A stretch of 64,000 bases of DNA from an uncultured Candidatus Saccharibacteria bacterium (GTDB taxonomy: Bacteria > Patescibacteriota > Saccharimonadia > Saccharimonadales > AWTP1-31): the NCBI GenBank assembly GCA_964409615.1, contig CAYPDT010000001.1:499880-563879 (forward strand). The letters are read 5' to 3'. The translations under genes and the position numbers were made by a program. Under the pieces are notes generated by a model that was given only the letters and a program-made list of their open reading frames with translations, ran no database searches and was not told where the DNA came from. This document shows positions 1 through 64,000 of this stretch, piece by piece. Positions within the stretch are counted from its first letter, which is position 1; every line of letters begins with the position of its first letter.

Positions 1-1386
1 GAGCACTTTATCACCAATCTCTACGTTTAAGTCTTTTGCCTGCTTGAGGCTCAAGTTAGTATGCTCCAACCCACAAGAACCAGCCCCGCAGAACTCTGGA
101 GCTGGTGCTTGCTTTTCGGTTTGTGCACGCAGCAGGTTTGCTTGCTCAAACTGCCCAATTGATTCAAGGTACTGCACCTGGGCAAATCCCTGCGCGGTGA
201 CGGCATCAAACATTTCGTATGAGCGGCTCGGTTCTTCGCGGCATACCTTAAACATCATAGTTTTTAGCTCGTTTTCAATCATACCGTTCGCCGCCCAGTG
301 GTCTACATTACTATCCGCTAAGGTAAGTACCTGCTGTGCAAGTTCGCCAGCCATGTCATCCATGTCTGCAGAACGCTTGGCGGCCTGACGACGTGCCAGT
401 AGATAGTCCTTAGTCTGGCCTGGTTGTAGTTTTTCACCCATAAAGATTGGGATACCATGTTTTTGAGTAGCAAGGCCATCGAGTAATTCAATCCAGTCCC
501 AAGCACTACTATCAAGCTCTGTCACCATTTGCGTAGCATGCACGTCGGTCTTGCTCATATCTGGAGATAAGCGCTGGTCAAATGTTCGCAAGGCCCCCAC
601 AATTATGTCGTGGTCGATGTATTTACCAGATGCACCGAGCTGTTCTTCGTAGCGTGACTGCGTGGCAACATCGAAGCGAACACTCCGAATCATGAACTTC
701 TGAATTTTGGGCACATAGCCGCCGGTTTCGCGACGACCATCTTTATGATTCTGTATTGCCCAGTCGGTGCACTCCGAAATAGTAGTCACTGTTTTGTTTT
801 CAGGTACTGTTTCGGTAGTTATGGTTTTACCAAGCAACATACTGCCCAGACGCCGGTAGGTGCCCATCTCTTCGACAGCTTCGTTAAGGCGACGGTCTTG
901 TTCTTCTTTTTCAGCAACTGGCGATAAACCGTTAGCCACTAAATCGGCAATACGATGGCCATGAGAGTAAAAGTCACCAGTTTGGCTGTTATAAACTTGT
1001 TGACTCTCTGGGAAGTACTCCCAAGTATTAGCTCGAAACGCTTCCAAGAGTAAGCGATGGCAGTCGAGCAATAATGCTTTGCGAGCTTGTTGACACTCAG
1101 GACTGGCAACACCAAAACGGTCTCGAGCATCACGCAGCACATCTGCCGTACTCAGCGGATCTACCGGTATTGGCACCCCGTCGAAGTCACCATCCATAAG
1201 CCGTTCACGATTGTTGGCTAAAATTGCAGAAGCTTGATGACGTGCTTCTGCCTGGGCCTGGGCAAGTTCAGGTATAAATTGCGCCGCCTGATGCAGCGGT
1301 GCTAGGTATTGGAAAGCATCAACATACGCCTGTTGCTCTTCAAACACCCCCATTGATTCGACCGAACGCTCCGCTACCCCGACCAT
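1..1386 (-). CDS. hypothetical protein, C-terminal end cut by the window edge (462 codons visible)
   Basis: My own translation of the minus strand gives an open frame from ATG at 1386 to base 1 with no stop. GAGGG lies 7 nt upstream of the ATG. The ORF is absent from the supplied track, presumably because it has no in-window stop. It begins MVGVAERSVESMGVFEEQQAYV. I recognised no family. Confidence 0.6.
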   Translation of the reverse strand, partial: MVGVAERSVESMGVFEEQQAYVDAFQYLAPLHQAAQFIPELAQAQAEARHQASAILANNRERLMDGDFDGVPIPVDPLSTADVLRDARDRFGVASPECQQARKALLLDCHRLLLEAFRANTWEYFPESQQVYNSQTGDFYSHGHRIADLVANGLSPVAEKEEQDRRLNEAVEEMGTYRRLGSMLLGKTITTETVPENKTVTTISECTDWAIQNHKDGRRETGGYVPKIQKFMIRSVRFDVATQSRYEEQLGASGKYIDHDIIVGALRTFDQRLSPDMSKTDVHATQMVTELDSSAWDWIELLDGLATQKHGIPIFMGEKLQPGQTKDYLLARRQAAKRSADMDDMAGELAQQVLTLADSNVDHWAANGMIENELKTMMFKVCREEPSRSYEMFDAVTAQGFAQVQYLESIGQFEQANLLRAQTEKQAPAPEFCGAGSCGLEHTNLSLKQAKDLNVEIGDKVL

Positions 1387-1541
1387 AAAAATACCCTCGT
1401 TTCCAGACAGAAAGGAGGGCCACAAATATAGCTCGTACTTCTGCTCGGAAGATTTATGCTAGTGTGTCTGGCTTGGTCTAATGACCTTACAGTTGCGGCA
1501 CAGCTCACGATTTACACGTGATTCCACTATATGTATTGTTA

Positions 1542-1561
1542 AGTGTCACTAGTATGACACT
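1542..1561. promoter_or_regulatory. perfect 7-6-7 palindrome AGTGTCA-N6-TGACACT, either an operator or a weak uppP terminator stem
   Basis: Read directly from the sequence. It lies 55 nt downstream of the uppP stop and 10 nt upstream of a minus-strand TATAGT (1526-1531) that could drive the 1..1386 gene. There is no U-tract after the stem. Confidence 0.3.
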
Positions 1562-1616
1562 AAAGCGCTATTGGTAGAAGTATTTTCCGCTGTAGAATTT
1601 GCAGCAAAATTACTGC

Positions 1617-2423
1617 TTACCAGCGCGCTATGGTCAGCAAGATAACAATACCAAAAGCAATGCGGTAACCTGCAAAAAGCTTGAAATCGTTTTTGGCAAT
1701 GTAGTGTAGCAGCCAGTTAACAACAGCCAGTGCAGATACAAAAGCACTGACTATGCCAACTATCAAGGCGGCCGAACCACCAGATACTTGGGCAATTTTG
1801 TCACCATCAGAAACTAATTTGTAACCACCTGCCAATACCAAAATTGGAATGCTTAGGTAAAACGAAAATGCCGTGGCAGTCACCCTGTCTAACCCACTGA
1901 CTAACCCGCCTATAATGGTCGCGCCAGAACGTGAAACACCTGGGATGAGGGCTGCTATCTGATATACCCCGACCTTCACAGCTTGGGACATGGATAGGTT
2001 TTCAAACTGGGGTTGAACTTTAGCAGGTTTTGGCTTGTGATACGTCTCGATAACTAATATTAAAATTCCACCAAGTATCAACGAAACCGCTACCGTTCTG
2101 ATAGTGGCAAAACGACTCAATGCATCCTGTGCCAAAAAGCCAATGATGCCAGCAGGAATCGTAGCAATAATCCACTTCTGCCAAAACTGGATGGTTTTTT
2201 TATCACGTCCTAGCAGACCGGTCACCTTAGAGATGAGGTCTTTGCGATAATGCCAGATAACTGCAGCTATGGCGCCCAATTGAACAACCACCGTGAATAT
2301 TTCTGCTGTATCGTGATAGCCCATGGCTTTTTCGGCGACGATTAAGTGCCCCGTACTTGATATTGGTAAAAACTCTGTCAGACCTTCGATAATACCTAAA
2401 ATAATAGCTTGTAGAATAATCAT
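1617..2423 (-). CDS. uppP: undecaprenyl-diphosphate phosphatase (UppP/BacA)
   Basis: The N-terminus IEGLTEFLPISSTGHLIV and the later PGVSRSGATI motif are classic BacA signatures. The protein is 268 aa and polytopic. Confidence 0.95.
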   Translation of the reverse strand: MIILQAIILGIIEGLTEFLPISSTGHLIVAEKAMGYHDTAEIFTVVVQLGAIAAVIWHYRKDLISKVTGLLGRDKKTIQFWQKWIIATIPAGIIGFLAQDALSRFATIRTVAVSLILGGILILVIETYHKPKPAKVQPQFENLSMSQAVKVGVYQIAALIPGVSRSGATIIGGLVSGLDRVTATAFSFYLSIPILVLAGGYKLVSDGDKIAQVSGGSAALIVGIVSAFVSALAVVNWLLHYIAKNDFKLFAGYRIAFGIVILLTIARW

Positions 2424-2441
2424 TACTTGTTAAGTATAGCG

Positions 2442-2909
2442 CTATTTTTCCGCAGGGTTTATGGTTTTATCTTTCAGCGGGCCGAGCCGAGGTATAAAAG
2501 AGTGTGCCGCCCCATCCAGACCAAGAATCTTCAAAGCTCCTACCAAAACATAGAGGCTATCTACCTCATCAACGGTTGGCCGTGGTTGATTTTCTAACTC
2601 TGCAAAGCGCTGCTCTATCTGCTTAACTAGCCATTTTTCTTGACTAGCCGTTACCTGATTGCTGGTTATCTTCTGTGCTTCGGCCGTATTCACCACTTCG
2701 ATTGAGCGTGCAGAGTGGTCGCGCTTACGTAAATGTCCCCTCGTTATAAGGCTGTTCACATGGAGTGAAACGGTAGCCACGGATGTGTAATTAAGGCCGT
2801 TCATTATTTCTCGGTAACTGGGGCTGTAGCCATGCTCAGCGATAAAAGTCTCGATATAGGTGAGGATTTCACGCTGTTTCTTGGTTGGTCGGACTGTACT
2901 CTCTGCCAT
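2442..2909 (-). CDS. LexA-like winged-helix DNA-binding protein lacking the S24 peptidase domain
   Basis: KKQREILTYIETFIAEHGYSPSYREIMNGLNYTSVATVSLHVNSLITRGHL matches the LexA N-terminal DNA-binding domain pattern. It is 155 aa, and I saw no Ser/Lys autocleavage module in the C-terminal half. Confidence 0.7.
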   Translation of the reverse strand: MAESTVRPTKKQREILTYIETFIAEHGYSPSYREIMNGLNYTSVATVSLHVNSLITRGHLRKRDHSARSIEVVNTAEAQKITSNQVTASQEKWLVKQIEQRFAELENQPRPTVDEVDSLYVLVGALKILGLDGAAHSFIPRLGPLKDKTINPAEK

Positions 2910-2911
2910 AT

Positions 2912-3358
2912 CTATACCGTCGAGTGCCGTTTATGTCGGTGATTGTGCTCGGGAAATACCCAAAAGCGATACCATAAGTAATTCCAAACCGTAAAGAAGC
3001 CAGCCGAACCAAATTGGCCCAAGTATGGTGTTATGCCTGCCGACTTTAGCGTACTAACAATAAAGTAGTCCAGTACAAAATTAACGAGCGTAATGGCAAT
3101 ATAGCGATAGGTTACCTCGGTCTGGTGCTTAGCCAAGTGTTTATTGTTAAACACCCAGTAGCGCTGTAAAAGATAATTAACAATCCACCCGCTTATATTT
3201 GCAGTCAGCTTTGCCCACCATAAGTTCCAATGCAAGCCCTGGTCGGCAATAAAGAACACCGCATAACCTGTCCAAAAGAATGCGCCACCACTAACTAAAT
3301 ACTCGGCAATCTGTACGTATTGACGGCGTTGTTTCTTGGTGATTTTTTTCTTTTTCAT
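2912..3358 (-). CDS. GtrA-family membrane protein (polyprenol-phosphate-sugar flippase-like)
   Basis: 148 aa with four hydrophobic segments. YLVSGGAFFWTGYAVFF and NYLLQRYWVF are typical of GtrA-like proteins. Confidence 0.75.
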   Translation of the reverse strand: MKKKKITKKQRRQYVQIAEYLVSGGAFFWTGYAVFFIADQGLHWNLWWAKLTANISGWIVNYLLQRYWVFNNKHLAKHQTEVTYRYIAITLVNFVLDYFIVSTLKSAGITPYLGQFGSAGFFTVWNYLWYRFWVFPEHNHRHKRHSTV

Positions 3359-3506
3359 GTCTGTTTTATGGTTTTCTTCAGTATATCATAAGCTTTACAC
3401 CGTAGTATTGCTTGGTCGGTTGTACTTGTTGGGTGTTTCTGGTGTAAGCTGGCAACTCTAAGCGAAAGAAACGTAAAACGGGCCAGCATGATAGTAATTC
3501 TTGTGC

Positions 3507-3512
3507 TATAAT
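3507..3512 (+). promoter_or_regulatory. extended -10 box TGcTATAAT, 9 nt before the LCP ATG (leaderless-type promoter)
   Basis: tgcTATAATttgccccatATG read directly. There is no Shine-Dalgarno sequence between the box and the ATG. Confidence 0.45.
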
Positions 3513-3521
3513 TTGCCCCAT

Positions 3522-5249
3522 ATGCGCGAAGAAAATCGCTTCAGAAAACAAACACCAAAAAACTCGCTCGACGGTTTTATTCCTCAGCGCCCACGGCATA
3601 TAACAACACCTGAGTACTACCGGAAAGCCACAGAAATTGGCCGCACTCCCCGTCGGTCTGTTGCGAGTCGACGTCGTCCTATCGACCCTGAAGCAATTCA
3701 GCACGACAAGCCAGAAGAGCCAATCCCCCGTATTGCTAACTTCGACCAAAAGGAAACAGATATTTTTGACACCAAAGCTCCAATAACTCCCCTCGACGAA
3801 AAACCGCTATCTCGTCGTGCGCGCAAACAAGAAAAGAAAGAGAAGAAGCACGGGAAGCTTCGAACCTGGTGGAGGAACCGCTCACGCCGATTTAAAGTAA
3901 GCATCATCTTACTAGTATTGGTACTGCTCGGCGGAGGCCTGCTGGGATACCGACTTTATGGCTTCTTAAACTCTGTATTTGGCCGAGGTATTGGGAACAG
4001 CAGCTCTGCTGCCTTAAACGGCGAAGTTCGACCAGAAGACTTAAATACCGAAGGTGATGGTCGCCTCAATGTCTTGTTACTTGGTCGTGGCGGTAGCGAA
4101 AACGAAGCACCCGACCTGACCGATACACTACTAATTGCAAGTATCGACCTCAAAAACCAAACCGCTTCACTACTCAGTATTCCTCGTGACACTTATGTCG
4201 ATAATCAAAGTGATAATAGTAAAATAAATGGTGTTTTTAGTCGCGCTAAAGAACAGGCCCTTTACCGTGGACAAAATAACGACCAAGCCGAAGATGCTGG
4301 CATCAAGGCAACTATTTCAGCAGTCCGAAATATTGCCGGGGTACCTATCCATAAATATGTACTAACCGATTACAAAGCTTTTCGCGACGTAGTGAATGCC
4401 CTTGGTGGTGTAGATGTAACAGTTCCAGAGGCTATCTATGATGGCTTCACCGGCTGGAGTTTCAAAGCTGGCGCCCAAACCATGAATGGCGATAAAGCTC
4501 TGCAATATGCCCGTACTCGGCACGGTAGTGACCGCGGTGACTTTGATCGCACCGAAAACCAGCGACGGTTATTAATCGCCATGCGCCAAAAAGCTACTAG
4601 TACTGGTATTGTGGCTAATCCTATTCGACTGAATAGCCTCGCCAATGCGGTCCAGAAAAACATCCGAACCGACTTGAGTATCGACGAATCTCGATCTGTT
4701 TTTGACAAACTCAAAACGATGCCAGAAACCAGCATCAAATCACTAGACCTTGACGACCCTAAAGCTCCTCTAGTAACTACTGGAATGGCTAATGGCCAAT
4801 CAATCGTGCGACCTCTTGCCGGGCTAGAAGACTACACCAAAATACGCGCCTACGCTCGTACTAATATGATGGATCCGTACCTTAAGCAAGAATCACCAAC
4901 TATTGCCGTCTATAACGGCTCTAGTAAAGCTGGCACAGCAACACTTGTTGGCGACATCTTGGCTGGCTACGGATATAAAGTGCTCGAAAAAGAAACCAGC
5001 AAAGAGGTGCAGCCAAAAACCCTCATCATTAAAGTTAATAAAGATGCTAAAAAACCGTTTACCGAACGCTTCTTAACTGTTCGCTTCGGAACGGTAATTA
5101 CCAGTGAATTGCCTGCAACTATCATTCCTGCAGAGAGTAAAATTACCACTACCAAGCCTGCGCAGGGTGCTACGAGCACTAAGCCGATGCCCGACTACAT
5201 CATCGTACTCGGTGCCGATTATCGCCAGGAAAACGGCCCCACCTGGTAA
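3522..5249 (+). CDS. LytR-CpsA-Psr (LCP) family glycopolymer ligase with a basic cytoplasmic tail, one TM segment and a LytR_C-like C-terminal domain
   Basis: LNVLLLGRGGSENEAPDLTDTLLIASIDLKNQTASLLSIPRDTYV and ALQYARTRHGSDRGDFDRTENQRR are LCP core motifs. I moved the start from the TTG at 3501 in the track to the ATG at 3522, because a TATAAT box lies inside the track's 5' extension. Confidence 0.9.
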   Translation: MREENRFRKQTPKNSLDGFIPQRPRHITTPEYYRKATEIGRTPRRSVASRRRPIDPEAIQHDKPEEPIPRIANFDQKETDIFDTKAPITPLDEKPLSRRARKQEKKEKKHGKLRTWWRNRSRRFKVSIILLVLVLLGGGLLGYRLYGFLNSVFGRGIGNSSSAALNGEVRPEDLNTEGDGRLNVLLLGRGGSENEAPDLTDTLLIASIDLKNQTASLLSIPRDTYVDNQSDNSKINGVFSRAKEQALYRGQNNDQAEDAGIKATISAVRNIAGVPIHKYVLTDYKAFRDVVNALGGVDVTVPEAIYDGFTGWSFKAGAQTMNGDKALQYARTRHGSDRGDFDRTENQRRLLIAMRQKATSTGIVANPIRLNSLANAVQKNIRTDLSIDESRSVFDKLKTMPETSIKSLDLDDPKAPLVTTGMANGQSIVRPLAGLEDYTKIRAYARTNMMDPYLKQESPTIAVYNGSSKAGTATLVGDILAGYGYKVLEKETSKEVQPKTLIIKVNKDAKKPFTERFLTVRFGTVITSELPATIIPAESKITTTKPAQGATSTKPMPDYIIVLGADYRQENGPTW

Positions 5250-5250
5250 C

Positions 5251-5275
5251 GTTTCCAAGGTCCGACCTTGGAAAC
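5251..5275 (+). terminator. 10-bp perfect stem-loop directly after the LCP stop codon
   Basis: GTTTCCAAGG-tccga-CCTTGGAAAC begins 2 nt after the TAA. The T-run (tttttt) comes only about 20 nt later, so this is not a textbook intrinsic terminator. Confidence 0.45.
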
Positions 5276-5334
5276 AAGAGAAATGTGATTTGGTATGTTT
5301 TTTAAAAAGCGACCATAAGGGGTAAAATAAGGGA

Positions 5335-6768
5335 GTGAAAAATAACGCTTCGTTCGGCTATGCTCTCTTTTTAGTTATTGGCGACTTCCTAACCCTGCTG
5401 GCGGCGTTTAGCCTAGCTTACATCCTGCGAGTAAAACTCGACTCCCGGCCACTGGTGGAGATTATTACAGCTAAGGATTATTTTGTTGCCATGTTTAGCA
5501 TTTTGCCTCTGTGGATTATGGTTCATGGTTTTATTGGCCTCTACAATCAGCGGGTCTACGAAAAGCGCTTTCATGAAATTGGCCGACTATTTGTAGGCTC
5601 GATATTAGGTATTCTGGTGTTGATTGGCTACGACTTTGCCAGCAATAAGGGCCTCTTCCCAGCCCGCCTAGTGCCAGTCTACGGCCTACTGATTGGTTTT
5701 AGCTTTCTGGTAATATTCCGCACCCTTTCACGCCTGACTCGACGCTTTTTGTATCACTTCGGTATCGGCGTTAGTAATGTACTAATTGTGGGAGATACCT
5801 CTAGCTCGGCTGAAATTGCCCAGACAATTGCCCACACCGAAACCTCTGGGCAGCGAGTATTGGGCATAGTGGGCCGAAAAGCCGAAGGATTTGTCTATTA
5901 TCCTAACTTCTCTGAAGCTTTAAGTAAAATTACCCTACCCATCCATAGCATTATCCAAACCGAATTGTACAAAGACCAAGATAAGAACGATACTGTTCTA
6001 CGGTTTGCGCAAGCCAATCACGCCGCCTACCGCTTTGTTCCCGGTAACAATGACCTATTCGTTGGCAACATCGAGGTAGAGTTATTTGTTGGAGGCATCC
6101 CGATGATTGCCGTTCACCAAACAGCTCTGGTTGGCTGGGGGCGCATTGCTAAACGACTTTTCGACCTAGTGGTATCAAGCATACTGATTGTGCTACTCAG
6201 CCCGCTTTTATTGCTCATCGCCCTCCTGGTGAAGCTAACCGACCCTAAAGGCCCAGTACTTATGCACGGCGTACAGCAAAAACGTCTGACACGGTTTAAT
6301 AATGTCTTTGATGTGTACAAATTCCGCTCGCACTATGCCAAGTTCGATGGCAAAAGTTATGAGGAAGTATTCGCCATGATAGGAAAACCAGAGCTACTTG
6401 AGCGGTACAAAAAGAATGGCTACAAGCTAGATAAAGATTTCCGCGTCACACCATTTGGCCGTTTTATTCGTAAGTACAGCCTAGACGAATTACCCCAGTT
6501 ATTTAATGTCTGGAAAGGCGACATTAGCCTTGTCGGGCCACGTGCGCTCATTCCTGCCGAACTAAACACATATGAAAAGAAGCACACTATACTAAGCGTA
6601 AAGTCGGGCCTGACTGGATTAGCACAGATATCTGGACGAGTTGATATCGACTTCGAAGAACGACGAAAGCTGGATATGTACTACGTGCAAAACTGGAGCT
6701 TCTGGCAAGACATTGTGATTATGATTAAAACCGTTCGCGTTGTACTTCGAGGTAGTGACGCCCAATGA
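5335..6768 (+). CDS. polyprenyl-phosphate hexose-1-phosphate transferase (WbaP/CpsE-type initiating sugar transferase)
   Basis: The C-terminal bacterial sugar transferase domain shows RFIRKYSLDELPQLFNVWKGDISLVGPRA. The N-terminal half has multiple TM segments. The start is GTG, with AAGGGG 12 nt upstream. Confidence 0.9.
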   Translation: MKNNASFGYALFLVIGDFLTLLAAFSLAYILRVKLDSRPLVEIITAKDYFVAMFSILPLWIMVHGFIGLYNQRVYEKRFHEIGRLFVGSILGILVLIGYDFASNKGLFPARLVPVYGLLIGFSFLVIFRTLSRLTRRFLYHFGIGVSNVLIVGDTSSSAEIAQTIAHTETSGQRVLGIVGRKAEGFVYYPNFSEALSKITLPIHSIIQTELYKDQDKNDTVLRFAQANHAAYRFVPGNNDLFVGNIEVELFVGGIPMIAVHQTALVGWGRIAKRLFDLVVSSILIVLLSPLLLLIALLVKLTDPKGPVLMHGVQQKRLTRFNNVFDVYKFRSHYAKFDGKSYEEVFAMIGKPELLERYKKNGYKLDKDFRVTPFGRFIRKYSLDELPQLFNVWKGDISLVGPRALIPAELNTYEKKHTILSVKSGLTGLAQISGRVDIDFEERRKLDMYYVQNWSFWQDIVIMIKTVRVVLRGSDAQ

Positions 6769-7865
6769 GCCACCACCAACCCCGGGTCGCCATAGTTGCC
6801 GATTGGATTATTGGTGGTGGCGCTGAACGAGTTGTTGCCGAGCTTCATAAGCTATATCCCCATGCCCCTATCTACGCTTCGTATTGCTCAGCTGAGTGGC
6901 GCAAGCGACTCGACAATAAAGTAGTTACCGGTTATCTGCAAGGCTGGCCCTTTGGAGCACTGCGTAAGTTTGTTGGTGTTTTACGCATCAAGTGGTACCG
7001 TAGCATCGATTTTAGCAATTTTGATGTAGTCATAAGCTGTACTGGTAATGGCGAGGCTAAGCACATCCGTACAACCGGCAAGACAAAACATCTGTGTTAC
7101 TGCTTTACACCAACGCACTATTACTGGAGGCACTACCAATCCTATCTAGCAAACCCAGGTTTTGGAGTCTTCAACTGGCTGGCACGCATTGGCCTACGAG
7201 CTTTATTAACACCACTCAAGAACAAGGATTACCAAGCGGCTCAACAGCCAGACGCCTTTGTGGCCATATCTAAACACATCCAAGAAGACATTAGTCGATT
7301 TTATAACCGCGATTCAGATGTTATTGCACCCCCGGTACAGACCGAGCGCTTTACGAAACATAGGCAACCATTAAAACGATACGGGTTTGTAACTATGGGG
7401 CGACAAACAGCCGTTAAGCGTACCGATATAATCGTGGACGCCTGTACTAAATTGGAGCTCCCCCTTACGGTGATTGGTAACGGCCCTGACCATGCCAATC
7501 TAGTAGCCCGAGCTGGTTCTACCGTAGAATTCTTAACCAACATTAGCGACGAACAAATGCCCGCTAAGCTCGCAGCGGCTGAGGCATTTTTGTTTGCATC
7601 AGTAGAAGACTTTGGCATTGCACCAGTAGAGGCTATGGCCAGTGGTACACCCGTTATCGCGCTAAAAGATGGTGGTGCATTAGATTATGTCACGAAACAG
7701 ACAGGCTTATTTTTTACTGAGCAAACTGCTGAATCACTCGAACAAATCTTAGTTGGCTTCGATTCTCGCTTCTTTGATAGTGCTGCCATTCAGAAACATG
7801 CAGAAAAATACTCTACCAAACACTTTGCCGATGCAATTCAAAAGGCCGTAAATAAACTTAGCTAA
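6765..7865 (+). CDS. GT4-family glycosyltransferase
   Basis: The start overlaps the previous stop (ATGA). The C-terminal FLFASVEDFGIAPVEAMASGTPVIA is the GT4/GT-B EX7E region. Confidence 0.8.
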   Translation: MSHHQPRVAIVADWIIGGGAERVVAELHKLYPHAPIYASYCSAEWRKRLDNKVVTGYLQGWPFGALRKFVGVLRIKWYRSIDFSNFDVVISCTGNGEAKHIRTTGKTKHLCYCFTPTHYYWRHYQSYLANPGFGVFNWLARIGLRALLTPLKNKDYQAAQQPDAFVAISKHIQEDISRFYNRDSDVIAPPVQTERFTKHRQPLKRYGFVTMGRQTAVKRTDIIVDACTKLELPLTVIGNGPDHANLVARAGSTVEFLTNISDEQMPAKLAAAEAFLFASVEDFGIAPVEAMASGTPVIALKDGGALDYVTKQTGLFFTEQTAESLEQILVGFDSRFFDSAAIQKHAEKYSTKHFADAIQKAVNKLS

Positions 7866-9306
7866 GCTGCCGAATAATACGCGCTTCGGGCTGCTTGAGT
7901 AAGTCGCCTTTGTGCCGATAAATCATCAACGGCAGATGAAAAATAATATTGATTACCAATAAACCCACTAGAATATAGGCCATCATCTTCTTGGCCGTGA
8001 GGCCATATCCTCGATAAGCCGCTAGTAAAGCGCTTACCACAAAATAGTAGAAGAATGGTAATACTGGTAAAAGATATCGCCCCTGTATGGCAAAAGGGTA
8101 GCCGTAATAGCGATAGGCATTGTAGTTATACAAAAAGACCAACACAACGTAGCTTATTGTCAGCACGAATAGAGCTTTTTCTGGTCGACTATATTTCTGC
8201 TTACGCCAGCCAACGACTGCAAAGAGCAACAACGTTGGTGCGGTTGCCAGAGCCACGAGTCGTGCCTGCCAAGTAGGATTAGTGGTTGCCATCCCTCTAA
8301 AAAAGTACGTTCGTTCGTAAATAAAGCGCCACCACTTAACAGTGAAATTCGCAAAGTTCATACTTGGCTTACCGCCATTCTGTAGATATACCACATATTC
8401 CTGGCGCTGCCCAGTGTTGCGTCGATAGATACTATTCTGTAAGCACTCTGCTTCGCTATGCACTTGGTTGCAAGATGGGGTGGTTTTTTTATACTTCACA
8501 TAATTTTGACCATATCGCTCACCAAACAGACCCAGCAATATCACTACCAGTAGCGATAAGCCTAGTAACAGCCATCTGGATTTTGGATTTTTATAACCCG
8601 CTTTGACTGACTGCACGAGTTGTTGCCAGTTCTCTTGGAGGCTTGTTTTTCGTAATAATCCAAATACCAGCAAGCCGTAGCCGATTACTATCGATGGCAG
8701 AAAAGTTTCTTTAGTTAACATCAAGGCGAGTGTGACAGCTAGGAGCTGCAAAACACGGTTAATACTCACCTTCTGGTACAAGCTCAACAGCAAATGTAGC
8801 AGAATCATAAATAGCACGATTGCTAGATTATCGTAATTGAGTGCCGCGAATAACCATACAAACATCGTGGTGATTGCCAGCCATGCCACAACTAAATTCA
8901 TGGTCAGTCCACGAGCACCGATTCGTCGTAGTAGGCTAACTATAAGTAGCAGCGTAATTACGCCAAGGCCAACATTAACAATACGCAATGCAATTACCTG
9001 CCCTTCTTCTGAAGTAACAATTGGTTGTATTAGTTTTAATACAAAACTCGAAAGGTAGTGATACAAGTAACCCGGTGTACGCTGGATATCACCAATATCA
9101 AAATTATCCGTTTGGTCGTCAATAATAGGTCCGGCGACTATCGACCGTTGGGCATAGTAATAAGTGAATCGAAAATGATATTCCTCATCCGACGGTGATT
9201 TATAAGGTATAAGGATAGAGAATATAACTGCTTGCAGAGCGAATAACACCATCATAGCCGTTAGGAATCGTGGGTGTTCTAGTAGTTGCCGAAGTTTACG
9301 CAGCAT
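7858..9306 (-). CDS. polytopic GT-C-like membrane glycosyltransferase (ArnT/PMT or DUF2142-like)
   Basis: 482 aa with about 11-12 hydrophobic segments. The first loop carries SPSDEEYHF, a D/E-containing motif as in GT-C enzymes. It is the last gene of a sugar operon. The family assignment is by architecture only. Confidence 0.55.
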   Translation of the reverse strand: MLRKLRQLLEHPRFLTAMMVLFALQAVIFSILIPYKSPSDEEYHFRFTYYYAQRSIVAGPIIDDQTDNFDIGDIQRTPGYLYHYLSSFVLKLIQPIVTSEEGQVIALRIVNVGLGVITLLLIVSLLRRIGARGLTMNLVVAWLAITTMFVWLFAALNYDNLAIVLFMILLHLLLSLYQKVSINRVLQLLAVTLALMLTKETFLPSIVIGYGLLVFGLLRKTSLQENWQQLVQSVKAGYKNPKSRWLLLGLSLLVVILLGLFGERYGQNYVKYKKTTPSCNQVHSEAECLQNSIYRRNTGQRQEYVVYLQNGGKPSMNFANFTVKWWRFIYERTYFFRGMATTNPTWQARLVALATAPTLLLFAVVGWRKQKYSRPEKALFVLTISYVVLVFLYNYNAYRYYGYPFAIQGRYLLPVLPFFYYFVVSALLAAYRGYGLTAKKMMAYILVGLLVINIIFHLPLMIYRHKGDLLKQPEARIIRQLS

Positions 9307-10234
9307 ATGCCTCCTGTCCTGTACGATTTTTGCCGATAATCAACCACAGTAATCCAAGGGTAATGAACAGTACTCCACGGTCGATAATGGCTACCGATAA
9401 TATTTGATTGGTTGTTAGGCCAACAATGCTTGCTGAAAGAATATACACACCTTCTTTGATTCCAAGATTTGCTGGCGTGACATTTATAAAAACACTTAGG
9501 GCACCGAGGACGCTCAGAAATAGTAACCCCGAAATACTCACTGTAATTCCCAAGGCAACCACTTCAAAATACAGAATAGCCATAGTCAAGACAAGCTGGC
9601 CGGCTATCAGTCCGCCTAAGCTAATTAGTAGTTTTTTATTTTCCGCGACCGTACGCCAACCACTTGTCATCATATGTAGACTGCGTTGAATTTTTCCAGC
9701 AATACTTTGTTTTTTACTGTCTTTGATAGCTACAAAGCAAAACATGGTAGCAACTGTGAGCAGGCTACAGAATGCAGCTACCGCCAACCAGTAAATCACT
9801 CCACTTCTTTGTGGTGCTAACGCTAGGCTGGTTAGGCCTGCTACTGCATTGACTATAAAAATTAACAGGTAGTTACCGTACAAGGTAGTTATGTAATCAC
9901 TATAAGCTAGCCCGTGGCGTTTTTTTAAGTATATAGCCCGAAATCCAAGCCCTGCCCCCGAAGATGCAAAAAAATTACCGAGCGATGATATCAGCGACAC
10001 GCGTGTGCTTTCGTACGTCGAAAGTCTTACCTTAAATGGCCGAACCACATATTGGATAAACAACCCGTTAGTAATAACTATGCCCACGTAACCTAACCCA
10101 ACCAAGGCAAGATAGCCTGGGCCAACATTACGTAGACTAGAGAAGTCGGCTTTATTGACCCAAAAATAAACGCCAAACACTACCAATAGCGCGGCTGCTA
10201 AAATTTGCTTCTGGTGGGTTCGGAAATGTTTCAT
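9296..10234 (-). CDS. UPF0104 / lysyl-PG-synthase-TM-like flippase-type membrane protein
   Basis: 312 aa with about 8 TM segments. Its position between a GT and a GT-C protein is typical of flippase-like-domain proteins. No motif-level proof. Confidence 0.55.
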   Translation of the reverse strand: MKHFRTHQKQILAAALLVVFGVYFWVNKADFSSLRNVGPGYLALVGLGYVGIVITNGLFIQYVVRPFKVRLSTYESTRVSLISSLGNFFASSGAGLGFRAIYLKKRHGLAYSDYITTLYGNYLLIFIVNAVAGLTSLALAPQRSGVIYWLAVAAFCSLLTVATMFCFVAIKDSKKQSIAGKIQRSLHMMTSGWRTVAENKKLLISLGGLIAGQLVLTMAILYFEVVALGITVSISGLLFLSVLGALSVFINVTPANLGIKEGVYILSASIVGLTTNQILSVAIIDRGVLFITLGLLWLIIGKNRTGQEAYAA

Positions 10235-11322
10235 ACTTCGTGTCCTACATTGTTATAGACAGCCAGGTATAGTTCGCTAATGTGCTCCCAGCCAAAGGTC
10301 GCTAATGAATACTTACGCGCACGGGCTCCCGCAGTGTGACTGTGCGTAGTATCACGTAAAACCTTTAAGATTGCCTGAGCGTGAGCAGCAGCGTCTTTTG
10401 CAGGAACTAACGTGCCATTTTTACCATCTGTTATAGCATCACGAATTCCCTCTATGCCACTGGCCACAACAGGCACCTCACAGAGTGCTGCTTCGATTAA
10501 AACCCGACCAAACCCCTCCATGTCACCCACTACAGGGATGTTGGGCATAACAAAACAATCAGCAGCGTTATATAAGTTATGTAGCAACACATCAGTGGTT
10601 CGTCCTAATAACCGTACCGAACCCTGCAGGCCTGCAGCCTCGATAGCGCTTTCGATATTTGCGCGCCACGGGCCTTCACCGCTTACTAATAAGATAGTGT
10701 CTGGCTGCTTGCTTAGAACTAGGGGCATCACCTGGGTAACAAACCATTCCATGCCTTTACGTTCTACTAATCTGCCGCTGCTGAGGATTATTTTTTTATC
10801 TTGCGCGTCGGGAATCGCATCATAAACACTCTTCCGTGCTGTCTCTTGGTCACCACTAAAAACATCGTCGGTTACGCCGATAGGTATAACTTGGGTCTTA
10901 CCCGCCGTCACACCACGGCTTATGACCTCTTTCTGTGCAGCCTCACTAATGCAAACCACTTGTGTTGCATGACTCAGTGACCACCGTATGAGCACCTGAA
11001 ATAAGCGCAACTTATAAGTTACATCCAGGCCATGAATAACTACAACCAGTGGTTTCCGGAACAACTTAGCGAGCGGGTTCAACATAATCGACACTACGCC
11101 GTCTTGAGCGTGAATTACATCAATCTTTCTTGTCGATAAGTACCACATTGATCGAATAAAGAAGTACGGCAGCACAAACAAAAGGGCCGACTTAGAACCG
11201 CCCCACCGTAAGCTAAATAACTTCACCTTGGGCTGCAACGCATCGTGCATATCTTTAGCAAAGCGCTCCATACCACCTTGGGCAGGTGGAAAACACCTGG
11301 TAACGAATAATACCCGCTTCAT
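10231..11322 (-). CDS. GT4-family glycosyltransferase
   Basis: CFPPAQGGMERFA at the N-terminus and CFVMPNIPVVGDMEGFGRVLIEAALCEVPVVAS (EX7E) at the C-terminus. Confidence 0.85.
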   Translation of the reverse strand: MKRVLFVTRCFPPAQGGMERFAKDMHDALQPKVKLFSLRWGGSKSALLFVLPYFFIRSMWYLSTRKIDVIHAQDGVVSIMLNPLAKLFRKPLVVVIHGLDVTYKLRLFQVLIRWSLSHATQVVCISEAAQKEVISRGVTAGKTQVIPIGVTDDVFSGDQETARKSVYDAIPDAQDKKIILSSGRLVERKGMEWFVTQVMPLVLSKQPDTILLVSGEGPWRANIESAIEAAGLQGSVRLLGRTTDVLLHNLYNAADCFVMPNIPVVGDMEGFGRVLIEAALCEVPVVASGIEGIRDAITDGKNGTLVPAKDAAAHAQAILKVLRDTTHSHTAGARARKYSLATFGWEHISELYLAVYNNVGHEV

Positions 11323-11328
11323 AGGGTA

Positions 11329-12312
11329 TTAAGATTTCTCCTTAAGGTTGCGCGGGTACTTTATATCTTTTAGGCTCTCGTACATTTTTTCTTGGTTATT
11401 GAGCAGTCGAACTTGCATGTCAGCCAACAAGCCAATAGCCCAAATAATTATGCTCAAGGTGAACAGGTAGGCACCCAAAAACCCTACAAACTTATACGGA
11501 CTTATCTCGCCGGTACGCTGCCAGTGAACGGCTGTAAAGATGAGGCACGGAATACCAATAAGTGATGGTAGCATCCCCAACCATCCAAAGAATCGAAGTG
11601 GCGCAAAGTCACGGTAGGCACGCAAAATGTTGAGTGCACTCAATGCTACATATGCAGGTACACTGGTTACTACCCGTGACTTTCGGTCGGGGTAGTATTT
11701 GACTACTACTGGCAGTGCCTGGATGCGCATCCGCTTCATAGCCAAAACTTGGAACGTTTCTTGCGTGTAGGTATGTGTACCATTGGTATTGATGGCAACG
11801 AGTGCATGGCGGCTGTAGGCCCGAAAACCACAGGTCACATCATTAAACTTTTGGCCACTCAAACGACCAGTCACCCAAGATCCAAGCTTGTTACCATAGT
11901 ATTTTCCTGCAGGCATATTCTGTGGCTTACGAGTCTCACCTGTTTCGGGCGATGTAAAGCGGTCGGCAGCTACAAAGTCCGCTTCATCATCCACAATAGG
12001 TTGTACAAACTTAGGGATATCTTCGGGTGCAAACTGCAAATCACCATCGATATTAACTAATACATCAGCGTCTCGCGATAACGCCAGGTCGACGGCTTCA
12101 CGAAACCGAAAGGCTAGCTTCTTGCTTATACCACCACCCAGCACTCGGGCACCATGTTTCTTTGCAACCAGAGCAGTGTCATCCGTACTACCATCGTCTA
12201 TAACCCACTTCTCGATTGAAGATATGCCAGCTATTTTCGATGGAATGCGGTCTAAGAGTTCGCCAATCGTTTTGGCTTCGTCTTTACAAATAGATACAAC
12301 AACTAGCTTCAT
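11329..12312 (-). CDS. GT2-family polyprenol-phosphate glycosyltransferase-like protein (Dpm1/ArnC/GtrB type) with C-terminal TM helices
   Basis: The GT-A N-terminus reads KLVVVSICKDEAKTIGELL...VIDDGSTDDT...NIDGDLQF (DXD). Two C-terminal hydrophobic helices follow. Confidence 0.85.
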   Translation of the reverse strand: MKLVVVSICKDEAKTIGELLDRIPSKIAGISSIEKWVIDDGSTDDTALVAKKHGARVLGGGISKKLAFRFREAVDLALSRDADVLVNIDGDLQFAPEDIPKFVQPIVDDEADFVAADRFTSPETGETRKPQNMPAGKYYGNKLGSWVTGRLSGQKFNDVTCGFRAYSRHALVAINTNGTHTYTQETFQVLAMKRMRIQALPVVVKYYPDRKSRVVTSVPAYVALSALNILRAYRDFAPLRFFGWLGMLPSLIGIPCLIFTAVHWQRTGEISPYKFVGFLGAYLFTLSIIIWAIGLLADMQVRLLNNQEKMYESLKDIKYPRNLKEKS

Positions 12313-12366
12313 AAGCTCCCTTTATATAGCTCTTATTGTAACAGGTACAGAGGTAATATGCCGTGC

Positions 12367-12816
12367 CTAGACAGATGTACTGGTGTTGCTACGTTCGCGT
12401 TTTCGCTGCTCTTCGGTCTCGTCTGGCCTTGCGTAATCGTCTTCGAGCCGCCAAGTTGTGCCCTTTTCGGGCGTGGAGACTTCGATGATGTCGCAATCCG
12501 TCACGCCAACGAGGCGATGTTTTTGACCTACAGAAGTAGAGTAGCCTACCCCTTTTTGTAAAACAGTTTCGGTTAACTCACCCTTGTTGTTTTCCCAAAT
12601 AACCTTTGCCTCACCGGCAATCAAAAACCAGCTTTCTTGCTTTTCGTCATGGATTTGCAACGACAGGCGAGCATCTTTGGCTATATGGAGCACCTTACCC
12701 ATATATGGAGCATCTACGGGCACCCAGTGAATTTCATATCCCCAGGGTTTTTCTATGCGAACACCGTAAGAATTCTGTGAAAAACTAGTTGCATCAAACT
12801 GTGGCTCGTCATGCAT
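12367..12816 (-). CDS. cupin-domain protein, type II phosphomannose-isomerase-like
   Basis: KPWGYEIHW...GKVLHIAKDARLSLQIHDEKQESWFLIAGEAKV is the cupin/PMI-like pattern. It neighbours the PMM and ManC genes. Confidence 0.6.
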   Translation of the reverse strand: MHDEPQFDATSFSQNSYGVRIEKPWGYEIHWVPVDAPYMGKVLHIAKDARLSLQIHDEKQESWFLIAGEAKVIWENNKGELTETVLQKGVGYSTSVGQKHRLVGVTDCDIIEVSTPEKGTTWRLEDDYARPDETEEQRKRERSNTSTSV

Positions 12817-13345
12817 CGGTAATGTCCTCCTTGTTCAATTTGTTGTCTGTGTAATTTTGGACTGCACGCGCTATAAACTCTCGTTGCGAATCCATCAAAC
12901 CTTGTGGTAAATCTTTGGCGTCAAAAAACTCTCCAGCTTTCGGCTCACCGATTACTTCTGCCCAGTATATCTGGGCCTGCTCAACACCACGTTTACTTCG
13001 ATGGAGAATATTACTGGCAAGGTGTAATTCTCCCAACTGGGTTCCCGCCAATTCTTCTTGAGTAATACGAGAGTGTATTGCCGCAGGTTGCCGCTCATCG
13101 GTTGCCCGCACAACAGTACCGGGAGTATGTAGTTGATTAGGCCAAATAGGATCATCTGGGCCCCGTGAAAGCAATAGCACCTGTACTGTGTTATTTATAC
13201 TTCGTACGGGCACAACTTCTACAATTGGTAGCGCCAGAATACGGGCAAATTGTTCGAATATTTCATATGGCACAAATCCTTCCGGAAGACGCTGCAACAA
13301 AGCTACTAACTGCTGTTTTTCGTTGTCAGAAAGAGGAGTGTTCAT
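12809..13345 (-). CDS. hypothetical protein, possibly Nudix-like with a degenerate Nudix box
   Basis: The segment GTVVRATDERQPAAIHSRITQEELAG only loosely fits GX5EX7REUXEEXGU. The gene sits inside the GDP-mannose cluster, where Gmm-type Nudix hydrolases are known to occur. Confidence 0.35.
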   Translation of the reverse strand: MNTPLSDNEKQQLVALLQRLPEGFVPYEIFEQFARILALPIVEVVPVRSINNTVQVLLLSRGPDDPIWPNQLHTPGTVVRATDERQPAAIHSRITQEELAGTQLGELHLASNILHRSKRGVEQAQIYWAEVIGEPKAGEFFDAKDLPQGLMDSQREFIARAVQNYTDNKLNKEDITDA

Positions 13346-13348
13346 ACG

Positions 13349-14104
13349 TTAGACGGTGGCCAAGATTGCCCGAAGCGCAATTAAGGTATGTTGCCAATGA
13401 GACACTTCGAGAGCGTCGATACCCATAGCTTTTACTGGATAGTCATTGCCTCCTTCAGTCAGGCGGTCACCAAAGAACAAAATCTCGTCTTTCGTGACTT
13501 GCAAAATATCCATTAGGCGCTGCATACCGTAGGCTTTGTCTATGCCGAGCTTTGTGACATCAATCGATGTTGAACCGCCGCTTCGTACTTCGAACTGGGG
13601 AATCTGTTCAGCTACATAATCACGGAGCTTTTGCTTCTTGGAATTATCTGGGTCCCAGTCTTCTTTATCTTTAACAGGTGCTTCCTGCCCAAGGGCCGAC
13701 AACGTGACCTGGCTACCACGGTCTTCGATAATGTCGCCCCATGGTTTTGCTTCACGCATACCTAAGGCGTCGAGACCATCGTTAAGAGCAGCAATAATGG
13801 TGTCTTTTTCGTCTTTAGTAAAGTCCTCGGCATAAATTTTTTGCCATTCCGAACTGATGATATCAAAGCGATAATAGCGAGTGCCGCAAGTAGGCATCAA
13901 GTGAAGCGCTTCGGCTTTAATAGGGTCGGCCTTAAGGTTGGCTAGAAGTTGTTTTTCAAACTGCTCAAACTTACCACCAGATATAACGCAGACCTGAAAT
14001 TTTGTTAATAATTCGTTAAGTACTTCAGCCATTTCGTCGGTCAGGGCAGCTTTACTCTCAGCTAATGTTCCATCTAAATCAAAGGCAATTACCTTACGGC
14101 GCAT
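13349..14104 (-). CDS. HAD-IIB hydrolase, eukaryotic-type phosphomannomutase-like
   Basis: The HAD motif I is IAFDLDGTLA. The protein is 251 aa with a cap-type insertion and a terminal FGDRLTEGGNDYP motif. It lies between the ManC gene and the PMI-like gene. Confidence 0.7.
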   Translation of the reverse strand: MRRKVIAFDLDGTLAESKAALTDEMAEVLNELLTKFQVCVISGGKFEQFEKQLLANLKADPIKAEALHLMPTCGTRYYRFDIISSEWQKIYAEDFTKDEKDTIIAALNDGLDALGMREAKPWGDIIEDRGSQVTLSALGQEAPVKDKEDWDPDNSKKQKLRDYVAEQIPQFEVRSGGSTSIDVTKLGIDKAYGMQRLMDILQVTKDEILFFGDRLTEGGNDYPVKAMGIDALEVSHWQHTLIALRAILATV

Positions 14105-14111
14105 AGTACTC

Positions 14112-15161
14112 CTACTTCTTTTTTAATAGTTCAGCAATTTGTTTCACTTTTTGCGATTGGTCCGTGCGCATAACCAGCACCCCGTTTTCGGTATTCACCA
14201 CCACAACATTATCCATGCCAATAACCGCTACCGGCCGTTCGGGACAGTCATTTCGCACATACACCTGTGCGCTGTCAATAACATGTACTTTGTCACCAAC
14301 TACAGCATTGCCATTTTGGTCACGACTGCTTACTTGGTGAATTTCGTCGAACGAACCAACATCCATCCAGTCGAAGGTACCTGGCATAACAAGCAAGTCA
14401 GTCACCTTTTCCATCAGGGCAGTATCTATGGCTTCTTTTTCAAAGTCCAGATATATCTCGTCACGTTCGGCCGTTGACTTTGCCCCAGCTAGTCGATCTA
14501 GCTGAGTAGTCCAGTGTTTGTCGGCAAAGTTGTGAATCTTTTGTTCGAACACATTGTATGGCGCAACAAAATAGCCCATGTTCCACAGATATTCACCACT
14601 CTCGAAATATTGTTTAGCAATTTCGTAGGGTGGTTTCTCTTTAAAGCTACTGATTTCATAGACAAAGTTTTCACCCTCGGTAGAATCACCTTTATGAATA
14701 TAGCCGTATTTAGTATCCGGCTGGTTGGGTTCCATGCCCAGCAAAGTAATTTTTTGATGCTTACGCGAGATTTCACCGGCTCGTTTAATCGCCCCGGCAA
14801 ACCCCCGCGCATCTCTAATTTGGTGATCAGCATGGATTGAAGCTATTGGTTCATTATGGTCGTGCCGTGTACTAATAAACTGCAGAGCATTCATGATACA
14901 AGGCATGGTGTCGCGCCGTGCCGGCTCTACAATTACATGGTCTTTGGCTAGCTCTGGTAACTGTTCGAAAACATGGTCTGAATGGCTTGCTTCGGTAGAA
15001 ATGTAAATTTTGTCTATAGAGGTGATTTTCTTTGCACGAGCAAAGGTGTTTTGCAGTAGCGATTTGTCGCCCACAATACTAAGCAAATGTTTGGGGTATT
15101 CGGGTACAGATAACGGCCACAAGCGCGTTCCAGACCCTCCAGCGATGATGACAACAATCAT
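14112..15161 (-). CDS. manC: mannose-1-phosphate guanylyltransferase
   Basis: MIVVIIAGGSGTRLWPLS is the nucleotidyltransferase signature. At 349 aa it has the ManC N-terminal domain without a fused PMI domain. Confidence 0.85.
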   Translation of the reverse strand: MIVVIIAGGSGTRLWPLSVPEYPKHLLSIVGDKSLLQNTFARAKKITSIDKIYISTEASHSDHVFEQLPELAKDHVIVEPARRDTMPCIMNALQFISTRHDHNEPIASIHADHQIRDARGFAGAIKRAGEISRKHQKITLLGMEPNQPDTKYGYIHKGDSTEGENFVYEISSFKEKPPYEIAKQYFESGEYLWNMGYFVAPYNVFEQKIHNFADKHWTTQLDRLAGAKSTAERDEIYLDFEKEAIDTALMEKVTDLLVMPGTFDWMDVGSFDEIHQVSSRDQNGNAVVGDKVHVIDSAQVYVRNDCPERPVAVIGMDNVVVVNTENGVLVMRTDQSQKVKQIAELLKKK

Positions 15162-15212
15162 ACGACTATTATGCTATGACGAACTATATTTCCAAAGTTA
15201 TGGACGTAAAAA

Positions 15213-16163
15213 TCAATTATTTTTTTGAATTCTGGGATTACCAACACCTTGCAAGTAACGGATAAAATGCACAACAGTGAATAGAATGGCACGCTGCTGA
15301 AAGGCTCTTTTATCTACGAACCGTGCGTTACTCATTTCAAATTCAGTTTGCTCTGCAGGATGTCGGTATTCTACAGGCACACTCTTCACCCTGTGACCCT
15401 GGTGTAATGCCGCAACAATGGGCAGGAACAAGGCATTCGCCCAAAGCCCTGGTGCCTGCTGATCCAGGCCAGTAACTTTTTCGTCTACGAACTGATAATC
15501 GACGGTAAACAACTCTAATATTTCTGGGCTATTCTTAAAGAATCGAGGACCAAACCACGCATCTAAATCTGGTGCATCTATAGGGTATAATCCAAATCGT
15601 CGCAATAAACCGTTATACAGTCTATTACTTTCTTGCTCGAAACCAACCTGAAAATCGGGGTACGTGTCAAAGGCTTCTTGATTCCGGCATGGTAGTACGA
15701 CGTCTGCTTCACCATCGAGAATTGCTTTTGCTGGATCAACTAGGTTGTCTGTGGCCATCGATAACTTCTCAGGTTCAATCCAGCCAATAACTTTAATGCC
15801 GTCCAAGGCAGCAGCAGCCCTAAATGCTTGTTGGCGGCCCTTACTCATCCCCTCTTCTTCTTGTGCCAACACGCTTACCGACCCTCGGCTGATTGCGTCA
15901 ATAAAGTCTGGCGAGCTACCTCCATCGACTACAATTACCCTGAATCCCTGATTCGAGGCAGCCTGAATAGTTTGTACTGCTAAATCACCTCTAAGTTTTG
16001 ATTCACTGGGATGCTCACCCTCTGGAACTTCACCCGGATACCAATCCCGGTATAAGGTGCCTGTAGTTAATCCTACCTGTTGGGTGATATGTTCAATTTC
16101 TGGGTTGGGAACTATTTCCGTGAATGAAGGTTGTGGTTCATAAGATGTCCCGGGTGATGTCAT
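15213..16163 (-). CDS. hypothetical protein, weak GT-A-like features
   Basis: The ORF is 316 aa, and its stop-to-start spacing fits the operon. FRVIVVDGGSSPDFIDAI resembles a GT-A beta-strand/D motif. The product is unknown. Confidence 0.5.
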   Translation of the reverse strand: MTSPGTSYEPQPSFTEIVPNPEIEHITQQVGLTTGTLYRDWYPGEVPEGEHPSESKLRGDLAVQTIQAASNQGFRVIVVDGGSSPDFIDAISRGSVSVLAQEEEGMSKGRQQAFRAAAALDGIKVIGWIEPEKLSMATDNLVDPAKAILDGEADVVLPCRNQEAFDTYPDFQVGFEQESNRLYNGLLRRFGLYPIDAPDLDAWFGPRFFKNSPEILELFTVDYQFVDEKVTGLDQQAPGLWANALFLPIVAALHQGHRVKSVPVEYRHPAEQTEFEMSNARFVDKRAFQQRAILFTVVHFIRYLQGVGNPRIQKNN

Positions 16164-17107
16164 TACAATACTTTAAAATATTCAATGGTTTTTTGCAATC
16201 CGTCTCTCAATGCCACAGTTGGCTCCCAATTAAGTACTTCCCTGGCCCGAGTGATATCTGGTTTTCGTTGCAATGGATCATCAGCAGGGAGTGGCGCATG
16301 CTTAATTCGAGATTGCGAACCAGTAAGTTCAATCACTACGTCTGCAAGTTGCTCTATGGTGAATTTTCCAGGGTTACCTAAGTTCATTGGGTCTGATTCT
16401 TCTGAATCAATCAAACGAGCGATGCCCTCTACTAAATCTGACACGTAGCAAAAACTGCGAGTCTGCGTGCCTTCGCCGTAAATTGTCAGGTCTTTGCCAG
16501 CAAGTGCTTGAACGATTAAGTTAGAAACAACTCGACCATCATCTGCATCCATCCGGGGGCCGTAGGTGTTGAAAAAGCGTGCAATACACGTTGACGTTTC
16601 TGGATAGCGCTGGCGGTAGGAATAAATCAACGCCTCAGCGTACCGTTTTGCTTCGTCATACATCGCCCGGGGGCCGTAGCAGTTAACACTACCCCTGTAG
16701 CTTTCGGGTTGCGGGTGAACAAGTGGGTCACCGTAGACCTCACTGGTACTCGCTTGGAAAAAGCGTGCTTGCTTATCGCGAGCCAGCTCTAGTAATCTCA
16801 GCGTGCCTTCTGATCCAACTCGTAATGTTTCAATGCTCAATCTCTGGTAGTGTGGTGGACTTGCCGGGGAAGCCATATTGAGTATGATGTCATAGGATTT
16901 TTGAGTAACATTTTGAGGCAGCTCTTCAACAATATCAGCCACAATAAAACTAAAATTACTATCGTTTTTTAGGTGGGCAAGATTATTCTCGCTACCCGTA
17001 GATAGGTTATCGATTGCCACGACTTCGTAGCCTTTGGCAAGATAGTAGTCAGCCAAGTGCGAGCCCAAGAAACCAGCACCTCCACTAATAAGTACGCGCT
17101 TACTCAT
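16163..17107 (-). CDS. uxs: UDP-glucuronate decarboxylase (UDP-xylose synthase), extended SDR
   Basis: VLISGGAGFLGSHL, ASPASPPHYQ, ASTSEVYGDP and YDEAKRYAE closely follow the UXS pattern I recall from UXS1-type enzymes. I set the start at the ATG at 17107 (MSKRVLISGG), not the track's 17194, which would overlap ugd by 95 nt. Confidence 0.85.
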   Translation of the reverse strand: MSKRVLISGGAGFLGSHLADYYLAKGYEVVAIDNLSTGSENNLAHLKNDSNFSFIVADIVEELPQNVTQKSYDIILNMASPASPPHYQRLSIETLRVGSEGTLRLLELARDKQARFFQASTSEVYGDPLVHPQPESYRGSVNCYGPRAMYDEAKRYAEALIYSYRQRYPETSTCIARFFNTYGPRMDADDGRVVSNLIVQALAGKDLTIYGEGTQTRSFCYVSDLVEGIARLIDSEESDPMNLGNPGKFTIEQLADVVIELTGSQSRIKHAPLPADDPLQRKPDITRAREVLNWEPTVALRDGLQKTIEYFKVL

Positions 17108-18428
17108 GTTTGCCAACTGTCTTTCGGCCCATTGATTCATAATAAAATCCATGGCCCTGCATATCGGATGTGCTATATAAATTGCGTCCGTCAAAAATGA
17201 CAGGTTTCTTCATTAAATCTTTAACACGCTTCCAGTCGGGCGAAAAGAACTCATTCCAGTTAGTAGCGATAACTAATGCATCAGCATCTTTGAGAATACT
17301 GTATTCGTCTTCCCCAAACTCTAGTAGACTATTTTCACTGTAGGCGCGTCGAACATTCTCTATAGCCTGCGGGTCGAAGGCAATTACCTGCGCCCCTTCA
17401 GCGGTTAATACATCAACCACCGTCAGTGCCGGTGACTCTCGAATATCATCAGTGTCGTCTTTAAATGCCAGCCCCCATAGTGCAATCTTTTTGCCTTTGA
17501 GCTTGCCTTTATAGTAATTAAGAACTTTAGCTGGTAGGCGCTGCTTCTGTTCTTCGTTAGTCTTAACTGTTGCAGTAACGATATGAAGCTGAATACCGTG
17601 TTCGTTTGCCATGTTCTCTAATGCTAGGGTGTCTTTAGGAAAACAACTACCACCATAGCCAGGGCCAGGATACAAAAACTGCGAACCAATCCGGGCATCC
17701 ATGCCCATACCTAAACGCACCGCTTCTATATCGGCGCCAGTGGCTTCGCAGAATGCCGTGAGCGCATTAATAAAACTAATTTTTGTTGCCAAGAAGCCAT
17801 TGGCCGCATACTTAATAGTCTCGGCGGATGCAGTATCTGTAACCATAAACCGCTCGGGTGCTTCCCGAACAAGGGGTAGATATACTTGTCGCATAATCTC
17901 GGCACCCTGTGGTGTTTGCACCCCAACAACAATGCGATCAGGTGACAAAAAATCGTTTATTGCTTGCCCTTCCCTTAAAAATTCTGGGTTAGATACTACC
18001 TCGAAAGAGACTGAGCTATTTTTAGCAACTGCAGCATGTACTTTCTGTGCCGTACCCACCGGCACGGTGCTCTTATTAACAATCACCGTGCTTTTGTTTT
18101 GGATTATTGGCCCGAGTTGTTTTGCAACACCAAGCACATAGCTTAAGTCAGCCGAGCCGTCGTCGCCCGGAGGGGTAGGTAAAGCCAGAAAGATGACTTG
18201 CGCATCTTTTACTGCGCTCAGTTGCTGACTAAAGCGTAATCTTCCTTCTTTTACATTACGGTGCACCAAGTCATCAAGGCCTGGCTCGTAAATAGGAATC
18301 ACCCCTTTTCGTAACTTCTCTACTTTTTCAATATTATTATCAATACAAATTACGTCATTACCAATTTCGGCAAGACACGTACCACTCACAAGACCAACAT
18401 ACCCGGTTCCAATAACAGCTATTTTCAT
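17100..18428 (-). CDS. ugd: UDP-glucose 6-dehydrogenase
   Basis: MKIAVIGTGYVGLVSGTCLAEIGNDVICID and the catalytic GGSCFPKD motif. Confidence 0.95.
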   Translation of the reverse strand: MKIAVIGTGYVGLVSGTCLAEIGNDVICIDNNIEKVEKLRKGVIPIYEPGLDDLVHRNVKEGRLRFSQQLSAVKDAQVIFLALPTPPGDDGSADLSYVLGVAKQLGPIIQNKSTVIVNKSTVPVGTAQKVHAAVAKNSSVSFEVVSNPEFLREGQAINDFLSPDRIVVGVQTPQGAEIMRQVYLPLVREAPERFMVTDTASAETIKYAANGFLATKISFINALTAFCEATGADIEAVRLGMGMDARIGSQFLYPGPGYGGSCFPKDTLALENMANEHGIQLHIVTATVKTNEEQKQRLPAKVLNYYKGKLKGKKIALWGLAFKDDTDDIRESPALTVVDVLTAEGAQVIAFDPQAIENVRRAYSENSLLEFGEDEYSILKDADALVIATNWNEFFSPDWKRVKDLMKKPVIFDGRNLYSTSDMQGHGFYYESMGRKTVGKHE

Positions 18429-18435
18429 TACGATA

Positions 18436-18441
18436 ATTATA
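18436..18441 (-). promoter_or_regulatory. -10 box TATAAT, 7 nt before the ugd ATG (leaderless-type)
   Basis: The minus strand reads cttaTATAATtatcgtaATG. Confidence 0.4.
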
Positions 18442-18490
18442 TAAGAGTTTTACTAGTTTGCTTAACTTTGACAGTAATTATGATTATGAC

Positions 18491-18496
18491 TATATT
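18491..18496 (+). promoter_or_regulatory. -10-like TATATT, 6 nt before the ATG at 18503
   Basis: gacTATATTtacaacATG read directly. Confidence 0.35.
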
Positions 18497-18502
18497 TACA
18501 AC

Positions 18503-19399
18503 ATGACATTTCAAAAAAACTCAAAGGGCTTTGCACACATCGGGATAATTGCGGTACTAACCGTTACTACTCTGGTAGTGATTATTGGATTATTAGTATA
18601 TCGTAATCGTGATAAAACATCATCCAAAACAGAAACCAAACAAACACAACAAAAACTAACTCCAAAACAGATTGAGGCAACTAAGGTGGTAACCGTACCC
18701 GACCTCCAACAAAAAGGCGAAGTCACGGGCAGTTTTGTGCAGAATAACGGTGTTTCCTGGCCAAATAGTCAGCAAGTAGGCTACATTGGCGTAACTGTCA
18801 GTAATCCAGCAAATGTAAGTAAGGTGGAATGGTATCTTAATAATTTAGATAGCGGTTCACTCAAGTATGCTCAGACAAAAGCATCCGTAGGAAGCCTGTA
18901 TCAATATGATTGGTCACTACAAGGACTGCCCGGTGGTGTTTATCATTGGCTAGCTAAGATTTATGACAAGAATGGCAAGGTTCAGTTAGCTAAGAATAAC
19001 CTAGGTGATTCGTATATTGATATGGTTGTTAACGTAGCTGAATCAACAAACGATAATGGGACAGTTAGTGGTACTTTTGTGCAGCAAAATAATATTTCCT
19101 GGCCAGGAAGTCAAAGCGAGGCTTACGTTGGCGTTTCGGTTGATAACCTGAGTCAGATTAGTAAAGTCGAATGGTATCTTGGTAGTTTCAGTCCAGAAAA
19201 TATGCTTGCCTCACAGGCGGGTGGTGGAGTCAAAAACCTTAATGATGCTGGCGGCCTAGTGCAATACAGCTGGCCGATTTCACAGGTCCCGAGTGGTACT
19301 TACCGCATTCTGGCCAAGGTCTATGATTCTGCTGGAAACTATCAGGTCGTAAAGAATAGCCAAGGTGGATTATTCGTCGATATGAAGATTAAGTCATAG
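18503..19399 (+). CDS. membrane-anchored surface protein with two tandem Ig-like modules
   Basis: An N-terminal TM segment (HIGIIAVLTVTTLVVIIGLLVY) is followed by two copies of about 110 aa sharing VSG(T/S)FVQ.N..SWP.SQ....GV.V.N....SKVEWYL. The start is reset from the track's TTG at 18458 to the ATG at 18503. Confidence 0.65.
   Translation: MTFQKNSKGFAHIGIIAVLTVTTLVVIIGLLVYRNRDKTSSKTETKQTQQKLTPKQIEATKVVTVPDLQQKGEVTGSFVQNNGVSWPNSQQVGYIGVTVSNPANVSKVEWYLNNLDSGSLKYAQTKASVGSLYQYDWSLQGLPGGVYHWLAKIYDKNGKVQLAKNNLGDSYIDMVVNVAESTNDNGTVSGTFVQQNNISWPGSQSEAYVGVSVDNLSQISKVEWYLGSFSPENMLASQAGGGVKNLNDAGGLVQYSWPISQVPSGTYRILAKVYDSAGNYQVVKNSQGGLFVDMKIKS
18716..19393 (+). repeat. internal two-fold domain duplication (about 110 aa each) within the CDS 18503..19399
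   Basis: Copy 1 starts GEVTGSFVQNNGVSWPNSQQ and copy 2 starts GTVSGTFVQQNNISWPGSQS. The copies are diverged at the nucleotide level. Confidence 0.75.
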
Positions 19400-19489
19400 C
19401 AACATCCCCACCGAGCCTTTGGTTGTATTCAGATAGTGCTTATGGTATTATTTGTTGTGTATAGTCACAAACAAAAACTGCAAAACAAT

Positions 19490-20026
19490 ATGAGTATATC
19501 TATAAACAGCCACCGTCGACGAATCGTTATTATCGCCCTCGCAGCCGTCGTGCTTGTTGGCGCTTCTGGTGGAATATACCTCTTTAAAAACCGTGCTCAA
19601 TCAAATGATACCCCTGCCGAACGCAAGCCTACTATCAATTACGCACCCGCAACAGATTCCGAGAAAAAGGAAGCCGACAACAATAAAGACCGTATCATCA
19701 ACGAACAAAAGCAAAACCCCAGCACCGACCCAGCCCCAACACAGAAAAAGGCCGTAACACCAACAATCACTGGTACAACCGGTAGCATCAAAGCCTATGT
19801 AAATGGCATTTTCGAAGAAGGTGGCACCTGTACTGCTACTTTCACCAAAGATGGTACCACGCTAACAAAATCGTCTGCAGGCTTCCAGAATGTTTCATAT
19901 ACTCAATGTGCTCCTATTTCTATTGGTGATGGCTTTTTAAGCCCCGGCACCTGGAGCATGACACTCAACTACTCATCTGCAACTGCCGAAGGAACAACAG
20001 CAAGCCAACAAATCGAGGTGAACTAG
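19490..20026 (+). CDS. membrane-anchored hypothetical protein with a small Cys-containing C-terminal domain
   Basis: MSISINSHRRRIVIIALAAVVLVGASGGIYLF is a signal anchor, followed by a charged linker and a beta-rich domain. I preferred the ATG at 19490 over the track's upstream start at 19436. Confidence 0.6.
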   Translation: MSISINSHRRRIVIIALAAVVLVGASGGIYLFKNRAQSNDTPAERKPTINYAPATDSEKKEADNNKDRIINEQKQNPSTDPAPTQKKAVTPTITGTTGSIKAYVNGIFEEGGTCTATFTKDGTTLTKSSAGFQNVSYTQCAPISIGDGFLSPGTWSMTLNYSSATAEGTTASQQIEVN

Positions 20027-20027
20027 T

Positions 20028-22115
20028 ATGGTTAGAATTTCGAAACTGAAACTTGCAGCCCTGTCATTTGCCCTGCTCATTTCTTTTGGAATGATTGCTA
20101 CCAGTGCACGTGTGTCTGCACTTTCGGGTGGAGAGTTTCAAGCCGGCCGAATTATCGACGATAGTGTGATGTATGACGGTAACGCCATGTCGGCCCAAGA
20201 GATACAGGCGTTTTTAAATGCGAAGGTTCCAGTTTGCGACACCAATGGTACTCAGATGCGGGGTAATGTAACTCGAGCCGCCCATGGAACGGCAAATGGC
20301 TATCCACCACCCTATACTTGCCTGAAAGATTTTGCCGAAAATACTCCAACTAAGGCAGCTGACGCCTACTGTGCCAATACCTATTTTGGTGGCGTCAAAA
20401 CAGCTGCTCAGATTATTTACGATGTTTCTCGTGCCTGCAACGTTAGTCAGAAAGCACTCATAGTGTTGCTACAAAAAGAACAGAGTCTTATTACGGATGA
20501 CTGGCCCTGGAGCATTCAATACCGCGCCGCCACAGGCTACGGCTGCCCCGATACTGCTGCATGTGACGCCGAATACTATGGCTTCTTTAATCAGGTCTAC
20601 AATGCTTCACGACAGCTGCAACGATACGTAAAACAATCTTCTTACTTTAACTATCGAGGTGGTGAAACAAGCTACATTCAGTACAATCCTAACGCTGGCT
20701 GTGGTGGTAGTAATGTATACCTGCAGAATTCAGCCACTGCAGCCTTGTATAACTACACCCCTTACCAACCTAATCAAGCTGCCCTAGACAACCTTTACGG
20801 CTCTGGTGATGGCTGTAGTGCTTACGGCAACCGTAACTTCTGGCGATTATTTAACGACTGGTTTGGTACAACCCAGGCACCAAACTGGGCATGGCAGTGG
20901 AACTCTCAGTACGCCTACACCGACGAGACAAAGACTACGCCTAAAGACTTAATGAATCTAAGACCCGGCGATCGAGTGTACGTTGGCTTTACTGCTAGGA
21001 ACACTGGTAATTTAGCCTGGTCTAACAGTGGCGCCAATCCGCTTCGGGTGGGCACCTTAAGTCCCGCCGAGCGATCCAGTATTTTTGCTCCCGGTAGTGG
21101 CTGGCTTGGCGCAAGTCGACCTACGACCATGAAAGAAGCGACTGTGGCACCGGGGGGCATTGGCACCTTTGAGTTTTGGTTAACAGTACCCAACAATCCC
21201 GGTACATATAATGAGCGGTTTGGCTTATTGTCTGAAGGTCGGTCTTGGCTAAACGATAACGGCTTAAGTTTTGGATTACGTGTTATCCCAGACATACTTA
21301 GTTGGCAGTGGAACTCTCAATACGCTTACACCGACAACACGAAGACGACTGCACGCAGCCTAAGCTCGGTGAAGACGGGCGAGAAAGTCTATGTGGGCTT
21401 TACGGCGAAAAACACTGGTAATGTAACTTGGTCAAACACTGGCAATAATCCATTGCGTGTAGGTACCCTGAATCCACGTGACCGAATAAGCAGTTTTGCC
21501 CCAGGCAGCAATTGGGTTGGCACTACACGCCCAGCAACACTCAAAGAAACAACGGTAGCACCGGGTGGCATTGGCACCTTTGAGTTCGTTATTACCGCAC
21601 CTGAGACACCGGGATCTTTTAACGAACGTTACGGACTTCTGTCCGAGGGTAAGACCTGGCTCAATGATACTGGTCTGAGCTATGGAATATCTGTGGTACC
21701 CGAAGTATATAGCTGGCAATGGAACTCTCAATACGCTTACACCGATGCCACCAAAACAGTAGCCAAGAATTTAAATGACTTGCGCCCTGGCGAAAAAGTA
21801 TATGTGGGCTTTACGGCGAAAAACACTGGTAATGTAACTTGGTCAAACACTGGCAATAATCCATTGCGTGTAGGTACCCTGAATCCACGTGACCGAATAA
21901 GCAGTTTTGCCCCAGGCAGCAATTGGGTTGGCACTACACGCCCAGCAACACTCAAAGAAACAACGGTAGCACCGGGTGGCATTGGCACCTTTGAGTTCGT
22001 TATTACCGCACCTGAGACACCGGGATCTTTTAACGAACGTTACGGACTTCTGTCCGAGGGTAAGACCTGGCTCAATGATACTGGTCTGAGCTATGGAATT
22101 CGCGTATCTCCATAA
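20028..22115 (+). CDS. secreted protein: signal peptide, Cys-rich conserved N-terminal domain of about 280 aa, then three 137-aa Ig-like (possibly NBR1-Ig-like) repeats
   Basis: The signal peptide is MVRISKLKLAALSFALLISFGMIATSARVSA. The N-terminal domain contains LIVLLQKEQSLIT, GYGCPDTAACD, YNYTPYQPN and GNRNFW motifs that I recall from uncharacterised monoderm exoproteins. The repeats begin WQWNSQYAYTD. Confidence 0.8.
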   Translation: MVRISKLKLAALSFALLISFGMIATSARVSALSGGEFQAGRIIDDSVMYDGNAMSAQEIQAFLNAKVPVCDTNGTQMRGNVTRAAHGTANGYPPPYTCLKDFAENTPTKAADAYCANTYFGGVKTAAQIIYDVSRACNVSQKALIVLLQKEQSLITDDWPWSIQYRAATGYGCPDTAACDAEYYGFFNQVYNASRQLQRYVKQSSYFNYRGGETSYIQYNPNAGCGGSNVYLQNSATAALYNYTPYQPNQAALDNLYGSGDGCSAYGNRNFWRLFNDWFGTTQAPNWAWQWNSQYAYTDETKTTPKDLMNLRPGDRVYVGFTARNTGNLAWSNSGANPLRVGTLSPAERSSIFAPGSGWLGASRPTTMKEATVAPGGIGTFEFWLTVPNNPGTYNERFGLLSEGRSWLNDNGLSFGLRVIPDILSWQWNSQYAYTDNTKTTARSLSSVKTGEKVYVGFTAKNTGNVTWSNTGNNPLRVGTLNPRDRISSFAPGSNWVGTTRPATLKETTVAPGGIGTFEFVITAPETPGSFNERYGLLSEGKTWLNDTGLSYGISVVPEVYSWQWNSQYAYTDATKTVAKNLNDLRPGEKVYVGFTAKNTGNVTWSNTGNNPLRVGTLNPRDRISSFAPGSNWVGTTRPATLKETTVAPGGIGTFEFVITAPETPGSFNERYGLLSEGKTWLNDTGLSYGIRVSP
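20886..22112 (+). repeat. three tandem 411-bp coding repeats; copies 2 and 3 share a 299-bp perfect identity block (21390-21688 = 21801-22099)
   Basis: The repeat starts fall at about 20887, 21298 and 21709. I compared copies 2 and 3 base by base and found no mismatch in the block. Copy 1 is clearly diverged. Confidence 0.9.
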
Positions 22116-22169
22116 TAGCCCGTGTGTTTTAAAAGAAGACAATTCATGACAAACATCGACGATTAAAGC

Positions 22170-22175
22170 TATACT
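22170..22175 (+). promoter_or_regulatory. -10 box TATACT, 6 nt before the ATG at 22182 (leaderless-type)
   Basis: aagcTATACTgcttctATG read directly. Confidence 0.4.
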
Positions 22176-22181
22176 GCTTCT

Positions 22182-24215
22182 ATGAAATTCTTATCTTTAG
22201 CACGCCGTACCGTTTCCGAGAATCGGTATCTCTACTGGGCATTAGTAGTATTTATATTTTTAGCAATCACCTGGCTCTTTATGGGCCCATCCCTAACACA
22301 TATCAATACCGTAGTCCTGAACACACCCGGAGACCATACATCAGGCATTATGTATTTAAGCTGGGTGCATCCATCCACCCCAATACCCGGGATTAGCTTA
22401 TTTACAAATTTTCCTTTCGGCGAAAGTTTGCGCATACCCATAACGGCTTCTTCTCAGGTTTTGTCTGTCAGTCATTGGGCATTATCAAAGCTAGGCACTG
22501 TTGCTACGGGTTGGAATCTATTGGTCCTAATCGGATACATGAGTAATGCACTCTTGATGTTCGGGTTTATCAAATGGCTTACTAAAAACAGCTGGGCTGC
22601 ATTTTTCTGTGCATATGCGATAACGTTCACACCTTACCATGTTTTCGCTAGCCGAGGTCAGATAGCAGGATTGTATGGGAGTATTTTTATCTTAGCAGTC
22701 TGGCAATTCCTCGCGCTGTGGCGTAAACCACACCTTCTTAAGGCAATCAGTTTAGGTACAATTCTCGGTATTAGCTTTTACACAGACGGTTATTTCATTC
22801 TAATCGGTATGGTATTTTTACTAGCTGTTTGGATTTCGAGTCTGTTATATGGCTATCGCACCAAAACACTACCGGCAGTAAAAAACCAACTAGTTCAACT
22901 ACTTGTAGCCTCGGTTACAGCTGGCGTCTGGCTGCTTCCTTTGCTATACATAAACTTCACCTACGCCTCAAAGATTGGTAGCCTCCTCGATAATGCCCGC
23001 GGCAGTATCGAAGCAAATGCCCAAACATACTCGGCACAACTACCAATGTATGGAAATCCCAATAGCCTTATATTTATTGGGTTTACCGTTTTAACTCTAG
23101 GCGCTATTGGAGCAATCCTTGCTATACGACAAAAGAACAAGGGCGAACCGCTTAAATCGGAGCAATTCATAGTATGGACATTAATAGCTATTACCTTGAT
23201 TGCACTATGGTTTAGCTTGCAGCCGATAGTTCGAGTTTTTGGCTTGCCAATAATTATGCCCTCCAAGCTTATAATAACGATCACGTCAGCTTGGAGAGTC
23301 TTTGGAAGACTTTATAGTCTTGTGTCTATTGGTGCCATTACACTTGCTGGATTAGGCCTAGTTGCCTTAATGCATAGATACCCAACTAAACGATATGTTA
23401 TTGCAGCTGGCAGCACGTTGTTACTGATACTTGAGCTCGGCTGGTACCCCTACCACTTCAAAGTGCCAACTTTTAACTACGCATCTACACCCGCTGTGTA
23501 TACATGGCTCCGCAATCAAGAAGATGTGAAAGCCATTGCAGAATACCCGCTCGATGAGCCACCATCAGGACAGTATCTTGCTGATTATTACACGTTCCAA
23601 CAAGTCAGCGGCAAACCGATGCTAAATACATTCCTACCCGATAGTCCACAGGCACCGCTCCGCAGAAGTATTGTCGGTATTAATGACCCTCAGACATTAC
23701 CAGTTCTGCGAGCCCTCGGCATTTCCGTCGTTAACACAAGAGCCACGCCGATTGCAGGTTCTACTCTTGATATATCTAGGGCAGTCGCTCAAAACGACAA
23801 ATTAATAAAAGTTACCGGATTCAAACATGACGATACCATCCAAACCTACCGAATATCTCCGGGCAGTGCTGCCAATTACGCATTGACAATTCCAGGTTTG
23901 CTAGCCAGTGATATTCAGCTGACGGACCAAGGTACGGCTCAATATAGACTTATTAATGCGGGCACCTTAATTGCAAGCGCGTTACCAAAGACTACAGCAA
24001 AAAACAGCGTAACTGCCTCGTTTACTGTAAGCTCAACACTGCTCCGTAACGCGACACTAGTACAGGACGGAAAAACTATTTGGTCCGGAGAAATAGGCAC
24101 AACTGCACAAAAACTAATGATTCAGATTAAGCCAAGTGTTCCGGTGCATGTATTTTTACAAGAAAATTCCGTAGATAATGCCATTACCGTAACTCAATTG
24201 CAGGTTACTGATTAG
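22182..24215 (+). CDS. large polytopic membrane protein, GT-C/YfhO-like (putative extracytoplasmic glycosyltransferase), paralog of 24205..26415
   Basis: 677 aa with at least 10 TM segments followed by a soluble C-terminal domain. It shares motifs with its neighbour: (F/Y)MGPS, TNFP(F/V)GE, YTWL..QE....IAEYP. Confidence 0.6.
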   Translation: MKFLSLARRTVSENRYLYWALVVFIFLAITWLFMGPSLTHINTVVLNTPGDHTSGIMYLSWVHPSTPIPGISLFTNFPFGESLRIPITASSQVLSVSHWALSKLGTVATGWNLLVLIGYMSNALLMFGFIKWLTKNSWAAFFCAYAITFTPYHVFASRGQIAGLYGSIFILAVWQFLALWRKPHLLKAISLGTILGISFYTDGYFILIGMVFLLAVWISSLLYGYRTKTLPAVKNQLVQLLVASVTAGVWLLPLLYINFTYASKIGSLLDNARGSIEANAQTYSAQLPMYGNPNSLIFIGFTVLTLGAIGAILAIRQKNKGEPLKSEQFIVWTLIAITLIALWFSLQPIVRVFGLPIIMPSKLIITITSAWRVFGRLYSLVSIGAITLAGLGLVALMHRYPTKRYVIAAGSTLLLILELGWYPYHFKVPTFNYASTPAVYTWLRNQEDVKAIAEYPLDEPPSGQYLADYYTFQQVSGKPMLNTFLPDSPQAPLRRSIVGINDPQTLPVLRALGISVVNTRATPIAGSTLDISRAVAQNDKLIKVTGFKHDDTIQTYRISPGSAANYALTIPGLLASDIQLTDQGTAQYRLINAGTLIASALPKTTAKNSVTASFTVSSTLLRNATLVQDGKTIWSGEIGTTAQKLMIQIKPSVPVHVFLQENSVDNAITVTQLQVTD

Positions 24216-26415
24216 CGGCAGTCGAGCATCCAAGATTTCGTACTTCCATGTTGTAACCCTTGTCGTTGGTTAGGGTAATGGTTTTGTTCGCTGGTACCAC
24301 CATACTTTGATACGTTCCATCTGCGGGTACTGTAATGAATGGTTTGCCGTCTGCCGAAATGGTGATTGCGGCTTTATCGGTTTGTCCGGCAATTTTTATA
24401 TCAAAACACCTCTTATTATCGGTTACTTGTGCTACATCTTGCCCCGGTACTCTGATAACATCAATCCGACTATTATTCAGCGCTTCGTAATTCCAGTCTG
24501 CAGCACTTTTAATTATCGTCGTGTTACGCACGAAGTTCTTGGCCAAAGATAACATTTGCACAGTTTTAGGTGCGGTAATACGAGCAATAACAACGTTGTC
24601 GTGGGTTATGAGTGGCGTGAATGCAGACATATTAAACCGTTGATGTGGGGCACTATATATCACCTCAAGCCCGGGAATCGCTCGAACGGTTTCCTCAGGG
24701 ACTCCATGGATGACCACTGCATCTATTTTCATTGCACTCAACACCTGAACTGTTTGCGGGTCGGAGATATCTTTCAGAGATGTTCGTAAGTTCTCTTCTT
24801 TGGTCGTTGGTATATTGGCATTAAATAACTTCTTTTTATGCGCTAGTTGCATCGTTAGGTAGTAGGCCATAGCATTAGATTCCCCGCCAGATTTTTCGAT
24901 AGGATATTCGGCAATAGTAGAAATATTTTCCTGTTCTCCAAGCCACGTGTATGGTGTTGGCACATTAGTTTTGTAGCTAAATGTAGAGATGTCATTACCC
25001 TTAAATGGCTTAAACGCTAAGTACTCGACGAAAATAGTTAAGAATAGGCCCACAAAAAGAATACCTAGTAGTTTTTTGTGTTTTGCAAAGCGAACGCTTA
25101 CATACCAGAGTACGACCGCAAAAATCGTTATTATGGCAAAGTTTACATCAACATACATACGGGTTAGCGTCCTCCATGTTGGAGTAATAGCTAGCAGTAT
25201 GAATGATGGCGTAGGTATCAGGCCACCAATCTTAAGTGGTGGTAGGGCTATAATTGCCGCTGCCACCGCAATAGCAACCATACCGTATATAACAAGTTCA
25301 TTATCGTAGCCCAATTTCAAACCTAAGCGTCGCTTGTTTATTCGTTCCCATCCAAAGATAATCAGACCGATTGTCGCAACTGATAGAACTGCCAAACTTA
25401 CCCCTACTGTGTCCTCACCTATCCCACATGAGTAGTTGTTGTGCAGCATCTGGATTGTAGCAGTATAGGTTGTTCGATCTGTCAGTTTCTCGAGTATCTT
25501 ATTGCGTCCCGAAGGAATGAGGTACTCATATGGTAGATTACTACAGGCGGCAGCCTCTGCAACTACGTTTCCTCGAACCGCAGCTACAGTAGTAGAAATC
25601 TGACGACTATTCTTAACTGTCACAAATAATAACGGTGCGATTAAGATGATGCATAGCAGCACGGCTTTTATAATCGCCTTAACATCTGGCATTATTTGTG
25701 TCTTAAAGGATTGCTTCTTTACCTTTTTACGCGTCCTTTGCCAGACCAAAGCAAGCCAGACAAGCCCCAGAGGGACCAACATAAAAATAATTAATAATGA
25801 AAAGTATGGGTCAAAATATAAACTTAGTGAAGTTAGCACGGCAAGCCAGACAATGTCCCGTCTGCGTCGATACTTGATTACGTTATAGAATGCCCATACC
25901 GAACCGATGAGAAGAGCTTGGTAGCCATAGCCGGGGTGCCCACCAACCTTCATTTGGTAATAAGGGCTAAACGAAACCGCAAATCCTGCCAACCAAGCGA
26001 TAGAACGTTTACGAGTTACTGAATAAATAAACCCGAACATTACCAGAGCACTAGCAATGAAACCTGCCATATTGACTAGGTTATAGCCACAAACCGGGCC
26101 AGCTATTCGTGAAGCACTCCAAATCAAAATTGCCTGCCCATACTGACTGTAATTTGCGGGGCTATAGAAATTCTCTCCCACAGGGAAGTTAGTCATATCG
26201 GTGTATGACCCAAGGGGTGGTTGGCTGGGTTTAATGCTAAATCGCCAAACCGGGCCAGCGGTATTATCGCCAAAACCATAGAGAGTATTGTTGCACTGTG
26301 TGACGCTTGGCCCCATATACATAACCGTGAAGAATACATAAGAAAGTACCACCAGGACTATACCCAGCCGCCCGTTGATTAAGCTTTTGACTCGTGACTG
26401 CCAGGTCATTTTCAT
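24205..26415 (-). CDS. large polytopic membrane protein, GT-C/YfhO-like, paralog of 22182..24215
   Basis: 736 aa with the same architecture and shared motifs. Its start overlaps the stop of the upstream GT2 gene by 4 nt. Confidence 0.6.
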   Translation of the reverse strand: MKMTWQSRVKSLINGRLGIVLVVLSYVFFTVMYMGPSVTQCNNTLYGFGDNTAGPVWRFSIKPSQPPLGSYTDMTNFPVGENFYSPANYSQYGQAILIWSASRIAGPVCGYNLVNMAGFIASALVMFGFIYSVTRKRSIAWLAGFAVSFSPYYQMKVGGHPGYGYQALLIGSVWAFYNVIKYRRRRDIVWLAVLTSLSLYFDPYFSLLIIFMLVPLGLVWLALVWQRTRKKVKKQSFKTQIMPDVKAIIKAVLLCIILIAPLLFVTVKNSRQISTTVAAVRGNVVAEAAACSNLPYEYLIPSGRNKILEKLTDRTTYTATIQMLHNNYSCGIGEDTVGVSLAVLSVATIGLIIFGWERINKRRLGLKLGYDNELVIYGMVAIAVAAAIIALPPLKIGGLIPTPSFILLAITPTWRTLTRMYVDVNFAIITIFAVVLWYVSVRFAKHKKLLGILFVGLFLTIFVEYLAFKPFKGNDISTFSYKTNVPTPYTWLGEQENISTIAEYPIEKSGGESNAMAYYLTMQLAHKKKLFNANIPTTKEENLRTSLKDISDPQTVQVLSAMKIDAVVIHGVPEETVRAIPGLEVIYSAPHQRFNMSAFTPLITHDNVVIARITAPKTVQMLSLAKNFVRNTTIIKSAADWNYEALNNSRIDVIRVPGQDVAQVTDNKRCFDIKIAGQTDKAAITISADGKPFITVPADGTYQSMVVPANKTITLTNDKGYNMEVRNLGCSTAANQ

Positions 26416-27521
26416 GTCGCCACTCCTGATTTACGAACTATAAATATTTTAATAAAAGCTTTCCAAATGCCAGCACCATAATATACCGCAAACACTGGCG
26501 ATAAAAACATTGTACTAACAGCATCTTTAGAAGGTACACCTATCAAAAGCATGGTCAGCAGCTCCAAGGCCAAACCAGCGAGAAAAGCAACAAAAACTAG
26601 TGTTAACAAACTAGGCCACAACACTAAAATTACTGGGAACACTATCGATAAAATCAAAAAGACTATGAGCGGGATAAAGAATCGATTACCATCGTTTCGT
26701 AAGAATCCGTCAACAAACACCTGCCCACGGTGGTACACATGTTTGGTATATTGCTTCATTGTCGAACGAGCGTGATACAAACACCAAAAATCAGGGCTAA
26801 TATTGATTGAGTCTTGTTGTGCCACGTAGCGAAGTAATAACGTATCATCGTTAGAAGTCTTAAGGTCTTTGGTGTTTTTTTCAAACCACTGGTTAGCATC
26901 TGCAAGGATAGACTTAGTAATAAAAAAACATGTGGTGCCTTTTGGATAGTCGTCAAACTCTGCTATGCCATATGATATGTCGCGAGGCTGCTTAAAATAC
27001 TTACGCCATGCGACGAAGGCCACGGTCTCCCAGAAACGCGCATATATGTTGCCCTTCTTGTCGACCCTAACATGACTACACCAGACTTTACGCGTTTGGT
27101 CGGCTTGATGTTGCATGATTAGATAACTCAAAGATGTTTTTCCGATATACACTCGCGTATCGACAAATAGTAAATTAGGGTATTTTGCTTCGTTTGTGCC
27201 AGTTCGGCGAGCGACAAATCGTCCGCCATTCTTTTGAGTAACAACTCGAATCGGATAGTCTGCTTTTTTCTGCAAGGATGCTATAACTTCTAGCGTGTCA
27301 TCCGTTGAGCCATCATTAACAAATAAGACTTCGTATTTTTCTAATTTCGCATCTTTTATTGCCGCTTCAACATGCTGTAGTGTGCTAGGCAGCCAGCTTG
27401 AGCCATTATACGTCGGTATTATGACTGTTATGCCCTGTTTTGTAATCATAGACTGTTTTGCCATTTTTGCCTTATTTACGCCTGCCACATATACCCCGTT
27501 ATTGCCGCCAACCTCAGTCAT
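26412..27521 (-). CDS. GT2-family glycosyltransferase with C-terminal TM helices (CsbB/GtrB-like)
   Basis: ITVIIPTYNGSSWL...FVNDGSTDDT is a GT-A signature, and the C-terminal third is hydrophobic. An alternative start is MAKQSM at 27464, preceded by TAAGG. Confidence 0.8.
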   Translation of the reverse strand: MTEVGGNNGVYVAGVNKAKMAKQSMITKQGITVIIPTYNGSSWLPSTLQHVEAAIKDAKLEKYEVLFVNDGSTDDTLEVIASLQKKADYPIRVVTQKNGGRFVARRTGTNEAKYPNLLFVDTRVYIGKTSLSYLIMQHQADQTRKVWCSHVRVDKKGNIYARFWETVAFVAWRKYFKQPRDISYGIAEFDDYPKGTTCFFITKSILADANQWFEKNTKDLKTSNDDTLLLRYVAQQDSINISPDFWCLYHARSTMKQYTKHVYHRGQVFVDGFLRNDGNRFFIPLIVFLILSIVFPVILVLWPSLLTLVFVAFLAGLALELLTMLLIGVPSKDAVSTMFLSPVFAVYYGAGIWKAFIKIFIVRKSGVAT

Positions 27522-27528
27522 TTAAGCT

Positions 27529-27534
27529 ATACTA
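27529..27534 (-). promoter_or_regulatory. -10-like TAGTAT, 7 nt before the ATG at 27521
   Basis: The minus strand reads attaGTATAGCTTAAATG, which can be parsed as TAGTAT-agcttaa-ATG. Confidence 0.3.
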
Positions 27535-27600
27535 ATTAGAGCTATCTTGATATTACTAGTATATCAGCATAAGCCCACTCACTAAACACCAGTAAACCGC

Positions 27601-27606
27601 TATAGA
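27601..27606 (+). promoter_or_regulatory. -10-like TATAGA, 7 nt before the ATG at 27614
   Basis: ccgcTATAGAaaaattcATG read directly. Confidence 0.3.
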
Positions 27607-27613
27607 AAAATTC

Positions 27614-28867
27614 ATGCGTAAATCAACATTTATATTTATTGTCCTCAGCGGTCTGGCTTCTGTCTTTAACTATGCGGTCTATCCGATACTAGCGCGACTC
27701 CTGGATGCTAACGAATTTGTCCAAATTGCGGTTGCTTTAGCACTTTTCACCCAAATATCGTCGTTCATGCTTTCGATTGTTGCGCTCACTATCGGGCTTT
27801 CCAAGCAAGAAGGTGAGAAAAAATCAAAAGAAACTGTAGAAAAACTACAGGCTATATTGACCCATCTATTTGTGGTGTTAATAATTTGCTTTCTCGCAAC
27901 TTCGCCATTGTTCCTAAAAAGAATCGACCTTCCCGCGCCTCTTTTAGTCCCTATTTGCATAATGCTTGGTTTGTCTATATCTATGTCAATAATTTCAGGC
28001 TACTTAAATGGCAAACAAAAACTCGTAAAGCTAGGGATTGCAATTGCTCTCTCCTCTGGGCTACAGCTCTTGTTCAGTGTTTTGATTGCTGTAATAACCA
28101 AGAGTGGTGCTGCTACTCTTAACGCAATGGCGTTCGGCTCATTTATGGCCATCGTACTGACATACTGGTTTTACCGGAGTGAAAAACTCCCCCAACTCAG
28201 TTCTATTTTTTCTCATGGAATCTCCTTATATCAGGCAAAGTCAGTCCGGTCACTTGTAACATTTACTATTTCCTCAGCTGTTGCGACATTAATTATGAAT
28301 CTACTTCTCATTGCAGATTTGCTGCTTGTTAGTGGTCGACAAGTTGACACCAAACTCTATACCGATATGTATGTAGTCAGCCGGGCAGTCTTCTTTGCTG
28401 GTATGTTGTTTGTTTGGCCCTTCCTCTCAAATATTGATATTCGTAATACTCATCAAATACGTGGGTTATTCTATCGTCTACTGGCACTATTCGTACTACT
28501 AGCCAGTGGTGCAAGTTTAATAATGAGCCTTTTTGGACGACAGGTACTAGAATTGCTTCTTGGGTCTGATTACGGTCAACGAGTTGACCTAAAACAGCTG
28601 GCAATATTAGCTATTGCCTACAAATTCACATTCTTAGTGCTTTCTACACTCGTCTTATTCTTTATTGTCATACGGAGCTACTGGGCAGTAGCTCTACCGA
28701 TTGTCCTAGCGAGTCTTATTGGTCTTGGCCTGCTTATATTTGGCGAGCGCTCAACTACATATTTAGTCGCAAACTTGAATATTACGTCAGCTATTACATT
28801 ATTAATAGGAGCCGTTGGCTTCTTGCAAAAAACTCGCCATTCACCACCAACCTCAAAGGGTGTTTAG
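27614..28867 (+). CDS. Wzx-like (MOP superfamily) polysaccharide flippase
   Basis: 417 aa with about 12 TM segments and no soluble domain, in a glycan-locus context. The call is by architecture. Confidence 0.6.
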   Translation: MRKSTFIFIVLSGLASVFNYAVYPILARLLDANEFVQIAVALALFTQISSFMLSIVALTIGLSKQEGEKKSKETVEKLQAILTHLFVVLIICFLATSPLFLKRIDLPAPLLVPICIMLGLSISMSIISGYLNGKQKLVKLGIAIALSSGLQLLFSVLIAVITKSGAATLNAMAFGSFMAIVLTYWFYRSEKLPQLSSIFSHGISLYQAKSVRSLVTFTISSAVATLIMNLLLIADLLLVSGRQVDTKLYTDMYVVSRAVFFAGMLFVWPFLSNIDIRNTHQIRGLFYRLLALFVLLASGASLIMSLFGRQVLELLLGSDYGQRVDLKQLAILAIAYKFTFLVLSTLVLFFIVIRSYWAVALPIVLASLIGLGLLIFGERSTTYLVANLNITSAITLLIGAVGFLQKTRHSPPTSKGV

Positions 28868-30072
28868 TTAACCGTGTTTCGGGAAACAACAGAAACGAGA
28901 GCTTCGGCATGATTTGCCCATGAGTAGTTCTCTACAACCTTTTCCCAACCCTTTGCCCCCATAGAAGCAGCCTTGGCCGGATTTTTCTGAAGCCTTCGTA
29001 GGATTGGCACTATTGCCTTGGTGTCTTTTTCTTTTGTGTAAAACCCGTCTTCACCGTCTGTAAACAATTTACATACACCCTGACCCTTAGGAATCACAAA
29101 GGTCGTGCCATGTCCGGCCGCTTCTAGAGCCGGCATGCCGAAGCCTCGATCATCATTACTTTGCAGCACAACATTCGCACGTGCATAGTAGTTAGCAAGC
29201 TGAGCTTCAGTTACCTCACCGACAATATCAATTTGCTTCGTAAAACCGCGTTTCTTAACGCTCGCGAAGAACTCGTCAAAATAATCTTTCTCGAGCCATT
29301 TGCCCACCATTTTTATACGTATTTCTGGCATCGCCTCAACCACATCTAAGACATACTCCGGATGCTTACCCCGCTTCCAAGCAGTAGCCATCAGTACATA
29401 GTCACTTTTTTTCAACAACTTTTTGATTGGATGCACCGATGGGTAGATTACCGTAATTTTTTTTGACGGGTTCATTGTTCTAATAAATTTGTTATGTGCC
29501 GGGCCGCCCACCAGTACGGAGTCCATGTTGTTTATTAAGAATTTATCAAGGTGCTTTGCCATAAATTTTAATGTAGCCATAATCGGTGTTAGTACTTTGG
29601 TGCTGTAGACACGCTCAAGAATGTATGATGCCGGATCCCAAATAAATGCCGAGAAACCAATACCCCTTGTTTTCTTGAGGCTAACTGCTGTGAGCGCGGT
29701 ATATGTGCCGTGCACAATCAAATAATCAAACTCTTTTTTCTTGACTACAAAAGGAAGGAGGAATGGATATGTTACATGGAAGCTAGAAAAAAAGTTAAAC
29801 AGTGGGAACTGGAACGATAATCTAAAAAATTTTGGCAAACGTTGGTCAAGATACACAATCGGTACGTCTTCGAGCAAGTCGGCAAAGGCATCGGCCACAA
29901 CAGCTTTTTCGCGCAGAATCACAAGCTTTGCATCTTGGTCCTGCCTACGCAACGCTTTGACTTGTTCGATAGCTATCTTCTCTACACCACCAACATTCAG
30001 GCGATCAATCATCACACCTATCTTGCGACTGTCCTTAGGTAGTAAAGATTTTGATGATTTCTTGTTTTTCAC
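28864..30072 (-). CDS. GT4-family glycosyltransferase
   Basis: KIGVMIDRLNVGGVEK forms the N-terminal beta1/Gly loop, and NDDRGFGMPALEAAGHGTTFVIP is the EX7E-like region. The GTG start at 30072 overlaps the upstream gene by 38 nt. No other in-frame start lies upstream of the first beta-strand. Confidence 0.8.
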   Translation of the reverse strand: MKNKKSSKSLLPKDSRKIGVMIDRLNVGGVEKIAIEQVKALRRQDQDAKLVILREKAVVADAFADLLEDVPIVYLDQRLPKFFRLSFQFPLFNFFSSFHVTYPFLLPFVVKKKEFDYLIVHGTYTALTAVSLKKTRGIGFSAFIWDPASYILERVYSTKVLTPIMATLKFMAKHLDKFLINNMDSVLVGGPAHNKFIRTMNPSKKITVIYPSVHPIKKLLKKSDYVLMATAWKRGKHPEYVLDVVEAMPEIRIKMVGKWLEKDYFDEFFASVKKRGFTKQIDIVGEVTEAQLANYYARANVVLQSNDDRGFGMPALEAAGHGTTFVIPKGQGVCKLFTDGEDGFYTKEKDTKAIVPILRRLQKNPAKAASMGAKGWEKVVENYSWANHAEALVSVVSRNTVN

Positions 30073-31210
30073 GTTTTGTTAGCTCCGGGTTATTACCAAA
30101 GTATAGGCCCTGCTCGTGAATAAGTCCCGCGTTTGAGTCTTTCAAGGCTAGGTGTTTTTGGTGCTTAGCAAAGAATGGTTGCTTGGTCATGTCGCCACCA
30201 ACAATTGGTCGCAGTTCAATTTTACCATTGCAGCGATTTACTAGGTCATCGCGAATCTTCTTAGTCTTGCAGATTACTGGGAAGGCGAAGTTTGAAACAA
30301 AGTCGATGTGGTCATAACGGATAGGATAAAACTTATCGGTCTGATTATAAATTTTATCGGCAATCTCAAGGAAGGTATTCTGGCGAGTCTCGGTAATTTC
30401 TTTAAGGTATGGAATTTGCGTATTGCCAATAAACCCGTTAATTTCTGTTGGTCGTAAGTTATACCCTAAGTCATAGAATGTGTATCGTGAATAAAAGGTA
30501 CTGTTAACTTTATGCTTGTCACGAATTTTCTTTTGTTCCTGTTCCGCCAGGTTGCGGTCCCAGCCATGAGCCCTAACTAAGCGAAGCATGGTCGCCAGCT
30601 CTTCATCGTCAGTACAAATTGCACCGCCCTCAATAGTCGACATATGGTGCCCAACGTAGAAAGAGAATGTACTGGCCAAGCCAAAGTTGCCTAGTTTTTC
30701 ACCCCGGTAAACCGTTCCGAGTGACTCACAGTTGTCTTCTATTAGAATGATGTCTTCTTGTTCACATATGTAGCGTAGTTCGGCGATATCGTCACAAAAG
30801 CCTAATAGGTTAGTTAAGAAAAGAACTCGGATTTCATGCCGTCGTAATGTCTTGCGCAACATCGTACTCGATACATTTAATGTGTCAAGTTCTACATCTA
30901 TTGGTACCGCTGTAAGGCCTAGCTGTATTACGGGCATAACATTGGTCGACCAAGTTAATGCAGAAACACCTACCTTATCGCCGTGTTTGATTCTACCCTC
31001 ATTCAACAATGACTGTATGACGGCCAAGTTGGCTGAACTGCCACTGTTCACAAACACACAATGCTGGCGGCCTTGCCACTTGGCAAATTGTTTTTCAAAC
31101 TTTTCGCATTCCGGACCGAAGCTCATAATCTGAGATGTCTGAATGAAATTTACTAGTTTTTTCTTGGTTTCTGCCTCGTTATGGAAGGTCGATTTAATAA
31201 GTTTGATCAT
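30035..31210 (-). CDS. DegT/DnrJ/EryC1-fold PLP/PMP enzyme of the ColD/E1 sugar 3-dehydratase type (His replaces the Schiff-base Lys)
   Basis: FVNSGSSANL and IEDNCESLG are fold motifs. The active-site stretch is FSFYVGHHMSTIEGG (nt about 30623-30667), where aminotransferases carry SFxxxKxxxxGEGG. TDDEELATMLRLVRAHGWDRNL resembles ColD as I recall it. Confidence 0.75.
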   Translation of the reverse strand: MIKLIKSTFHNEAETKKKLVNFIQTSQIMSFGPECEKFEKQFAKWQGRQHCVFVNSGSSANLAVIQSLLNEGRIKHGDKVGVSALTWSTNVMPVIQLGLTAVPIDVELDTLNVSSTMLRKTLRRHEIRVLFLTNLLGFCDDIAELRYICEQEDIILIEDNCESLGTVYRGEKLGNFGLASTFSFYVGHHMSTIEGGAICTDDEELATMLRLVRAHGWDRNLAEQEQKKIRDKHKVNSTFYSRYTFYDLGYNLRPTEINGFIGNTQIPYLKEITETRQNTFLEIADKIYNQTDKFYPIRYDHIDFVSNFAFPVICKTKKIRDDLVNRCNGKIELRPIVGGDMTKQPFFAKHQKHLALKDSNAGLIHEQGLYFGNNPELTKREKQEIIKIFTT

Positions 31211-31218
31211 CGAGTGAA

Positions 31219-31224
31219 ATTATA
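31219..31224 (-). promoter_or_regulatory. -10 box TATAAT, 8 nt before the ATG at 31210 (leaderless-type)
   Basis: The minus strand reads ggtctaTATAATttcactcgATG. Confidence 0.4.
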
Positions 31225-31304
31225 TAGACCACAAGTACATTTACAAAACATCCTGACCTAAATCACAACAGTATATAATAAAACCACGGAGACAATGTAT
31301 TCAC

Positions 31305-32267
31305 ATGACTAAACAAAGCGGTAACCTTAAATCAATCAGCATAATAATTCCCGTATTCAATGAGCAAGACAACCTTGTTTGGCTTCACCAGAAAATTGAA
31401 AACTTTTTTAAACAGTACAGAAACACCTATACCTGGCACGCTATATATGTAGATGATGGGAGTGGTGATGAATCATTACGAGTTATACGTGAGCTCAAAG
31501 CAAGCCATCCAGAAAACGTAAAATATGTAACTTTATCGCGTAATTTCGGCAAAGAAGCAGCGACAAGTGCAGGACTCTCTGTCGCCGACAGCGATGCTAC
31601 TGTCATTATGGACGCCGACGGACAACACCCGATTGAGCTTGTCTCCACATTCATTGAGCTCTGGGAAAATGGAAACGAAGTAATTGTAGGTGTTCGCACC
31701 AGCAACACAAACGAAGGGTTCCTAAAGCGCTACGGATCCAAAGCATTTTATAAGGTTCTGCAGTTCGTCGGCGGTAAAAATGTAGTGGCCGGTACTACTG
31801 ATTTCAGGCTCATCGACCGTAAGGTAGTTACTGCCTTTAACGAGTTGACTGAGCGAAATCGAGTTACCAGAAATCTTATCGACTGGCTTGGTTTTCATCG
31901 TATTGAAGTTCCATTCAAAGCAGACGAACGACACGCTGGAGTTGCAGCATACTCGTTTCGTAAGCTTCTCAAACTTGCACTTGATGGTATAGTTTCGCAC
32001 TCAACACGCCCGTTAAAACTTATAGCGCTACTGGGCTCAATAATCTCTACCTTGTCTGCCGTGGTGGGAGTAGTGCTTGCAGTTCAAAAATATATACTAG
32101 GCGACCCAATCGGTCTATCCGTAACGGGGAGCGCCTTGTTGGCACTATTCGTAACATTCTTGGTGGGCATTGTGCTGGTCTGTCAGGGGCTTTTAGCACT
32201 CTACCTGGAAAGCGTTTACTACGAAACACAGAATCGGCCTCTGTACATTATTAAAGAAAGTAAATAG
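31305..32267 (+). CDS. GT2-family polyprenol-phosphate glycosyltransferase (GtrB/CsbB-like) with two C-terminal TM helices
   Basis: ISIIIPVFNEQDNL...YVDDGSGDES...IMDADGQHP are GtrB-type motifs, followed by a C-terminal TM pair. GGAG lies 13 nt upstream of the start. Confidence 0.85.
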   Translation: MTKQSGNLKSISIIIPVFNEQDNLVWLHQKIENFFKQYRNTYTWHAIYVDDGSGDESLRVIRELKASHPENVKYVTLSRNFGKEAATSAGLSVADSDATVIMDADGQHPIELVSTFIELWENGNEVIVGVRTSNTNEGFLKRYGSKAFYKVLQFVGGKNVVAGTTDFRLIDRKVVTAFNELTERNRVTRNLIDWLGFHRIEVPFKADERHAGVAAYSFRKLLKLALDGIVSHSTRPLKLIALLGSIISTLSAVVGVVLAVQKYILGDPIGLSVTGSALLALFVTFLVGIVLVCQGLLALYLESVYYETQNRPLYIIKESK

Positions 32268-33391
32268 TGCGCATTACGTGGTTTTCTTGGAAAGATATTA
32301 ATCATCCTCGTGCAGGCGGGGCCGAAAAGGTATCTGATGAAATACGCAAACGTCTTGCCCGTGATGGCCATGAGGTGACGTTAATCACCTCGATGTATAC
32401 CGGATCTACAGCACAAGACAAAGTTGATGGTGTACGGGTATTACGAAGCGGTGGGCACTTTAGTGTGTACTGGCAGGCACGAAAGGTTTTTAAGACCCTA
32501 CCGCAACAAGACTTAGTCATAGACGAGATGAACACCGTGCCGTTTATGGCCACATTCTATAGTAAAAAAACTACCAACATACTTCTTACCTATCAATTGG
32601 CGCGGCAGGTGTGGTTCTACCAAATGTTCTTTCCACTTTCAATTATTGGCTACCTAGCTGAACCGCTATACCTGCGATTGATAAGCAAACGATATCCGCT
32701 GGTACTAACGGAGTCTGAGAGCACCAAAAAAGATTTGGCGCGATTCGGCTTCAATAATTCAAACGTAGAAGTATTCCGTGTGGGTATGGAGACAGTTGCG
32801 GACAAGGGTGGCAAAAAAGAAGGGTTGGCTCAAAAGAAACCTGGGCAAATTGTCTTCTTAGGTGCTTTTCGACCGATGAAACGCCCGATTGATGCAATCA
32901 AAGCCTTCGAAGTTGCACATGCCGTCAATCCAAATCTTTCACTGGTTATGGCCGGGAACAACCATGGTCCTTATGCAGATAAGGTCGCTCGCTACGTCGA
33001 ACAATCTGCCCATAGAAGCGCCATCCATCTTAAGGGTCGTGTTACAGAAGAGCAAAAAAGTAAACTCCTACAAGAATCCCAGGCGATTATTGTAACTTCG
33101 ATAAAAGAAGGTTGGGGCTTGATTGTGACCGAGGCCAATAGTAAAGGCACGCCCGCTGTTGTTTATGATGCAGATGGGCTGCGAGATAGTGTTAAAGACA
33201 AGGTTACGGGCCTCGTTGTTCGTTCGGGTGATACAGGAGCATTAGGTCGAGCCATAGTCGACCTATTAGCCAATCCCGACCTTCTTGTTAAATACAGTAA
33301 GGCCTCTTTACAAGATTCTAGGCAGTACACCTTTGATATCTCTTACCAGGATTTCAAGCATGCGGTCAGCAAGATTATTGACCTTGCATAA
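32267..33391 (+). CDS. GT4-family glycosyltransferase
   Basis: The GTG start overlaps the previous TAG by 1 nt. AGGAEKV is the N-terminal loop, and IIVTSIKEGWGLIVTEANSKGTPAVV is the EX7E region. Confidence 0.8.
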   Translation: MRITWFSWKDINHPRAGGAEKVSDEIRKRLARDGHEVTLITSMYTGSTAQDKVDGVRVLRSGGHFSVYWQARKVFKTLPQQDLVIDEMNTVPFMATFYSKKTTNILLTYQLARQVWFYQMFFPLSIIGYLAEPLYLRLISKRYPLVLTESESTKKDLARFGFNNSNVEVFRVGMETVADKGGKKEGLAQKKPGQIVFLGAFRPMKRPIDAIKAFEVAHAVNPNLSLVMAGNNHGPYADKVARYVEQSAHRSAIHLKGRVTEEQKSKLLQESQAIIVTSIKEGWGLIVTEANSKGTPAVVYDADGLRDSVKDKVTGLVVRSGDTGALGRAIVDLLANPDLLVKYSKASLQDSRQYTFDISYQDFKHAVSKIIDLA

Positions 33392-33409
33392 TTACAGATT
33401 CACATTTGT

Positions 33410-33415
33410 TATAAT
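33410..33415 (+). promoter_or_regulatory. extended -10 TGtTATAAT, 8 nt before the ATG at 33424 (leaderless-type)
   Basis: catttgtTATAATggttactaATG read directly. Confidence 0.45.
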
Positions 33416-33423
33416 GGTTACTA

Positions 33424-34617
33424 ATGACTAAATCTTCTAAAAATGTGGCTAAAATTTTTGTTGATTGTGAAGTTCTTTGCCTGGAGCACTTCAGTGGCAT
33501 CGGCCACTACACTGCAGCCTTAATGCGAGAAGTAGACAAACTGCTTGATTTACCCGAGTATCAGCATTACCAAGTAACCCTTGGGGTGCCTTGGCGATTA
33601 GCATATCGAATACAGCGTTTTAACTTTAAGAACTTTACAATAAAACGAATGCCCCTTGGCCCACGCATTACAAATCAACTCAAAATGCGTAATCTACTGC
33701 CACCTCTAGACAGTATTTTCGGTAAGCAGGTGTACATATTCCCGCACTTTAGCACCTGGCCGACTATGAAAAGTCCAAGTATTCCAGTTATCTATGATTT
33801 GTCATTTGTTCTACACCCTGAATTCTCTGCAGATTTAAATAGTCGCTTCCTTAACAAGCAGACTAAGCTTGCTGCGGAACGTGCGACAAAAATTATCACA
33901 ATCTCGCAGAATAGCAAAAATGAAATAGTCGACCACTACCAGGTTAGCGCAGAAGATGTTTCCATTATCTACCCTATTATTGACGCCGCAGAATTCTACC
34001 CACGAACCGCCGAAGAAATTAAAACCGTACGAGCAAAGTACGGTGTTTTTGGTAAGTACATACTTTTCGTAGGCAATATTGAGCCACGCAAAAATCTTGC
34101 ATCACTTCTTCGTGCTTACTCAATGCTAGACCCAGAACAACTACAAGACTACTCACTGCTTTTGGTAGGCGCTAAAGGCTGGAAAGATGGCGAGATTCAC
34201 GACCTCATCACCGATTTGCAGCGCAAAGGTCTTAAAGTAGTACAACCCACAGGATACGTTACCGATGAAGATATGCCGGCCTTGGTTAGCGGTGCTTCAA
34301 TCTTCACATATGTTAGCCGCTACGAAGGTTTCGGCATCCCCCCAGTAGAAGCCATGTTTTGTGGTACGCCAGTTATATCCAGTGACAACTCTTCTTTACC
34401 CGAAGCCGTAGGCAAAGCAGCACTCATGGTAAACGCGGAAGATATCCAAGAAATTAGCAACGCAATTAAAAAACTCCTGGGGAGTCCTGCACTACAAAAA
34501 GAACTCGTAGAGGCTGGCTTTACTCACATTAAGAATAAAATGTTTGACCCCGTACAAGGCGCCCAGACACTTCTTGAACTAGCAGACCAAGCAGACAAAA
34601 AAGGAGCACGCAAGTGA
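33424..34617 (+). CDS. GT4-family glycosyltransferase (mannosyltransferase-like)
   Basis: ILFVGNIEPRKN and FTYVSRYEGFGIPPVEAMFCGTPVISS are GT4 motifs. Confidence 0.85.
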   Translation: MTKSSKNVAKIFVDCEVLCLEHFSGIGHYTAALMREVDKLLDLPEYQHYQVTLGVPWRLAYRIQRFNFKNFTIKRMPLGPRITNQLKMRNLLPPLDSIFGKQVYIFPHFSTWPTMKSPSIPVIYDLSFVLHPEFSADLNSRFLNKQTKLAAERATKIITISQNSKNEIVDHYQVSAEDVSIIYPIIDAAEFYPRTAEEIKTVRAKYGVFGKYILFVGNIEPRKNLASLLRAYSMLDPEQLQDYSLLLVGAKGWKDGEIHDLITDLQRKGLKVVQPTGYVTDEDMPALVSGASIFTYVSRYEGFGIPPVEAMFCGTPVISSDNSSLPEAVGKAALMVNAEDIQEISNAIKKLLGSPALQKELVEAGFTHIKNKMFDPVQGAQTLLELADQADKKGARK

Positions 34618-34835
34618 GTATCAGAAAAATAATCGCCAATATTCCTGTTATTGGCTACATCGCCCGATGGTTTTCTGGAATTGCATTTTTACCACGTCAC
34701 CTTTCTAGATTCCATCACGGCATAGACCGAGATGCCAAGAAAATAGCTGGCCTAGAGGCAGGATTGCTGCGGGCCAATAGGCAGATTATCGAATTAGAAG
34801 AAAAACTCGACAACCTGCGACACCAGAGCAAATAG
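34614..34835 (+). CDS. small hypothetical protein (73 aa) with an amphipathic N-terminus and a coiled-coil tail
   Basis: The GTG start overlaps the upstream stop (GTGA). I recognised no family, and coding status is uncertain. Confidence 0.4.
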   Translation: MSIRKIIANIPVIGYIARWFSGIAFLPRHLSRFHHGIDRDAKKIAGLEAGLLRANRQIIELEEKLDNLRHQSK

Positions 34836-34876
34836 CCCTGCTCCTTACATTCACGGTTACTCCACTCCAAGAGTAT

Positions 34877-36055
34877 CTATTTGGATTTAACTGCGACCGT
34901 AAAACCTGGGTCAACTGGATATGGCAGATGACGACCTTTTCGGATTTTAAAACTAGCAGCATCGTTCCACCAATCAGTAACCGTGATTGCATCACCCAGC
35001 AGGATCGCCGGGTCAACCAAATAGTCTCCGTCGCTCAAGACATTGGGTAAAGTCCAGGTAAATTCGGTTTTTTCGCCAGCGGTGGTTTTTGCAACGCTAA
35101 TGTTCTCTATTTTCGTGTTAGTTCCTGCGATTTCCTTGCCAGATACATCTCGAATTCTAATTCCAATAATTGTCGATAGGTTGTCAACGTAGGCTTCTGT
35201 GAGCTGTGTAATTTTTATGTTTTGTGGTGTAACTTGCACTGATATAGTGCTCGTCTTAACTGATTCATCACCCCAACGCTCACCGTCCACTGCCTCCGTA
35301 GTTGGTTTTACTCCATTAAAAAGCTGTCTGTATAGCTGCGTGATACGCTCTGGGGTGCTAATGGCTACCAGCTCGCTCTTTTCTATTAAGGCCACCCGGT
35401 CGCAGTATTCTTGTACAGCCGACATGTCATGGCTAACGAATATGACTGTCTTGGAATCCTTTTTGAGCCGCTTGAAATACTCGTAACATTTTCGCTGGAA
35501 GTCTGCATCCCCGACTGCCAAAACTTCGTCAATAAGCAACACATCTGCTTTAGCACGAACTGCCATAGAAAACGCTAGCCTCACCTGCATACCCGATGAG
35601 TAATTCTTAAGCTGCTGGTCCATAAACTTATCGAGCTCGGCAAACTCTACGATTTCTTGATACTGCTGTTCGATTTCTTTGCGGCTAAACCCAAGTAGGG
35701 CGCCATTGAGATAAACATTTTCTCGCCCGGTGAGCTCTGGATTAAAGCCAACACCAAGCTCAATAAAAGGAACGAGCTTACCTTGAACAGTGATTTTACC
35801 CTTGTTAGGCTGGTATATGCCGGCTATCATTTTCAAAAGCGTGCTTTTACCACTTCCGTTGCGCCCAACAATGCCAAAGAATTCACCCTTTTTTATATCA
35901 AAGTTAATATCTTTAAGTGCATGCTGAACATCTTTTTGCTTTTCACCTTTTGACTTCAAGAAGCCAGTTAAAAGTGTCTTCAGGGTACCAGCGCGACTAC
36001 TGGTGTAGTTAAAGTTCTTGGAAACATGACTAATGGTAACGGCATTTTCTGACAT
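34877..36055 (-). CDS. polysaccharide/teichoic-acid ABC exporter ATP-binding protein (Wzt/TagH type) with a C-terminal glycan-binding-like domain
   Basis: Walker A is GIVGRNGSGKSTLL, the signature is YSSGMQVRLAFS, and Walker B is VLLIDEVLAVGD. A beta-rich C-terminal extension of about 140 aa follows. Confidence 0.9.
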   Translation of the reverse strand: MSENAVTISHVSKNFNYTSSRAGTLKTLLTGFLKSKGEKQKDVQHALKDINFDIKKGEFFGIVGRNGSGKSTLLKMIAGIYQPNKGKITVQGKLVPFIELGVGFNPELTGRENVYLNGALLGFSRKEIEQQYQEIVEFAELDKFMDQQLKNYSSGMQVRLAFSMAVRAKADVLLIDEVLAVGDADFQRKCYEYFKRLKKDSKTVIFVSHDMSAVQEYCDRVALIEKSELVAISTPERITQLYRQLFNGVKPTTEAVDGERWGDESVKTSTISVQVTPQNIKITQLTEAYVDNLSTIIGIRIRDVSGKEIAGTNTKIENISVAKTTAGEKTEFTWTLPNVLSDGDYLVDPAILLGDAITVTDWWNDAASFKIRKGRHLPYPVDPGFTVAVKSK

Positions 36056-36858
36056 TACACTTGCTCCGCAAAGTATCGTGACTGTGACTTAAAGTAAATG
36101 ACCGAAATGACTAGAATCACCAGGACAATAGTCAGGGGTAATAACCGCATAGTCGGATTGGCATAGATACTACTAATCGTTTGGGTTTTAGGTGTTATTA
36201 GCACATACCGTGCGTCTTGGACTATCTGAGCTACTGGGTTAATCATGAGGACCTTAGCTGCAGCTACCGGTACTTTGCTAAGGGGGTATAGGAGAGGTGT
36301 AGCATAAAATGCACCCTGCATAACCACGTCCCAAATATAGGTAATGTCTCTGAATCGCACGAAAGCGGTGCTCAAGAAAAAACCAAGCGAGAGAGCGAAT
36401 ACAAACAATTCCAGGACTAACAAGGGGAGAAGTATTGCCTCTGGTCGCAAATCAACTTTATTAACGTACATAAAAACACCTACAACCAGCAGATTGAGTA
36501 CGAGGTTTATAAGAGCTGACACTGAATTCGCTAAAACAATGATGTATTTTGGAAAGTTAATCTTTCGAATCAAATCACCGCTAGAAACTATTACACTCAC
36601 ATTACCAGTGGTTATCTCGATAAAGAAGTTCCAAAGCACTATACCCAGCAACAAGTACACCGGATAGTGCGGCACATCGCGCCCGATATCTAGGAAGCGC
36701 GTAAACACAATATAGAGAATGACAAATATAGCCAACGGCCGTAGCAATGACCAAATGTAGCCAAGTACCGAACCCTGGTACCGTAGCTTAAAGTCAGTCT
36801 TGACTAGCTGTCTTAAAAGAATTATTGGATATCTGTAGCGTTGGGTAATATTTTGCAC
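36055..36858 (-). CDS. ABC-2 type polysaccharide exporter permease (Wzm/TagG type)
   Basis: 267 aa with 6 TM segments. Its stop overlaps the ATPase start by 1 nt. The start is GTG. Confidence 0.85.
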   Translation of the reverse strand: MQNITQRYRYPIILLRQLVKTDFKLRYQGSVLGYIWSLLRPLAIFVILYIVFTRFLDIGRDVPHYPVYLLLGIVLWNFFIEITTGNVSVIVSSGDLIRKINFPKYIIVLANSVSALINLVLNLLVVGVFMYVNKVDLRPEAILLPLLVLELFVFALSLGFFLSTAFVRFRDITYIWDVVMQGAFYATPLLYPLSKVPVAAAKVLMINPVAQIVQDARYVLITPKTQTISSIYANPTMRLLPLTIVLVILVISVIYFKSQSRYFAEQV

Positions 36859-36909
36859 TTCATCTTATTTTATATCTCTTTAGGCTATGCATCAATGTGA
36901 GTTTACATC

Positions 36910-36915
36910 TATACT
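36910..36915 (+). promoter_or_regulatory. -10 box TATACT, 6 nt before the ATG at 36922 (leaderless-type)
   Basis: catcTATACTaataggATG read directly. Confidence 0.4.
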
Positions 36916-36921
36916 AATAGG

Positions 36922-37857
36922 ATGAAGAAAACTATACTTGTCGTCGGCGTAAATGGATTTGTAGGTAAGCACCTTGCAAAGGAACTGCATGATGCAGGCT
37001 TTGCAGTCTATGGAACCGGACTCGACCCCGAAGCCGCAAGTGAAATAAAAGACTACGTCGACAGCTACTCTCAGTGCGACCTAACAGAGATAGAACAAAT
37101 TGCTAACCTACAACTTGAAGACATCGATGGCGTGATAAACCTTGCCGCCCTCGCTACCCCAAGCCAATCCTCAATACAACCAGAGCTATATAACAAAGTA
37201 AACGTACTCACCCACACTAACCTTTTGGACCGATTGGTTGAACTCAAGAAAAACATACGTGTTTTAGCCATTAGCACTGGTGCAGTGTACGACAGCAACC
37301 AACCAATGCCACTGACTGAAGATAGTACTTTAGTCACCTCAGGCTCTCCATATGCCATGAGCAAACTACAAATGGAAGAAAAGATTGAGAAATACCGAGA
37401 GTTGGGCTACGAAATAATCATCGTTCGCCCGTTTAATCATACCGGCCCAGGTCAAGGCCCAGGCTTCATAGTCCCCGACTTGACCATGCGTGTGATTAGA
37501 GACAACAAACTTGTGGTTGGTCCCTTAAATACACAACGCGACTACACTCATGTAAGCGACGTAGTGCGTGCATACCGAACGTTAATCGAACATCCAGAGG
37601 CCCTAAAGTACCATGTTTATAATGTCTGCTCCGGCGTAGCCACGTCGCGTGACGACCTAATCAAAACTATAGAAGATACTACCGGCAAACATAATCTAGA
37701 GATAACAGTCGACCAATCACTCGGCCGACCAAGCGACCCACTTGTGCTCTTTGGCAGCCACGACCGACTAACAGCCGAAACCGGCTGGCAGACAACCAAG
37801 ACTGTCGGTGAGACTGTTTCGGATTATGTTGCCTGGGCTCAATCCCAAACAACATAA
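36922..37857 (+). CDS. extended SDR, GDP-4-keto-6-deoxy-D-mannose reductase (Rmd)-like
   Basis: VGVNGFVGKHL, SPYAMSKL, VRPFNHTGPGQ and YNVCSG parallel the Rmd pattern I recall. Substrate specificity is not provable from the sequence. Confidence 0.7.
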   Translation: MKKTILVVGVNGFVGKHLAKELHDAGFAVYGTGLDPEAASEIKDYVDSYSQCDLTEIEQIANLQLEDIDGVINLAALATPSQSSIQPELYNKVNVLTHTNLLDRLVELKKNIRVLAISTGAVYDSNQPMPLTEDSTLVTSGSPYAMSKLQMEEKIEKYRELGYEIIIVRPFNHTGPGQGPGFIVPDLTMRVIRDNKLVVGPLNTQRDYTHVSDVVRAYRTLIEHPEALKYHVYNVCSGVATSRDDLIKTIEDTTGKHNLEITVDQSLGRPSDPLVLFGSHDRLTAETGWQTTKTVGETVSDYVAWAQSQTT

Positions 37858-37889
37858 TCAGTTAGTTTTTCCAAAAGACTAGGGCTAAC

Positions 37890-38927
37890 TTATTTTGCCT
37901 GTGCCTGTAAGTCGTGTTCTACCATCAGCTTCACTAAACTAGGGAAGTCAACTTTGCGCTCCCAGCCTAATTCTGTTTCTGCCTTTGTTGGGTCGCCTAG
38001 CAATAAATCCACTTCTGCAGGGCGGTAAAATGCCGGGTTTATCCGTATACGAATCGCTCCGCTTGCCGCATCTTTACCAACTTCGTCGGCGCCAGTGCCT
38101 TCCCAGGTAATATCGACACCAATCTCTTTAAAAGCAAGTTCACAAAACTCACGAATAGAGTGCGTTTCGCCGGTAGCCAGCACATAATCTTCTGGGGTAT
38201 CTTGCTGTAGCATACGCCACATACCTTCTACATAGTCACCGGCATAGCCCCAGTCACGCTTAGCGTCTAGGTTACCCAGCTCAATAACATCTTGCTTGCC
38301 GTTCTTGATCTGCGCAACAGCCTTACTAATTTTGCGCGTTACAAACTCTGGGCCACGGCGTTCACCTTCGTGATTGAACAAGATTCCGCTCAGTGCAAAC
38401 ATATCATAGCTCTCACGGTAGTTCTTAGTAATCCAGTGACCGTATAGTTTAGCCACGCCGTAAGGACTGCGAGGGTGGAAGGAAGCTTCTTCGGTATAAC
38501 CTTTTTCTGGTCGGTTATAATCTAGGCCGCCGAACATTTCACTCGTAGAAGCTTGGTAGAATCGTGTCGTTTTTTCGAGGCCCGCCAAGCGGATAGCCTC
38601 GAGAACATTCAGCACACCCTTACCCGTAACGTCAGCAGTTAGTACAGGGTCTCGGAAAGAGTAGCCCACGTGACTAATTGCTGCTAGGTTATATACCTCG
38701 TCAGGCTTAATTTCTTGCATAGCACGAGTTAGGGCAGACAGGTCCAGTAAATCTGCCATCACAAGTTCGACATATGGCATCTCTTCTTTTACAGCCTGGT
38801 ACCGTGGATGGCTTGCCTCTAGCTGACCACGAATAACGCCATATACTTGGTATCCCTTTTCATGGAGTAGTTTTGCTAGGTGACCACCATCTTGTCCGGC
38901 AATTCCTGTAATCAGTGCTTTTTTCAA
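37890..38927 (-). CDS. gmd: GDP-mannose 4,6-dehydratase
   Basis: KKALITGIAGQDGGHLAKLLHEKGYQVYGVIR, ASTSEMFG and SPYGVAKLYGHW are canonical Gmd motifs. Confidence 0.95.
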   Translation of the reverse strand: MKKALITGIAGQDGGHLAKLLHEKGYQVYGVIRGQLEASHPRYQAVKEEMPYVELVMADLLDLSALTRAMQEIKPDEVYNLAAISHVGYSFRDPVLTADVTGKGVLNVLEAIRLAGLEKTTRFYQASTSEMFGGLDYNRPEKGYTEEASFHPRSPYGVAKLYGHWITKNYRESYDMFALSGILFNHEGERRGPEFVTRKISKAVAQIKNGKQDVIELGNLDAKRDWGYAGDYVEGMWRMLQQDTPEDYVLATGETHSIREFCELAFKEIGVDITWEGTGADEVGKDAASGAIRIRINPAFYRPAEVDLLLGDPTKAETELGWERKVDFPSLVKLMVEHDLQAQAK

Positions 38928-38928
38928 T

Positions 38929-39378
38929 CTATTCTCCTTCTAAATTACGACGTGAGTCTTGTTGGTGACGAAACACAAAAACATGGAACAGTATATAGTT
39001 CCAAACCATAATACAACCCACCGTACCCATTTTAACAAGTATGCGGGGTAATAGGTTATGTTTCTCGTTAATTTCTAAACATAGGTAGGTAAAGCCCGTA
39101 TTCCACAAAAAAAGCCCGATAAATAGGGGTAGTGATTCCGTTATGCGGCGAGCTTCTTTGTGACGCTTGCTAAACCTAAGCTGATTGAGCGTGAAAGAGA
39201 TGATAAAACCAGCCACAATACCAGCCGTGGTAGCAATTAGCAGGTTGTGGCTGAATCGATCAACAAACAGCAACGTACTATAGTCGGCCGCAAAAGCACA
39301 GGCTCCAGACAATCCAAAAAGCAGTAAATCTACTTTGTGGTCGGCAATCAATGCACGTATTCGTTGTACTAGTTTCAT
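38929..39378 (-). CDS. GtrA-family membrane protein (second copy)
   Basis: 149 aa with four hydrophobic segments and WNYILFHVFVF near the C-terminus. The gene lies directly upstream of gmd. Confidence 0.7.
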   Translation of the reverse strand: MKLVQRIRALIADHKVDLLLFGLSGACAFAADYSTLLFVDRFSHNLLIATTAGIVAGFIISFTLNQLRFSKRHKEARRITESLPLFIGLFLWNTGFTYLCLEINEKHNLLPRILVKMGTVGCIMVWNYILFHVFVFRHQQDSRRNLEGE

Positions 39379-39407
39379 CTGTTCTTAAAGTATAGCAAAC
39401 CTAAAGC

Positions 39408-40742
39408 TCATCGATTGGTGGCTATTTTTGACTTGGTCCTAGTGGTCATAACTAACCCAGCCAGCCCCCACCATGTGTAGGCAACCGACTCGTTGGACCA
39501 AATATGTACAAGAATATTGGTAAGTGCCAGCCCAGCGAACGCTGCTAATAGAGCGGTGGCATATGCTGAATCACCTGTTGCACGATATAGTCTTACTGCA
39601 ACCAAGATAAGAATTGCCAGGAAGAGGGTAAGGCCTAAGACTCCAACTTCAGTAGCAACTTGCAGGTAATAATTTTCATTAAGCTGGGTTCCTTGCACGT
39701 TGTTACGGATTGAAGCCAGTCCCGCACGCCCCGGCCCCAGACCAGCTGGATTATGCGCTATCTTTACAACCGATTCGCGCAAAAACCTAACACGCAATTG
39801 GTTTGGGTCTTCCAGTGAAGTGCTCTGGTCGGCATGAAAAATAACATTTTGCACAAAGTAACTATTGCGCAGCGCAAAGGCAGATGCCAAAAACCCAATG
39901 GCAGCGACTGCCAGCACAACCAATCCAACTCTAAACTGTTTACGGGACAGTTTTACGTGACTTCTGCCCACAAGCGCAGCTGCACAAGCCAGGGCAACAA
40001 CCAACCCTAGTAGTGCACTCCGTGAAAAGGTTAGCAGCAAACACAGGCCAGCCATTAGGCTAACCCCAGACCAAATTAACTTTGCTCGCTTGGCGCTCTT
40101 TTGGCGCCATGCCATCGCCAAGCTCATCACGATTATCAGATAAGACCCCAGGGAATTTGGATCACGCAGGGTAGACATAACACGCTCAAGATCCGGCTTG
40201 TCATCAATAAAGAATGCCGGCAAAACACCGTTACTCCTGACAAATCCCAAATGTGTAAGTGCGTCGTTCGGTAATAGCACATATTGTATAACCCCGAATA
40301 AAGCCACCACGGTGCCAGCAACCAGAGAAATCAGAATAGAGGCTTGTAGAATGTTTCGTTTTGGAAATGTTTTTACCAACAACCATGCATACAAGAAAAA
40401 AACTAGGAATCGTAAATTATAGGTGACGCCAAGAACTTCGGCATCGGTGTCGGTTGGTCGCACTAGTGCAAGAAGTAGCGTAAGCGCTGCATATAGCACA
40501 ATCACCAGAACAAGCTTGTTTTTCAACCACTCTTTAAACCAAGATTGATGGAAGCTCGCTAACATAATTGAACAAAAACCGAACACTAACACTATGTCTT
40601 TGAGAACTTTCATGAGCGCGAGCCCACCAATATTAGCGCCAATCACCGTTGAGATAAATATATGGAACGGCATATACGCCAGCAATCCGTAAAATATCTT
40701 AAGACTGTGTTCTTGAAGCGCGTTTACTATTTTTTTCTGCAT
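39408..40742 (-). CDS. O-antigen ligase/polymerase-like (Wzy_C domain) membrane protein
   Basis: 444 aa with about 11 TM segments. LLLTFSRSALLGLVVALA plus a following loop is typical of the Wzy_C family. Confidence 0.65.
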   Translation of the reverse strand: MQKKIVNALQEHSLKIFYGLLAYMPFHIFISTVIGANIGGLALMKVLKDIVLVFGFCSIMLASFHQSWFKEWLKNKLVLVIVLYAALTLLLALVRPTDTDAEVLGVTYNLRFLVFFLYAWLLVKTFPKRNILQASILISLVAGTVVALFGVIQYVLLPNDALTHLGFVRSNGVLPAFFIDDKPDLERVMSTLRDPNSLGSYLIIVMSLAMAWRQKSAKRAKLIWSGVSLMAGLCLLLTFSRSALLGLVVALACAAALVGRSHVKLSRKQFRVGLVVLAVAAIGFLASAFALRNSYFVQNVIFHADQSTSLEDPNQLRVRFLRESVVKIAHNPAGLGPGRAGLASIRNNVQGTQLNENYYLQVATEVGVLGLTLFLAILILVAVRLYRATGDSAYATALLAAFAGLALTNILVHIWSNESVAYTWWGLAGLVMTTRTKSKIATNR

Positions 40743-40756
40743 ACCTGACTCTATTG

Positions 40757-40762
40757 TAAACT
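40757..40762 (+). promoter_or_regulatory. -10-like TAAACT, 6 nt before the ATG at 40769
   Basis: attgTAAACTgaatgtATG read directly. Confidence 0.35.
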
Positions 40763-40768
40763 GAATGT

Positions 40769-41875
40769 ATGAATATCGTTATAGATGCCCGTAATCGTCC
40801 GTCTAGCACGGGGCGCTATACCGACCGACTGCTGGAACATTTGCAAAAAATAGACACAGATAATAGCTATACTGTCCTTTTACAGCCATCCGATACCTGG
40901 AGGCCGACAGCCAAAAACTTCAATACCCTCCCCTGCCCGTATCAGCAATTTTCGATTAGCCTCAAGGAACAGGTTGGATTTACTCGACTGCTTCGTAAGT
41001 TGCGGCCCGATGTAGTGCACTTTACCATGACCCAGCAACCACTTTTTTACAGGGGCAATATCGTAACGACTACCCACGACCTAACAATGCTTCGCTTTAC
41101 CCGAGCAGGGCGACATTCTAAGTTGTTCCACGCTCTTCGGATGGCTCTATACCGTTTGATGTTTTGGTGGAGCCATAAGAAAAGCACCAAAATTATTACC
41201 GTCTCAAAATTTGTTGCTTCAGACCTGACAAAACTTCAGCCATCTGTAAAAAACAAGATTACTACAATATATGAGTCCAGCGAGCCGCCTGTTTCGCAAA
41301 AAGCTGAGGCGGTCGAAGGCGTTGGTAAACAATTTATCATGCATGTGGGTAGCCCGTTCCCTCACAAGAACATACCCCGACTCATCGAGTCGTTTGAGCA
41401 GATTGTCGAGACTCATCCCAAACTACAGTTAGTACTGGCAGGTAAGCCCGAGTATTACTTTGGGCAACTACAAAAACAAATTGATGAAAGCCCCGCTAAA
41501 CAAAACATTATTGTCACTGGTTTCGTGAGTGACGCTCAGCTTAAATGGCTCTACCAATATGCCATTTGCTATGTACTGCCATCATTAAGTGAGGGCTTTG
41601 GGCTTCCTGGTCTTGAGGCGATGGCCCATAAGTGCCCCTTAGTTAGCAGTAATGCAACCTGCCTACCTGAGGTGTACGGCGATGCCGCTCTATACTTCAA
41701 CCCGCTAGACGTGGAAGACATGACCTTAAAAATAGAGCGAATACTATCCGACAACCAACTAGCGTCGCTATTAAAACTCCGTGGCGAAACTCAACTCAAA
41801 AAATATTCATGGGAGCGCATGGCCGAACAGACACTGGCAATTTACAATGAAACGAATCACTCATCAGAATTGTGA
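40769..41875 (+). CDS. GT4-family glycosyltransferase
   Basis: FIMHVGSPFPHKN and CYVLPSLSEGFGLPGLEAMAHKCPLVSS are GT4 motifs. Confidence 0.85.
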   Translation: MNIVIDARNRPSSTGRYTDRLLEHLQKIDTDNSYTVLLQPSDTWRPTAKNFNTLPCPYQQFSISLKEQVGFTRLLRKLRPDVVHFTMTQQPLFYRGNIVTTTHDLTMLRFTRAGRHSKLFHALRMALYRLMFWWSHKKSTKIITVSKFVASDLTKLQPSVKNKITTIYESSEPPVSQKAEAVEGVGKQFIMHVGSPFPHKNIPRLIESFEQIVETHPKLQLVLAGKPEYYFGQLQKQIDESPAKQNIIVTGFVSDAQLKWLYQYAICYVLPSLSEGFGLPGLEAMAHKCPLVSSNATCLPEVYGDAALYFNPLDVEDMTLKIERILSDNQLASLLKLRGETQLKKYSWERMAEQTLAIYNETNHSSEL

Positions 41876-41969
41876 ATCAAATCACTATTTACCTGGCCCC
41901 GGCAAGTCGGTATACTCAAACTAACGTCCGTAGACAGGTCCAAGCGTCAGACTACTTGAAACAAACACA

Positions 41970-44516
41970 ATGATTCAGAAAAAAAAGACACCACCAAATT
42001 TACCCATATTTTTTGCCTTGGTATCATTATTAATCCTGCTCGCAAGCACACTTGCCTGGTCGTACTGGGGAGCGCAAACCCATATGGCCAATGCAGACCA
42101 GTTGGTCAACAGCTACCTTTTTGAATCACGACACACTTTTCAACAAGCACTCTTGCCCGGCCAGCACAGCTTTTTGATAAAATGGCCGTTAATTTTAATG
42201 GTTCGACTTCTTGGTAACACTCCAGATGCTTTCACAATTCTCACTATGCTTACAGCAACTGCAACCGTCGGCCTTTTTGCACTGTGCATATATATAATCG
42301 ACCGTCGGCCCTTGCGTTTTGGTATAGCCTGCCTGGTGTTGGCTAACATCTTACTGCTCGTGCCTGCTGCACCATATGCTAGCGGCATCTTGCCCGTCAA
42401 TTTTGCAATGATTACTACTCGCAACCTAGAGTACATTATCTTTATCGCGAGCCTTGCACTAGTTATTAGAGCGAAGCGCCTTAGAACCCGGGAATTTTGG
42501 GTCAGCACCGGCCTGCTTGCCCTACTTATAGCTAGTGATAAATTATTCTTAACACTTGGTGTTGGCGGAGCAGTTGTTTGCCTGGCATTTTACGCCTTCT
42601 TTAGAAACTGGGGCATGGTTAACCTCGCAAACCGATGGCTTATTAATAGCCTTCTGGCCGGGTTGTTTTCTGCGGTCATATTGGCAATCGTAAGCGCACT
42701 ACATATCACTACCTTTGGCGGGTCTGCAGCGTCGCCTTTTGTGCTTATACATAGCGCTCGGATGCTGGGTCTAGGTTTGTTCTTTGGGGCTAGTGGATTA
42801 CTAACCAACTTTGGGGCCAACCCGGCGTTCGATGCAAGTATTATTCGCAATATTCCCCACATAGTTTTCGACCGATTAACCTCTTTAAGTGGAGCTGGCT
42901 TTGTTGTAAACCTAGTCGTGTTCTGCTTGGCGCTATGGACAGTAATAATGGCCCTTAAAAATAGCTTTGCCGGTCATAAAGACACACCACCGGCGTCACA
43001 TCGCTTGGCGGACAGACTTTCGGTGCTACTAATTTTTGCCAGCGCTGTGTCTTTTGCAGCATTTGTCGCAACCGACCACTACTATGTTGTTGATGCCCGA
43101 TACCTAACAATCACCTTTTTTGCGCTCATAATCAGCCTGGTCACTTGGCTGAGAAAGCGAACAGTAGAAAGTCGCTGGCTTTACGGTGCGGGGGCGCTAT
43201 TAGCGGTCGTTACCGTATTGAGCTTTTTTGGGGCTAAAACCATCGCCCTGCAACAGCAGGCAGCCCTCGAACCTATCACAAAACGCAACCAAGCAATCAC
43301 TTCTATTCTTTCTATAAACAAAAACCCCGTGCTGTTAGCCGACTACTGGAGGGCGCTGCCCGTGCATCAGCTCAGCGGCAATAAGACGCCAATCATGCCG
43401 CTCGACAGCTGCACCGAACCCCGTGGGGTGCTCAGCTCTAAAGCCTGGCAGCCAGACCTAACTAAGACAAGCTTTGCCTACCTCTATTCTCTAGATAAAA
43501 GCTTAACTAATTTTCCTACCTGCACCCTGGCACAAATCACTACCAAATTTGGTCGCCCCAACCGTAGCGTTTTGGTCGCAGGAACACCCGACCAACCTAC
43601 AGAACTGCTGCTATTTTACGATTCTGGAATCAATAAGTCGCCATCAATTCACAAGACAGTCAACACTGTCTTTCCGGTTAGCAGTACAGACTTAGGTAGC
43701 CAAATCTGTGTGGGGCCAACCGTTGTTCAGACTATAGCGCACCAAGATGATGACCTACTATTCATGAACCCTGCCCTACAACAAGATATCGAAGCTGGCC
43801 GCTGCGTACGCACCATTTACCTTACAGCCGGAGATGCTGGTGGCGATGCCTACTACTGGCTTGGTCGAGAAAAGGGCGCTGAAGGAGCATATGCCAAAAT
43901 GCTTGGTACAGACGATGTTTGGGTCGAGAAAACCGTTCAACTAAAAACTGGTCAATTCGTAACGCTCGCCCACCCTCGTGGCCAAACAAAGATACAGCTC
44001 ATTTTCATGCACCTACCAGATGGGAATCTGACGGGTAAGGGCTTTGCTGCCAACAAAGAAGAAAGCCTTGAAAAGCTATCGAGCGGAGCCATTGGCCGCA
44101 TATCGAGCATAGACAAGCAATCTAGTTACTCGTATAACGAACTTCTCCAAAGCTTAGGTGAACTATTTGAAATCTTCCGCCCAACCCTCATACGCACCCA
44201 ATCTGGTGTGCAACAAGGTCACCACATTCGCGACCATAGCGATCATGTAGCGGTTGGCAAAATAACCCAGCAGGCCTATGAATTATTCGAAACAGCGGTG
44301 TACAAAAACGAACTACGCATTCCTATTGAACACTACATGGGCTACCCTATCGCTAGCCTACCCTCTAATGTTTCCGACCAATACCTAGTTAAAAAAGATA
44401 TTGCCTTTTCTGAATACACTAAGTATGATCCGGCAACCTGCTCCTCTCATCAAGCCTGCTGGGCTCAGAGCAACTACAACAAGTACCTGCCCCGTCAATA
44501 CAAAACCGAACGATAG
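41970..44516 (+). CDS. fusion protein: N-terminal polytopic GT-C-like membrane domain (about 450 aa), a linker domain, and a C-terminal PIG-L/LmbE-family de-N-acetylase domain
   Basis: Multiple TM segments run up to about aa 420. The PIG-L motifs are TIAHQDDDLLFMNP, YLTAGDAGG and IRDHSDHVAVG, at nt about 43700-44300. Confidence 0.7.
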   Translation: MIQKKKTPPNLPIFFALVSLLILLASTLAWSYWGAQTHMANADQLVNSYLFESRHTFQQALLPGQHSFLIKWPLILMVRLLGNTPDAFTILTMLTATATVGLFALCIYIIDRRPLRFGIACLVLANILLLVPAAPYASGILPVNFAMITTRNLEYIIFIASLALVIRAKRLRTREFWVSTGLLALLIASDKLFLTLGVGGAVVCLAFYAFFRNWGMVNLANRWLINSLLAGLFSAVILAIVSALHITTFGGSAASPFVLIHSARMLGLGLFFGASGLLTNFGANPAFDASIIRNIPHIVFDRLTSLSGAGFVVNLVVFCLALWTVIMALKNSFAGHKDTPPASHRLADRLSVLLIFASAVSFAAFVATDHYYVVDARYLTITFFALIISLVTWLRKRTVESRWLYGAGALLAVVTVLSFFGAKTIALQQQAALEPITKRNQAITSILSINKNPVLLADYWRALPVHQLSGNKTPIMPLDSCTEPRGVLSSKAWQPDLTKTSFAYLYSLDKSLTNFPTCTLAQITTKFGRPNRSVLVAGTPDQPTELLLFYDSGINKSPSIHKTVNTVFPVSSTDLGSQICVGPTVVQTIAHQDDDLLFMNPALQQDIEAGRCVRTIYLTAGDAGGDAYYWLGREKGAEGAYAKMLGTDDVWVEKTVQLKTGQFVTLAHPRGQTKIQLIFMHLPDGNLTGKGFAANKEESLEKLSSGAIGRISSIDKQSSYSYNELLQSLGELFEIFRPTLIRTQSGVQQGHHIRDHSDHVAVGKITQQAYELFETAVYKNELRIPIEHYMGYPIASLPSNVSDQYLVKKDIAFSEYTKYDPATCSSHQACWAQSNYNKYLPRQYKTER

Positions 44517-44528
44517 AGGGCGGGTGCC

Positions 44529-44993
44529 CTACGCCTCGTCGGCTATGGCCTTGAGCACAATGTGACGGTCTCGACCTTCGCCTACCGACTCTGTCTGTAA
44601 GCCATATTCACCAGCAACCTTGTGGACCGTCCGCCGATCGGCGGCGTTCATGGGTTTTAGAGCCATATCTTTGCCCGACTCTTTTACGTGTGTAATCCAT
44701 TCTTTGGCAGCTTCGGCTAATCGGTCAGCCCGACCTTTTTTGTAATCTGCCACGTCCACGCTAACGCGAGAGACGGAAAAACCATTATTCTTTAGGGCAT
44801 TGCTCACCATAAACTGTAGGGCTCGCATGGTTTCGCCCTGTTGGCCAATCAAAAACCCATTGAGGTAGGTGGATGGTATATTGAGCTCAATAACCTCATC
44901 TTCACTATTAGTCGCATGAATATCGGTATTAAGTCCAAAGAACGATAGTAAGTCTTCAAGATACTTCTTGGCATAAACTATTGAATCTTCCAC
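44529..44993 (-). CDS. jag: Jag/KhpB-like RNA-binding protein (KH + R3H domains, no Jag_N domain)
   Basis: GFLIGQQGETMRALQ is KH-like, and MNAADRRTVHKVAGEYGLQTESVGEGRDRHIVL is an R3H domain. The position downstream of yidC is conserved. Confidence 0.85.
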   Translation of the reverse strand: MEDSIVYAKKYLEDLLSFFGLNTDIHATNSEDEVIELNIPSTYLNGFLIGQQGETMRALQFMVSNALKNNGFSVSRVSVDVADYKKGRADRLAEAAKEWITHVKESGKDMALKPMNAADRRTVHKVAGEYGLQTESVGEGRDRHIVLKAIADEA

Positions 44994-45004
44994 GGTAGAA
45001 CCTC

Positions 45005-45943
45005 CTACTTTTTACGCTTTTTATTGCCCTTCTTGTTAGCTTTGGTTTTTGTTTTTTTTGGAGGAATTATCTCTGCTTCGACAATGTTTTTTGCACCCTT
45101 AGATGTAGTGGTGGCGGTTGTGGTGGCCATCATCTCGTCTTTATCTTTATTAAGGACGCGGGACTGCTGAATGAAGGCTACGAGGCCACTAGTAAGCCAG
45201 TAAAGCGATAACGAAGCGGCAATATTGACGGTCACTAAGAAGATAAAGGCCGGTAGCATGTAACGGGTACTTCGAGACACGGCTGCATTAATATCTGCAG
45301 TGTCAGCCTTCTTGCCTTCACCTGCCTCGCTCAACAACTTGCGAAGACTTTGCTTTTGTCCGTCATCAGGCATAAGCTGCTTCGCTTGGTAGTACTGCAC
45401 AACGGCGCTAGCAGCTACAATCACCATGGCAGGCCAGTAGATGCCGCCCGTCTTGCCAATAGCAGAGCGCGTAAGATCAACAAAGCCAAGCAGTGTGCTA
45501 TCGAAGCGACTTATGTCGGCGGCAAGTTTTTCAATCCATGGCAGGCCGGCAATTGCAGGGTAAGAAAAATTAACGATTGCACGAGTGTCGTTAACAATAC
45601 GGTGTAAACCACTATACAAACCAATGAAGATTGGAATCTGAACAATCAACAGACCTACGCTTGAGAAAGGGTTAATTTCTCGCTCTTTGTATAACTCCAT
45701 CATCAACAGCGATTCTTTTTGTCGGTCACCGGCTGCTGCTTTTTTGATACGCTTGAGCTCGGGCTGAAGTTCGCGCATTGCTTTGGCTTGGTGAAGCTGC
45801 TTCTTAACAAGTGGCCACATAAGCAACCTGACCAAGACGGTGAACAGAATAATACTCAGGCCGAAGTTATGGCCAGGTAAAAGTGCATAGATTAGCACGA
45901 GTAGGTTAAAAATCGGTTGGACAATAAGCGTCGTAAACATCAA
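45005..45943 (-). CDS. yidC: membrane protein insertase YidC (short monoderm type) with a Lys-rich C-terminal tail
   Basis: ILFTVLVRLLMWPLVKKQ, MMELYKEREINPF and the rnpA-yidC-jag synteny. The tail reads KKTKTKANKKGNKKRKK. Confidence 0.9.
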   Translation of the reverse strand: MMFTTLIVQPIFNLLVLIYALLPGHNFGLSIILFTVLVRLLMWPLVKKQLHQAKAMRELQPELKRIKKAAAGDRQKESLLMMELYKEREINPFSSVGLLIVQIPIFIGLYSGLHRIVNDTRAIVNFSYPAIAGLPWIEKLAADISRFDSTLLGFVDLTRSAIGKTGGIYWPAMVIVAASAVVQYYQAKQLMPDDGQKQSLRKLLSEAGEGKKADTADINAAVSRSTRYMLPAFIFLVTVNIAASLSLYWLTSGLVAFIQQSRVLNKDKDEMMATTTATTTSKGAKNIVEAEIIPPKKTKTKANKKGNKKRKK

Positions 45944-45981
45944 AACTCCTGGTTATTCACCTTATTTTACCATGCACTTCT

Positions 45982-46341
45982 CTACTCTTGAGGAGAAATC
46001 GCTTGAACGGCTTGTTCGAGTAGGCCCGAGAGGCTTTTTTGTAACTCGCTAGTCGGTACCGTTGCCACCTGATCAGTATAGATTGTAACGACGATATCGA
46101 GACTTGGTTGCTGCTGTGGGTTAAGCAGCCGCATTTGCTCGTACACTCTTCGCCGTATCCGATTCCTCACCACCGCAGACTTGCTTATTTTTTTACTAAC
46201 CACCACCGCACAGCGGTATGACGACCGCTTGGCGTTTGGTGCAACCCGAAGCGCCAACATAGAAGAACGCACGGTCTTTCCGTGCGCGTACACAAAACGT
46301 AAGCTGTTATATCCGTGAAAACGATGGTTTCGGGCAATCAT
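45982..46341 (-). CDS. rnpA: ribonuclease P protein component
   Basis: VVVSKKISKSAVVRNRIRRRVYE is the RnpA RNR motif. The gene lies downstream of rpmH. Confidence 0.9.
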   Translation of the reverse strand: MIARNHRFHGYNSLRFVYAHGKTVRSSMLALRVAPNAKRSSYRCAVVVSKKISKSAVVRNRIRRRVYEQMRLLNPQQQPSLDIVVTIYTDQVATVPTSELQKSLSGLLEQAVQAISPQE

Positions 46342-46358
46342 ATATGTAGTATACCGTT

Positions 46359-46390
46359 AATACGCCCCGCTTTTTTAAGTGGGGCGTATT
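46359..46390 (-). terminator. stem-loop between rpmH and rnpA (possible attenuator)
   Basis: AATACGCCCC...GGGGCGTATT forms a 10-bp perfect stem with a 12-nt loop, 17 nt upstream of the rnpA ATG. No U-tract follows. Confidence 0.35.
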
Positions 46391-46416
46391 GTTCTAGCTA
46401 AAAAGTTTCTGGCAGC

Positions 46417-46554
46417 TTATGAAGAAAGTTTTGCGCGACCCTTGTTGCGTCGTGCCTGTAGTACTCTTCGCCCAGCTTTTGTTGCCATTCGCTTAAGAAA
46501 GCCGTGCTCTTTTGCGCGGTGTCGCTTTTTTGGTTGGTATGTTCGCTTTGGCAT
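46417..46554 (-). CDS. rpmH: 50S ribosomal protein L34
   Basis: My own minus-strand translation gives [45 protein letters not shown]. The gene is not in the ORF track because it is under 60 aa. The track ORF 46379..46567 (+) is its antisense. Confidence 0.95.
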
Positions 46555-46560
46555 AGTTGT

Positions 46561-46566
46561 ATTATA
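46561..46566 (-). promoter_or_regulatory. -10 box TATAAT, 6 nt before the rpmH ATG (leaderless-type)
   Basis: The minus strand reads aaggtTATAATacaactATG. Confidence 0.4.
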
Positions 46567-46671
46567 ACCTTTTATTTTGCACTGGAATATAGGGGCGTAA
46601 TGTGTTCGTTACAAATATTACTACGCCTATCCAGTCAAATTAACAATATTTAACCCACTAATTCTACCAAG

Positions 46672-46797
46672 TTTTCCACCATTATCCAAGGACTTTCCAC
46701 AGGTTTTAAGGTGATAGTGCTCCCTGTGCACAACTCCACACCTGTTTGCAAGCTCTTTGTATGTTCTCTTCTATATTGTCTGGCGGGTTGTGGAAAA
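46672..46797. promoter_or_regulatory. DnaA-box cluster upstream of dnaA (one half of oriC and/or the dnaA autoregulatory region)
   Basis: Matches to TTATCCACA: TTTTCCACC (46672-46680), TTATCCAAG (46682-46690) and CTTTCCACA (46693-46701) lie head-to-tail. AACTCCACA is at 46732-46740. TGTGGAAAA at 46789-46797 is the reverse orientation and matches 8 of 9. An AT-rich stretch at 46555-46670 is adjacent. Confidence 0.6.
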
Positions 46798-46858
46798 CTC
46801 GTGATTATTTGTATAAAATGGCAGTAGACTTTCGAGGGAAGAACTAGAAAAGGGATAC

Positions 46859-48241
46859 ATGAGGGACACAAACGAGGCACTCTGGCAGGCAGTCTTAGGT
46901 GAAATAGAACTAACCGTTTCACGAGGCAGCTTTGTGACGTGGTTCAAAAACACACGTTTATTGCGGCATAAGGATGGTGTGTTAGTAATCGGCGTTAGTA
47001 CGGTATTTGTAAAGAATCAGCTGGAGCGTAAGTTTAATCAACTCATTGTCGATACCCTACAAAAGAATGGTGTTGAACCAGAACGGGTTGAGTATAAAAT
47101 TCATGCTGTCACCACCGCTGTAAACAAGCGGGTCGCCGACGAAAGCGTTATGAGCGCACCACAAGAAGTTCCGCGACAATCCGCCCCACAACCAACCGCC
47201 AACAGTAAGGTGCGTCACGCATATCGCCAGGGCCTCAACGAGCGGTATACGTTCGATAACTTCATTGTTGGCTCCGGCAACGAACTGGCTTACGCGGCTT
47301 GTCAGGCTATTGCCGCTAGCCCGGGCAAAAAATATAACCCGTTGTTTTTGTATGGCGGTGTTGGAATTGGCAAGACCCACCTTATCCAGGCAGTCGGAAA
47401 CGCAATCCTAACAAAAAACCCCTCGGCACACGTAGTCTATATATCGTCGGAGCAATTTGTTCAAGAATTCTTGGATGCTATTCGATACAAGAAAAACACT
47501 GATTTCGCTGGATTCTATCGCAGTGCCGACGTACTAATTGTTGATGACATGCAGTTTATTGCTGGTAAAGAAAAGACTCAAGAAGAATTTTTTCACACCT
47601 TTAACGCCCTACATCAGGCTAATAAGCAGATTATTATTAGTAGCGACAAGCCGCCAAAAGACATCCCTACCCTCGAAGAACGATTGCGGTCGCGCTTTAA
47701 CTGGGGTATGAGTATCGATATGCAGATTCCAGATTTTGAAACTCGTTGTGCCATTATCCAAACCAAGGCAACAGGGCACGGCATAGTACTCACCCCAGAT
47801 GTGGTTGACTATTTAGCCAACCACGTACAGACCAACATCCGTGAGCTCGAAGGCGCCCTTAATCAGTTGTTGGCATTTTGTGAAATGCGCGGGCTTGAGC
47901 CGGAACTAAAGATTGCCACCACTTTGCTGGGTTCGAGCAAGTCACGACCAAAGCACTTGAACGCCAAACAAATTATCGAAAGAACCGCTAAGCACTTTCA
48001 GGTTTCAATGGACGACATACTCGGACCTAAACGAGACAAAGATATTGTCATACCCAGGCAAATTGCTATGTATATGTTGCGGAGTGAGCTGCACTTGAGT
48101 TTCCCTAAAATTGCTCGCGAACTTGGCCGAAAAGACCACACTACAGCTATTCATTCAGTAGAAAAAATCGAAAAGGAGTCTAATCTAGACGCCGACATAC
48201 GCTCTGCTATAGCAGACATCAAGGAGCGGCTCTATGCGTAA
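46859..48241 (+). CDS. dnaA: chromosomal replication initiator protein DnaA
   Basis: Walker A is GGVGIGKTHL, the box VII region is DDMQFIAGKEKTQEEFFHTFN, and the C-terminal HTH is ELGRKDHTTAIHSVEKI. Confidence 0.97.
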   Translation: MRDTNEALWQAVLGEIELTVSRGSFVTWFKNTRLLRHKDGVLVIGVSTVFVKNQLERKFNQLIVDTLQKNGVEPERVEYKIHAVTTAVNKRVADESVMSAPQEVPRQSAPQPTANSKVRHAYRQGLNERYTFDNFIVGSGNELAYAACQAIAASPGKKYNPLFLYGGVGIGKTHLIQAVGNAILTKNPSAHVVYISSEQFVQEFLDAIRYKKNTDFAGFYRSADVLIVDDMQFIAGKEKTQEEFFHTFNALHQANKQIIISSDKPPKDIPTLEERLRSRFNWGMSIDMQIPDFETRCAIIQTKATGHGIVLTPDVVDYLANHVQTNIRELEGALNQLLAFCEMRGLEPELKIATTLLGSSKSRPKHLNAKQIIERTAKHFQVSMDDILGPKRDKDIVIPRQIAMYMLRSELHLSFPKIARELGRKDHTTAIHSVEKIEKESNLDADIRSAIADIKERLYA

Positions 48242-48520
48242 TAATGTGTTCTGGTTATGTGGAGAAGGTGCGGACAAGCAACGGCTGGGCCTGGGTACAA
48301 CTAGCCGAGCTGTGCACAGCATATTGTTTTGCACACTATTTGTGCGCAGCATGAGTACAACTAGTAGGGTTTCTGCACGACTTTTCCGAGTGCTTTGTGC
48401 ACACAAAAATAGGGCTATTCAATCTATTAGTTTGCTGGTTTTCCCCACTATCCCCAGCCCTTACTATTATGTCTGTTCTGATTTATCTAAAAAACTTATT
48501 AATAATAGGAGGTGTGCATA
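48242..48520. promoter_or_regulatory. 279-bp dnaA-dnaN spacer: candidate oriC module with DnaA-like boxes, repeated 10-12-mers and an AT-rich end
   Basis: TGTGGAGAA (48258-48266) matches 8 of 9. TTTTCCCCA and CTATCCCCA are tandem at 48439-48456. TGTGCRCAGCAT occurs twice (48311, 48341) and GTACAACTAG twice (48295, 48355). The AT-rich stretch tgatttatctaaaaaacttattaataata lies before the dnaN RBS. Confidence 0.5.
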
Positions 48521-49612
48521 ATGAAGCTTCAGGTAACCCAAGAGAACCTCAACAAAGCCCTTAGTAGCGTTGCCCGAGTAGCCAATACACGTGGAACCTT
48601 GCCAATTCTTGCCAACGTCGTACTAAAAACAGTTGGCACACGACTAACTATTGCTGCAACCAACCTAGACATTGCCATTACCCACTATATAGGTTCTAAA
48701 GTTGCCGAAGAAGGCAGTATTACTGTCCCCGCCCGGCTAATGCAGGATTTTGTCGGTAGCTTACCGAGCGGCGTAATCGAGCTTTCGCTAGATGACTACA
48801 AACTACACATCACTACCGACCAATATAACTCAGTTATCAACGGCGTTTCTGCCGAAGAGTTCCCAGTGATGCCAGCTATTACCGAAGGAAAAAGTTTTTC
48901 AATTTCTACTGGGGTTCTGAAGAAAGCGCTTCAACAAGTACTTGTGGCAGCTAGTAGTGACGAAGCTCGCCCGGTGCTAACCGGCGTTTATTTCCATGTG
49001 CATGAAGGCAGTGTTTACATGGCGGCCACAGATAGTTACCGACTTGCAGAAAAGAATATCGGAGCGGTATCGGACGATGTTAATCTGCTTATTCCAGCAA
49101 GCGCCCTCCAGGATTTACTACGACTACTGAGCGATGGTGACGAACAGGTAGAGGTTACTCATGATGAACAACAAGTCTTATTCAAGGTTGGTGAGGTGGA
49201 ATTAGTTACACGTCTAATCGAGGGTACGTATCCAGACTATCGTAGGCTTGTGCCGACTAGTTTTGCTACAGAGGCGACGCTTAAACGAGCAGACTTTGTG
49301 AATATTACCAAAGTTTCGAGTTTGTTTGCTCGCGAAAGTGCCGGCAGTGTAACTGTACATTTAGACCCGGAGGCTAAAACGGTGAGTATTCGCTCAATTG
49401 CATCGCAATTAGGTGAAAACACCGCCAGCGCTACGGCTGAGGTTACTAGTGAGGGTACAATAACACTCAACTCAAAATATTTGCTCGATGCCCTCGGTAC
49501 TTTGTCGGGCGACCAAGTAAAACTCTGTTTTAATGGAAAACTTGAGCCCTGCGTGCTTAAGGATGCGAAAGCCGATGACTATACCCACGTAATTATGCCG
49601 CTCAAGAGCTAG
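48521..49612 (+). CDS. dnaN: DNA polymerase III beta sliding clamp
   Basis: MKLQVTQENLNKALSSVARVANTRGTLPILANVVLK is the typical DnaN N-terminus. AGGAGG lies 8 nt upstream of the ATG at 48521; the track start at 48512 is too early. Confidence 0.95.
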   Translation: MKLQVTQENLNKALSSVARVANTRGTLPILANVVLKTVGTRLTIAATNLDIAITHYIGSKVAEEGSITVPARLMQDFVGSLPSGVIELSLDDYKLHITTDQYNSVINGVSAEEFPVMPAITEGKSFSISTGVLKKALQQVLVAASSDEARPVLTGVYFHVHEGSVYMAATDSYRLAEKNIGAVSDDVNLLIPASALQDLLRLLSDGDEQVEVTHDEQQVLFKVGEVELVTRLIEGTYPDYRRLVPTSFATEATLKRADFVNITKVSSLFARESAGSVTVHLDPEAKTVSIRSIASQLGENTASATAEVTSEGTITLNSKYLLDALGTLSGDQVKLCFNGKLEPCVLKDAKADDYTHVIMPLKS

Positions 49613-49648
49613 ACCTAGGCGTGGGCAGCTAAGGTACACTAAGGGTAT

Positions 49649-50710
49649 ATGGTTACTGATTTACGCCTTATAAATTTTCGCTCATATACCGATGCTGTGT
49701 TTGAATTCGGCAAGAGCGTAAATATAATAGTTGGTCCCAATGCGAGTGGTAAAACCAACCTGCTAGAAGCTGTGCTGGTACTTTGCAGCGGCTCTTCGTA
49801 TAGAGTTAAAGACATAGAGCTTATAAACTTTTCAGCGCCTTGGGCACGACTAGAAGGCTCCACGGTTGATGGTGCCCGCAAGCTAACTATTGAAAATATT
49901 GATGATGCTGCTAAGAAAAAATTTACTATCAACAATGTTTCATTGAGTCGGCTGACCCTGCAAAAGAAAATACCAGTGGTAGTTTTCGAGCCAGAACACC
50001 TGCGTATGCTACAAGGAGGGCCTGAAAAACGGAGGGATTACCTCGATTCCCTGCTTGAGCAAACCGTGTCTGGGTATGGCACACTGCGCCGCGAATACCG
50101 CAGAACACTTGCTCAGCGGAATGCTTTGCTTAAGCAAATGGTAGCCCCGAGCGATAGCCAGTTGTTTGTTTGGAATGTTCGACTCAGTGAGCTTGGGGGA
50201 AAGATTGCTAGGTTGCGAGCAGGTGTAGTAGATAAATTAAACACCAATATCGAAGCGCTGTATAGCGAACTTGCCCACAATCAAGTACCCGTTAAGCTTG
50301 TGTATGAAAGTGACGGATCGGTGGATAATTATAGTAGTGATGTGCTGCGGCTATTGTCTCAGAACCTAGCGAAAGATTCACAACGAGGCTTTACCAGTAA
50401 TGGTCCGCACCGGCATGACCTAGGAGTCTATCTTAAGGGTCACCCGGCCCCGCTAACAGCTTCTCGCGGAGAGAGTCGTACTCTCCTGTTGGCATTAAAG
50501 CTCTTAGAGTTGCAGCTTATTGAAGAGGTGCGTGGCAAGCGACCAGTGCTGTTGCTCGACGATGTATTTAGCGAACTAGACGGTGCTCGTCGCAAGGCAC
50601 TTACAAGGCACCTGAAAGATTATCAAACCTTCATTACGACCACTGATGCAGACATAGTTGTGCAGCACTTTATCGACGACTGTACCATAATTCCTCTCAC
50701 TGCTGCCTAA
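49649..50710 (+). CDS. recF: DNA replication and repair protein RecF
   Basis: FRSYTDAVFEFGKSVNIIVGPNASGKTNLLEAV carries Walker A, and LLLDDVFSELD is Walker B. The dnaA-dnaN-recF synteny supports the call. Confidence 0.95.
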   Translation: MVTDLRLINFRSYTDAVFEFGKSVNIIVGPNASGKTNLLEAVLVLCSGSSYRVKDIELINFSAPWARLEGSTVDGARKLTIENIDDAAKKKFTINNVSLSRLTLQKKIPVVVFEPEHLRMLQGGPEKRRDYLDSLLEQTVSGYGTLRREYRRTLAQRNALLKQMVAPSDSQLFVWNVRLSELGGKIARLRAGVVDKLNTNIEALYSELAHNQVPVKLVYESDGSVDNYSSDVLRLLSQNLAKDSQRGFTSNGPHRHDLGVYLKGHPAPLTASRGESRTLLLALKLLELQLIEEVRGKRPVLLLDDVFSELDGARRKALTRHLKDYQTFITTTDADIVVQHFIDDCTIIPLTAA

Positions 50711-50726
50711 GTGTTAACAGCGCTTA

Positions 50727-52289
50727 CTATAGTAGTATTTCGATATTGTAGCCCAACGAACGAAGCTTGAGTGAGTTTATGACCGTTTCGGCGCCCTGCC
50801 GGGCTGCTGCTATTCTGGCATCGTCGTCAATAAAGTCATCTTCTCCGGCACGCGTTACGCCATCGCCATATTCAAGTACGATATACATATTTTTACGGTC
50901 AATAATTACGCTATTTATGTCTTTTGATGCACGAAGTTGTGTGGCCCACACATCAATCCGGTCGGTAAATGCGGCGCTGGTGTCTACGAGAAGGGCATGC
51001 GGCCCACTCTTGTCTGCCACACACAACACATATTGATCTGGGTCTCTGCTTTCACCGATGCCACAGTAACTGTAGTCGTTAAAAGAGTAGTCTACGGTAA
51101 CGGACTTATTTTCGGTATTAAGTTCTAAGACTCCCCATCGGGTGACAACCAATACCCTGTTAGCTAGGCCGATAATTTGAGAAACATTACTAATACTATA
51201 GGTCGGCACAAGCGTCGAGTCGTTGATAGAGAGAACGGTAAGACGCTGTTTGTCGCCGGCTGGCTCCATGGCGCAAAGCGTATTGGTGCCACAAAGAGTA
51301 GTGCTCTTCCAGGCGGTTTCGTGATAATACGTACCAACAACTTTTGTTTTTGAAATAACCACCGTAGCACCACGTGTGTCCTTCGCCTGCTTACTCAAGC
51401 TGTTATCTTCTTTTTTCGATACTGATTGATACGACAAGACGATAGATGTGCCACTTGCATTGAGTGAGGTTGCGGCTAGACTGCCGTCGATTTTGGGCAA
51501 GTTTATACTTTGTGCGGTGCTATCTATCGTGGGATAGTAAAGAATATCCGAATAATCCTCGCTGTATAGCAAGATGCCACCGTCGTACGATACGGCTTGG
51601 TAGTTTTTGCTAGCATCGAGTTCATCTAGAAACGTCTGCTCACCATCAATATCAAAGCTGCCTGGCTTGAGTTTGGCGAAACTATACGAACCCGCACCTG
51701 TCTCTTCAATCTCAGGAGTGGCCTTAAATAAAGCTACTGCGCCAGACGAGGTTCCGACTACTGCAACCGGCTGAAGGTCGGTGTCGGAAAATAGCTCGCT
51801 TACCCCGGGAGGAGTGCTTCCGTTGGTCTGGTTGTGGCGAAAAATGCCCCCACCGGGTTGGCTGCAGGCGTAAGAAAGGAGTTGCTGATCCATATACATG
51901 CAGCCACGAGGATTATCGGCAATAAAGCTACGGTTTTTTTCGGTAACCAACCTAATGGTGACTGTGCGTGACCGAAACCACCCGGCACTTTCTATGATTT
52001 GCCAGGCATTATTACCATTTTCGCTCGCCCGCACTTCATAGCTCGATTTCTTTACCAGGCGACGGGTTGGTTGAGCGGTGGTTTGCACTACTGTTTCGGT
52101 GTTGGTGTTTTGGTTAAGGAGTGTAACGGATGTTTGTTGGCTGTTTTGTTGACTAGGGTTTTCAACAGATATTGTTACGAAGCCATATTGTGATGCGGAG
52201 CGTAATCCCAGTGCTGCAAGAAAAACAATCACAGCGATAAAAAGTGCTTTCTTGCTTCGTTGCCATATTTGATAGAATCGACTTTCCAT
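50727..52289 (-). CDS. membrane-anchored, beta-rich hypothetical protein (last gene of the T4SS-like operon)
   Basis: An N-terminal anchor (ALFIAVIVFLAALGL) is followed by a Q/N/T-rich linker and an ectodomain of about 430 aa. I recognised no family. AAGGTAGG lies upstream of the start. Confidence 0.6.
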   Translation of the reverse strand: MESRFYQIWQRSKKALFIAVIVFLAALGLRSASQYGFVTISVENPSQQNSQQTSVTLLNQNTNTETVVQTTAQPTRRLVKKSSYEVRASENGNNAWQIIESAGWFRSRTVTIRLVTEKNRSFIADNPRGCMYMDQQLLSYACSQPGGGIFRHNQTNGSTPPGVSELFSDTDLQPVAVVGTSSGAVALFKATPEIEETGAGSYSFAKLKPGSFDIDGEQTFLDELDASKNYQAVSYDGGILLYSEDYSDILYYPTIDSTAQSINLPKIDGSLAATSLNASGTSIVLSYQSVSKKEDNSLSKQAKDTRGATVVISKTKVVGTYYHETAWKSTTLCGTNTLCAMEPAGDKQRLTVLSINDSTLVPTYSISNVSQIIGLANRVLVVTRWGVLELNTENKSVTVDYSFNDYSYCGIGESRDPDQYVLCVADKSGPHALLVDTSAAFTDRIDVWATQLRASKDINSVIIDRKNMYIVLEYGDGVTRAGEDDFIDDDARIAAARQGAETVINSLKLRSLGYNIEILL

Positions 52290-52300
52290 TTGTACCTACC

Positions 52301-53587
52301 TTACTTTAACCGGGCTAGCGTGTAGTGCCCACGCCCGGATGAATCGTTAACCTCGGCTTTGCCAAGGTTGGGCATACGACTGCCAATGGATGCATCGGCT
52401 TTATTCTTCCCTCCACCCTGGTCACCCACGAATATGTAGGTATGACCGTACTTACTTCCACCACCACTACCAACAATCAGAATGTCGCCAGGCCTTAGAT
52501 CTTGCAGTCCAAAATTGTTTGTAACCATGTAGAGGTCTGGGTGTGCCTTGACGTATTGCATTTGCACGGCCGTACCCACTTTAGGGTAATTTGGGTCGGC
52601 ACCCGTGGCTAACATGACCGTAGCGACGAACGCTCCGCAGTCGGCTCCGTTGTTACTAACTCCTTTATTAAACTGTGCGACCGCCGCGGCATATTCTGGC
52701 TTCGGCGTCAGTCCGTTACTGCTTGGCCACGAGTAAAGAACGGCTGTTGAGGCAATATTGGCCGCTTTTGCACCCGGTGCTTGATTGGGGTCTCCACTGT
52801 CTGGGCCACAGCCAGAGGCTGCAGGTGCCGTGGTTACCGGTGCGTTAGGGTCAGGTGCGGGCGTGGCTTGCTGTGAGCCGTATTTTGCCAGGTATCCCCG
52901 CGCCTTTTGTGTACGGGTTATGACGCGCTCCTCCTTTTTAGAGGGTATTTCATAGTGATAGGTGATAATTTTTGTCGCATCTTCTACAGTAGAACTGGCC
53001 AGGAGTGGATCCAGTGTAGATTTTTTATACGGTCCATTGAGCTCGTCCCACATATATTCAAGCTGTAAGCCTAGGTCGCCTGGTTTAATCCCTGTTGATG
53101 ACGACTTATTACGTAGTCCGTCTTTGCGTCCAGGAGAGGTCCATTGAATGATTCCATAGCCTGGTTGCCCGGCTGAGTTGACGTTTGGCGGCACAGCATC
53201 ATCTAGGCTGGATGGTTTACCAGCTTTTGATATCTCACCCCGTGAGTTAGGGTAGCCGTACTCTACAAGTCGAGGCTCAAAGTGCGCCTCTTCTACCATG
53301 TTACCCATAAAGCCAGCTGCCATCCAAGGCTTGAGCCCCTTACCTATCATAAAGTTCCAAACCTTAACCTCGTTGTCGGTGCCTGGCAGTACTATGGTTC
53401 CTCCCGAACAAAGAACATCATCTTTTTCGTCGAGCACATGCCAGACAGCACCAATATCAAGAGCCTTTTGGTCTTCCTCGGATATGGCGAGCGCAGTAAC
53501 CGGCATTAGATTAACGAGCAAACAAAGGAGCGCAAGCAACAACGCCCCTGTATGGATAGTTCGTCGTCGATTTTTTAGATATTTCAT
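52301..53587 (-). CDS. secreted bifunctional peptidoglycan hydrolase: N-terminal phage-tail-lysozyme-like domain plus C-terminal NlpC/P60- or CHAP-like cysteine peptidase
   Basis: The signal sequence is TGALLLALLCLLVNLMPVTALA. AAGFMGNMVEEAHFEP resembles the lysozyme-2 GNxxxES motif. After a P/A-rich linker, the C-terminal domain has NGADCGAFVATV (Cys) and KYGHTYIFVG (His). Confidence 0.7.
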   Translation of the reverse strand: MKYLKNRRRTIHTGALLLALLCLLVNLMPVTALAISEEDQKALDIGAVWHVLDEKDDVLCSGGTIVLPGTDNEVKVWNFMIGKGLKPWMAAGFMGNMVEEAHFEPRLVEYGYPNSRGEISKAGKPSSLDDAVPPNVNSAGQPGYGIIQWTSPGRKDGLRNKSSSTGIKPGDLGLQLEYMWDELNGPYKKSTLDPLLASSTVEDATKIITYHYEIPSKKEERVITRTQKARGYLAKYGSQQATPAPDPNAPVTTAPAASGCGPDSGDPNQAPGAKAANIASTAVLYSWPSSNGLTPKPEYAAAVAQFNKGVSNNGADCGAFVATVMLATGADPNYPKVGTAVQMQYVKAHPDLYMVTNNFGLQDLRPGDILIVGSGGGSKYGHTYIFVGDQGGGKNKADASIGSRMPNLGKAEVNDSSGRGHYTLARLK

Positions 53588-53591
53588 ACTT

Positions 53592-56500
53592 TTAGTTTCC
53601 GTCCACCGACCAATGCCATGGTTCGCTTGGTAGGTTTATTAACTTATAGGTCTTAGCATTAGATGCTAGCCATTTGTAGCAGGCGGTACTGCGGGTGCTG
53701 CAGTTGCTAAAGTCGATTGCCAATCCCATTTGGTGGTTAGAGTAGCCTGGGCGAGCCGTCGGTGGGCTGCAACTCTTTGCTGGTGAGGTATAGATATCCG
53801 GGCAGTTGTTACGCTTACGAGCGTCAATTTGGCCTTGCATGGTTCTAAAGCCACCACCCCCCAGGTTAACTCCGCCTGCCCGAGCTGCGTTAATCAGTCT
53901 ATCGAGGTCGCCAGATATTTGTGCGTTTACAGTAATTCCTTGTACTCGGCAGATACGAATCTTGTACAGCTGATTATTTTTGTAGCCATCGGCACCACCG
54001 GGTGGGCTAACGTCTGTTCCTGCCTGACATGTAGATGTGTCGTAGGTGTTACCCGTCGGAGGTCCTGGGTTTGGATTGCCTGGTGTCGTAGGTGCAGGCG
54101 TACTGTCGGTGCCAGAAGTTATACTCGAGGCACTGTCGTTGAGTGCTTCATCGGAAAATTTACCACCAGCGGCCGAGGTTGCGGCCGAGTACAACAGGCA
54201 GGGATTTCCTGTTTTGTGTACTTCCATGCCGGTTGCCTCGTCGACTTCTACATCGTCGGCCCACTTCTCGTTAAAAGCACTACAGTATTCATTGGTTAAG
54301 GTTGTTGGGTCTACGTTGAGGGCAGTGTCGCCCTCTGGATGGCCAAAACGAAGGGTGCCGAATGGATTGGGTAGTTCACTGCCCGCGGCACTTGCTTTAC
54401 GCGTAAAGAAGTTGCCGAACCCAGAACTAATCACAGCAAATGGACTACTGACTAGCCTGTTCGCTGTTTGCGACACAGCTGTAGAAGTCGTAAACGGCAT
54501 AGCCATAGCAACTTGTCCAACCAGTGACCGGCTATCCTGTTGATCAAACAAGCGCGCGTAAAGCGGCTTGCTAGCAAAGTCTTCTTGCGCTTTTAATTCC
54601 TCTTCTTGTAAGAGTGCAGAAGACTGCGCATCAGATATTTGCCCGCCACCAATGCCAAATTCGCCAGAGGTAGAGGCTAATACGTCCATGCCCGCCGCTA
54701 GGCCCTGGAAGGTTCTACCGCCACTCATGGTGTCGCTAACGAACGACTTAAATATTTTGCCGCTCAATGCCTCGATGTAGGGTGAAACATATTCCATGAC
54801 ATTTTCGGTAATAGCATTAACCAAGGGGTTATCCAGTAATAGCGAGCTAACCCAGTCCAGAGGCTTATCAACCAGGCTGCTGAGTGTCGACCAGACGCCT
54901 GCCGCTGCCTTCAAGGCGCTTAATCCGGGAAGATTAAACATGTCAGAGATTGACGTGACCACATTGTCGATTCTAAAAGTTTCGTCGTCGCAGGCATCTT
55001 TGTTGCCCACGGGTGTTTTATCGGGACACGTGTAGCCAGTGACGGTAGCAGAGGCCGAAACAGAGGGGGTGAAGATACTAAAAGCGGTAGTTTGTTGCGA
55101 GCTGCCAAAAAGCTTCTGATACATTGGGCTGGTTTCTGCCGGTTCGCCTTTATGGTCGGCATCGCCAGCAGTGTCTCCCAGGGCTTCGGCCATGGATCTG
55201 GCAACCTCAGGGTCGGTATAGCCGCCCTTTTGCTCATCCGACGCTGTCAGCATGCCTGCTGCAAGTGCGGCCGCTGAGGCCGTTCCGATAACATAGTTAA
55301 TTTTACGTAGCTTGGGGCCTATGGTCGCAGCCTTGTTAATAAAGGTCGCTGCGGTGTCTATCCAGCCAATAACTGGAATCGAGCCCTTGGCTAACTTCTT
55401 GCCAGCTTCGCCACCTAATTTTTCTGCAAGCTCAATAACAACGTATTTGCCCAGTCCGCCCGCATCCTCTAGTTTTACGACGGTTTCACTTATTTTATCT
55501 ATGCCTTCGGCGGTTAAGTTAGTGCCCCGTTTTTCGAGGTAGTTCTTAACATTTTTTTGCAGTACGTCTTTGCGCTCTAAGTCATCTGGTTTGTTGTCTT
55601 TGCGGTCTGGCTCACCATTAAGGCAGGAGTCATCAATAATGCACACTAAAGCCTCGCCAAGCATGCCGCTGCGGCCGACTAGAACCTTCTGGGTTAACAT
55701 TAGCTTAAAGGCGTTTTTACGCTTGTCCTTATAGTCAGCAAATCTGTCACGAGACTTACAGAACACAAAACAACGCTTGATTCCGTACTTACTTTCCATC
55801 AACTTGCCAACACGGTATCTATACAGCATCTTTTTCCAACCTGTTTCTTTTTCGAGCGCGGTACGAACGGTATTACGTACGTCGCTTCTACTACCGGTTG
55901 CAGTCCAAAGGTTAGAGTTAGGGTCTTTCAAGAAGCCGTCGACATCAACATTGCTGGTTTTTCCATCAATCTTTACAGTGAATGTTGTCGCGCCCGGGGA
56001 GCGTTCGAGTTCGAGGCCGTATTTTTCCGACATACGGTTTTCTAGCCTCCCCTCCCTCCATGCATTAGACAGGCGGCCAAACGGTGTATCGTTATCGCTG
56101 ACCGAGACACAATCTTTGTTGATGGTTTTAGTACTGCCACAGCCAGGTTTGCCAAGGCCGGGTATTATTTTTTCTTTCAGATATTTGGTAAACATTTTGT
56201 CTACAGCCTTATCTACGGCATTGTTGGTGCCAGAAAAGTATTTAGACTGCAGGTTGTCCATCATCATATTGAGCTTATACGGCAATAGAGCGAAAAAGAG
56301 GGTTATGACAATTCCTGCCACACCACCACCAACACCCAGGCCCGTGGCCGTTCTTTTATTAAGCAGGCTTTTGCTCATGACGCGTGTGGTTCCGGCAATA
56401 CCCTTTGCGTCCTTTAGGTTTGTAAGCCACATTGCCTCACCGGCCAGTGCCCCAAAGCGCTCTCTGTCTTCTGATGTGATGCCCTGCTCAGCATCACGCA

Positions 56501-56678
56501 GAGCTTCGGGAGATAAGGGGTTGCTCTTATTGTCTTTAATTTCAGAGGGGTCTTTTTGAGCAAAGCCGTTTGCGTCTACGCTCTCGCCCTTGTTGTCCTT
56601 GGTATAAATAGACTTCGACGGCAAAATACCATCATCGTCGTAGACTTCTTTGCCTGACTGCTTTTGCTGATCATCCAT
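53592..56678 (-). CDS. 1028-aa membrane-anchored protein ending in an M15 (VanY/LAS-type) zinc peptidase domain
   Basis: One TM segment (GVGGGVAGIVITLFFALLPY) lies near aa 115. The C-terminus has GYSNHQMGLAIDF and SEPWHWS, the H-x6-D and H zinc ligands of VanY-like peptidases, at nt about 53595-53960. The middle 700 aa are unassigned. Confidence 0.7.
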   Translation of the reverse strand: MDDQQKQSGKEVYDDDGILPSKSIYTKDNKGESVDANGFAQKDPSEIKDNKSNPLSPEALRDAEQGITSEDRERFGALAGEAMWLTNLKDAKGIAGTTRVMSKSLLNKRTATGLGVGGGVAGIVITLFFALLPYKLNMMMDNLQSKYFSGTNNAVDKAVDKMFTKYLKEKIIPGLGKPGCGSTKTINKDCVSVSDNDTPFGRLSNAWREGRLENRMSEKYGLELERSPGATTFTVKIDGKTSNVDVDGFLKDPNSNLWTATGSRSDVRNTVRTALEKETGWKKMLYRYRVGKLMESKYGIKRCFVFCKSRDRFADYKDKRKNAFKLMLTQKVLVGRSGMLGEALVCIIDDSCLNGEPDRKDNKPDDLERKDVLQKNVKNYLEKRGTNLTAEGIDKISETVVKLEDAGGLGKYVVIELAEKLGGEAGKKLAKGSIPVIGWIDTAATFINKAATIGPKLRKINYVIGTASAAALAAGMLTASDEQKGGYTDPEVARSMAEALGDTAGDADHKGEPAETSPMYQKLFGSSQQTTAFSIFTPSVSASATVTGYTCPDKTPVGNKDACDDETFRIDNVVTSISDMFNLPGLSALKAAAGVWSTLSSLVDKPLDWVSSLLLDNPLVNAITENVMEYVSPYIEALSGKIFKSFVSDTMSGGRTFQGLAAGMDVLASTSGEFGIGGGQISDAQSSALLQEEELKAQEDFASKPLYARLFDQQDSRSLVGQVAMAMPFTTSTAVSQTANRLVSSPFAVISSGFGNFFTRKASAAGSELPNPFGTLRFGHPEGDTALNVDPTTLTNEYCSAFNEKWADDVEVDEATGMEVHKTGNPCLLYSAATSAAGGKFSDEALNDSASSITSGTDSTPAPTTPGNPNPGPPTGNTYDTSTCQAGTDVSPPGGADGYKNNQLYKIRICRVQGITVNAQISGDLDRLINAARAGGVNLGGGGFRTMQGQIDARKRNNCPDIYTSPAKSCSPPTARPGYSNHQMGLAIDFSNCSTRSTACYKWLASNAKTYKLINLPSEPWHWSVDGN

Positions 56679-56687
56679 AGGTATGAA

Positions 56688-58604
56688 CTACACCCCTGGA
56701 GTTAATCTGTTTGTCAGGTCAATCGTACCCTGTGGCTGGTCAAGGTCGCCTGCTTTTTCGATTTGCTGTACCTGCTTCGGGTCGGTGGTAATAAGATTCA
56801 TCTCGGTGGGGCTGGCGGTAATTTGGATGTGAACATGGCTTTGGCCAGCAAAGAATAATCCCTGCCCTACTGGGAATTGCCCAAGGCGTTTACGTTCTTC
56901 GCTCGTCAGTTTAAACACCTCACCTAGTAAATCGATAGCCGAAGACGATTGCTTTAATAGAATTTGCATACTGGCGTTAGCAACAATGGCGCGACCCATG
57001 CGTGACCCCATGAAGTCTTCGACGTCTTGTGAAATAGTGGTAATGCCCAAGTTGTATTTACGAGCACGCTTAGCTAGGCCAAACATAAAGCTTGCTGAAT
57101 CTTCGTACTTCATGAGTTGCCATGCTTCGTCAACAATTAGCATGCGACGTCGCTTGTCGCTTTTTGCACGGTTCCAGATAAAGTTGAGCACAATATACAT
57201 CGCCACTGGTCGGAGTTCATCCTCGAGGTCGCGGATATTGAAGACCACCATCGGATTATTAATATCGGTGTTGGATTGTTGGCTAAAGATGCCGGCAAAT
57301 GTACCAGTGGTGTATTTACGAAGTCGTTGAGCGAGCTGAGGCCCGGTTCCGCCCATATGTAGTAAGGTGTCGTATAGGTCGACAATTGTTGGTGGCATGG
57401 CGGTGTGTGTAAGTGGATCGTTGGTGATGCCGGCTTTAGCATAGGTTTCGATTAAGGCAGCATCAAGATCAGATTCTTCTACGGGGTTGAGGGCTGGCAT
57501 TGAAGCGGCGCCACCAGCTACCATCTGAGCCTGTGCTCCACCCATCATTAAACGGAGGAGTCCGTGAAGCGTAATGATGTTGCTTCGGAGGGCATTGTCG
57601 GCTTCGTCGGCATCAACTACGCGCGGTAAATCGAAAGGATTAATGCGAGTACCAGAGTTCAAGCTTAGTCGTACATATGCCCCACCTACAGCCTCACACA
57701 TGCGCTGATACTCGTTTTCTGGGTCGATGATGAATATCTCGGTACCAAACATCAAGCTACGCAGTGCCTCGAGCTTTACGGTAAATGACTTACCTGCACC
57801 CGACTTAGCAAAGACAACCGAGTTGCCGTTTTCTAGGCTGAAGCGGTCAAAAATAACCAGACCAGAGTTGTGCATGTTAATGCCATACAAAATGCCATTT
57901 TCTTGGCTTAAGTCGGCGCTGGTGAACGGGAAGCTGGTGCTGATTGCACCGGTATTCATGTTTCGTCGTATCTGTAGTTGGTCGGTAAACTGCGGTACGG
58001 TACTGTTAAATGCCTGCTCTTGCTGAGAGGTTGCGACTTTTGAATATACAAGCTGTTGACCTAGAAGTGATTCGATTTTGTGTGTTACAAACTCGAGTTC
58101 ATCGGTGCTGTTAGCATAGACGGTAAAATATAAACCAAAACGGAAGAAACGCTCTTCACCAACCTGTAGTTTGTCGCGCATTTCTTCGGCGTCCATGATG
58201 GCTGCTTGCTTACCTGGGTCGCGAACTCGGCCTTTTTCGGCGTCAATTTGCAGCCCGGCCTCGAGTTGGGTGACTTTTTTGCGTAAGTTCTCAAGAACAA
58301 CCTGACTCTCTACTGGGTACACGTAGATGGCCATGTCGATAACCTCGTCGAGATTAACCATACTGCTCAGCCAACCAGTGAAGACCTGCCGAGGATAGCC
58401 AAACACGTAGAATGTTCGCGCAATCCGGGTGCCAATCTTAAACTCACTATTATCGAACACTAACGAGCTTGGCGCTATGAAGTCACGAAGTGCGGTAACA
58501 CCCTTTTGAAAAGCTGCCTGAACCTCTTGCTCTTCACGAGCTCGTTGAGCCTGCGCTATAGCTACTGGATCAGCGGGTGCTTGTTTCTTTTTGCCGAGGG
58601 CCAT
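56688..58604 (-). CDS. virB4: VirB4/TraE/PrgJ-type T4SS ATPase (monoderm type)
   Basis: Walker A is VVFAKSGAGKSFTVK and Walker B is RRMLIVDEAWQLM. The N-terminal IAPSSLVFDNSEFKIGTRIARTFYVFGYPRQVFTGWL is typical of Gram-positive VirB4 homologs. The start overlaps the upstream stop (TAATG). Confidence 0.85.
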   Translation of the reverse strand: MALGKKKQAPADPVAIAQAQRAREEQEVQAAFQKGVTALRDFIAPSSLVFDNSEFKIGTRIARTFYVFGYPRQVFTGWLSSMVNLDEVIDMAIYVYPVESQVVLENLRKKVTQLEAGLQIDAEKGRVRDPGKQAAIMDAEEMRDKLQVGEERFFRFGLYFTVYANSTDELEFVTHKIESLLGQQLVYSKVATSQQEQAFNSTVPQFTDQLQIRRNMNTGAISTSFPFTSADLSQENGILYGINMHNSGLVIFDRFSLENGNSVVFAKSGAGKSFTVKLEALRSLMFGTEIFIIDPENEYQRMCEAVGGAYVRLSLNSGTRINPFDLPRVVDADEADNALRSNIITLHGLLRLMMGGAQAQMVAGGAASMPALNPVEESDLDAALIETYAKAGITNDPLTHTAMPPTIVDLYDTLLHMGGTGPQLAQRLRKYTTGTFAGIFSQQSNTDINNPMVVFNIRDLEDELRPVAMYIVLNFIWNRAKSDKRRRMLIVDEAWQLMKYEDSASFMFGLAKRARKYNLGITTISQDVEDFMGSRMGRAIVANASMQILLKQSSSAIDLLGEVFKLTSEERKRLGQFPVGQGLFFAGQSHVHIQITASPTEMNLITTDPKQVQQIEKAGDLDQPQGTIDLTNRLTPGV

Positions 58605-59569
58605 TATTGCATCTCCCGATCAAGACCTGGCTGACGTGCAACGCCAACACCCTTGGTTACTACGGGTGCGGCAAGGTCGTTAAAATTCTTAAGTTGTTGT
58701 CGAGTGGCGGTGTCAGGGTTGTAGCTGTCATAGTACAGCTCGATAAGTTCCTGGGTGTCTAACGGCAAGCCTTGAACACCACACTGCATAAGGCCGCCAA
58801 GGATAGCTTGTACGCGGTTGCGAAGTTCGTCTTTGGCTTTTGCCAGGTCGGCCTCGTTAATGGTAACTTGACGCTGCTGTTTGTCGCCAAACATACTGCC
58901 CAGACTCTTCAAGAAGCCCTTACTGCTGCTTATGGTAGATTGCAGGTCGGCTGTTGGAAAGAATGGAATAACTACATAAAACTTCTTGTCCATAATATTG
59001 GTCTGCTGACTCAATTGATCCATATAGTTGATGTAATCTTCCATGAGTAATGCTAGAAGCATGTTGTCGTGCTCGGTACGAATCTTGTCGAGCTTTTCAA
59101 TATACGGGCCGAGGTCGACTTTTTGAGAACGGACCAGAATTTGTATTGGGAAATAGAGCGAGTTAAGAAAACCCTGGTAACTAAACTCAACAGCTTCGCG
59201 CTCTTGCGGGCTCATTAGGTCGAAGTTGATTGATTTAGCCATAACTACCGAGCGAAAACTGCCGTCGTTCATGATGACAATGCCGTCGCGAATTTCAGCA
59301 ATTTGTAGTGAATTCTGCGTACTGTTTGGGTTCGACTTGGGCGCAATAGTCGGCTGTTGAACAGACGGCTGTGCCTGCCCCACAGAGGCAGAGGCGCTTG
59401 CATTATAGGTGTTTTGCGGAGGTGCTACGGCAGGTACGGCACCTGGCATAGCGTATGCTTGGCTGCCAACGCCTTGGTTGCTCATAGGTGCGGGTGTGTT
59501 GGCAGGAGCGGCGTTAAAAGGCGCGCCACCTGGCATACCTGGCTGTGGCTGATTATATGACGGATCCAT
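58604..59569 (-). CDS. T4SS-associated hypothetical protein: disordered P/Q/A-rich N-terminus plus a folded domain faintly resembling a VirB4 N-terminal domain
   Basis: The first 90 aa or so are low complexity (PQPGMPGGAPFNAAPANTPAP...). The rest (IAEIRDGIVIMNDGSFRSVVMAKSINF...FLNSLYFPIQILV) parallels the N-terminal layout of the next gene. There is no P-loop. Confidence 0.55.
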   Translation of the reverse strand: MDPSYNQPQPGMPGGAPFNAAPANTPAPMSNQGVGSQAYAMPGAVPAVAPPQNTYNASASASVGQAQPSVQQPTIAPKSNPNSTQNSLQIAEIRDGIVIMNDGSFRSVVMAKSINFDLMSPQEREAVEFSYQGFLNSLYFPIQILVRSQKVDLGPYIEKLDKIRTEHDNMLLALLMEDYINYMDQLSQQTNIMDKKFYVVIPFFPTADLQSTISSSKGFLKSLGSMFGDKQQRQVTINEADLAKAKDELRNRVQAILGGLMQCGVQGLPLDTQELIELYYDSYNPDTATRQQLKNFNDLAAPVVTKGVGVARQPGLDREMQ

Positions 59570-59603
59570 AGACGATTAATTGCCCACCCTTTGCTGTAAT
59601 GCT

Positions 59604-60659
59604 CTAATGTAGTGAAATAATGACTTCATCGTCATCGGCTTGCGGGTGAATCCTATTGGTTTCACGCGCTAAACTTTCAACGCTCCGGTCATTATTCCTA
59701 GCAAGTTCAATTGTAGCAGGGTCAGGGGCCACTGTCACTGCAGGAGCGGTATTATTTACGGGGTGTATTGCGCTTGGGTCAAGGTTCTTATGGTTACGGA
59801 AAGCCTGATTAGAGCGACTCTTGTTATGGTGTAAGGTGTCTAAGATTTGGGCTTCACTTGGGTCTGGCGCTACTGGCTTGCGCATGGTTGCTGGAAGTAC
59901 ATTTTCTTCTTGGGGTTGCTGGGTTGTTTGAGTACTAAAATTGGTTAGTCCCGGGTTAGGATTGCCGGCTGGTTGACCCATGAACCAAAAGTTGTCGGGC
60001 TGTGTGTACTGATCAGTTCCATTTATGGTGTTTTGCATACGATTAACCACGTCTTGCTTATGACCCTGGCTACTGGCAGCAATCTGACTTGTTAGTCGCT
60101 GTGCTTCGGGGCTGTCGAATAAATCAACAATAGAATCGTCATTAGTTGACATAGATGCAGTCGGTAAGCTGGTTGCAGCGACCAGTCGGTCTGTAGAACC
60201 AGCCACTAGTCCGGCTGCGGTGTTCATATCAACCCCCTTCACTGCCCAGCCTCTACTGTCGATGGTATCGGCAAGTGCCTTTAGTCGACTCCGCACCTCG
60301 GTTTGCGAAAGTCCGTCGCTAAGTATTTCTTCAATTTTCTTTGGAGCAGTTATCTTCACCAACTCCTGCATACCAGATTGGTCCCAAATCCGACGACGTG
60401 GTTTAAAGGCAAATCGAATTTTTGCCAACAGCCAGACCTCGGTGGGCTGATCGCGACCCCATGGAAAGGCTAAGAATCCGGTAACAATAATTACGGGTAA
60501 CATTGGAAATATAAGGACCCAAATACCCTTAGTTAAGAAGATGAAACTTAGGTATGTACACACCAACGCAATAGCAGCCAGAATGAACTGCTTTAGAGTT
60601 AGGGGGCCAAGAAATTTGTCCTCTGCCTCGATGTCTTGAAGTACTTTGTATGTTGCCAT
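59604..60659 (-). CDS. PrgI/VirB3-like T4SS membrane protein with a C-terminal extension of about 230 aa
   Basis: MATYKVLQDIEAEDKFLGPLTLKQFI followed by a TM hairpin matches the PrgI-family N-terminus as I recall it. The tail is Q/N/P/T-rich. Confidence 0.65.
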   Translation of the reverse strand: MATYKVLQDIEAEDKFLGPLTLKQFILAAIALVCTYLSFIFLTKGIWVLIFPMLPVIIVTGFLAFPWGRDQPTEVWLLAKIRFAFKPRRRIWDQSGMQELVKITAPKKIEEILSDGLSQTEVRSRLKALADTIDSRGWAVKGVDMNTAAGLVAGSTDRLVAATSLPTASMSTNDDSIVDLFDSPEAQRLTSQIAASSQGHKQDVVNRMQNTINGTDQYTQPDNFWFMGQPAGNPNPGLTNFSTQTTQQPQEENVLPATMRKPVAPDPSEAQILDTLHHNKSRSNQAFRNHKNLDPSAIHPVNNTAPAVTVAPDPATIELARNNDRSVESLARETNRIHPQADDDEVIISLH

Positions 60660-60690
60660 AAGTAATTAATTTCCGCTGACTGTTGATGTG

Positions 60691-63600
60691 CTATGGGCGA
60701 GGTGGCCCGTACACCTCATTGCCATAAAGCACTAGTTGACCGTTATTGTCGTATTTTTTCCTTACGGTTGCATTGGTGTGCGTGGTAAGTTTTTTACCAG
60801 TAGCTGGGTCGACCTTCTGGCGCATCCTAGAGGGGTCTCCTGGGTCCTGTTCAAGGTCTGCAACCTCTAGTACTGCTGTTCTATGCGCCATGCGACGTGC
60901 GGCAGCTTGTACTCCTGTAGCGGCTCCTGAAAGCCCACTGAATCCTGGGGTACCTTCGTCGTCGATTGTGCCAGATGCTCCGCCCGTACGAGGTGTCTTT
61001 TGCGGGTCTCCAACCCAACTTTCTTCCATCTCTTGGATTTTAGCCAGTTGACTGCGTGATAATTCAAGACGTGACGCATCCACTGCGCTTAATGTGGCAG
61101 GGTCACGGCTGGATAGGTCACGGATGTCGGCTGCATAAGCCTCTTTTGCTGAACTGACTTCATTGATAGTTGAGTCGTGCATTTGGGAAACGGCCCAGTT
61201 GCCTTTTTTGTCGAAAAGCTCTTGGACAAAAGCATCTCGTCCGCCCAATTGTTGTAGTTCTCCGGTTTTCTCATTGAATTGTGAGCCAGTTTGCTTAAGT
61301 GAGCCATCAGTATTAACGGTATACCCGGAGTTATTTGTTGCGGTTGAGATTCTGAAGCCACCAGCACCGTCTTTTTCAACTGATGCGTGCTTGAGCTCAA
61401 GTCGCTCACCCTGACGGGCAAATGCTACTCCGGTGAACAGTCCCTTGCCCTGCTCTAAAGTAAGTCCCTCTTGGCTCATCCAGGCGCCATAGTTGCCCAA
61501 TAGAGTATCGGTATCGCCATCGGTGAGAGCCTTCTTGGCTTCGTAGTTGACGGCGTCTTGAATTTCGCCCATGTTTCGATACAACTGGGTGGATTTTGTG
61601 TAGTCATAGTCGGTGTAGCGCTTTTGGCCGTTCATTGACATGCGCATTGCCTGACCATTCTTCATTACGCGCATGGCCTTTCCGTCTGCTCCAATAGCTG
61701 CCTGTCTCACATCTGTTGTTTCACCGCCGTCCGCACGTCGATATAGCGCTAACGAAGTTCGTGCGCGAACATAGGTGTCATCTCCTGCTCCTGTTGTACG
61801 TCCTTGTCGCTTCTGCGCGTCTTCGTTAAGCTCCGCCTCTTTGTCCATTAAGTTGCCGAAGTCCATGCGACGTCCGGCGAACCTGCGTAGACGGCTGCTA
61901 GAGTCTTTGTTAGAGCGAACAAACTGAGCACGATTCTTGGTCACATTGCCGGTAACTCGTCTCCTGGTGCTGTTGCGAAGACTATTTGGATCATTGGCAT
62001 TACCCTTGATAGCCTCTGTTCCCTTTTTACCAAAGTTGCTCAAAGCACTAACCACGGTCCCAACAATGCCCCCAGCAGCCTTAAAGGCCCACGGAATCAA
62101 TGCGATTGGCAGGAACATGGCAACAAAAGCGACTATTCCGGCAATTCCGCTACCTGCTGCGGTTACTACAGGCGCCTGGTCTAAGAGAGGACCATCACCA
62201 AAGCCGTTGGCCTTTTGAATGGTAACTGCAAGAATGTCTGCAACGGCAAACATAACAACCACAATTGGGTATACAAGCAGTGTTTTGAACAGTGTTTCCC
62301 ACCATTTTTTAAAGTACTTCTCCGTATTTGGCAGACAGTATAGTGCGAAAGCAACGGGACTAACAATAATAAGGGCTAGTATAATTCCTTGCCGGATGAC
62401 CATGGTTAAGAATGCGCCCATCACACCAACAAATGCAGGAAGCAGTACGAACAGTGCTAAGAAGGATGCTGCGGCGCCCACGCCCACAAATCCAACCACA
62501 AATATAATGCCGCTCAAGAACGCAACGATACTACCGGCCCCGATTACGATGCTCTGAGTGACGTCTAGGGTAAATTTAAATTGTCCAGCATCGGCGAACG
62601 GCGCCGTCATTAACTGACCAATTCCTCCGGCTAGAACATTAGTTATGTCAACTAATATAGAGACGATATATATAGATAGGTTCACAAGAATAGCCGCAAC
62701 TAATATTCGAGGCATAACTTTTTTAGCTGTGTAGGCATCAACCAAACCACCACCAATTGCCTGGCTAAACACGATTACGAGCATAGAAATAATAAGTATG
62801 ATATTTCCGTATAGCCTAAAGTTGCTCCACACCTGGAAGCTGCCGTTGTCTGGGTCGGTGCTTACCGGTGGGGTTCGAAGTAGTGGCTCGACTAGGTTGC
62901 GGAACATCCAGTCAGTAAAGTCACCCATTCCATTGAAGACCGGACACATAATCCAGGTAATTGGATTACCTGAAGATTCACAGGTCGGCTGATTGTCGCT
63001 TGTTCCGGTTGTGCCACCCGCATCTAGTTTTGCGGCTTCTGGTTTGTTATTTTCGAACCAGTCGGCAAATGCTGGAGCTAGTGCTTCAATTTTCTTGCCG
63101 AGGGTTTGGCAAGAAAGTCTTCCATCTGAAGCACCCAGCCCATGACCAATGGCAACCTGATCGGCGTTAGTTCCTTGGAAATCATCTTTTACCTGGAACA
63201 TTGCATCATTTATCTTTGTGCCATTAAGCTCAACATAAAGCTTGATATCTATAGGGTCGCCTACAATATCGTTGCGGTTGGTCGCTCGGGTGGCGCATTG
63301 TTTAAACGACCGGACGTAGTTGATATATAGTGATGCGTCATCGGGGCTGCTGTAAGGCAGAGAGCTTTTGATTTTGGCGCGAATGTCAGCCTTTACCGCA
63401 CCTTCGTCACGTTTCAGTTTAAGTTGTGCATCGCCGTCACCTTCATAGTTCTGGTCACGGAAGTCTTTAAAGCCGGAGTAGCCAATAAGTTTGAACCATT
63501 CATCAGCATGACCTTCGGTGCCACACAGCCATTTACCGTCGTCGGGTGCAACGGTATGCCCAACACTTACGCCTTTCTCAGATTTTGCCCATATATATGG

Positions 63601-63924
63601 TGCAGGACCAAAGTCGGGTAACTCATATAAATATCCAAAAGGAGTTCCAGAAGTACGAGGAATATTGGCCGAAAAGCCTGCATCCAAATTAATATTGACT
63701 GAGATTGGCCCCGCAACCGGATATCCTACCCACTTCACCCCGCCATCGAGACACTCGTCAAAAGCCTTAAGTTTTAGGTATTTTTTAAGATTAGTATCTA
63801 TTGCCGCAGTATCGGCTCGAGCCGTCGGTGGACTCACGGTATTAAATATAACGATTCCAATCAAAATAAGGCCAAACAAAGAGAAAAGCCTGCTTTTATA
63901 ACCAACAAACCTAAACTGCTTCAA
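60691..63924 (-). CDS. extended VirB6/TrbL-like T4SS channel protein (1077 aa)
   Basis: A signal/anchor sequence is followed by an exodomain of about 360 aa, a block of at least 6 TM helices (aa about 375-640, Gly/Ala/Val-rich as in TrbL/VirB6) and a hydrophilic C-terminal region of about 430 aa. The TTG start at 63924 has GAGGAG 6 nt upstream. Confidence 0.7.
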   Translation of the reverse strand: MKQFRFVGYKSRLFSLFGLILIGIVIFNTVSPPTARADTAAIDTNLKKYLKLKAFDECLDGGVKWVGYPVAGPISVNINLDAGFSANIPRTSGTPFGYLYELPDFGPAPYIWAKSEKGVSVGHTVAPDDGKWLCGTEGHADEWFKLIGYSGFKDFRDQNYEGDGDAQLKLKRDEGAVKADIRAKIKSSLPYSSPDDASLYINYVRSFKQCATRATNRNDIVGDPIDIKLYVELNGTKINDAMFQVKDDFQGTNADQVAIGHGLGASDGRLSCQTLGKKIEALAPAFADWFENNKPEAAKLDAGGTTGTSDNQPTCESSGNPITWIMCPVFNGMGDFTDWMFRNLVEPLLRTPPVSTDPDNGSFQVWSNFRLYGNIILIISMLVIVFSQAIGGGLVDAYTAKKVMPRILVAAILVNLSIYIVSILVDITNVLAGGIGQLMTAPFADAGQFKFTLDVTQSIVIGAGSIVAFLSGIIFVVGFVGVGAAASFLALFVLLPAFVGVMGAFLTMVIRQGIILALIIVSPVAFALYCLPNTEKYFKKWWETLFKTLLVYPIVVVMFAVADILAVTIQKANGFGDGPLLDQAPVVTAAGSGIAGIVAFVAMFLPIALIPWAFKAAGGIVGTVVSALSNFGKKGTEAIKGNANDPNSLRNSTRRRVTGNVTKNRAQFVRSNKDSSSRLRRFAGRRMDFGNLMDKEAELNEDAQKRQGRTTGAGDDTYVRARTSLALYRRADGGETTDVRQAAIGADGKAMRVMKNGQAMRMSMNGQKRYTDYDYTKSTQLYRNMGEIQDAVNYEAKKALTDGDTDTLLGNYGAWMSQEGLTLEQGKGLFTGVAFARQGERLELKHASVEKDGAGGFRISTATNNSGYTVNTDGSLKQTGSQFNEKTGELQQLGGRDAFVQELFDKKGNWAVSQMHDSTINEVSSAKEAYAADIRDLSSRDPATLSAVDASRLELSRSQLAKIQEMEESWVGDPQKTPRTGGASGTIDDEGTPGFSGLSGAATGVQAAARRMAHRTAVLEVADLEQDPGDPSRMRQKVDPATGKKLTTHTNATVRKKYDNNGQLVLYGNEVYGPPRP

Positions 63925-64000
63925 AAGGACTCCTCGGTAATTCGAAGTTAATCTTTATTTTGTGCCCACGAAGTTCAATCATAACCTCTTACATACTATA

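Follow-up and report, generated by a model that had tools for sequence, protein, structure and literature searches.

The closest described system is the GeneMarkS-2 'group C' (Actinobacteria, Deinococcus-Thermus), in which a Pribnow-type TANNNT motif lies 6–8 nt from the start of operon-first genes, Shine-Dalgarno (SD) sequences are found at internal genes and at the remaining first genes, and around 25–60% of the transcription units are leaderless (PMC6028130). In the 'group B' of Bacteroidota/FCB the motif precedes first and internal genes alike, inside a leader (PMC6028130), and in archaeal leaderless mRNAs ('group D') the promoter is a TATA box placed about 26 nt upstream. Saccharibacteria (Patescibacteria/CPR) have a reduced ribosome, without uL30, bL9 and usually bL32 and with a short bS1 (PMC9297842), and the sole transcription start set found for them, that of N. 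lyticus TM7x, was inferred from RNA-seq coverage, as given in Table 1 of PMC12641261. No description of leaderless mRNAs in Saccharibacteria was found in the literature searched.

The DNA analysed here (the window, 64 kb) comes from a Candidatus Saccharibacteria bacterium (Saccharimonadales, TM7) with a small genome and is located near oriC. Judged by its sequence, the architecture at its gene starts is that of the classical bacterial leaderless type, group C, a kind already known. As in group C, TANNNT is localised about 6–8 nt upstream of first-gene starts and is absent before internal genes, which have SD-type ribosome binding sites instead; no SD lies between promoter and start, and AUG is strongly preferred. 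The differences are the lineage, Candidatus Saccharibacteria (Patescibacteria/CPR), and a far more compact genome. As in archaeal leaderless mRNAs, transcripts of first genes would start at the start codon and internal genes carry SDs, but in place of the distant TATA box a bacterial -10 box occurs at about -10, and no peak was found at -26. The many genes without SD and the A/T-rich sequence before the start recall group B, from which the window departs in that the box keeps to first genes, with canonical AGGAG-type SDs before the internal ones.

A box was defined as a TANNNT hexamer that agrees with TATAAT in at least 4/6 bases and has a gap of 6–9 nt to the start, and a first-type gene as one divergent from its neighbour or at least 15 nt past a co-directional neighbour. 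The box precedes 16/28 first-type genes (57%) and 1/24 operon-internal genes of the window, over a background of 62/1884 window ATGs (3.3%); the binomial p for the first-gene excess is about 4e-17 (range approximately 1e-13 to 1e-17). With a stricter match of at least 5/6 the figures are 12/28 first-type genes and 1.2% of ATGs. Chance, or AT-rich intergenic composition combined with a post-hoc choice of sites, could draw on the 45% GC content of the Saccharibacteria genome, on TANNNT at gap 6–9 before 6.6% of all ATGs and on a total of promoter-like matches across the window that equals shuffle expectation. Against this stand the binomial p, the lack of excess at other offsets of the same upstream sequences, and the independent replication in 80 other species with absence in controls (see below). 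Chance or composition thus keeps practically no probability, and was refuted by the window, relatives and control tests.

A sequence-only reading had listed eleven operon-leading ATGs, each with a TATAAT-like hexamer 6–9 nt upstream and no SD in between. All eleven hexamers and gaps were found exactly where it had placed them, with no SD core (GGAG, GAGG or AGGA) at -20 to -4 in any of them (0/11). The first site (3507–3524, + strand) is TGcTATAAT (hexamer 3507–3512) at a gap of 9 nt from ATG 3522, the start of a gene for an LCP/LytR_cpsA_psr family protein, which runs divergently from 3358(-); this ATG is used by every public gene call (575 aa), and the alternative TTG 3501 falls within the extended -10. 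On the - strand, TATAAT (18436–18441; site 18426–18441) lies 7 nt before ATG 18428 of the UDP-glucose dehydrogenase gene (ugd), and is kept at gap 7 amid diverged sequence in the closest orthologue (L081, 74% identity). The gene at 18503 (18468–18505, +), encoding a membrane-anchored Big_7 protein, is preceded by TTGACA (18468–18473), a spacer of 17 nt, TATATT (18491–18496) and a gap of 6 nt. With an 11/12 match this is the top promoter-like site in 17.5–37.4 kb, and the three top -35/-10 matches of that interval end 6–8 nt before 18503, 22182 and 31210. These are also the starts with a good TTGACA-like -35 placed 16–18 nt upstream of the -10: besides the TTGACA of 18503, ATGACA is followed after 18 nt by TATACT (22170–22175) and, at gap 6, by ATG 22182 (22146–22184, +), and TTGTAA after 16 nt by TATAAT (31219–31224) and, at gap 8, by ATG 31210 of a DegT-type aminotransferase gene (31208–31246, -).

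Two GT4 glycosyltransferase genes are preceded by TGtTATAAT (hexamer 33410–33415; gap 8, ATG 33424; 33410–33426, +) and TAAACT (40757–40762; gap 6, ATG 40769; 40757–40771, +); orthologues of the latter in L042 and L033 retain TTGTAAACT/TTGTAGACT at gap 6. Between them, TATACT (36910–36915) lies 6 nt before ATG 36922 of an NAD-dependent epimerase gene (36910–36924, +); of its five orthologues from relatives, four show a -10 at gap 6–9. At rpmH (L34; 46552–46566, -) the site reads GgtTATAAT (hexamer 46561–46566) with a gap of 6 nt to ATG 46554. Two of the eleven are weak: TAGTAT (27529–27534; 4/6 match; gap 7, ATG 27521; 27519–27534, -), before a GT2 glycosyltransferase gene, and TATAGA (27601–27606; gap 7, ATG 27614; 27601–27616, +), a poor -10 without the invariant last T and the least convincing among the eleven. 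The description as operon-leading is an assumption for 22182 and 33424, which lie 66 and 32 nt after co-directional genes.

The pattern held and its extent had been undercounted, as eight more sites in the window are of the same kind, including rnpA (TATACT, 46348–46353; gap 6, ATG 46341; 46339–46353, -) and recF (TACACT, 49635–49640; gap 8, ATG 49649; 49635–49651, +), the latter starting 36 nt past the dnaN stop. At 39376–39394 (-), TGcTATACT (hexamer 39389–39394) lies at gap 10 from ATG 39378, for which the predicted leader would be about 3 nt. TATACT (2433–2438) precedes at gap 9 the ATG 2423 of a BacA/UppP gene (2421–2438, -), 18 nt after the preceding gene, and CATAAT (15168–15173) precedes ATG 15161 at gap 6 (15159–15173, -), with TTGGAA 16 nt upstream and an overlapping TAGCAT at gap 9. 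Two candidate sites begin with GTG, and both are uncertain: TAAAAT (5323–5328) at gap 6 from GTG 5335 of a Bac_transf sugar transferase gene (5323–5337, +), where leaderless use is less certain because of the non-ATG start, and TTGATG, a spacer of 17 nt and TAAAAT (36867–36872) at gap 8 from GTG 36858 of an ABC-2 permease gene (36856–36895, -). The eighth, TACAAT (40753–40758) at gap 10 from ATG 40742 (40740–40758, -), belongs to a Wzy_C/O-antigen-ligase-like protein gene whose start and the divergent start 40769 are just 26 nt apart; its hexamer shares 2 bp with the opposite-strand -10 of 40769. Opposed, overlapping -10-like hexamers that would drive divergent transcripts recall the symmetric bidirectional promoters that Warman et al. 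2021 are said to have described, reportedly with a 5 bp overlap of the opposite-strand -10 elements and a separation of 18 bp; with a 2 bp overlap and predicted start sites about 23 bp apart, the likeness is a resemblance only. Distances between divergent starts in the window are only 26–94 nt, and therefore leave space for two core promoters and none for leaders.

The position of the true translation starts bears directly on these gaps. In 9/11 listed sites an in-frame stop lies 1–19 codons upstream and the ATG is then the first possible start; an upstream in-frame TTG exists only at 3522 and 18503. Start calling is affected, as had been proposed, since NCBI uses ATG 18503 (298 aa) and Logan/JGI TTG 18458 (313 aa). 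If the promoters were real and the annotated starts wrong, translation would begin downstream and the mRNAs would be leadered. The 27521 gene suits this, as two in-frame ATGs, codons 20 and 25, fit the glycosyltransferase (GT2) domain boundary better and a downstream start at either codon is possible; moreover, 3522 and 18503 had been picked partly for the box. Nevertheless, the N-termini of ugd, epimerase, rpmH, rnpA, recF, DegT and GT4 proteins align from residue 1–16 (Pfam or 47–76 orthologues), a downstream start with an SD is absent at 10/11 sites, and the peak persists under blind first-ATG calling, so that wrong starts are a very improbable general explanation. The ugd start is fixed by its Rossmann N-terminus MKIAVIGTGYVG, with residue 1 aligned with Pfam profile position 1, and that of the epimerase by MKKTILVVGVNGFVG; conserved N-termini or Pfam position 1 likewise settle the starts of rpmH, rnpA and recF, so that in none of these genes can the true start be far downstream of the hexamer.

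SD-led starts are seen in the same window. In line with the earlier proposal that two initiation modes coexist, the box is confined to first genes, and 60% of operon-internal genes have an SD (GGAG/GAGG/AGGA). The two SD sequences cited as contrasts are present, namely AGGAGG (48507–48512) 8 nt before ATG 48521 (48507–48523, +), the true dnaN start, and GAGGAG (63930–63935) 5 nt before TTG 63924 (63922–63935, -), the first listed gene of a type IV secretion-like cluster; the name 'VirB6-like' given to this gene found no Pfam support. A minority of first genes, namely dnaA, 31305, 3358 and a riboswitch-controlled gene at about 1390(-), appear to use an SD or other leaders. In divergent genes the -10 and the SD were observed together 0 times, with 13 expected.

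The comparison was extended to 1.27 Mb from 80 related Saccharibacteria species (Saccharimonadales loci), with the first ATG of every long ORF taken blindly as the start and counts weighted over 123 families in first-gene and 104 in internal contexts. TANNNT (at least 4/6) at gaps 6–8 precedes 19.6% of first-gene contexts, with 5.3% at flanking offsets under the same criterion (3.7-fold excess), and 1.5% of internal contexts, up to 5%. Allowing any 5'-proximal ATG, 26% have the box and 2.2% of decoy ATGs deep within genes do; with these crude start calls, the box is found at about 24–26% of first genes. The check for positional TANNNT enrichment at about -7 to -12, run on the window and the 80 relatives, was thus clearly positive. 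In a control with contigs that stem mostly from other phyla (0.9 Mb), the identical pipeline gave only 10.5% vs 7.0%. Unbiased 5-mers enriched at -18 to -4 were TATAC, CTATA, TATAA, ATACT and AGGAG at first genes, and SD-type words only at internal genes. The promoters lie in spacers of 12–40 nt and in relatives sometimes include the stop codon of the upstream gene. A -35 element is not generally conserved in the aligned set, and two additional genes that start shortly beyond the window (in L161) lack the box. A G one base upstream of the hexamer occurs at 9/18 window sites (full TGn at 3); in the relatives G at -14 reaches 49% vs 25% unweighted but 36% vs 28% family-weighted, with T not enriched, and given this shrinkage it is not strong independent evidence.

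Across these roughly 80 related species the element is both conserved and turned over, as seen in orthologue counts that are not phylogenetically independent: a -10 at gap 6–9 is found in 45/76 rpmH orthologues, with an SD in most others, and in 54/70 recF orthologues; rnpA orthologues have a -10 only in 29/74 and an SD only in 19/74; and dnaN orthologues have an SD only in 74/79. The -10 and the SD behave as alternatives in orthologues of rpmH, rnpA and a GT4 gene, and are rarely found together in those of rpmH, rnpA and recF. In the orthologue sets the ATG:non-ATG ratio is 124:3 beside a -10 and 245:46 beside an SD (Fisher p 2e-5), a bias predicted by translation from a 5'-terminal AUG.

The TA-rich hexamer could also be a non-SD translation signal in a longer 5' UTR, an AU-rich, unstructured or S1-binding region as in the Bacteroidota-type group B, with promoters further upstream. 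The hexamer and the SD share the -7 to -15 zone, about 1/5 of rpmH orthologues have overlapping AAGG and TAnnnT and are ambiguous, and the rpmH ATG has another promoter-like pair (TTGTAA-17-TATATT) 31 nt upstream, all of which suit such a signal. It should, however, also precede internal genes, which hardly ever have it. TANNNT at gaps 6–8 is enriched 3.1-fold and seven composition-matched permutations 0.5–1.9-fold. The sharp 6–8 nt peak, with A at position 2 and T at 6, is like that of -10 elements, the ATG exclusivity is unexpected for leadered mRNA, and the short divergent spacers of 26–74 nt would push promoters into neighbouring coding sequence. We consider this reading improbable, if somewhat less so than general misplacement of the starts.

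We therefore favour, with a probability of roughly 0.8, that the first-gene hexamers are -10 elements placing the transcription start at or near the ATG and giving rise to leaderless mRNAs. The analysis shows the architecture in the sequence, its statistical excess, its confinement to first genes and its conservation and turnover among relatives; where transcription starts and how ribosomes are recruited is what we infer. The hexamers would belong to housekeeping (sigma-70-type) promoters, from which RNA polymerase would initiate at the A of the ATG or 1–3 nt before it; gaps of 8–10 nt (3522, 31210, 33424, 39378, 40742) may fit leaders of 1–4 nt better than none. The resulting mRNAs would carry neither 5' leader nor SD site, and ribosomes would presumably bind the 5'-terminal AUG directly, with operon-internal genes following ordinary SD-dependent initiation. 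In this member of the Saccharibacteria, the mRNAs of over half of the window's first-type genes thus probably start at the start codon, without a ribosome-binding leader.

Eleven ATG codons of the window (positions 3522, 18428, 18503, 22182, 27521, 27614, 31210, 33424, 36922, 40769 and 46554) had been proposed by the sequence-only reading as starts of probable leaderless mRNAs, each preceded at 6–9 nt by a TATAAT-like hexamer. All hexamers, gaps and start codons were found exactly as listed, and no SD core (GGAG, GAGG or AGGA) lies between hexamer and ATG at any of the eleven sites. In nine cases an in-frame stop lies 1–19 codons upstream, and no possible start codon stands between it and the ATG. 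The description of these genes as operon-leading holds for the nine that are divergent from their neighbour and necessarily start a transcription unit, and is less firm for those at 22182 and 33424, which lie 66 and 32 nt, respectively, past the end of a gene on the same strand. Two of the hexamers are weak as -10 boxes: TATAGA at 27614 is devoid of the invariant 3' T, and TAGTAT at 27521 has 4 of 6 matches and belongs to a gene whose further in-frame ATGs (codons 20 and 25) would suit the glycosyltransferase domain boundary better. Eight further sites of the same type had been missed, at 2423(-), 5335(+, GTG), 15161(-), 36858(-, GTG), 39378(-), 40742(-), 46341(-, rnpA) and 49649(+, recF). The surrounding sequence, with a GC content of about 46%, holds about 53 called genes that are packed very tightly, many neighbours overlapping or lying less than 40 nt apart, and the members of divergent pairs are separated by 26–94 nt, with the exceptions of 3358/3522 (163 nt) and rpmH/dnaA (304 nt).

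For the chance test, a box was counted when a TANNNT hexamer with at least 4 of 6 matches to TATAAT ended 6–9 nt before the start, and a gene was taken as first-type when divergent or when separated from a preceding co-directional neighbour by 15 nt or more. In the window such a box precedes 16 of 28 first-type genes versus 1 of 24 internal genes, and 62 of all 1884 ATG triplets (3.3%; binomial p ~4e-17). With at least 5 of 6 matches the figures become 12 of 28 first-type genes against a background of 1.2%, and the excess would be unaffected if the starts that the sequence-only reading had moved (3522 and 18503) were left out. A generic promoter scan yielded a total of promoter-like matches equal to the shuffle expectation, its top-ranked matches alone being informative. 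The three best -35/-10 matches between 17.5 and 37.4 kb (TTGACA-17-TATATT, ATGACA-18-TATACT and TTGTAA-16-TATAAT) stop 6, 6 and 8 nt short of the ATGs at 18503 (a membrane-anchored Big_7 protein), 22182 and 31210 (a DegT-type aminotransferase), respectively.

The positional enrichment of TANNNT before starts, suggested earlier as a genome-wide check, proved positive in the window and in 80 related loci (dnaA ± 10 kb, 1.27 Mb) that substituted for a genome-wide scan. These loci are the best 80 genome matches and are labelled Saccharibacteria, Saccharimonadales or Patescibacteria group, apart from a few labelled only 'bacterium' and one Candidatus Pristimantibacillus sp. Their genes were called blind, as long non-overlapping ORFs from the first ATG, so that the choice of start was uninfluenced by the box. 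Plotted by gap, box frequency shows a sharp peak at 6–8 nt both for divergent genes and for those 15–39 nt after their neighbour, and is flat for genes less than 15 nt after it. Against repeat counting of orthologues, 883 proteins (837 from the 80 loci and 46 from the window) were clustered into 202 families; weighted by family, the box occupies gaps 6–8 in 19.6% of first-type contexts (123 families), with a background of 5.3% at other offsets of the same sequences and 1.5% in internal contexts (104 families). When any ATG near the ORF 5' end was allowed, a box was found in 26% of cases versus 2.2% for decoy in-frame ATGs deep in the same genes. A metagenome scan with Ugd returned two close relatives only (L081 and L134), the others being of other phyla at about 55% identity; as unfit for a second comparative region, these contigs (0.9 Mb, mostly other phyla) were turned into a negative control, which gave 10.5% versus 7.0% in the identical pipeline. 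Beyond the window edges, the right-edge protein had no database record, and two new gene starts just to the left, neither with a box, are too few to weigh.

The sequence of the hexamer points to a promoter element rather than to mere AT-richness. TANNNT is 3.1-fold enriched at gaps 6–8, and seven patterns of equal base composition (ATNNNT, TTNNNA, TANNNA and others) reach 0.5–1.9-fold. An unbiased search for enriched 5-mers between -18 and -4 returned TATAC, CTATA, GCTAT, TATAA, ATACT and ATAAT together with AGGAG in first genes, and SD words only (e.g. AGGAG, AAGGA and GGAGC) in internal genes. The middle of the chosen hexamers converges on TA(T/C)AAT, with A in 74% at position 4 and 64% at position 5 versus 42% and 39% in control hexamers. 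A G at -14, one base upstream of the hexamer, was considered as independent proof of promoter identity and set aside, as the signal comes largely from the rpmH and recF families; it was downgraded because the difference shrinks from 49% versus 25% unweighted to 36% versus 28% with families weighted equally. No general conservation of a -35 element was seen upstream of the boxes in the aligned set.

Whether the listed starts are the true ones can be judged at several codons. In ugd (18428, -) position 1 of the Pfam profile aligns with residue 1 (MKIAVIGTGYVG), and domain boundaries or at least 70 orthologues fix the starts of the epimerase (36922, +; N-terminus MKKTILVVGVNGFVG), rpmH, rnpA and recF; in these five genes, therefore, the box is not far upstream of the true start. 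Start calling is affected, as had been stated: NCBI places the start of the Big_7 gene at ATG 18503 (298 aa) and Logan/JGI at TTG 18458 (313 aa), which would add an acidic, aromatic 15-residue extension before a signal-anchor-like N-terminus. Next to ugd, the longest-ORF start of gene 16163–17194(-), TTG 17194, produces a 95-nt overlap with ugd. An 8-nt overlap with the ugd stop remains from the likely true start, ATG 17107, whose product opens with a Rossmann N-terminus (MSKRVLISGGAGFLGSH); no clear SD precedes it.

The claim that two initiation modes coexist was borne out, SD cores standing before 60% of internal versus 21% of divergent genes. Box and SD were never found together in divergent genes (0 observed versus 13 expected), partly because both compete for the same bases. 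When orthologues were anchored at the codon matching the first residue of the window protein, a -10 box only, an SD only, both or neither were found in 29, 25, 16 and 6 of 76 rpmH genes, in 29, 19, 0 and 26 of 74 rnpA genes, in 50, 3, 4 and 13 of 70 recF genes and in 1, 74, 1 and 3 of 79 dnaN genes; dnaA and the yidC-like and jag-like genes are SD-led like dnaN. The intergenic sequence around the boxes is unalignable among relatives, yet the box-to-ATG distance is kept, as in rpmH, with TATAAT at gap 6 in the window and TATACT at gap 6 in the related locus L001. In L081, the source of the closest Ugd orthologue (74% identity), TATAAT is retained at 7 nt from the ATG; ugd genes of other phyla mostly lack it there. 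The start is ATG in 124 of 127 box-adjoining versus 245 of 291 SD-adjoining cases, with a Fisher p of 2e-5 that is indicative only, as orthologue counts share phylogenetic history; this ATG bias beside the box is a prediction of translation from a 5'-terminal AUG. Orthologues of rpmH, rnpA and the GT4 gene at 40769 in the related loci carry either a box at gap 6–9 or an AAGGA/AGGAG-type SD at the same place, an alternation that suggests that leaderless and SD-led forms have replaced each other repeatedly in evolution. At the dnaN-recF junction of many relatives (L070, L006, L034, L021, L064, L078, L062 and others) the dnaN stop TAA/TAG supplies the first bases of the recF box, as in L070 (gcTAAAATagaacc ATG), and the whole spacer in relatives with such a stop-containing box is about 12–13 nt.

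In sigma-70 promoters transcription begins about 6–8 nt past the last base of the -10 element, with a preference for a purine. With a gap of 6 the transcript would thus begin on the A of the ATG; at 7–8 it would begin there or carry a 1–2 nt leader, and at 9–10 the leader would be 2–4 nt, all within the class usually termed leaderless. We infer that the ribosome would bind the 5' AUG directly, as we infer the start position itself. An Rfam search found no known leader RNA at the box sites, its sole match being a cobalamin riboswitch elsewhere (RF00174, 1444–1568(-); 33.8 bits versus a gathering score of 31.5). This element lies directly upstream of an ORF that starts at ~1390(-), runs off the left edge and corresponds to a 505-aa protein without a Pfam family (gene 11038–12555 in L161, the locus that also holds the two gene starts left of the window); with its predicted riboswitch control, it is a clear case of a leadered gene within this genome. 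First genes thus do not all conform. The divergent ones at 3358(-) and 31305(+) have good boxes (TATACT and TATAAT) 22–24 nt before the ATG; neither has a well-placed SD, 3358 having none and 31305 a single GGAG at a distance of 13 nt. They may represent a third class of start, short-leader mRNAs without a functional SD. The start codons of the divergent Wzy-like (40742, -) and GT4 (40769, +) genes are just 26 nt apart, and their candidate -10 hexamers (40753–40758(-) and 40757–40762(+)) share 2 bp on opposite strands; each -35 region would therefore fall in the coding sequence of the other gene. A canonical symmetric bidirectional promoter was discarded here on its mismatched geometry.

A large cell-envelope polysaccharide cluster spans 3.5–44.5 kb (an LCP protein, Ugd, DegT, GT2 and GT4 transferases, the epimerase, and Wzy-like and ABC-2 proteins), and the origin region rpmH-rnpA / dnaA-dnaN-recF, where the cumulative GC skew has its turning point, lies at 46–51 kb. 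The window DnaA shares 91% identity with its counterpart in an uncultured Candidatus Saccharibacteria MAG, and dnaA is a first gene without a box. A DnaA-box search for oriC in the window showed no enrichment; DnaA-box-like 9-mers with one mismatch each lie at 48258 and 48513. The dnaA-dnaN spacer is occupied by a 95-aa ORF (48234–48521(+)) that lacks a Pfam match, was matched by tblastn in just one of the 80 related loci, and may be non-coding origin-region DNA. The type IV secretion-like cluster (50727–63924(-), 50.7–63.9 kb) encodes PrgI-family, TraG/VirB4-like P-loop ATPase and phage-tail-lysozyme-domain proteins, a 1028-aa protein with a C-terminal VanY domain and a 1077-aa protein; the label 'VirB6-like' given to the latter is unconfirmed, a Pfam search returning no match.

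The sequence pattern matches GeneMarkS-2 group C, in which a Pribnow box stands 6–8 nt from the start of first genes and an SD elsewhere; this group, with 25–50% of operons leaderless, is typical of Actinobacteria and Deinococcus-Thermus, and in D. deserti 167 of 262 mapped genes are leaderless (PMC6028130). It differs from that of archaeal leaderless genes, whose TATA box is at about -26, and from the Bacteroidota type, whose non-SD motif also precedes internal genes. Our literature search did not link leaderless mRNA to Saccharibacteria, TM7, Patescibacteria or CPR, and the GeneMarkS-2 tables may already list Saccharibacteria in group C. The Saccharibacteria ribosome has lost uL30, bL9 and usually bL32 and has a short bS1, the anti-SD is lost only in some Parcubacteria, and the CPR ribosome study is silent on leaderless genes (PMC9297842). 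In the accessible part of a promoter survey with 188 RNA-seq-inferred start sites of N. lyticus, the sole remark on the point is that the -10-to-start distance is unusually variable (PMC12641261); the text of the TM7x preprint holds nothing on transcription starts or promoters.

The observation is thus confirmed and extended, and the predicted leaderless initiation has good support from the statistics and from conservation in about 80 species. The mechanism would be a known one, apparently not described for this lineage before; no new mechanism is revealed. We give a probability of about 0.45, slightly under even odds, to the broader reading in which Saccharibacteria, possibly Patescibacteria widely, would be a further major lineage with leaderless initiation as a principal mode for operon-first genes, the same orthologues (rpmH, rnpA, recF and the GT4 gene) switching repeatedly between box and SD leader, and a complete promoter fitting into spacers of 12–40 nt, sometimes sharing bases with an upstream stop codon or an opposed promoter.

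The practical value lies in annotation and in the design of genetic tools. Gene callers without a leaderless model choose upstream TTG or GTG codons, and public calls already differ at 18458 versus 18503. Transformation has recently become possible in Saccharibacteria. A cassette for expression there could consist of a -10 box followed by the ATG, without a ribosome-binding site, and native promoters might be predictable from sequence. The evolutionary interest is moderate: a CPR lineage with a reduced ribosome would join the clades rich in leaderless genes, and the orthologue series allow tracing of the switch between SD-led and leaderless forms. If the broader reading is true, leaderless expression would help to keep the genome small, and a ribosome without uL30, bL9 and bL32 must serve leaderless mRNAs.

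Follow-up and report, generated by a model that had tools for sequence, protein, structure and literature searches.

Gene content of the cluster

The window, a 64-kb stretch of Saccharibacteria (TM7, Patescibacteria) DNA, contains an envelope-glycan region of about 45 kb that adjoins jag-yidC-dnaA-dnaN; we compared it with a set of 40+ related loci. In this region, a cell-surface polysaccharide cluster bears what is, judged by its sequence, a genuine ColD-type sugar 3-dehydratase gene. The gene (30035..31210, minus strand) encodes a predicted PMP/PLP-dependent nucleotide-sugar 3-dehydratase of 391 amino acids, in which His188 replaces the aminotransferase lysine. Directly downstream lies a GT4 glycosyltransferase gene (28864..30072, minus strand; Pfam Glycos_transf_1), whose true start is likely an ATG near 30012, about 22 nt past the ColD stop codon. 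A GT2 polyprenyl-phosphate glycosyltransferase gene (31305..32267, plus strand; PgfS/ArnC-like) scored 222 bits against NF047588 and 152 bits against NF007986, both below cut-off; it is divergent from the ColD gene, and a related locus that lacks ColD, L038, has a 70% identical orthologue. Two GT4 genes of the conserved core follow on the plus strand (32267..33391 and 33424..34617; Pfam), with orthologues in loci with and without ColD that are, for the second gene, 47 to 74% identical. Next is the remnant of a SAM methyltransferase gene (34617..34877, plus strand), 31% identical over 93 amino acids to the 333-amino-acid methyltransferase of L038 in a tblastn search; syntenic relatives have an intact gene at the same position, and methyltransferases adjoin Wzt in most relatives of the cluster.

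The export genes are both on the minus strand and encode a Wzt ATPase with a C-terminal carbohydrate-binding Wzt_C domain (34877..36055; PF00005, and PF14524 with 52 bits) and Wzm, the ABC-2 permease of a polysaccharide exporter (36055..36858; PF01061 with 59 bits; galactan Wzm/KpsM models). Between loci, the C-terminal domain of Wzt diverges much faster than its nucleotide-binding domain. A predicted Rmd-like GDP-4-keto-6-deoxy-D-mannose 4-reductase gene (36922..37857, plus strand) is divergent from gmd (37890..38927, minus strand), and beyond these lie genes for a small GtrA-family membrane protein (38929..39378, minus strand; PF04138, 49 bits), a Wzy_C/O-antigen-ligase-like membrane protein (39408..40742, minus strand; PF04932, 47 bits) and a further conserved-core GT4 with orthologues in L038-L040 (40769..41875, plus strand; Pfam). 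The same envelope-glycan region encodes a Bac_transf initiating sugar-phosphate transferase (5335..6768, plus strand; PF02397, 189 bits) and a LytR-CpsA-Psr (LCP) ligase (3501..5249, plus strand; PF03816, 130 bits), which probably attaches the polymer to the wall. With Wzm and Wzt, the cluster has the features of an ABC-transporter-dependent polysaccharide pathway, and loci L001-L015 and L038-L045 keep this arrangement. Taken together, these comparisons establish what each enzyme is and to which type it belongs.

A preliminary description of this DNA had proposed a complete supply line from a PMI-like protein to Gmd, and we found all of its genes in the window. On the minus strand lie a small PMI-like cupin, which is a weak match (12367..12816; PF01050, 30 bits against a cut-off of 23.6), a HAD-type phosphomannomutase (PMM; 13349..14104; PF08282 and PF03332) and ManC, a mannose-1-phosphate guanylyltransferase (14112..15161; PF00483 and PF22640). 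Gmd itself scored 440.4 bits against TIGR01472 (cut-off, 415) and carries the STSE (ASTSEMFG) and YxxxK (YGVAK) motifs, with the catalytic Thr, Glu, Tyr and Lys residues all in place. It is the sole 4,6-dehydratase in the window; the SDR encoded at 16163..17194 is a UDP-xylose synthase (2B69, E 2e-94).

The 30035..31210 enzyme is predicted to be a ColD-type dehydratase

Residues 13 to 388 of the 30035..31210 protein match the Pfam family DegT_DnrJ_EryC1 (PF01041) with 209 bits. Kinship with the dehydratases ColD and E1, together with a histidine in the catalytic lysine column, had been proposed earlier, and both proposals were borne out. Of the solved relatives, E. coli ColD ranks first (2GMS, E 2.9e-59), and E1 was found with an E value of 3.5e-42; identity is about 36% to characterised ColD and 30% to E1. 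The motif FSFYVGHHMSTIEGG begins at residue 182, and in HMMER alignments to PDB chains its first histidine aligns with ColD His188, leaving no lysine in this column, which is anchored by the ColD mutant chains 2R0T (H188K), 3B8X (H188N) and 3GR9 (S187N/H188K). The DegT aminotransferase paralogue of L003 and L033 has a lysine here (SFYPGKNLG). We then considered the residues that anchor PLP in ColD, which we take to be those of Cook et al. 2006 (Gly56, Ser57, Asp159, Glu162, Ser183 and Asn248). All six are kept in the 30035..31210 protein, as are Arg219 and Arg331, and these columns are conserved in all CPR orthologues aligned there (31 to 32 of 32). The AlphaFold model of the protein has moderate quality, with a pLDDT of 74 and active-site loops of low confidence, and the top 12 Foldseek matches in the PDB are all ColD chains (E 3e-25, TM 0.76). 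Behind ColD, the next nearest folds and sequences are GDP-perosamine synthases, enzymes that share the GDP-ketosugar substrate proposed here.

Replacement of lysine by histidine at the active site (ColD His188, E1 His220) is the hallmark of 3-dehydratases (PMC8987622; bioRxiv 10.1101/2021.09.04.459008), and the protein is predicted to be a member of the PMP-dependent nucleotide-sugar 3-dehydratases (ColD/E1/SpnQ). NCBI names clade members DegT/DnrJ/EryC1/StrS aminotransferases, and SpnQ can transaminate without its reductase (PMC8987622), but neither an aminotransferase nor an inactive relic seems to us a credible alternative to a dehydratase: the reading frame is uninterrupted over its full length, the Schiff-base lysine is missing and the HH pair kept in all 32 CPR orthologues aligned, and purifying selection on the clade is strong, with 74 to 95% identity across hundreds of metagenomic proteins.

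As a dehydratase, the enzyme could belong to either the ColD or the E1 type, between which the preliminary description had not chosen. The E1 segment DCYCAPGCDNTCKK aligns with AHGWDRNLAEQ in the 30035..31210 protein, so that the E1-type Fe-S cysteine ligands, marked earlier as a point to check, are absent from the alignment; AHGWDRNL replaces them, as in ColD. No Fer2 or FNR-type domain was detected among the window ORFs scanned, and no E3-like reductase is encoded near 30035..31210. Because the Fe-S cysteine segment of E1 is absent, we assign the enzyme on sequence grounds to the ColD type and not the E1 type; the retained Arg219, the lack of a nearby E3-like reductase and the nearest folds, all of them ColD, narrow the choice in the same direction. 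None of the curated equivalog models accepted the protein. The best of them, E1/RfbH (NF011936), gave 216 bits against a cut-off of 423 and was rejected, with the cysteines absent and no rfbF, rfbG or E3 genes found.

These data also bear on the substrate. A CDP-, dTDP- or UDP-linked 4-keto-6-deoxyhexose, used by a dehydratase functionally unconnected to Gmd, would fit the JGI auto-annotation of clade members (CDP-6-deoxy-D-xylo-4-hexulose-3-dehydrase), the rank of RfbH as top NCBIfam model, an SFY-x-small-HH motif nearer to that of E1 than of ColD, and the non-Gmd SDRs that adjoin some orthologues. We nevertheless regard such a substrate as improbable, given that the window ORFs scanned include no CDP- or dTDP-glucose pathway gene, cytidylyl- or thymidylyltransferase, second 4,6-dehydratase or E3-like reductase, that the Fe-S cysteines required by E1 and SpnQ are absent, and that the nearest solved structures are ColD and GDP-perosamine synthase. 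Moreover, Gmd is encoded in the same cluster as the ColD orthologue in 9 syntenic loci, and in two other Saccharibacteria (L028 and L031) it lies immediately upstream of the ColD orthologue, which is followed by an Fcl/ColC-like gene (NF047922, 429 to 442 bits). The ColD orthologues of other CPR phyla have no recognisable Gmd within 10 kb, and in several non-Saccharibacteria CPR loci a 65 to 74% identical orthologue adjoins non-Gmd SDRs, one of them with an ‘ASTSHVYG’ motif, which leaves the predicted GDP-sugar assignment for the whole ColD clade not airtight. For the enzyme in the window, we infer GDP-4-keto-6-deoxymannose as the substrate.

The cluster encodes an Rmd-like reductase

The 36922..37857 protein is an extended SDR with STGAVY and YxxxK motifs (Ser/Thr-Tyr-Lys). 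Its best solved relatives are the Rmd structures 2PK3 and 6X3B (E about 1e-29), it is about 30% identical to characterised Rmds, and the GDP-fucose synthase model gave only 30 bits. In a neighbour-joining tree it is sister to the characterised Rmds of P. aeruginosa and A. thermoaerophilus, and it has STGAVY and GFIVP where Fcl-like proteins have SSC(I/V)YP and SHVIP, so that the epimerase Cys/His pair is absent. The earlier view of this reductase as Rmd-like and not ColC-like thus agrees with both its grouping and its motifs. Rmd-like orthologues also sit in the Wzm/Wzt-Gmd cluster of relatives without ColD, and in the tree the sequences from genomes with and without ColD interleave, with no ColD-specific subfamily; these observations make GDP-D-rhamnose, as had been predicted, a well-supported putative product of Gmd and the Rmd-like enzyme. 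The outcome of the reduction may instead be 6-deoxy-D-talose. The Rmd-like enzyme cannot be regarded as dedicated to ColD.

We then searched for a partner of the ColC type. With five Fcl/ColC-like proteins as tblastn queries, the whole window yielded only weak matches, to the two other SDR genes, and no Fcl-like gene was found within 10 kb of ColD in the 9 syntenic loci or in 3 further ColD-positive loci. Since the window represents 64 kb of a genome of about 0.7 Mb, it is possible that a ColC/Fcl-type gene lies elsewhere. The pathway could then be an ordinary GDP-L-colitose pathway, in which a 3,5-epimerase/4-reductase is encoded outside the window and the Rmd-like enzyme makes GDP-D-rhamnose only. 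We consider this unlikely but worth serious attention. In other CPR lineages, members of this ColD clade are accompanied by Fcl/ColC-like enzymes. Among the Saccharibacteria, L028 and L031 have the canonical gmd-colD-fcl-like trio, and in seven to eight further CPR loci a diverged Fcl-like SDR is found with the ColD orthologue. Fcl homologues are also abundant in Saccharimonadales, and the window covers only about 9% of the genome. However, where Fcl-like partners are present they adjoin ColD, and a ColC-type partner occurs in locus context classes A and B, unlike the context class of the window, in which 12 loci lack an Fcl-like gene within 10 kb of ColD. A weak point against the colitose pathway is that, among the best 120 of more than 8,000 Fcl homologues, none lies on a contig equal in length to that of the window, L001, L002, L009 or L011-L013.

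ColD and the adjacent GT4 form an accessory cassette

The core of Wzm/Wzt, Rmd-like reductase, Gmd and GT4 enzymes is also found in relatives without ColD, and the cluster is therefore of the D-rhamnan type. In L038-L040, Wzt-Wzm-Rmd-Gmd-GT4 genes lie beside dnaA, with Rmd-like orthologues 48 to 52% identical to that of the window, and a DegT gene is absent within 10 kb. The synteny of L038 with the window is gene for gene, except that one different GT4 replaces ColD and the GT4 encoded at 28864..30072. Most of the loci from Saccharibacteria and Levyibacteriota have a GT4 gene after ColD. Together, these results establish that ColD and the GT4 directly behind it are an accessory two-gene cassette, and this GT4 probably transfers the sugar that derives from ColD. 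The ColD-type gene varies between strains as an addition to a GDP-D-rhamnose pathway, and a 3,6-dideoxy sugar is therefore probably the product of the cluster.

Proposed pathway

In the pathway that we propose, ManC and PMM would provide GDP-mannose, from which Gmd would form GDP-4-keto-6-deoxy-D-mannose. The Rmd-like 4-reductase would convert this intermediate to GDP-D-rhamnose, several GT4 enzymes would build a rhamnan chain, and Wzm/Wzt, with its carbohydrate-binding domain, would export the chain. Into this core the ColD/GT4 cassette would have been inserted. Using PMP and His188, the ColD-type enzyme would strip the 3-OH from the Gmd product to give GDP-4-keto-3,6-dideoxy-D-mannose, and PMP would be regenerated with glutamate, as in ColD, needing neither an Fe-S cluster nor a partner reductase. 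The resident Rmd-like enzyme might then reduce the keto product to a D-configured GDP-3,6-dideoxyhexose, either tyvelose-like (D-arabino) or its C4 epimer, which the adjacent GT4 would attach to the rhamnan, capping or branching the chain. A D-configured product requires that the Rmd-like enzyme also accept the 3-deoxy ketosugar, of which its sequence bears no sign; this appears plausible by analogy, because in C. jejuni a ColD homologue and stand-alone C4-reductases give GDP-3,6-dideoxy-D-arabino- and D-lyxo-heptose in vitro (PMC10440746).

Alternatively, the 4-keto-3,6-dideoxy sugar might go unreduced at the nucleotide level and be transferred as a ketosugar or processed by an unrecognised cluster enzyme. 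In favour of this, the one gene that co-varies with ColD is a GT4, and not a second, dedicated reductase. We think it quite improbable, since a gene for a predicted competent GDP-ketosugar 4-reductase lies 6 kb away and we are aware of no glycan that contains a 4-keto-3,6-dideoxyhexose. We modestly favour the scheme as a whole, in which the cassette diverts the Gmd product of a D-rhamnan core to a D-configured GDP-3,6-dideoxyhexose; it is possibly a hitherto undescribed GDP route to a 3,6-dideoxy sugar.

Comparison with known systems

Like E1/RfbH, the CDP-6-deoxy-L-threo-D-glycero-4-hexulose 3-dehydrase, the 30035..31210 protein has the DegT fold, the Lys-to-His swap and an SFY-x-x-HH motif. 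Unlike E1/RfbH, it is about 45 residues shorter, has no [2Fe-2S] cysteine segment, with Arg where E1 has Cys, and reaches half of the family cut-off score; the window also lacks the E3 and CDP-glucose genes of these systems, which use an E3 reductase and yield CDP-3,6-dideoxyhexoses.

With ColD of E. coli O55 and Y. pseudotuberculosis, which acts in the Gmd-ColD-ColC pathway to GDP-L-colitose, it has in common fold and length, the catalytic His188, the PLP anchors, Arg219 and Arg331, the lack of an Fe-S cluster motif, and genomic linkage to Gmd and GDP-mannose supply genes. It differs from ColD in its low identity (about 36%, whereas C. jejuni orthologues isofunctional with ColD are 62 to 67% identical to it [PMC10440746]) and in having Gly for Ser187 and Val for Tyr186, with Tyr one position earlier, as in E1. 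The cluster differs from the colitose pathway in encoding an Rmd-type 4-reductase and no ColC-type epimerase/reductase, and it belongs to a Gram-positive-like CPR bacterium, in which it forms a Wzm/Wzt wall-polysaccharide cluster and not an O-antigen locus.

Gmd, an Rmd-type reductase, GT4s and Wzm/Wzt are shared with the P. aeruginosa common polysaccharide antigen (D-rhamnan; gmd, rmd, wbpX/Y/Z, wzm, wzt), a likeness of gene content and not of compared GT4 proteins. In contrast to P. aeruginosa, the host has no outer membrane, and its cluster has in addition an LCP ligase, a GT2 polyprenyl-phosphate transferase, GtrA and the ColD cassette.

The C. jejuni GDP-3,6-dideoxyheptose pathway (PMC10440746), which combines a C4,6-dehydratase and a PLP-dependent C3-dehydratase with a separate C5-epimerase and C4-reductase, differs from the window in acting on heptoses and not hexoses; its natural products are L-configured because the epimerase is present, and its reductases fall in a different SDR branch from the Rmd-like enzyme. 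Like the window, it sets a ColD homologue beside a stand-alone C4-reductase, and when run in vitro without the epimerase it gives D-arabino and D-lyxo 3,6-dideoxy products (PMC10440746).

A predicted ColD-type sugar 3-dehydratase

The open reading frame at 30035..31210 (reverse strand) encodes a 391-aa protein that matches the Pfam DegT family over its full length (209 bits). Its closest relative of solved structure is ColD from E. coli O55 (2GMS, E 2.9e-59), followed by Yersinia E1 (3BCX, E 3.5e-42), a putative NDP-ketosugar 3-dehydratase (9WVY, E 1.8e-34) and GDP-perosamine synthase (3BN1, E 4.9e-26). When the sequences were aligned, FSFYVGHHMSTIEGG of the window protein lay opposite FSSFYSHHIATMEGG of ColD, and the catalytic column, which is fixed by the ColD mutant chains H188K, H188N and S187N/H188K, fell on the first His of an HH pair. 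This pair is without variation across 32 orthologues, and a true aminotransferase paralogue (SFYPGKNLG), encoded beside the ColD orthologue in two Levyibacteriota loci (L003 and L033), has Lys in the same column. The preliminary description had read a His in place of the Schiff-base Lys of aminotransferases; the alignment bears this out, and the E1-type Fe-S cysteines are absent from the protein.

The residues that we take to anchor the cofactor in ColD (Gly56, Ser57, Asp159, Glu162, Ser183 and Asn248) are all kept in the window protein, as are Arg219 and Arg331. The Arg219 column holds a Cys in E1, and the window protein shares AHGWDRNL with ColD where E1 has the cysteine-rich segment DCYCAPGCDNTCKK. 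An AlphaFold model (pLDDT 74, pTM 0.78) retrieved ColD chains as its best 12 PDB matches and then GDP-perosamine synthases, with E1 at rank 20. Because of the catalytic His, the conserved anchors, Arg219, the missing E1 Cys segment and the fold ranking, we place the protein, from sequence and model, in the sugar 3-dehydratase family as a probable ColD-type enzyme that lacks the Fe-S cluster. At about 36% identity to ColD and 30% to E1, it forms a separate clade and passes no curated equivalog model. It is a new member of a known family. The earlier label "ColD/E1-type" therefore stands in its first half only: in addition to the missing Fe-S cysteines and the Arg at the E1 Cys position, the RfbH score (216 bits) is half of the cut-off (423), and no E3 or CDP-glucose genes occur among the window ORFs scanned.

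Gmd and the Rmd-like reductase

Gmd, encoded at 37890..38927 (reverse strand), scored 440 bits against TIGR01472 (cut-off 415), in agreement with the initial annotation. The nearest solved relatives of the short-chain dehydrogenase/reductase (SDR) at 36922..37857 (forward strand) are both crystallised Rmd enzymes (E ~1e-29), to which it is sister in a tree. At the positions of the Fcl-like catalytic Cys (SSCIYP) and His (SHVIP) it carries STGAVY and GFIVP, and its earlier reading as an Rmd-like rather than a ColC-like reductase is upheld. Rmd-like proteins from loci with the ColD gene (ColD+) and without it (ColD-) interleave in the tree, which argues against a specialised Rmd subfamily in ColD+ genomes. 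When metagenomes were searched with the Rmd-like protein, the SDRs recovered were just 22-25% identical to it and uninformative.

No Fcl/ColC-like gene was found within the 64-kb window. The sole other SDR (16163..17194) is neither a ColC in disguise nor a further 4,6-dehydratase, since it matches UDP-xylose synthase (2B69; E 2e-94 to human UXS1) and lies beside Ugd. As called, these two genes (16163..18428, reverse strand) overlap by ~95 nt, and their annotation indicates UDP-xylose as a likely second activated sugar for the envelope region.

An origin-proximal envelope-glycan region

The window has a G+C content of ~45%, and its nearest public loci belong to Candidatus Saccharibacteria MAGs, with ColD-like proteins 91% (L001) and 89% (L002) identical to that of the window. 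From 1.6 to 44.5 kb it forms one envelope-glycan region, which includes BacA, an LCP ligase, a Bac_transf initiating transferase, many GT4 and GT2 genes, large polytopic membrane proteins, Ugd with UDP-xylose synthase, and the ColD/Gmd/Rmd-like block. The supply genes named in the preliminary description were also recovered here, as a cupin PMI-like gene, a HAD-type PMM and ManC. Encoded at 41970..44516 (forward strand) is a polytopic membrane protein of 848 aa with a C-terminal PIG-L/LmbE-type deacetylase domain, for which the related loci retrieved gave no orthologue.

The glycan region adjoins the chromosomal origin (jag (R3H/KH), yidC, dnaA, dnaN and recF; 44529..50710), and the same origin-proximal placement was seen in three other Saccharibacteria (L038-L040). 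Past recF, the genes at 50727..63924 on the reverse strand resemble a type IV secretion set of the Gram-positive type; they encode a protein with a phage-tail-lysozyme domain (52301..53587), a 1028-aa protein with a VanY domain (53592..56678), a VirB4/TraG P-loop ATPase (56688..58604), a PrgI-family protein (59604..60659) and large proteins that lack a Pfam match.

Between a GT4 gene and wzt, a remnant of ~90 aa (34617..34877, forward strand) is 31% identical to the C-terminal end of a SAM methyltransferase of 333 aa. The syntenic loci L038, L006, L009 and L010 carry an intact copy of this gene in the same place; the window, L001 and L002 have lost this methyltransferase, the presumed chain terminator. 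The Wzt protein (34877..36055, reverse strand) is 36% identical to that of L038 in its C-terminal carbohydrate-binding domain versus 78% in its ATPase domain, and the corresponding values for L001 are 60% and 85%. These sequence comparisons hint that chain termini may differ between close relatives. We found no support for a model in which the dideoxy sugar takes over from a methyl cap as chain terminator, since most ColD+ relatives keep a methyltransferase and the Wzt C-terminal domain does not diverge cleanly in step with ColD.

Three genomic settings of the ColD clade

The ColD clade is very large, with more than 7,900 proteins below E 1e-40, and none of the best 120 falls under 74% identity. 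Its genes occur in three settings. In class A, represented by the Saccharibacteria loci L028 and L031, the order is the canonical gmd-colD-fcl-like (429-442 bits to the Fcl model). In class B (Roizmanbacteria and others), ColD adjoins a diverged Fcl-like SDR together with more SDRs and methyltransferases. Class C comprises the window, L001, L002, L006, L009-L013, L015, L045 and one JGI contig; here ColD is followed by a GT4 gene in a cluster with GT2, GT4, Wzt, Wzm, the Rmd-like gene and Gmd.

The main alternative to a role of the Rmd-like enzyme in this pathway is a ColC/Fcl gene elsewhere in the ~0.7-Mb genome, which would yield ordinary L-colitose and reduce the finding to the usual colitose pathway in an atypical host. 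Fcl is frequent in the order Saccharimonadales, which speaks for this alternative; class C clusters contain no Fcl-like gene, and the best 120 of more than 8000 Fcl matches include none on a contig whose length matches a class C genome.

In Levyibacteriota and other candidate-phyla bacteria, SDRs with an unusual ASTSHVYG motif lie directly upstream of the ColD orthologue (L021:9064-9999, L022, L024 and L008:9024-9950) and have His at the position of Glu or Asp in 4,6-dehydratases. L021 encodes two further SDRs with the motif STNKVYG, which we take to be typical of CDP-tyvelose 2-epimerase. Both SDR types are relevant to the clade's nucleotide specificity. In L003 and L033, the ColD orthologue is closely preceded (5.8-8.8 kb) by genes for an FdtA-like isomerase, a hexapeptide acyltransferase and the DegT aminotransferase with Lys; together they resemble a set for a 3-acetamido-3,6-dideoxyhexose, and two different deoxysugar branches would therefore be adjacent.

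A conserved core and a variable cassette

The origin-proximal Wzt-Wzm-Rmd-Gmd-GT4 clusters of L038-L040 encode Rmd-like orthologues 48-52% identical to that of the window and contain no DegT gene. L038 is syntenic with the window gene for gene, except that an unrelated GT4 takes the place of ColD and its downstream GT4. These clusters, this synteny and the mixed Rmd-like tree identify the Gmd/Rmd/GT4/Wzm/Wzt module as a conserved core and ColD plus GT4 as a strain-variable add-on. The two cassette genes are ~22 nt apart with no terminator-like site between them; a scan for promoters and terminators gave no enrichment over shuffles, and a single promoter-like site was noted ahead of the ColD gene. 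Between Saccharibacteria and Levyibacteriota the cassette shares 74-78% identity, whereas the Rmd-like protein is only 35-63% identical within Saccharibacteria, and this disparity suggests that the cassette has spread horizontally.

Proposed pathway and relation to known systems

The ColD-type dehydratase would convert the Gmd product to GDP-4-keto-3,6-dideoxy-D-mannose, presumably recycling PMP with glutamate by analogy with ColD (PMC8987622). The Rmd-like enzyme, the only ketosugar reductase at hand, may then reduce this product without C5 epimerisation, giving GDP-3,6-dideoxy-D-arabino-hexose or its D-lyxo epimer, and the GT4 downstream of ColD would transfer the sugar. There is biochemical precedent for the reduction step, since a C. 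jejuni ColD homologue with stand-alone C4-reductases produced D-arabino and D-lyxo 3,6-dideoxyheptoses in vitro (PMC10440746).

We tentatively propose, as a reading clearly less probable than its alternatives taken together, that Saccharibacteria make a GDP-linked D-3,6-dideoxyhexose (tyvelose or D-lyxo) from GDP-mannose through Gmd, the ColD-type enzyme and a double-duty Rmd, bypassing the CDP-glucose/E1/E3/epimerase route, and that ColD plus GT4 is a horizontally mobile cassette which re-decorates a conserved D-rhamnan across candidate-phyla bacteria. Tyvelose is 3,6-dideoxy-D-arabino-hexose; we know of no observation of the D-lyxo isomer. If the Rmd-like enzyme does reduce the ColD product, this would establish GDP-tyvelose or its C4 epimer as a new nucleotide sugar and provide a three-enzyme route useful in glycoengineering.

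In our literature search, no paper tied Saccharibacteria to colitose or another dideoxyhexose, none mentioned GDP-tyvelose, GDP-paratose or GDP-abequose, and no surface glycan of any Patescibacteria/CPR bacterium came to light; gmd and rmd of Patescibacteria appear as annotated genes only (PMC12911398). Automated names for the clade are "aminotransferase" (NCBI) and "CDP ... E1 dehydrase" (JGI), neither of which suits it, so that database names are corrected here for its many members. Surface contact with host bacteria is how CPR epibionts live, and the locus predicts a D-rhamnan-type wall polysaccharide with a strain-variable 3,6-dideoxy sugar.

By gene content, the core module resembles the P. 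aeruginosa D-rhamnan (CPA) system. To our knowledge, the only known route to tyvelose is the CDP-glucose/E1/E3/epimerase pathway. Gmd-ColD-Rmd without ColC is predicted, from gene content, to be a new variant of the colitose pathway.
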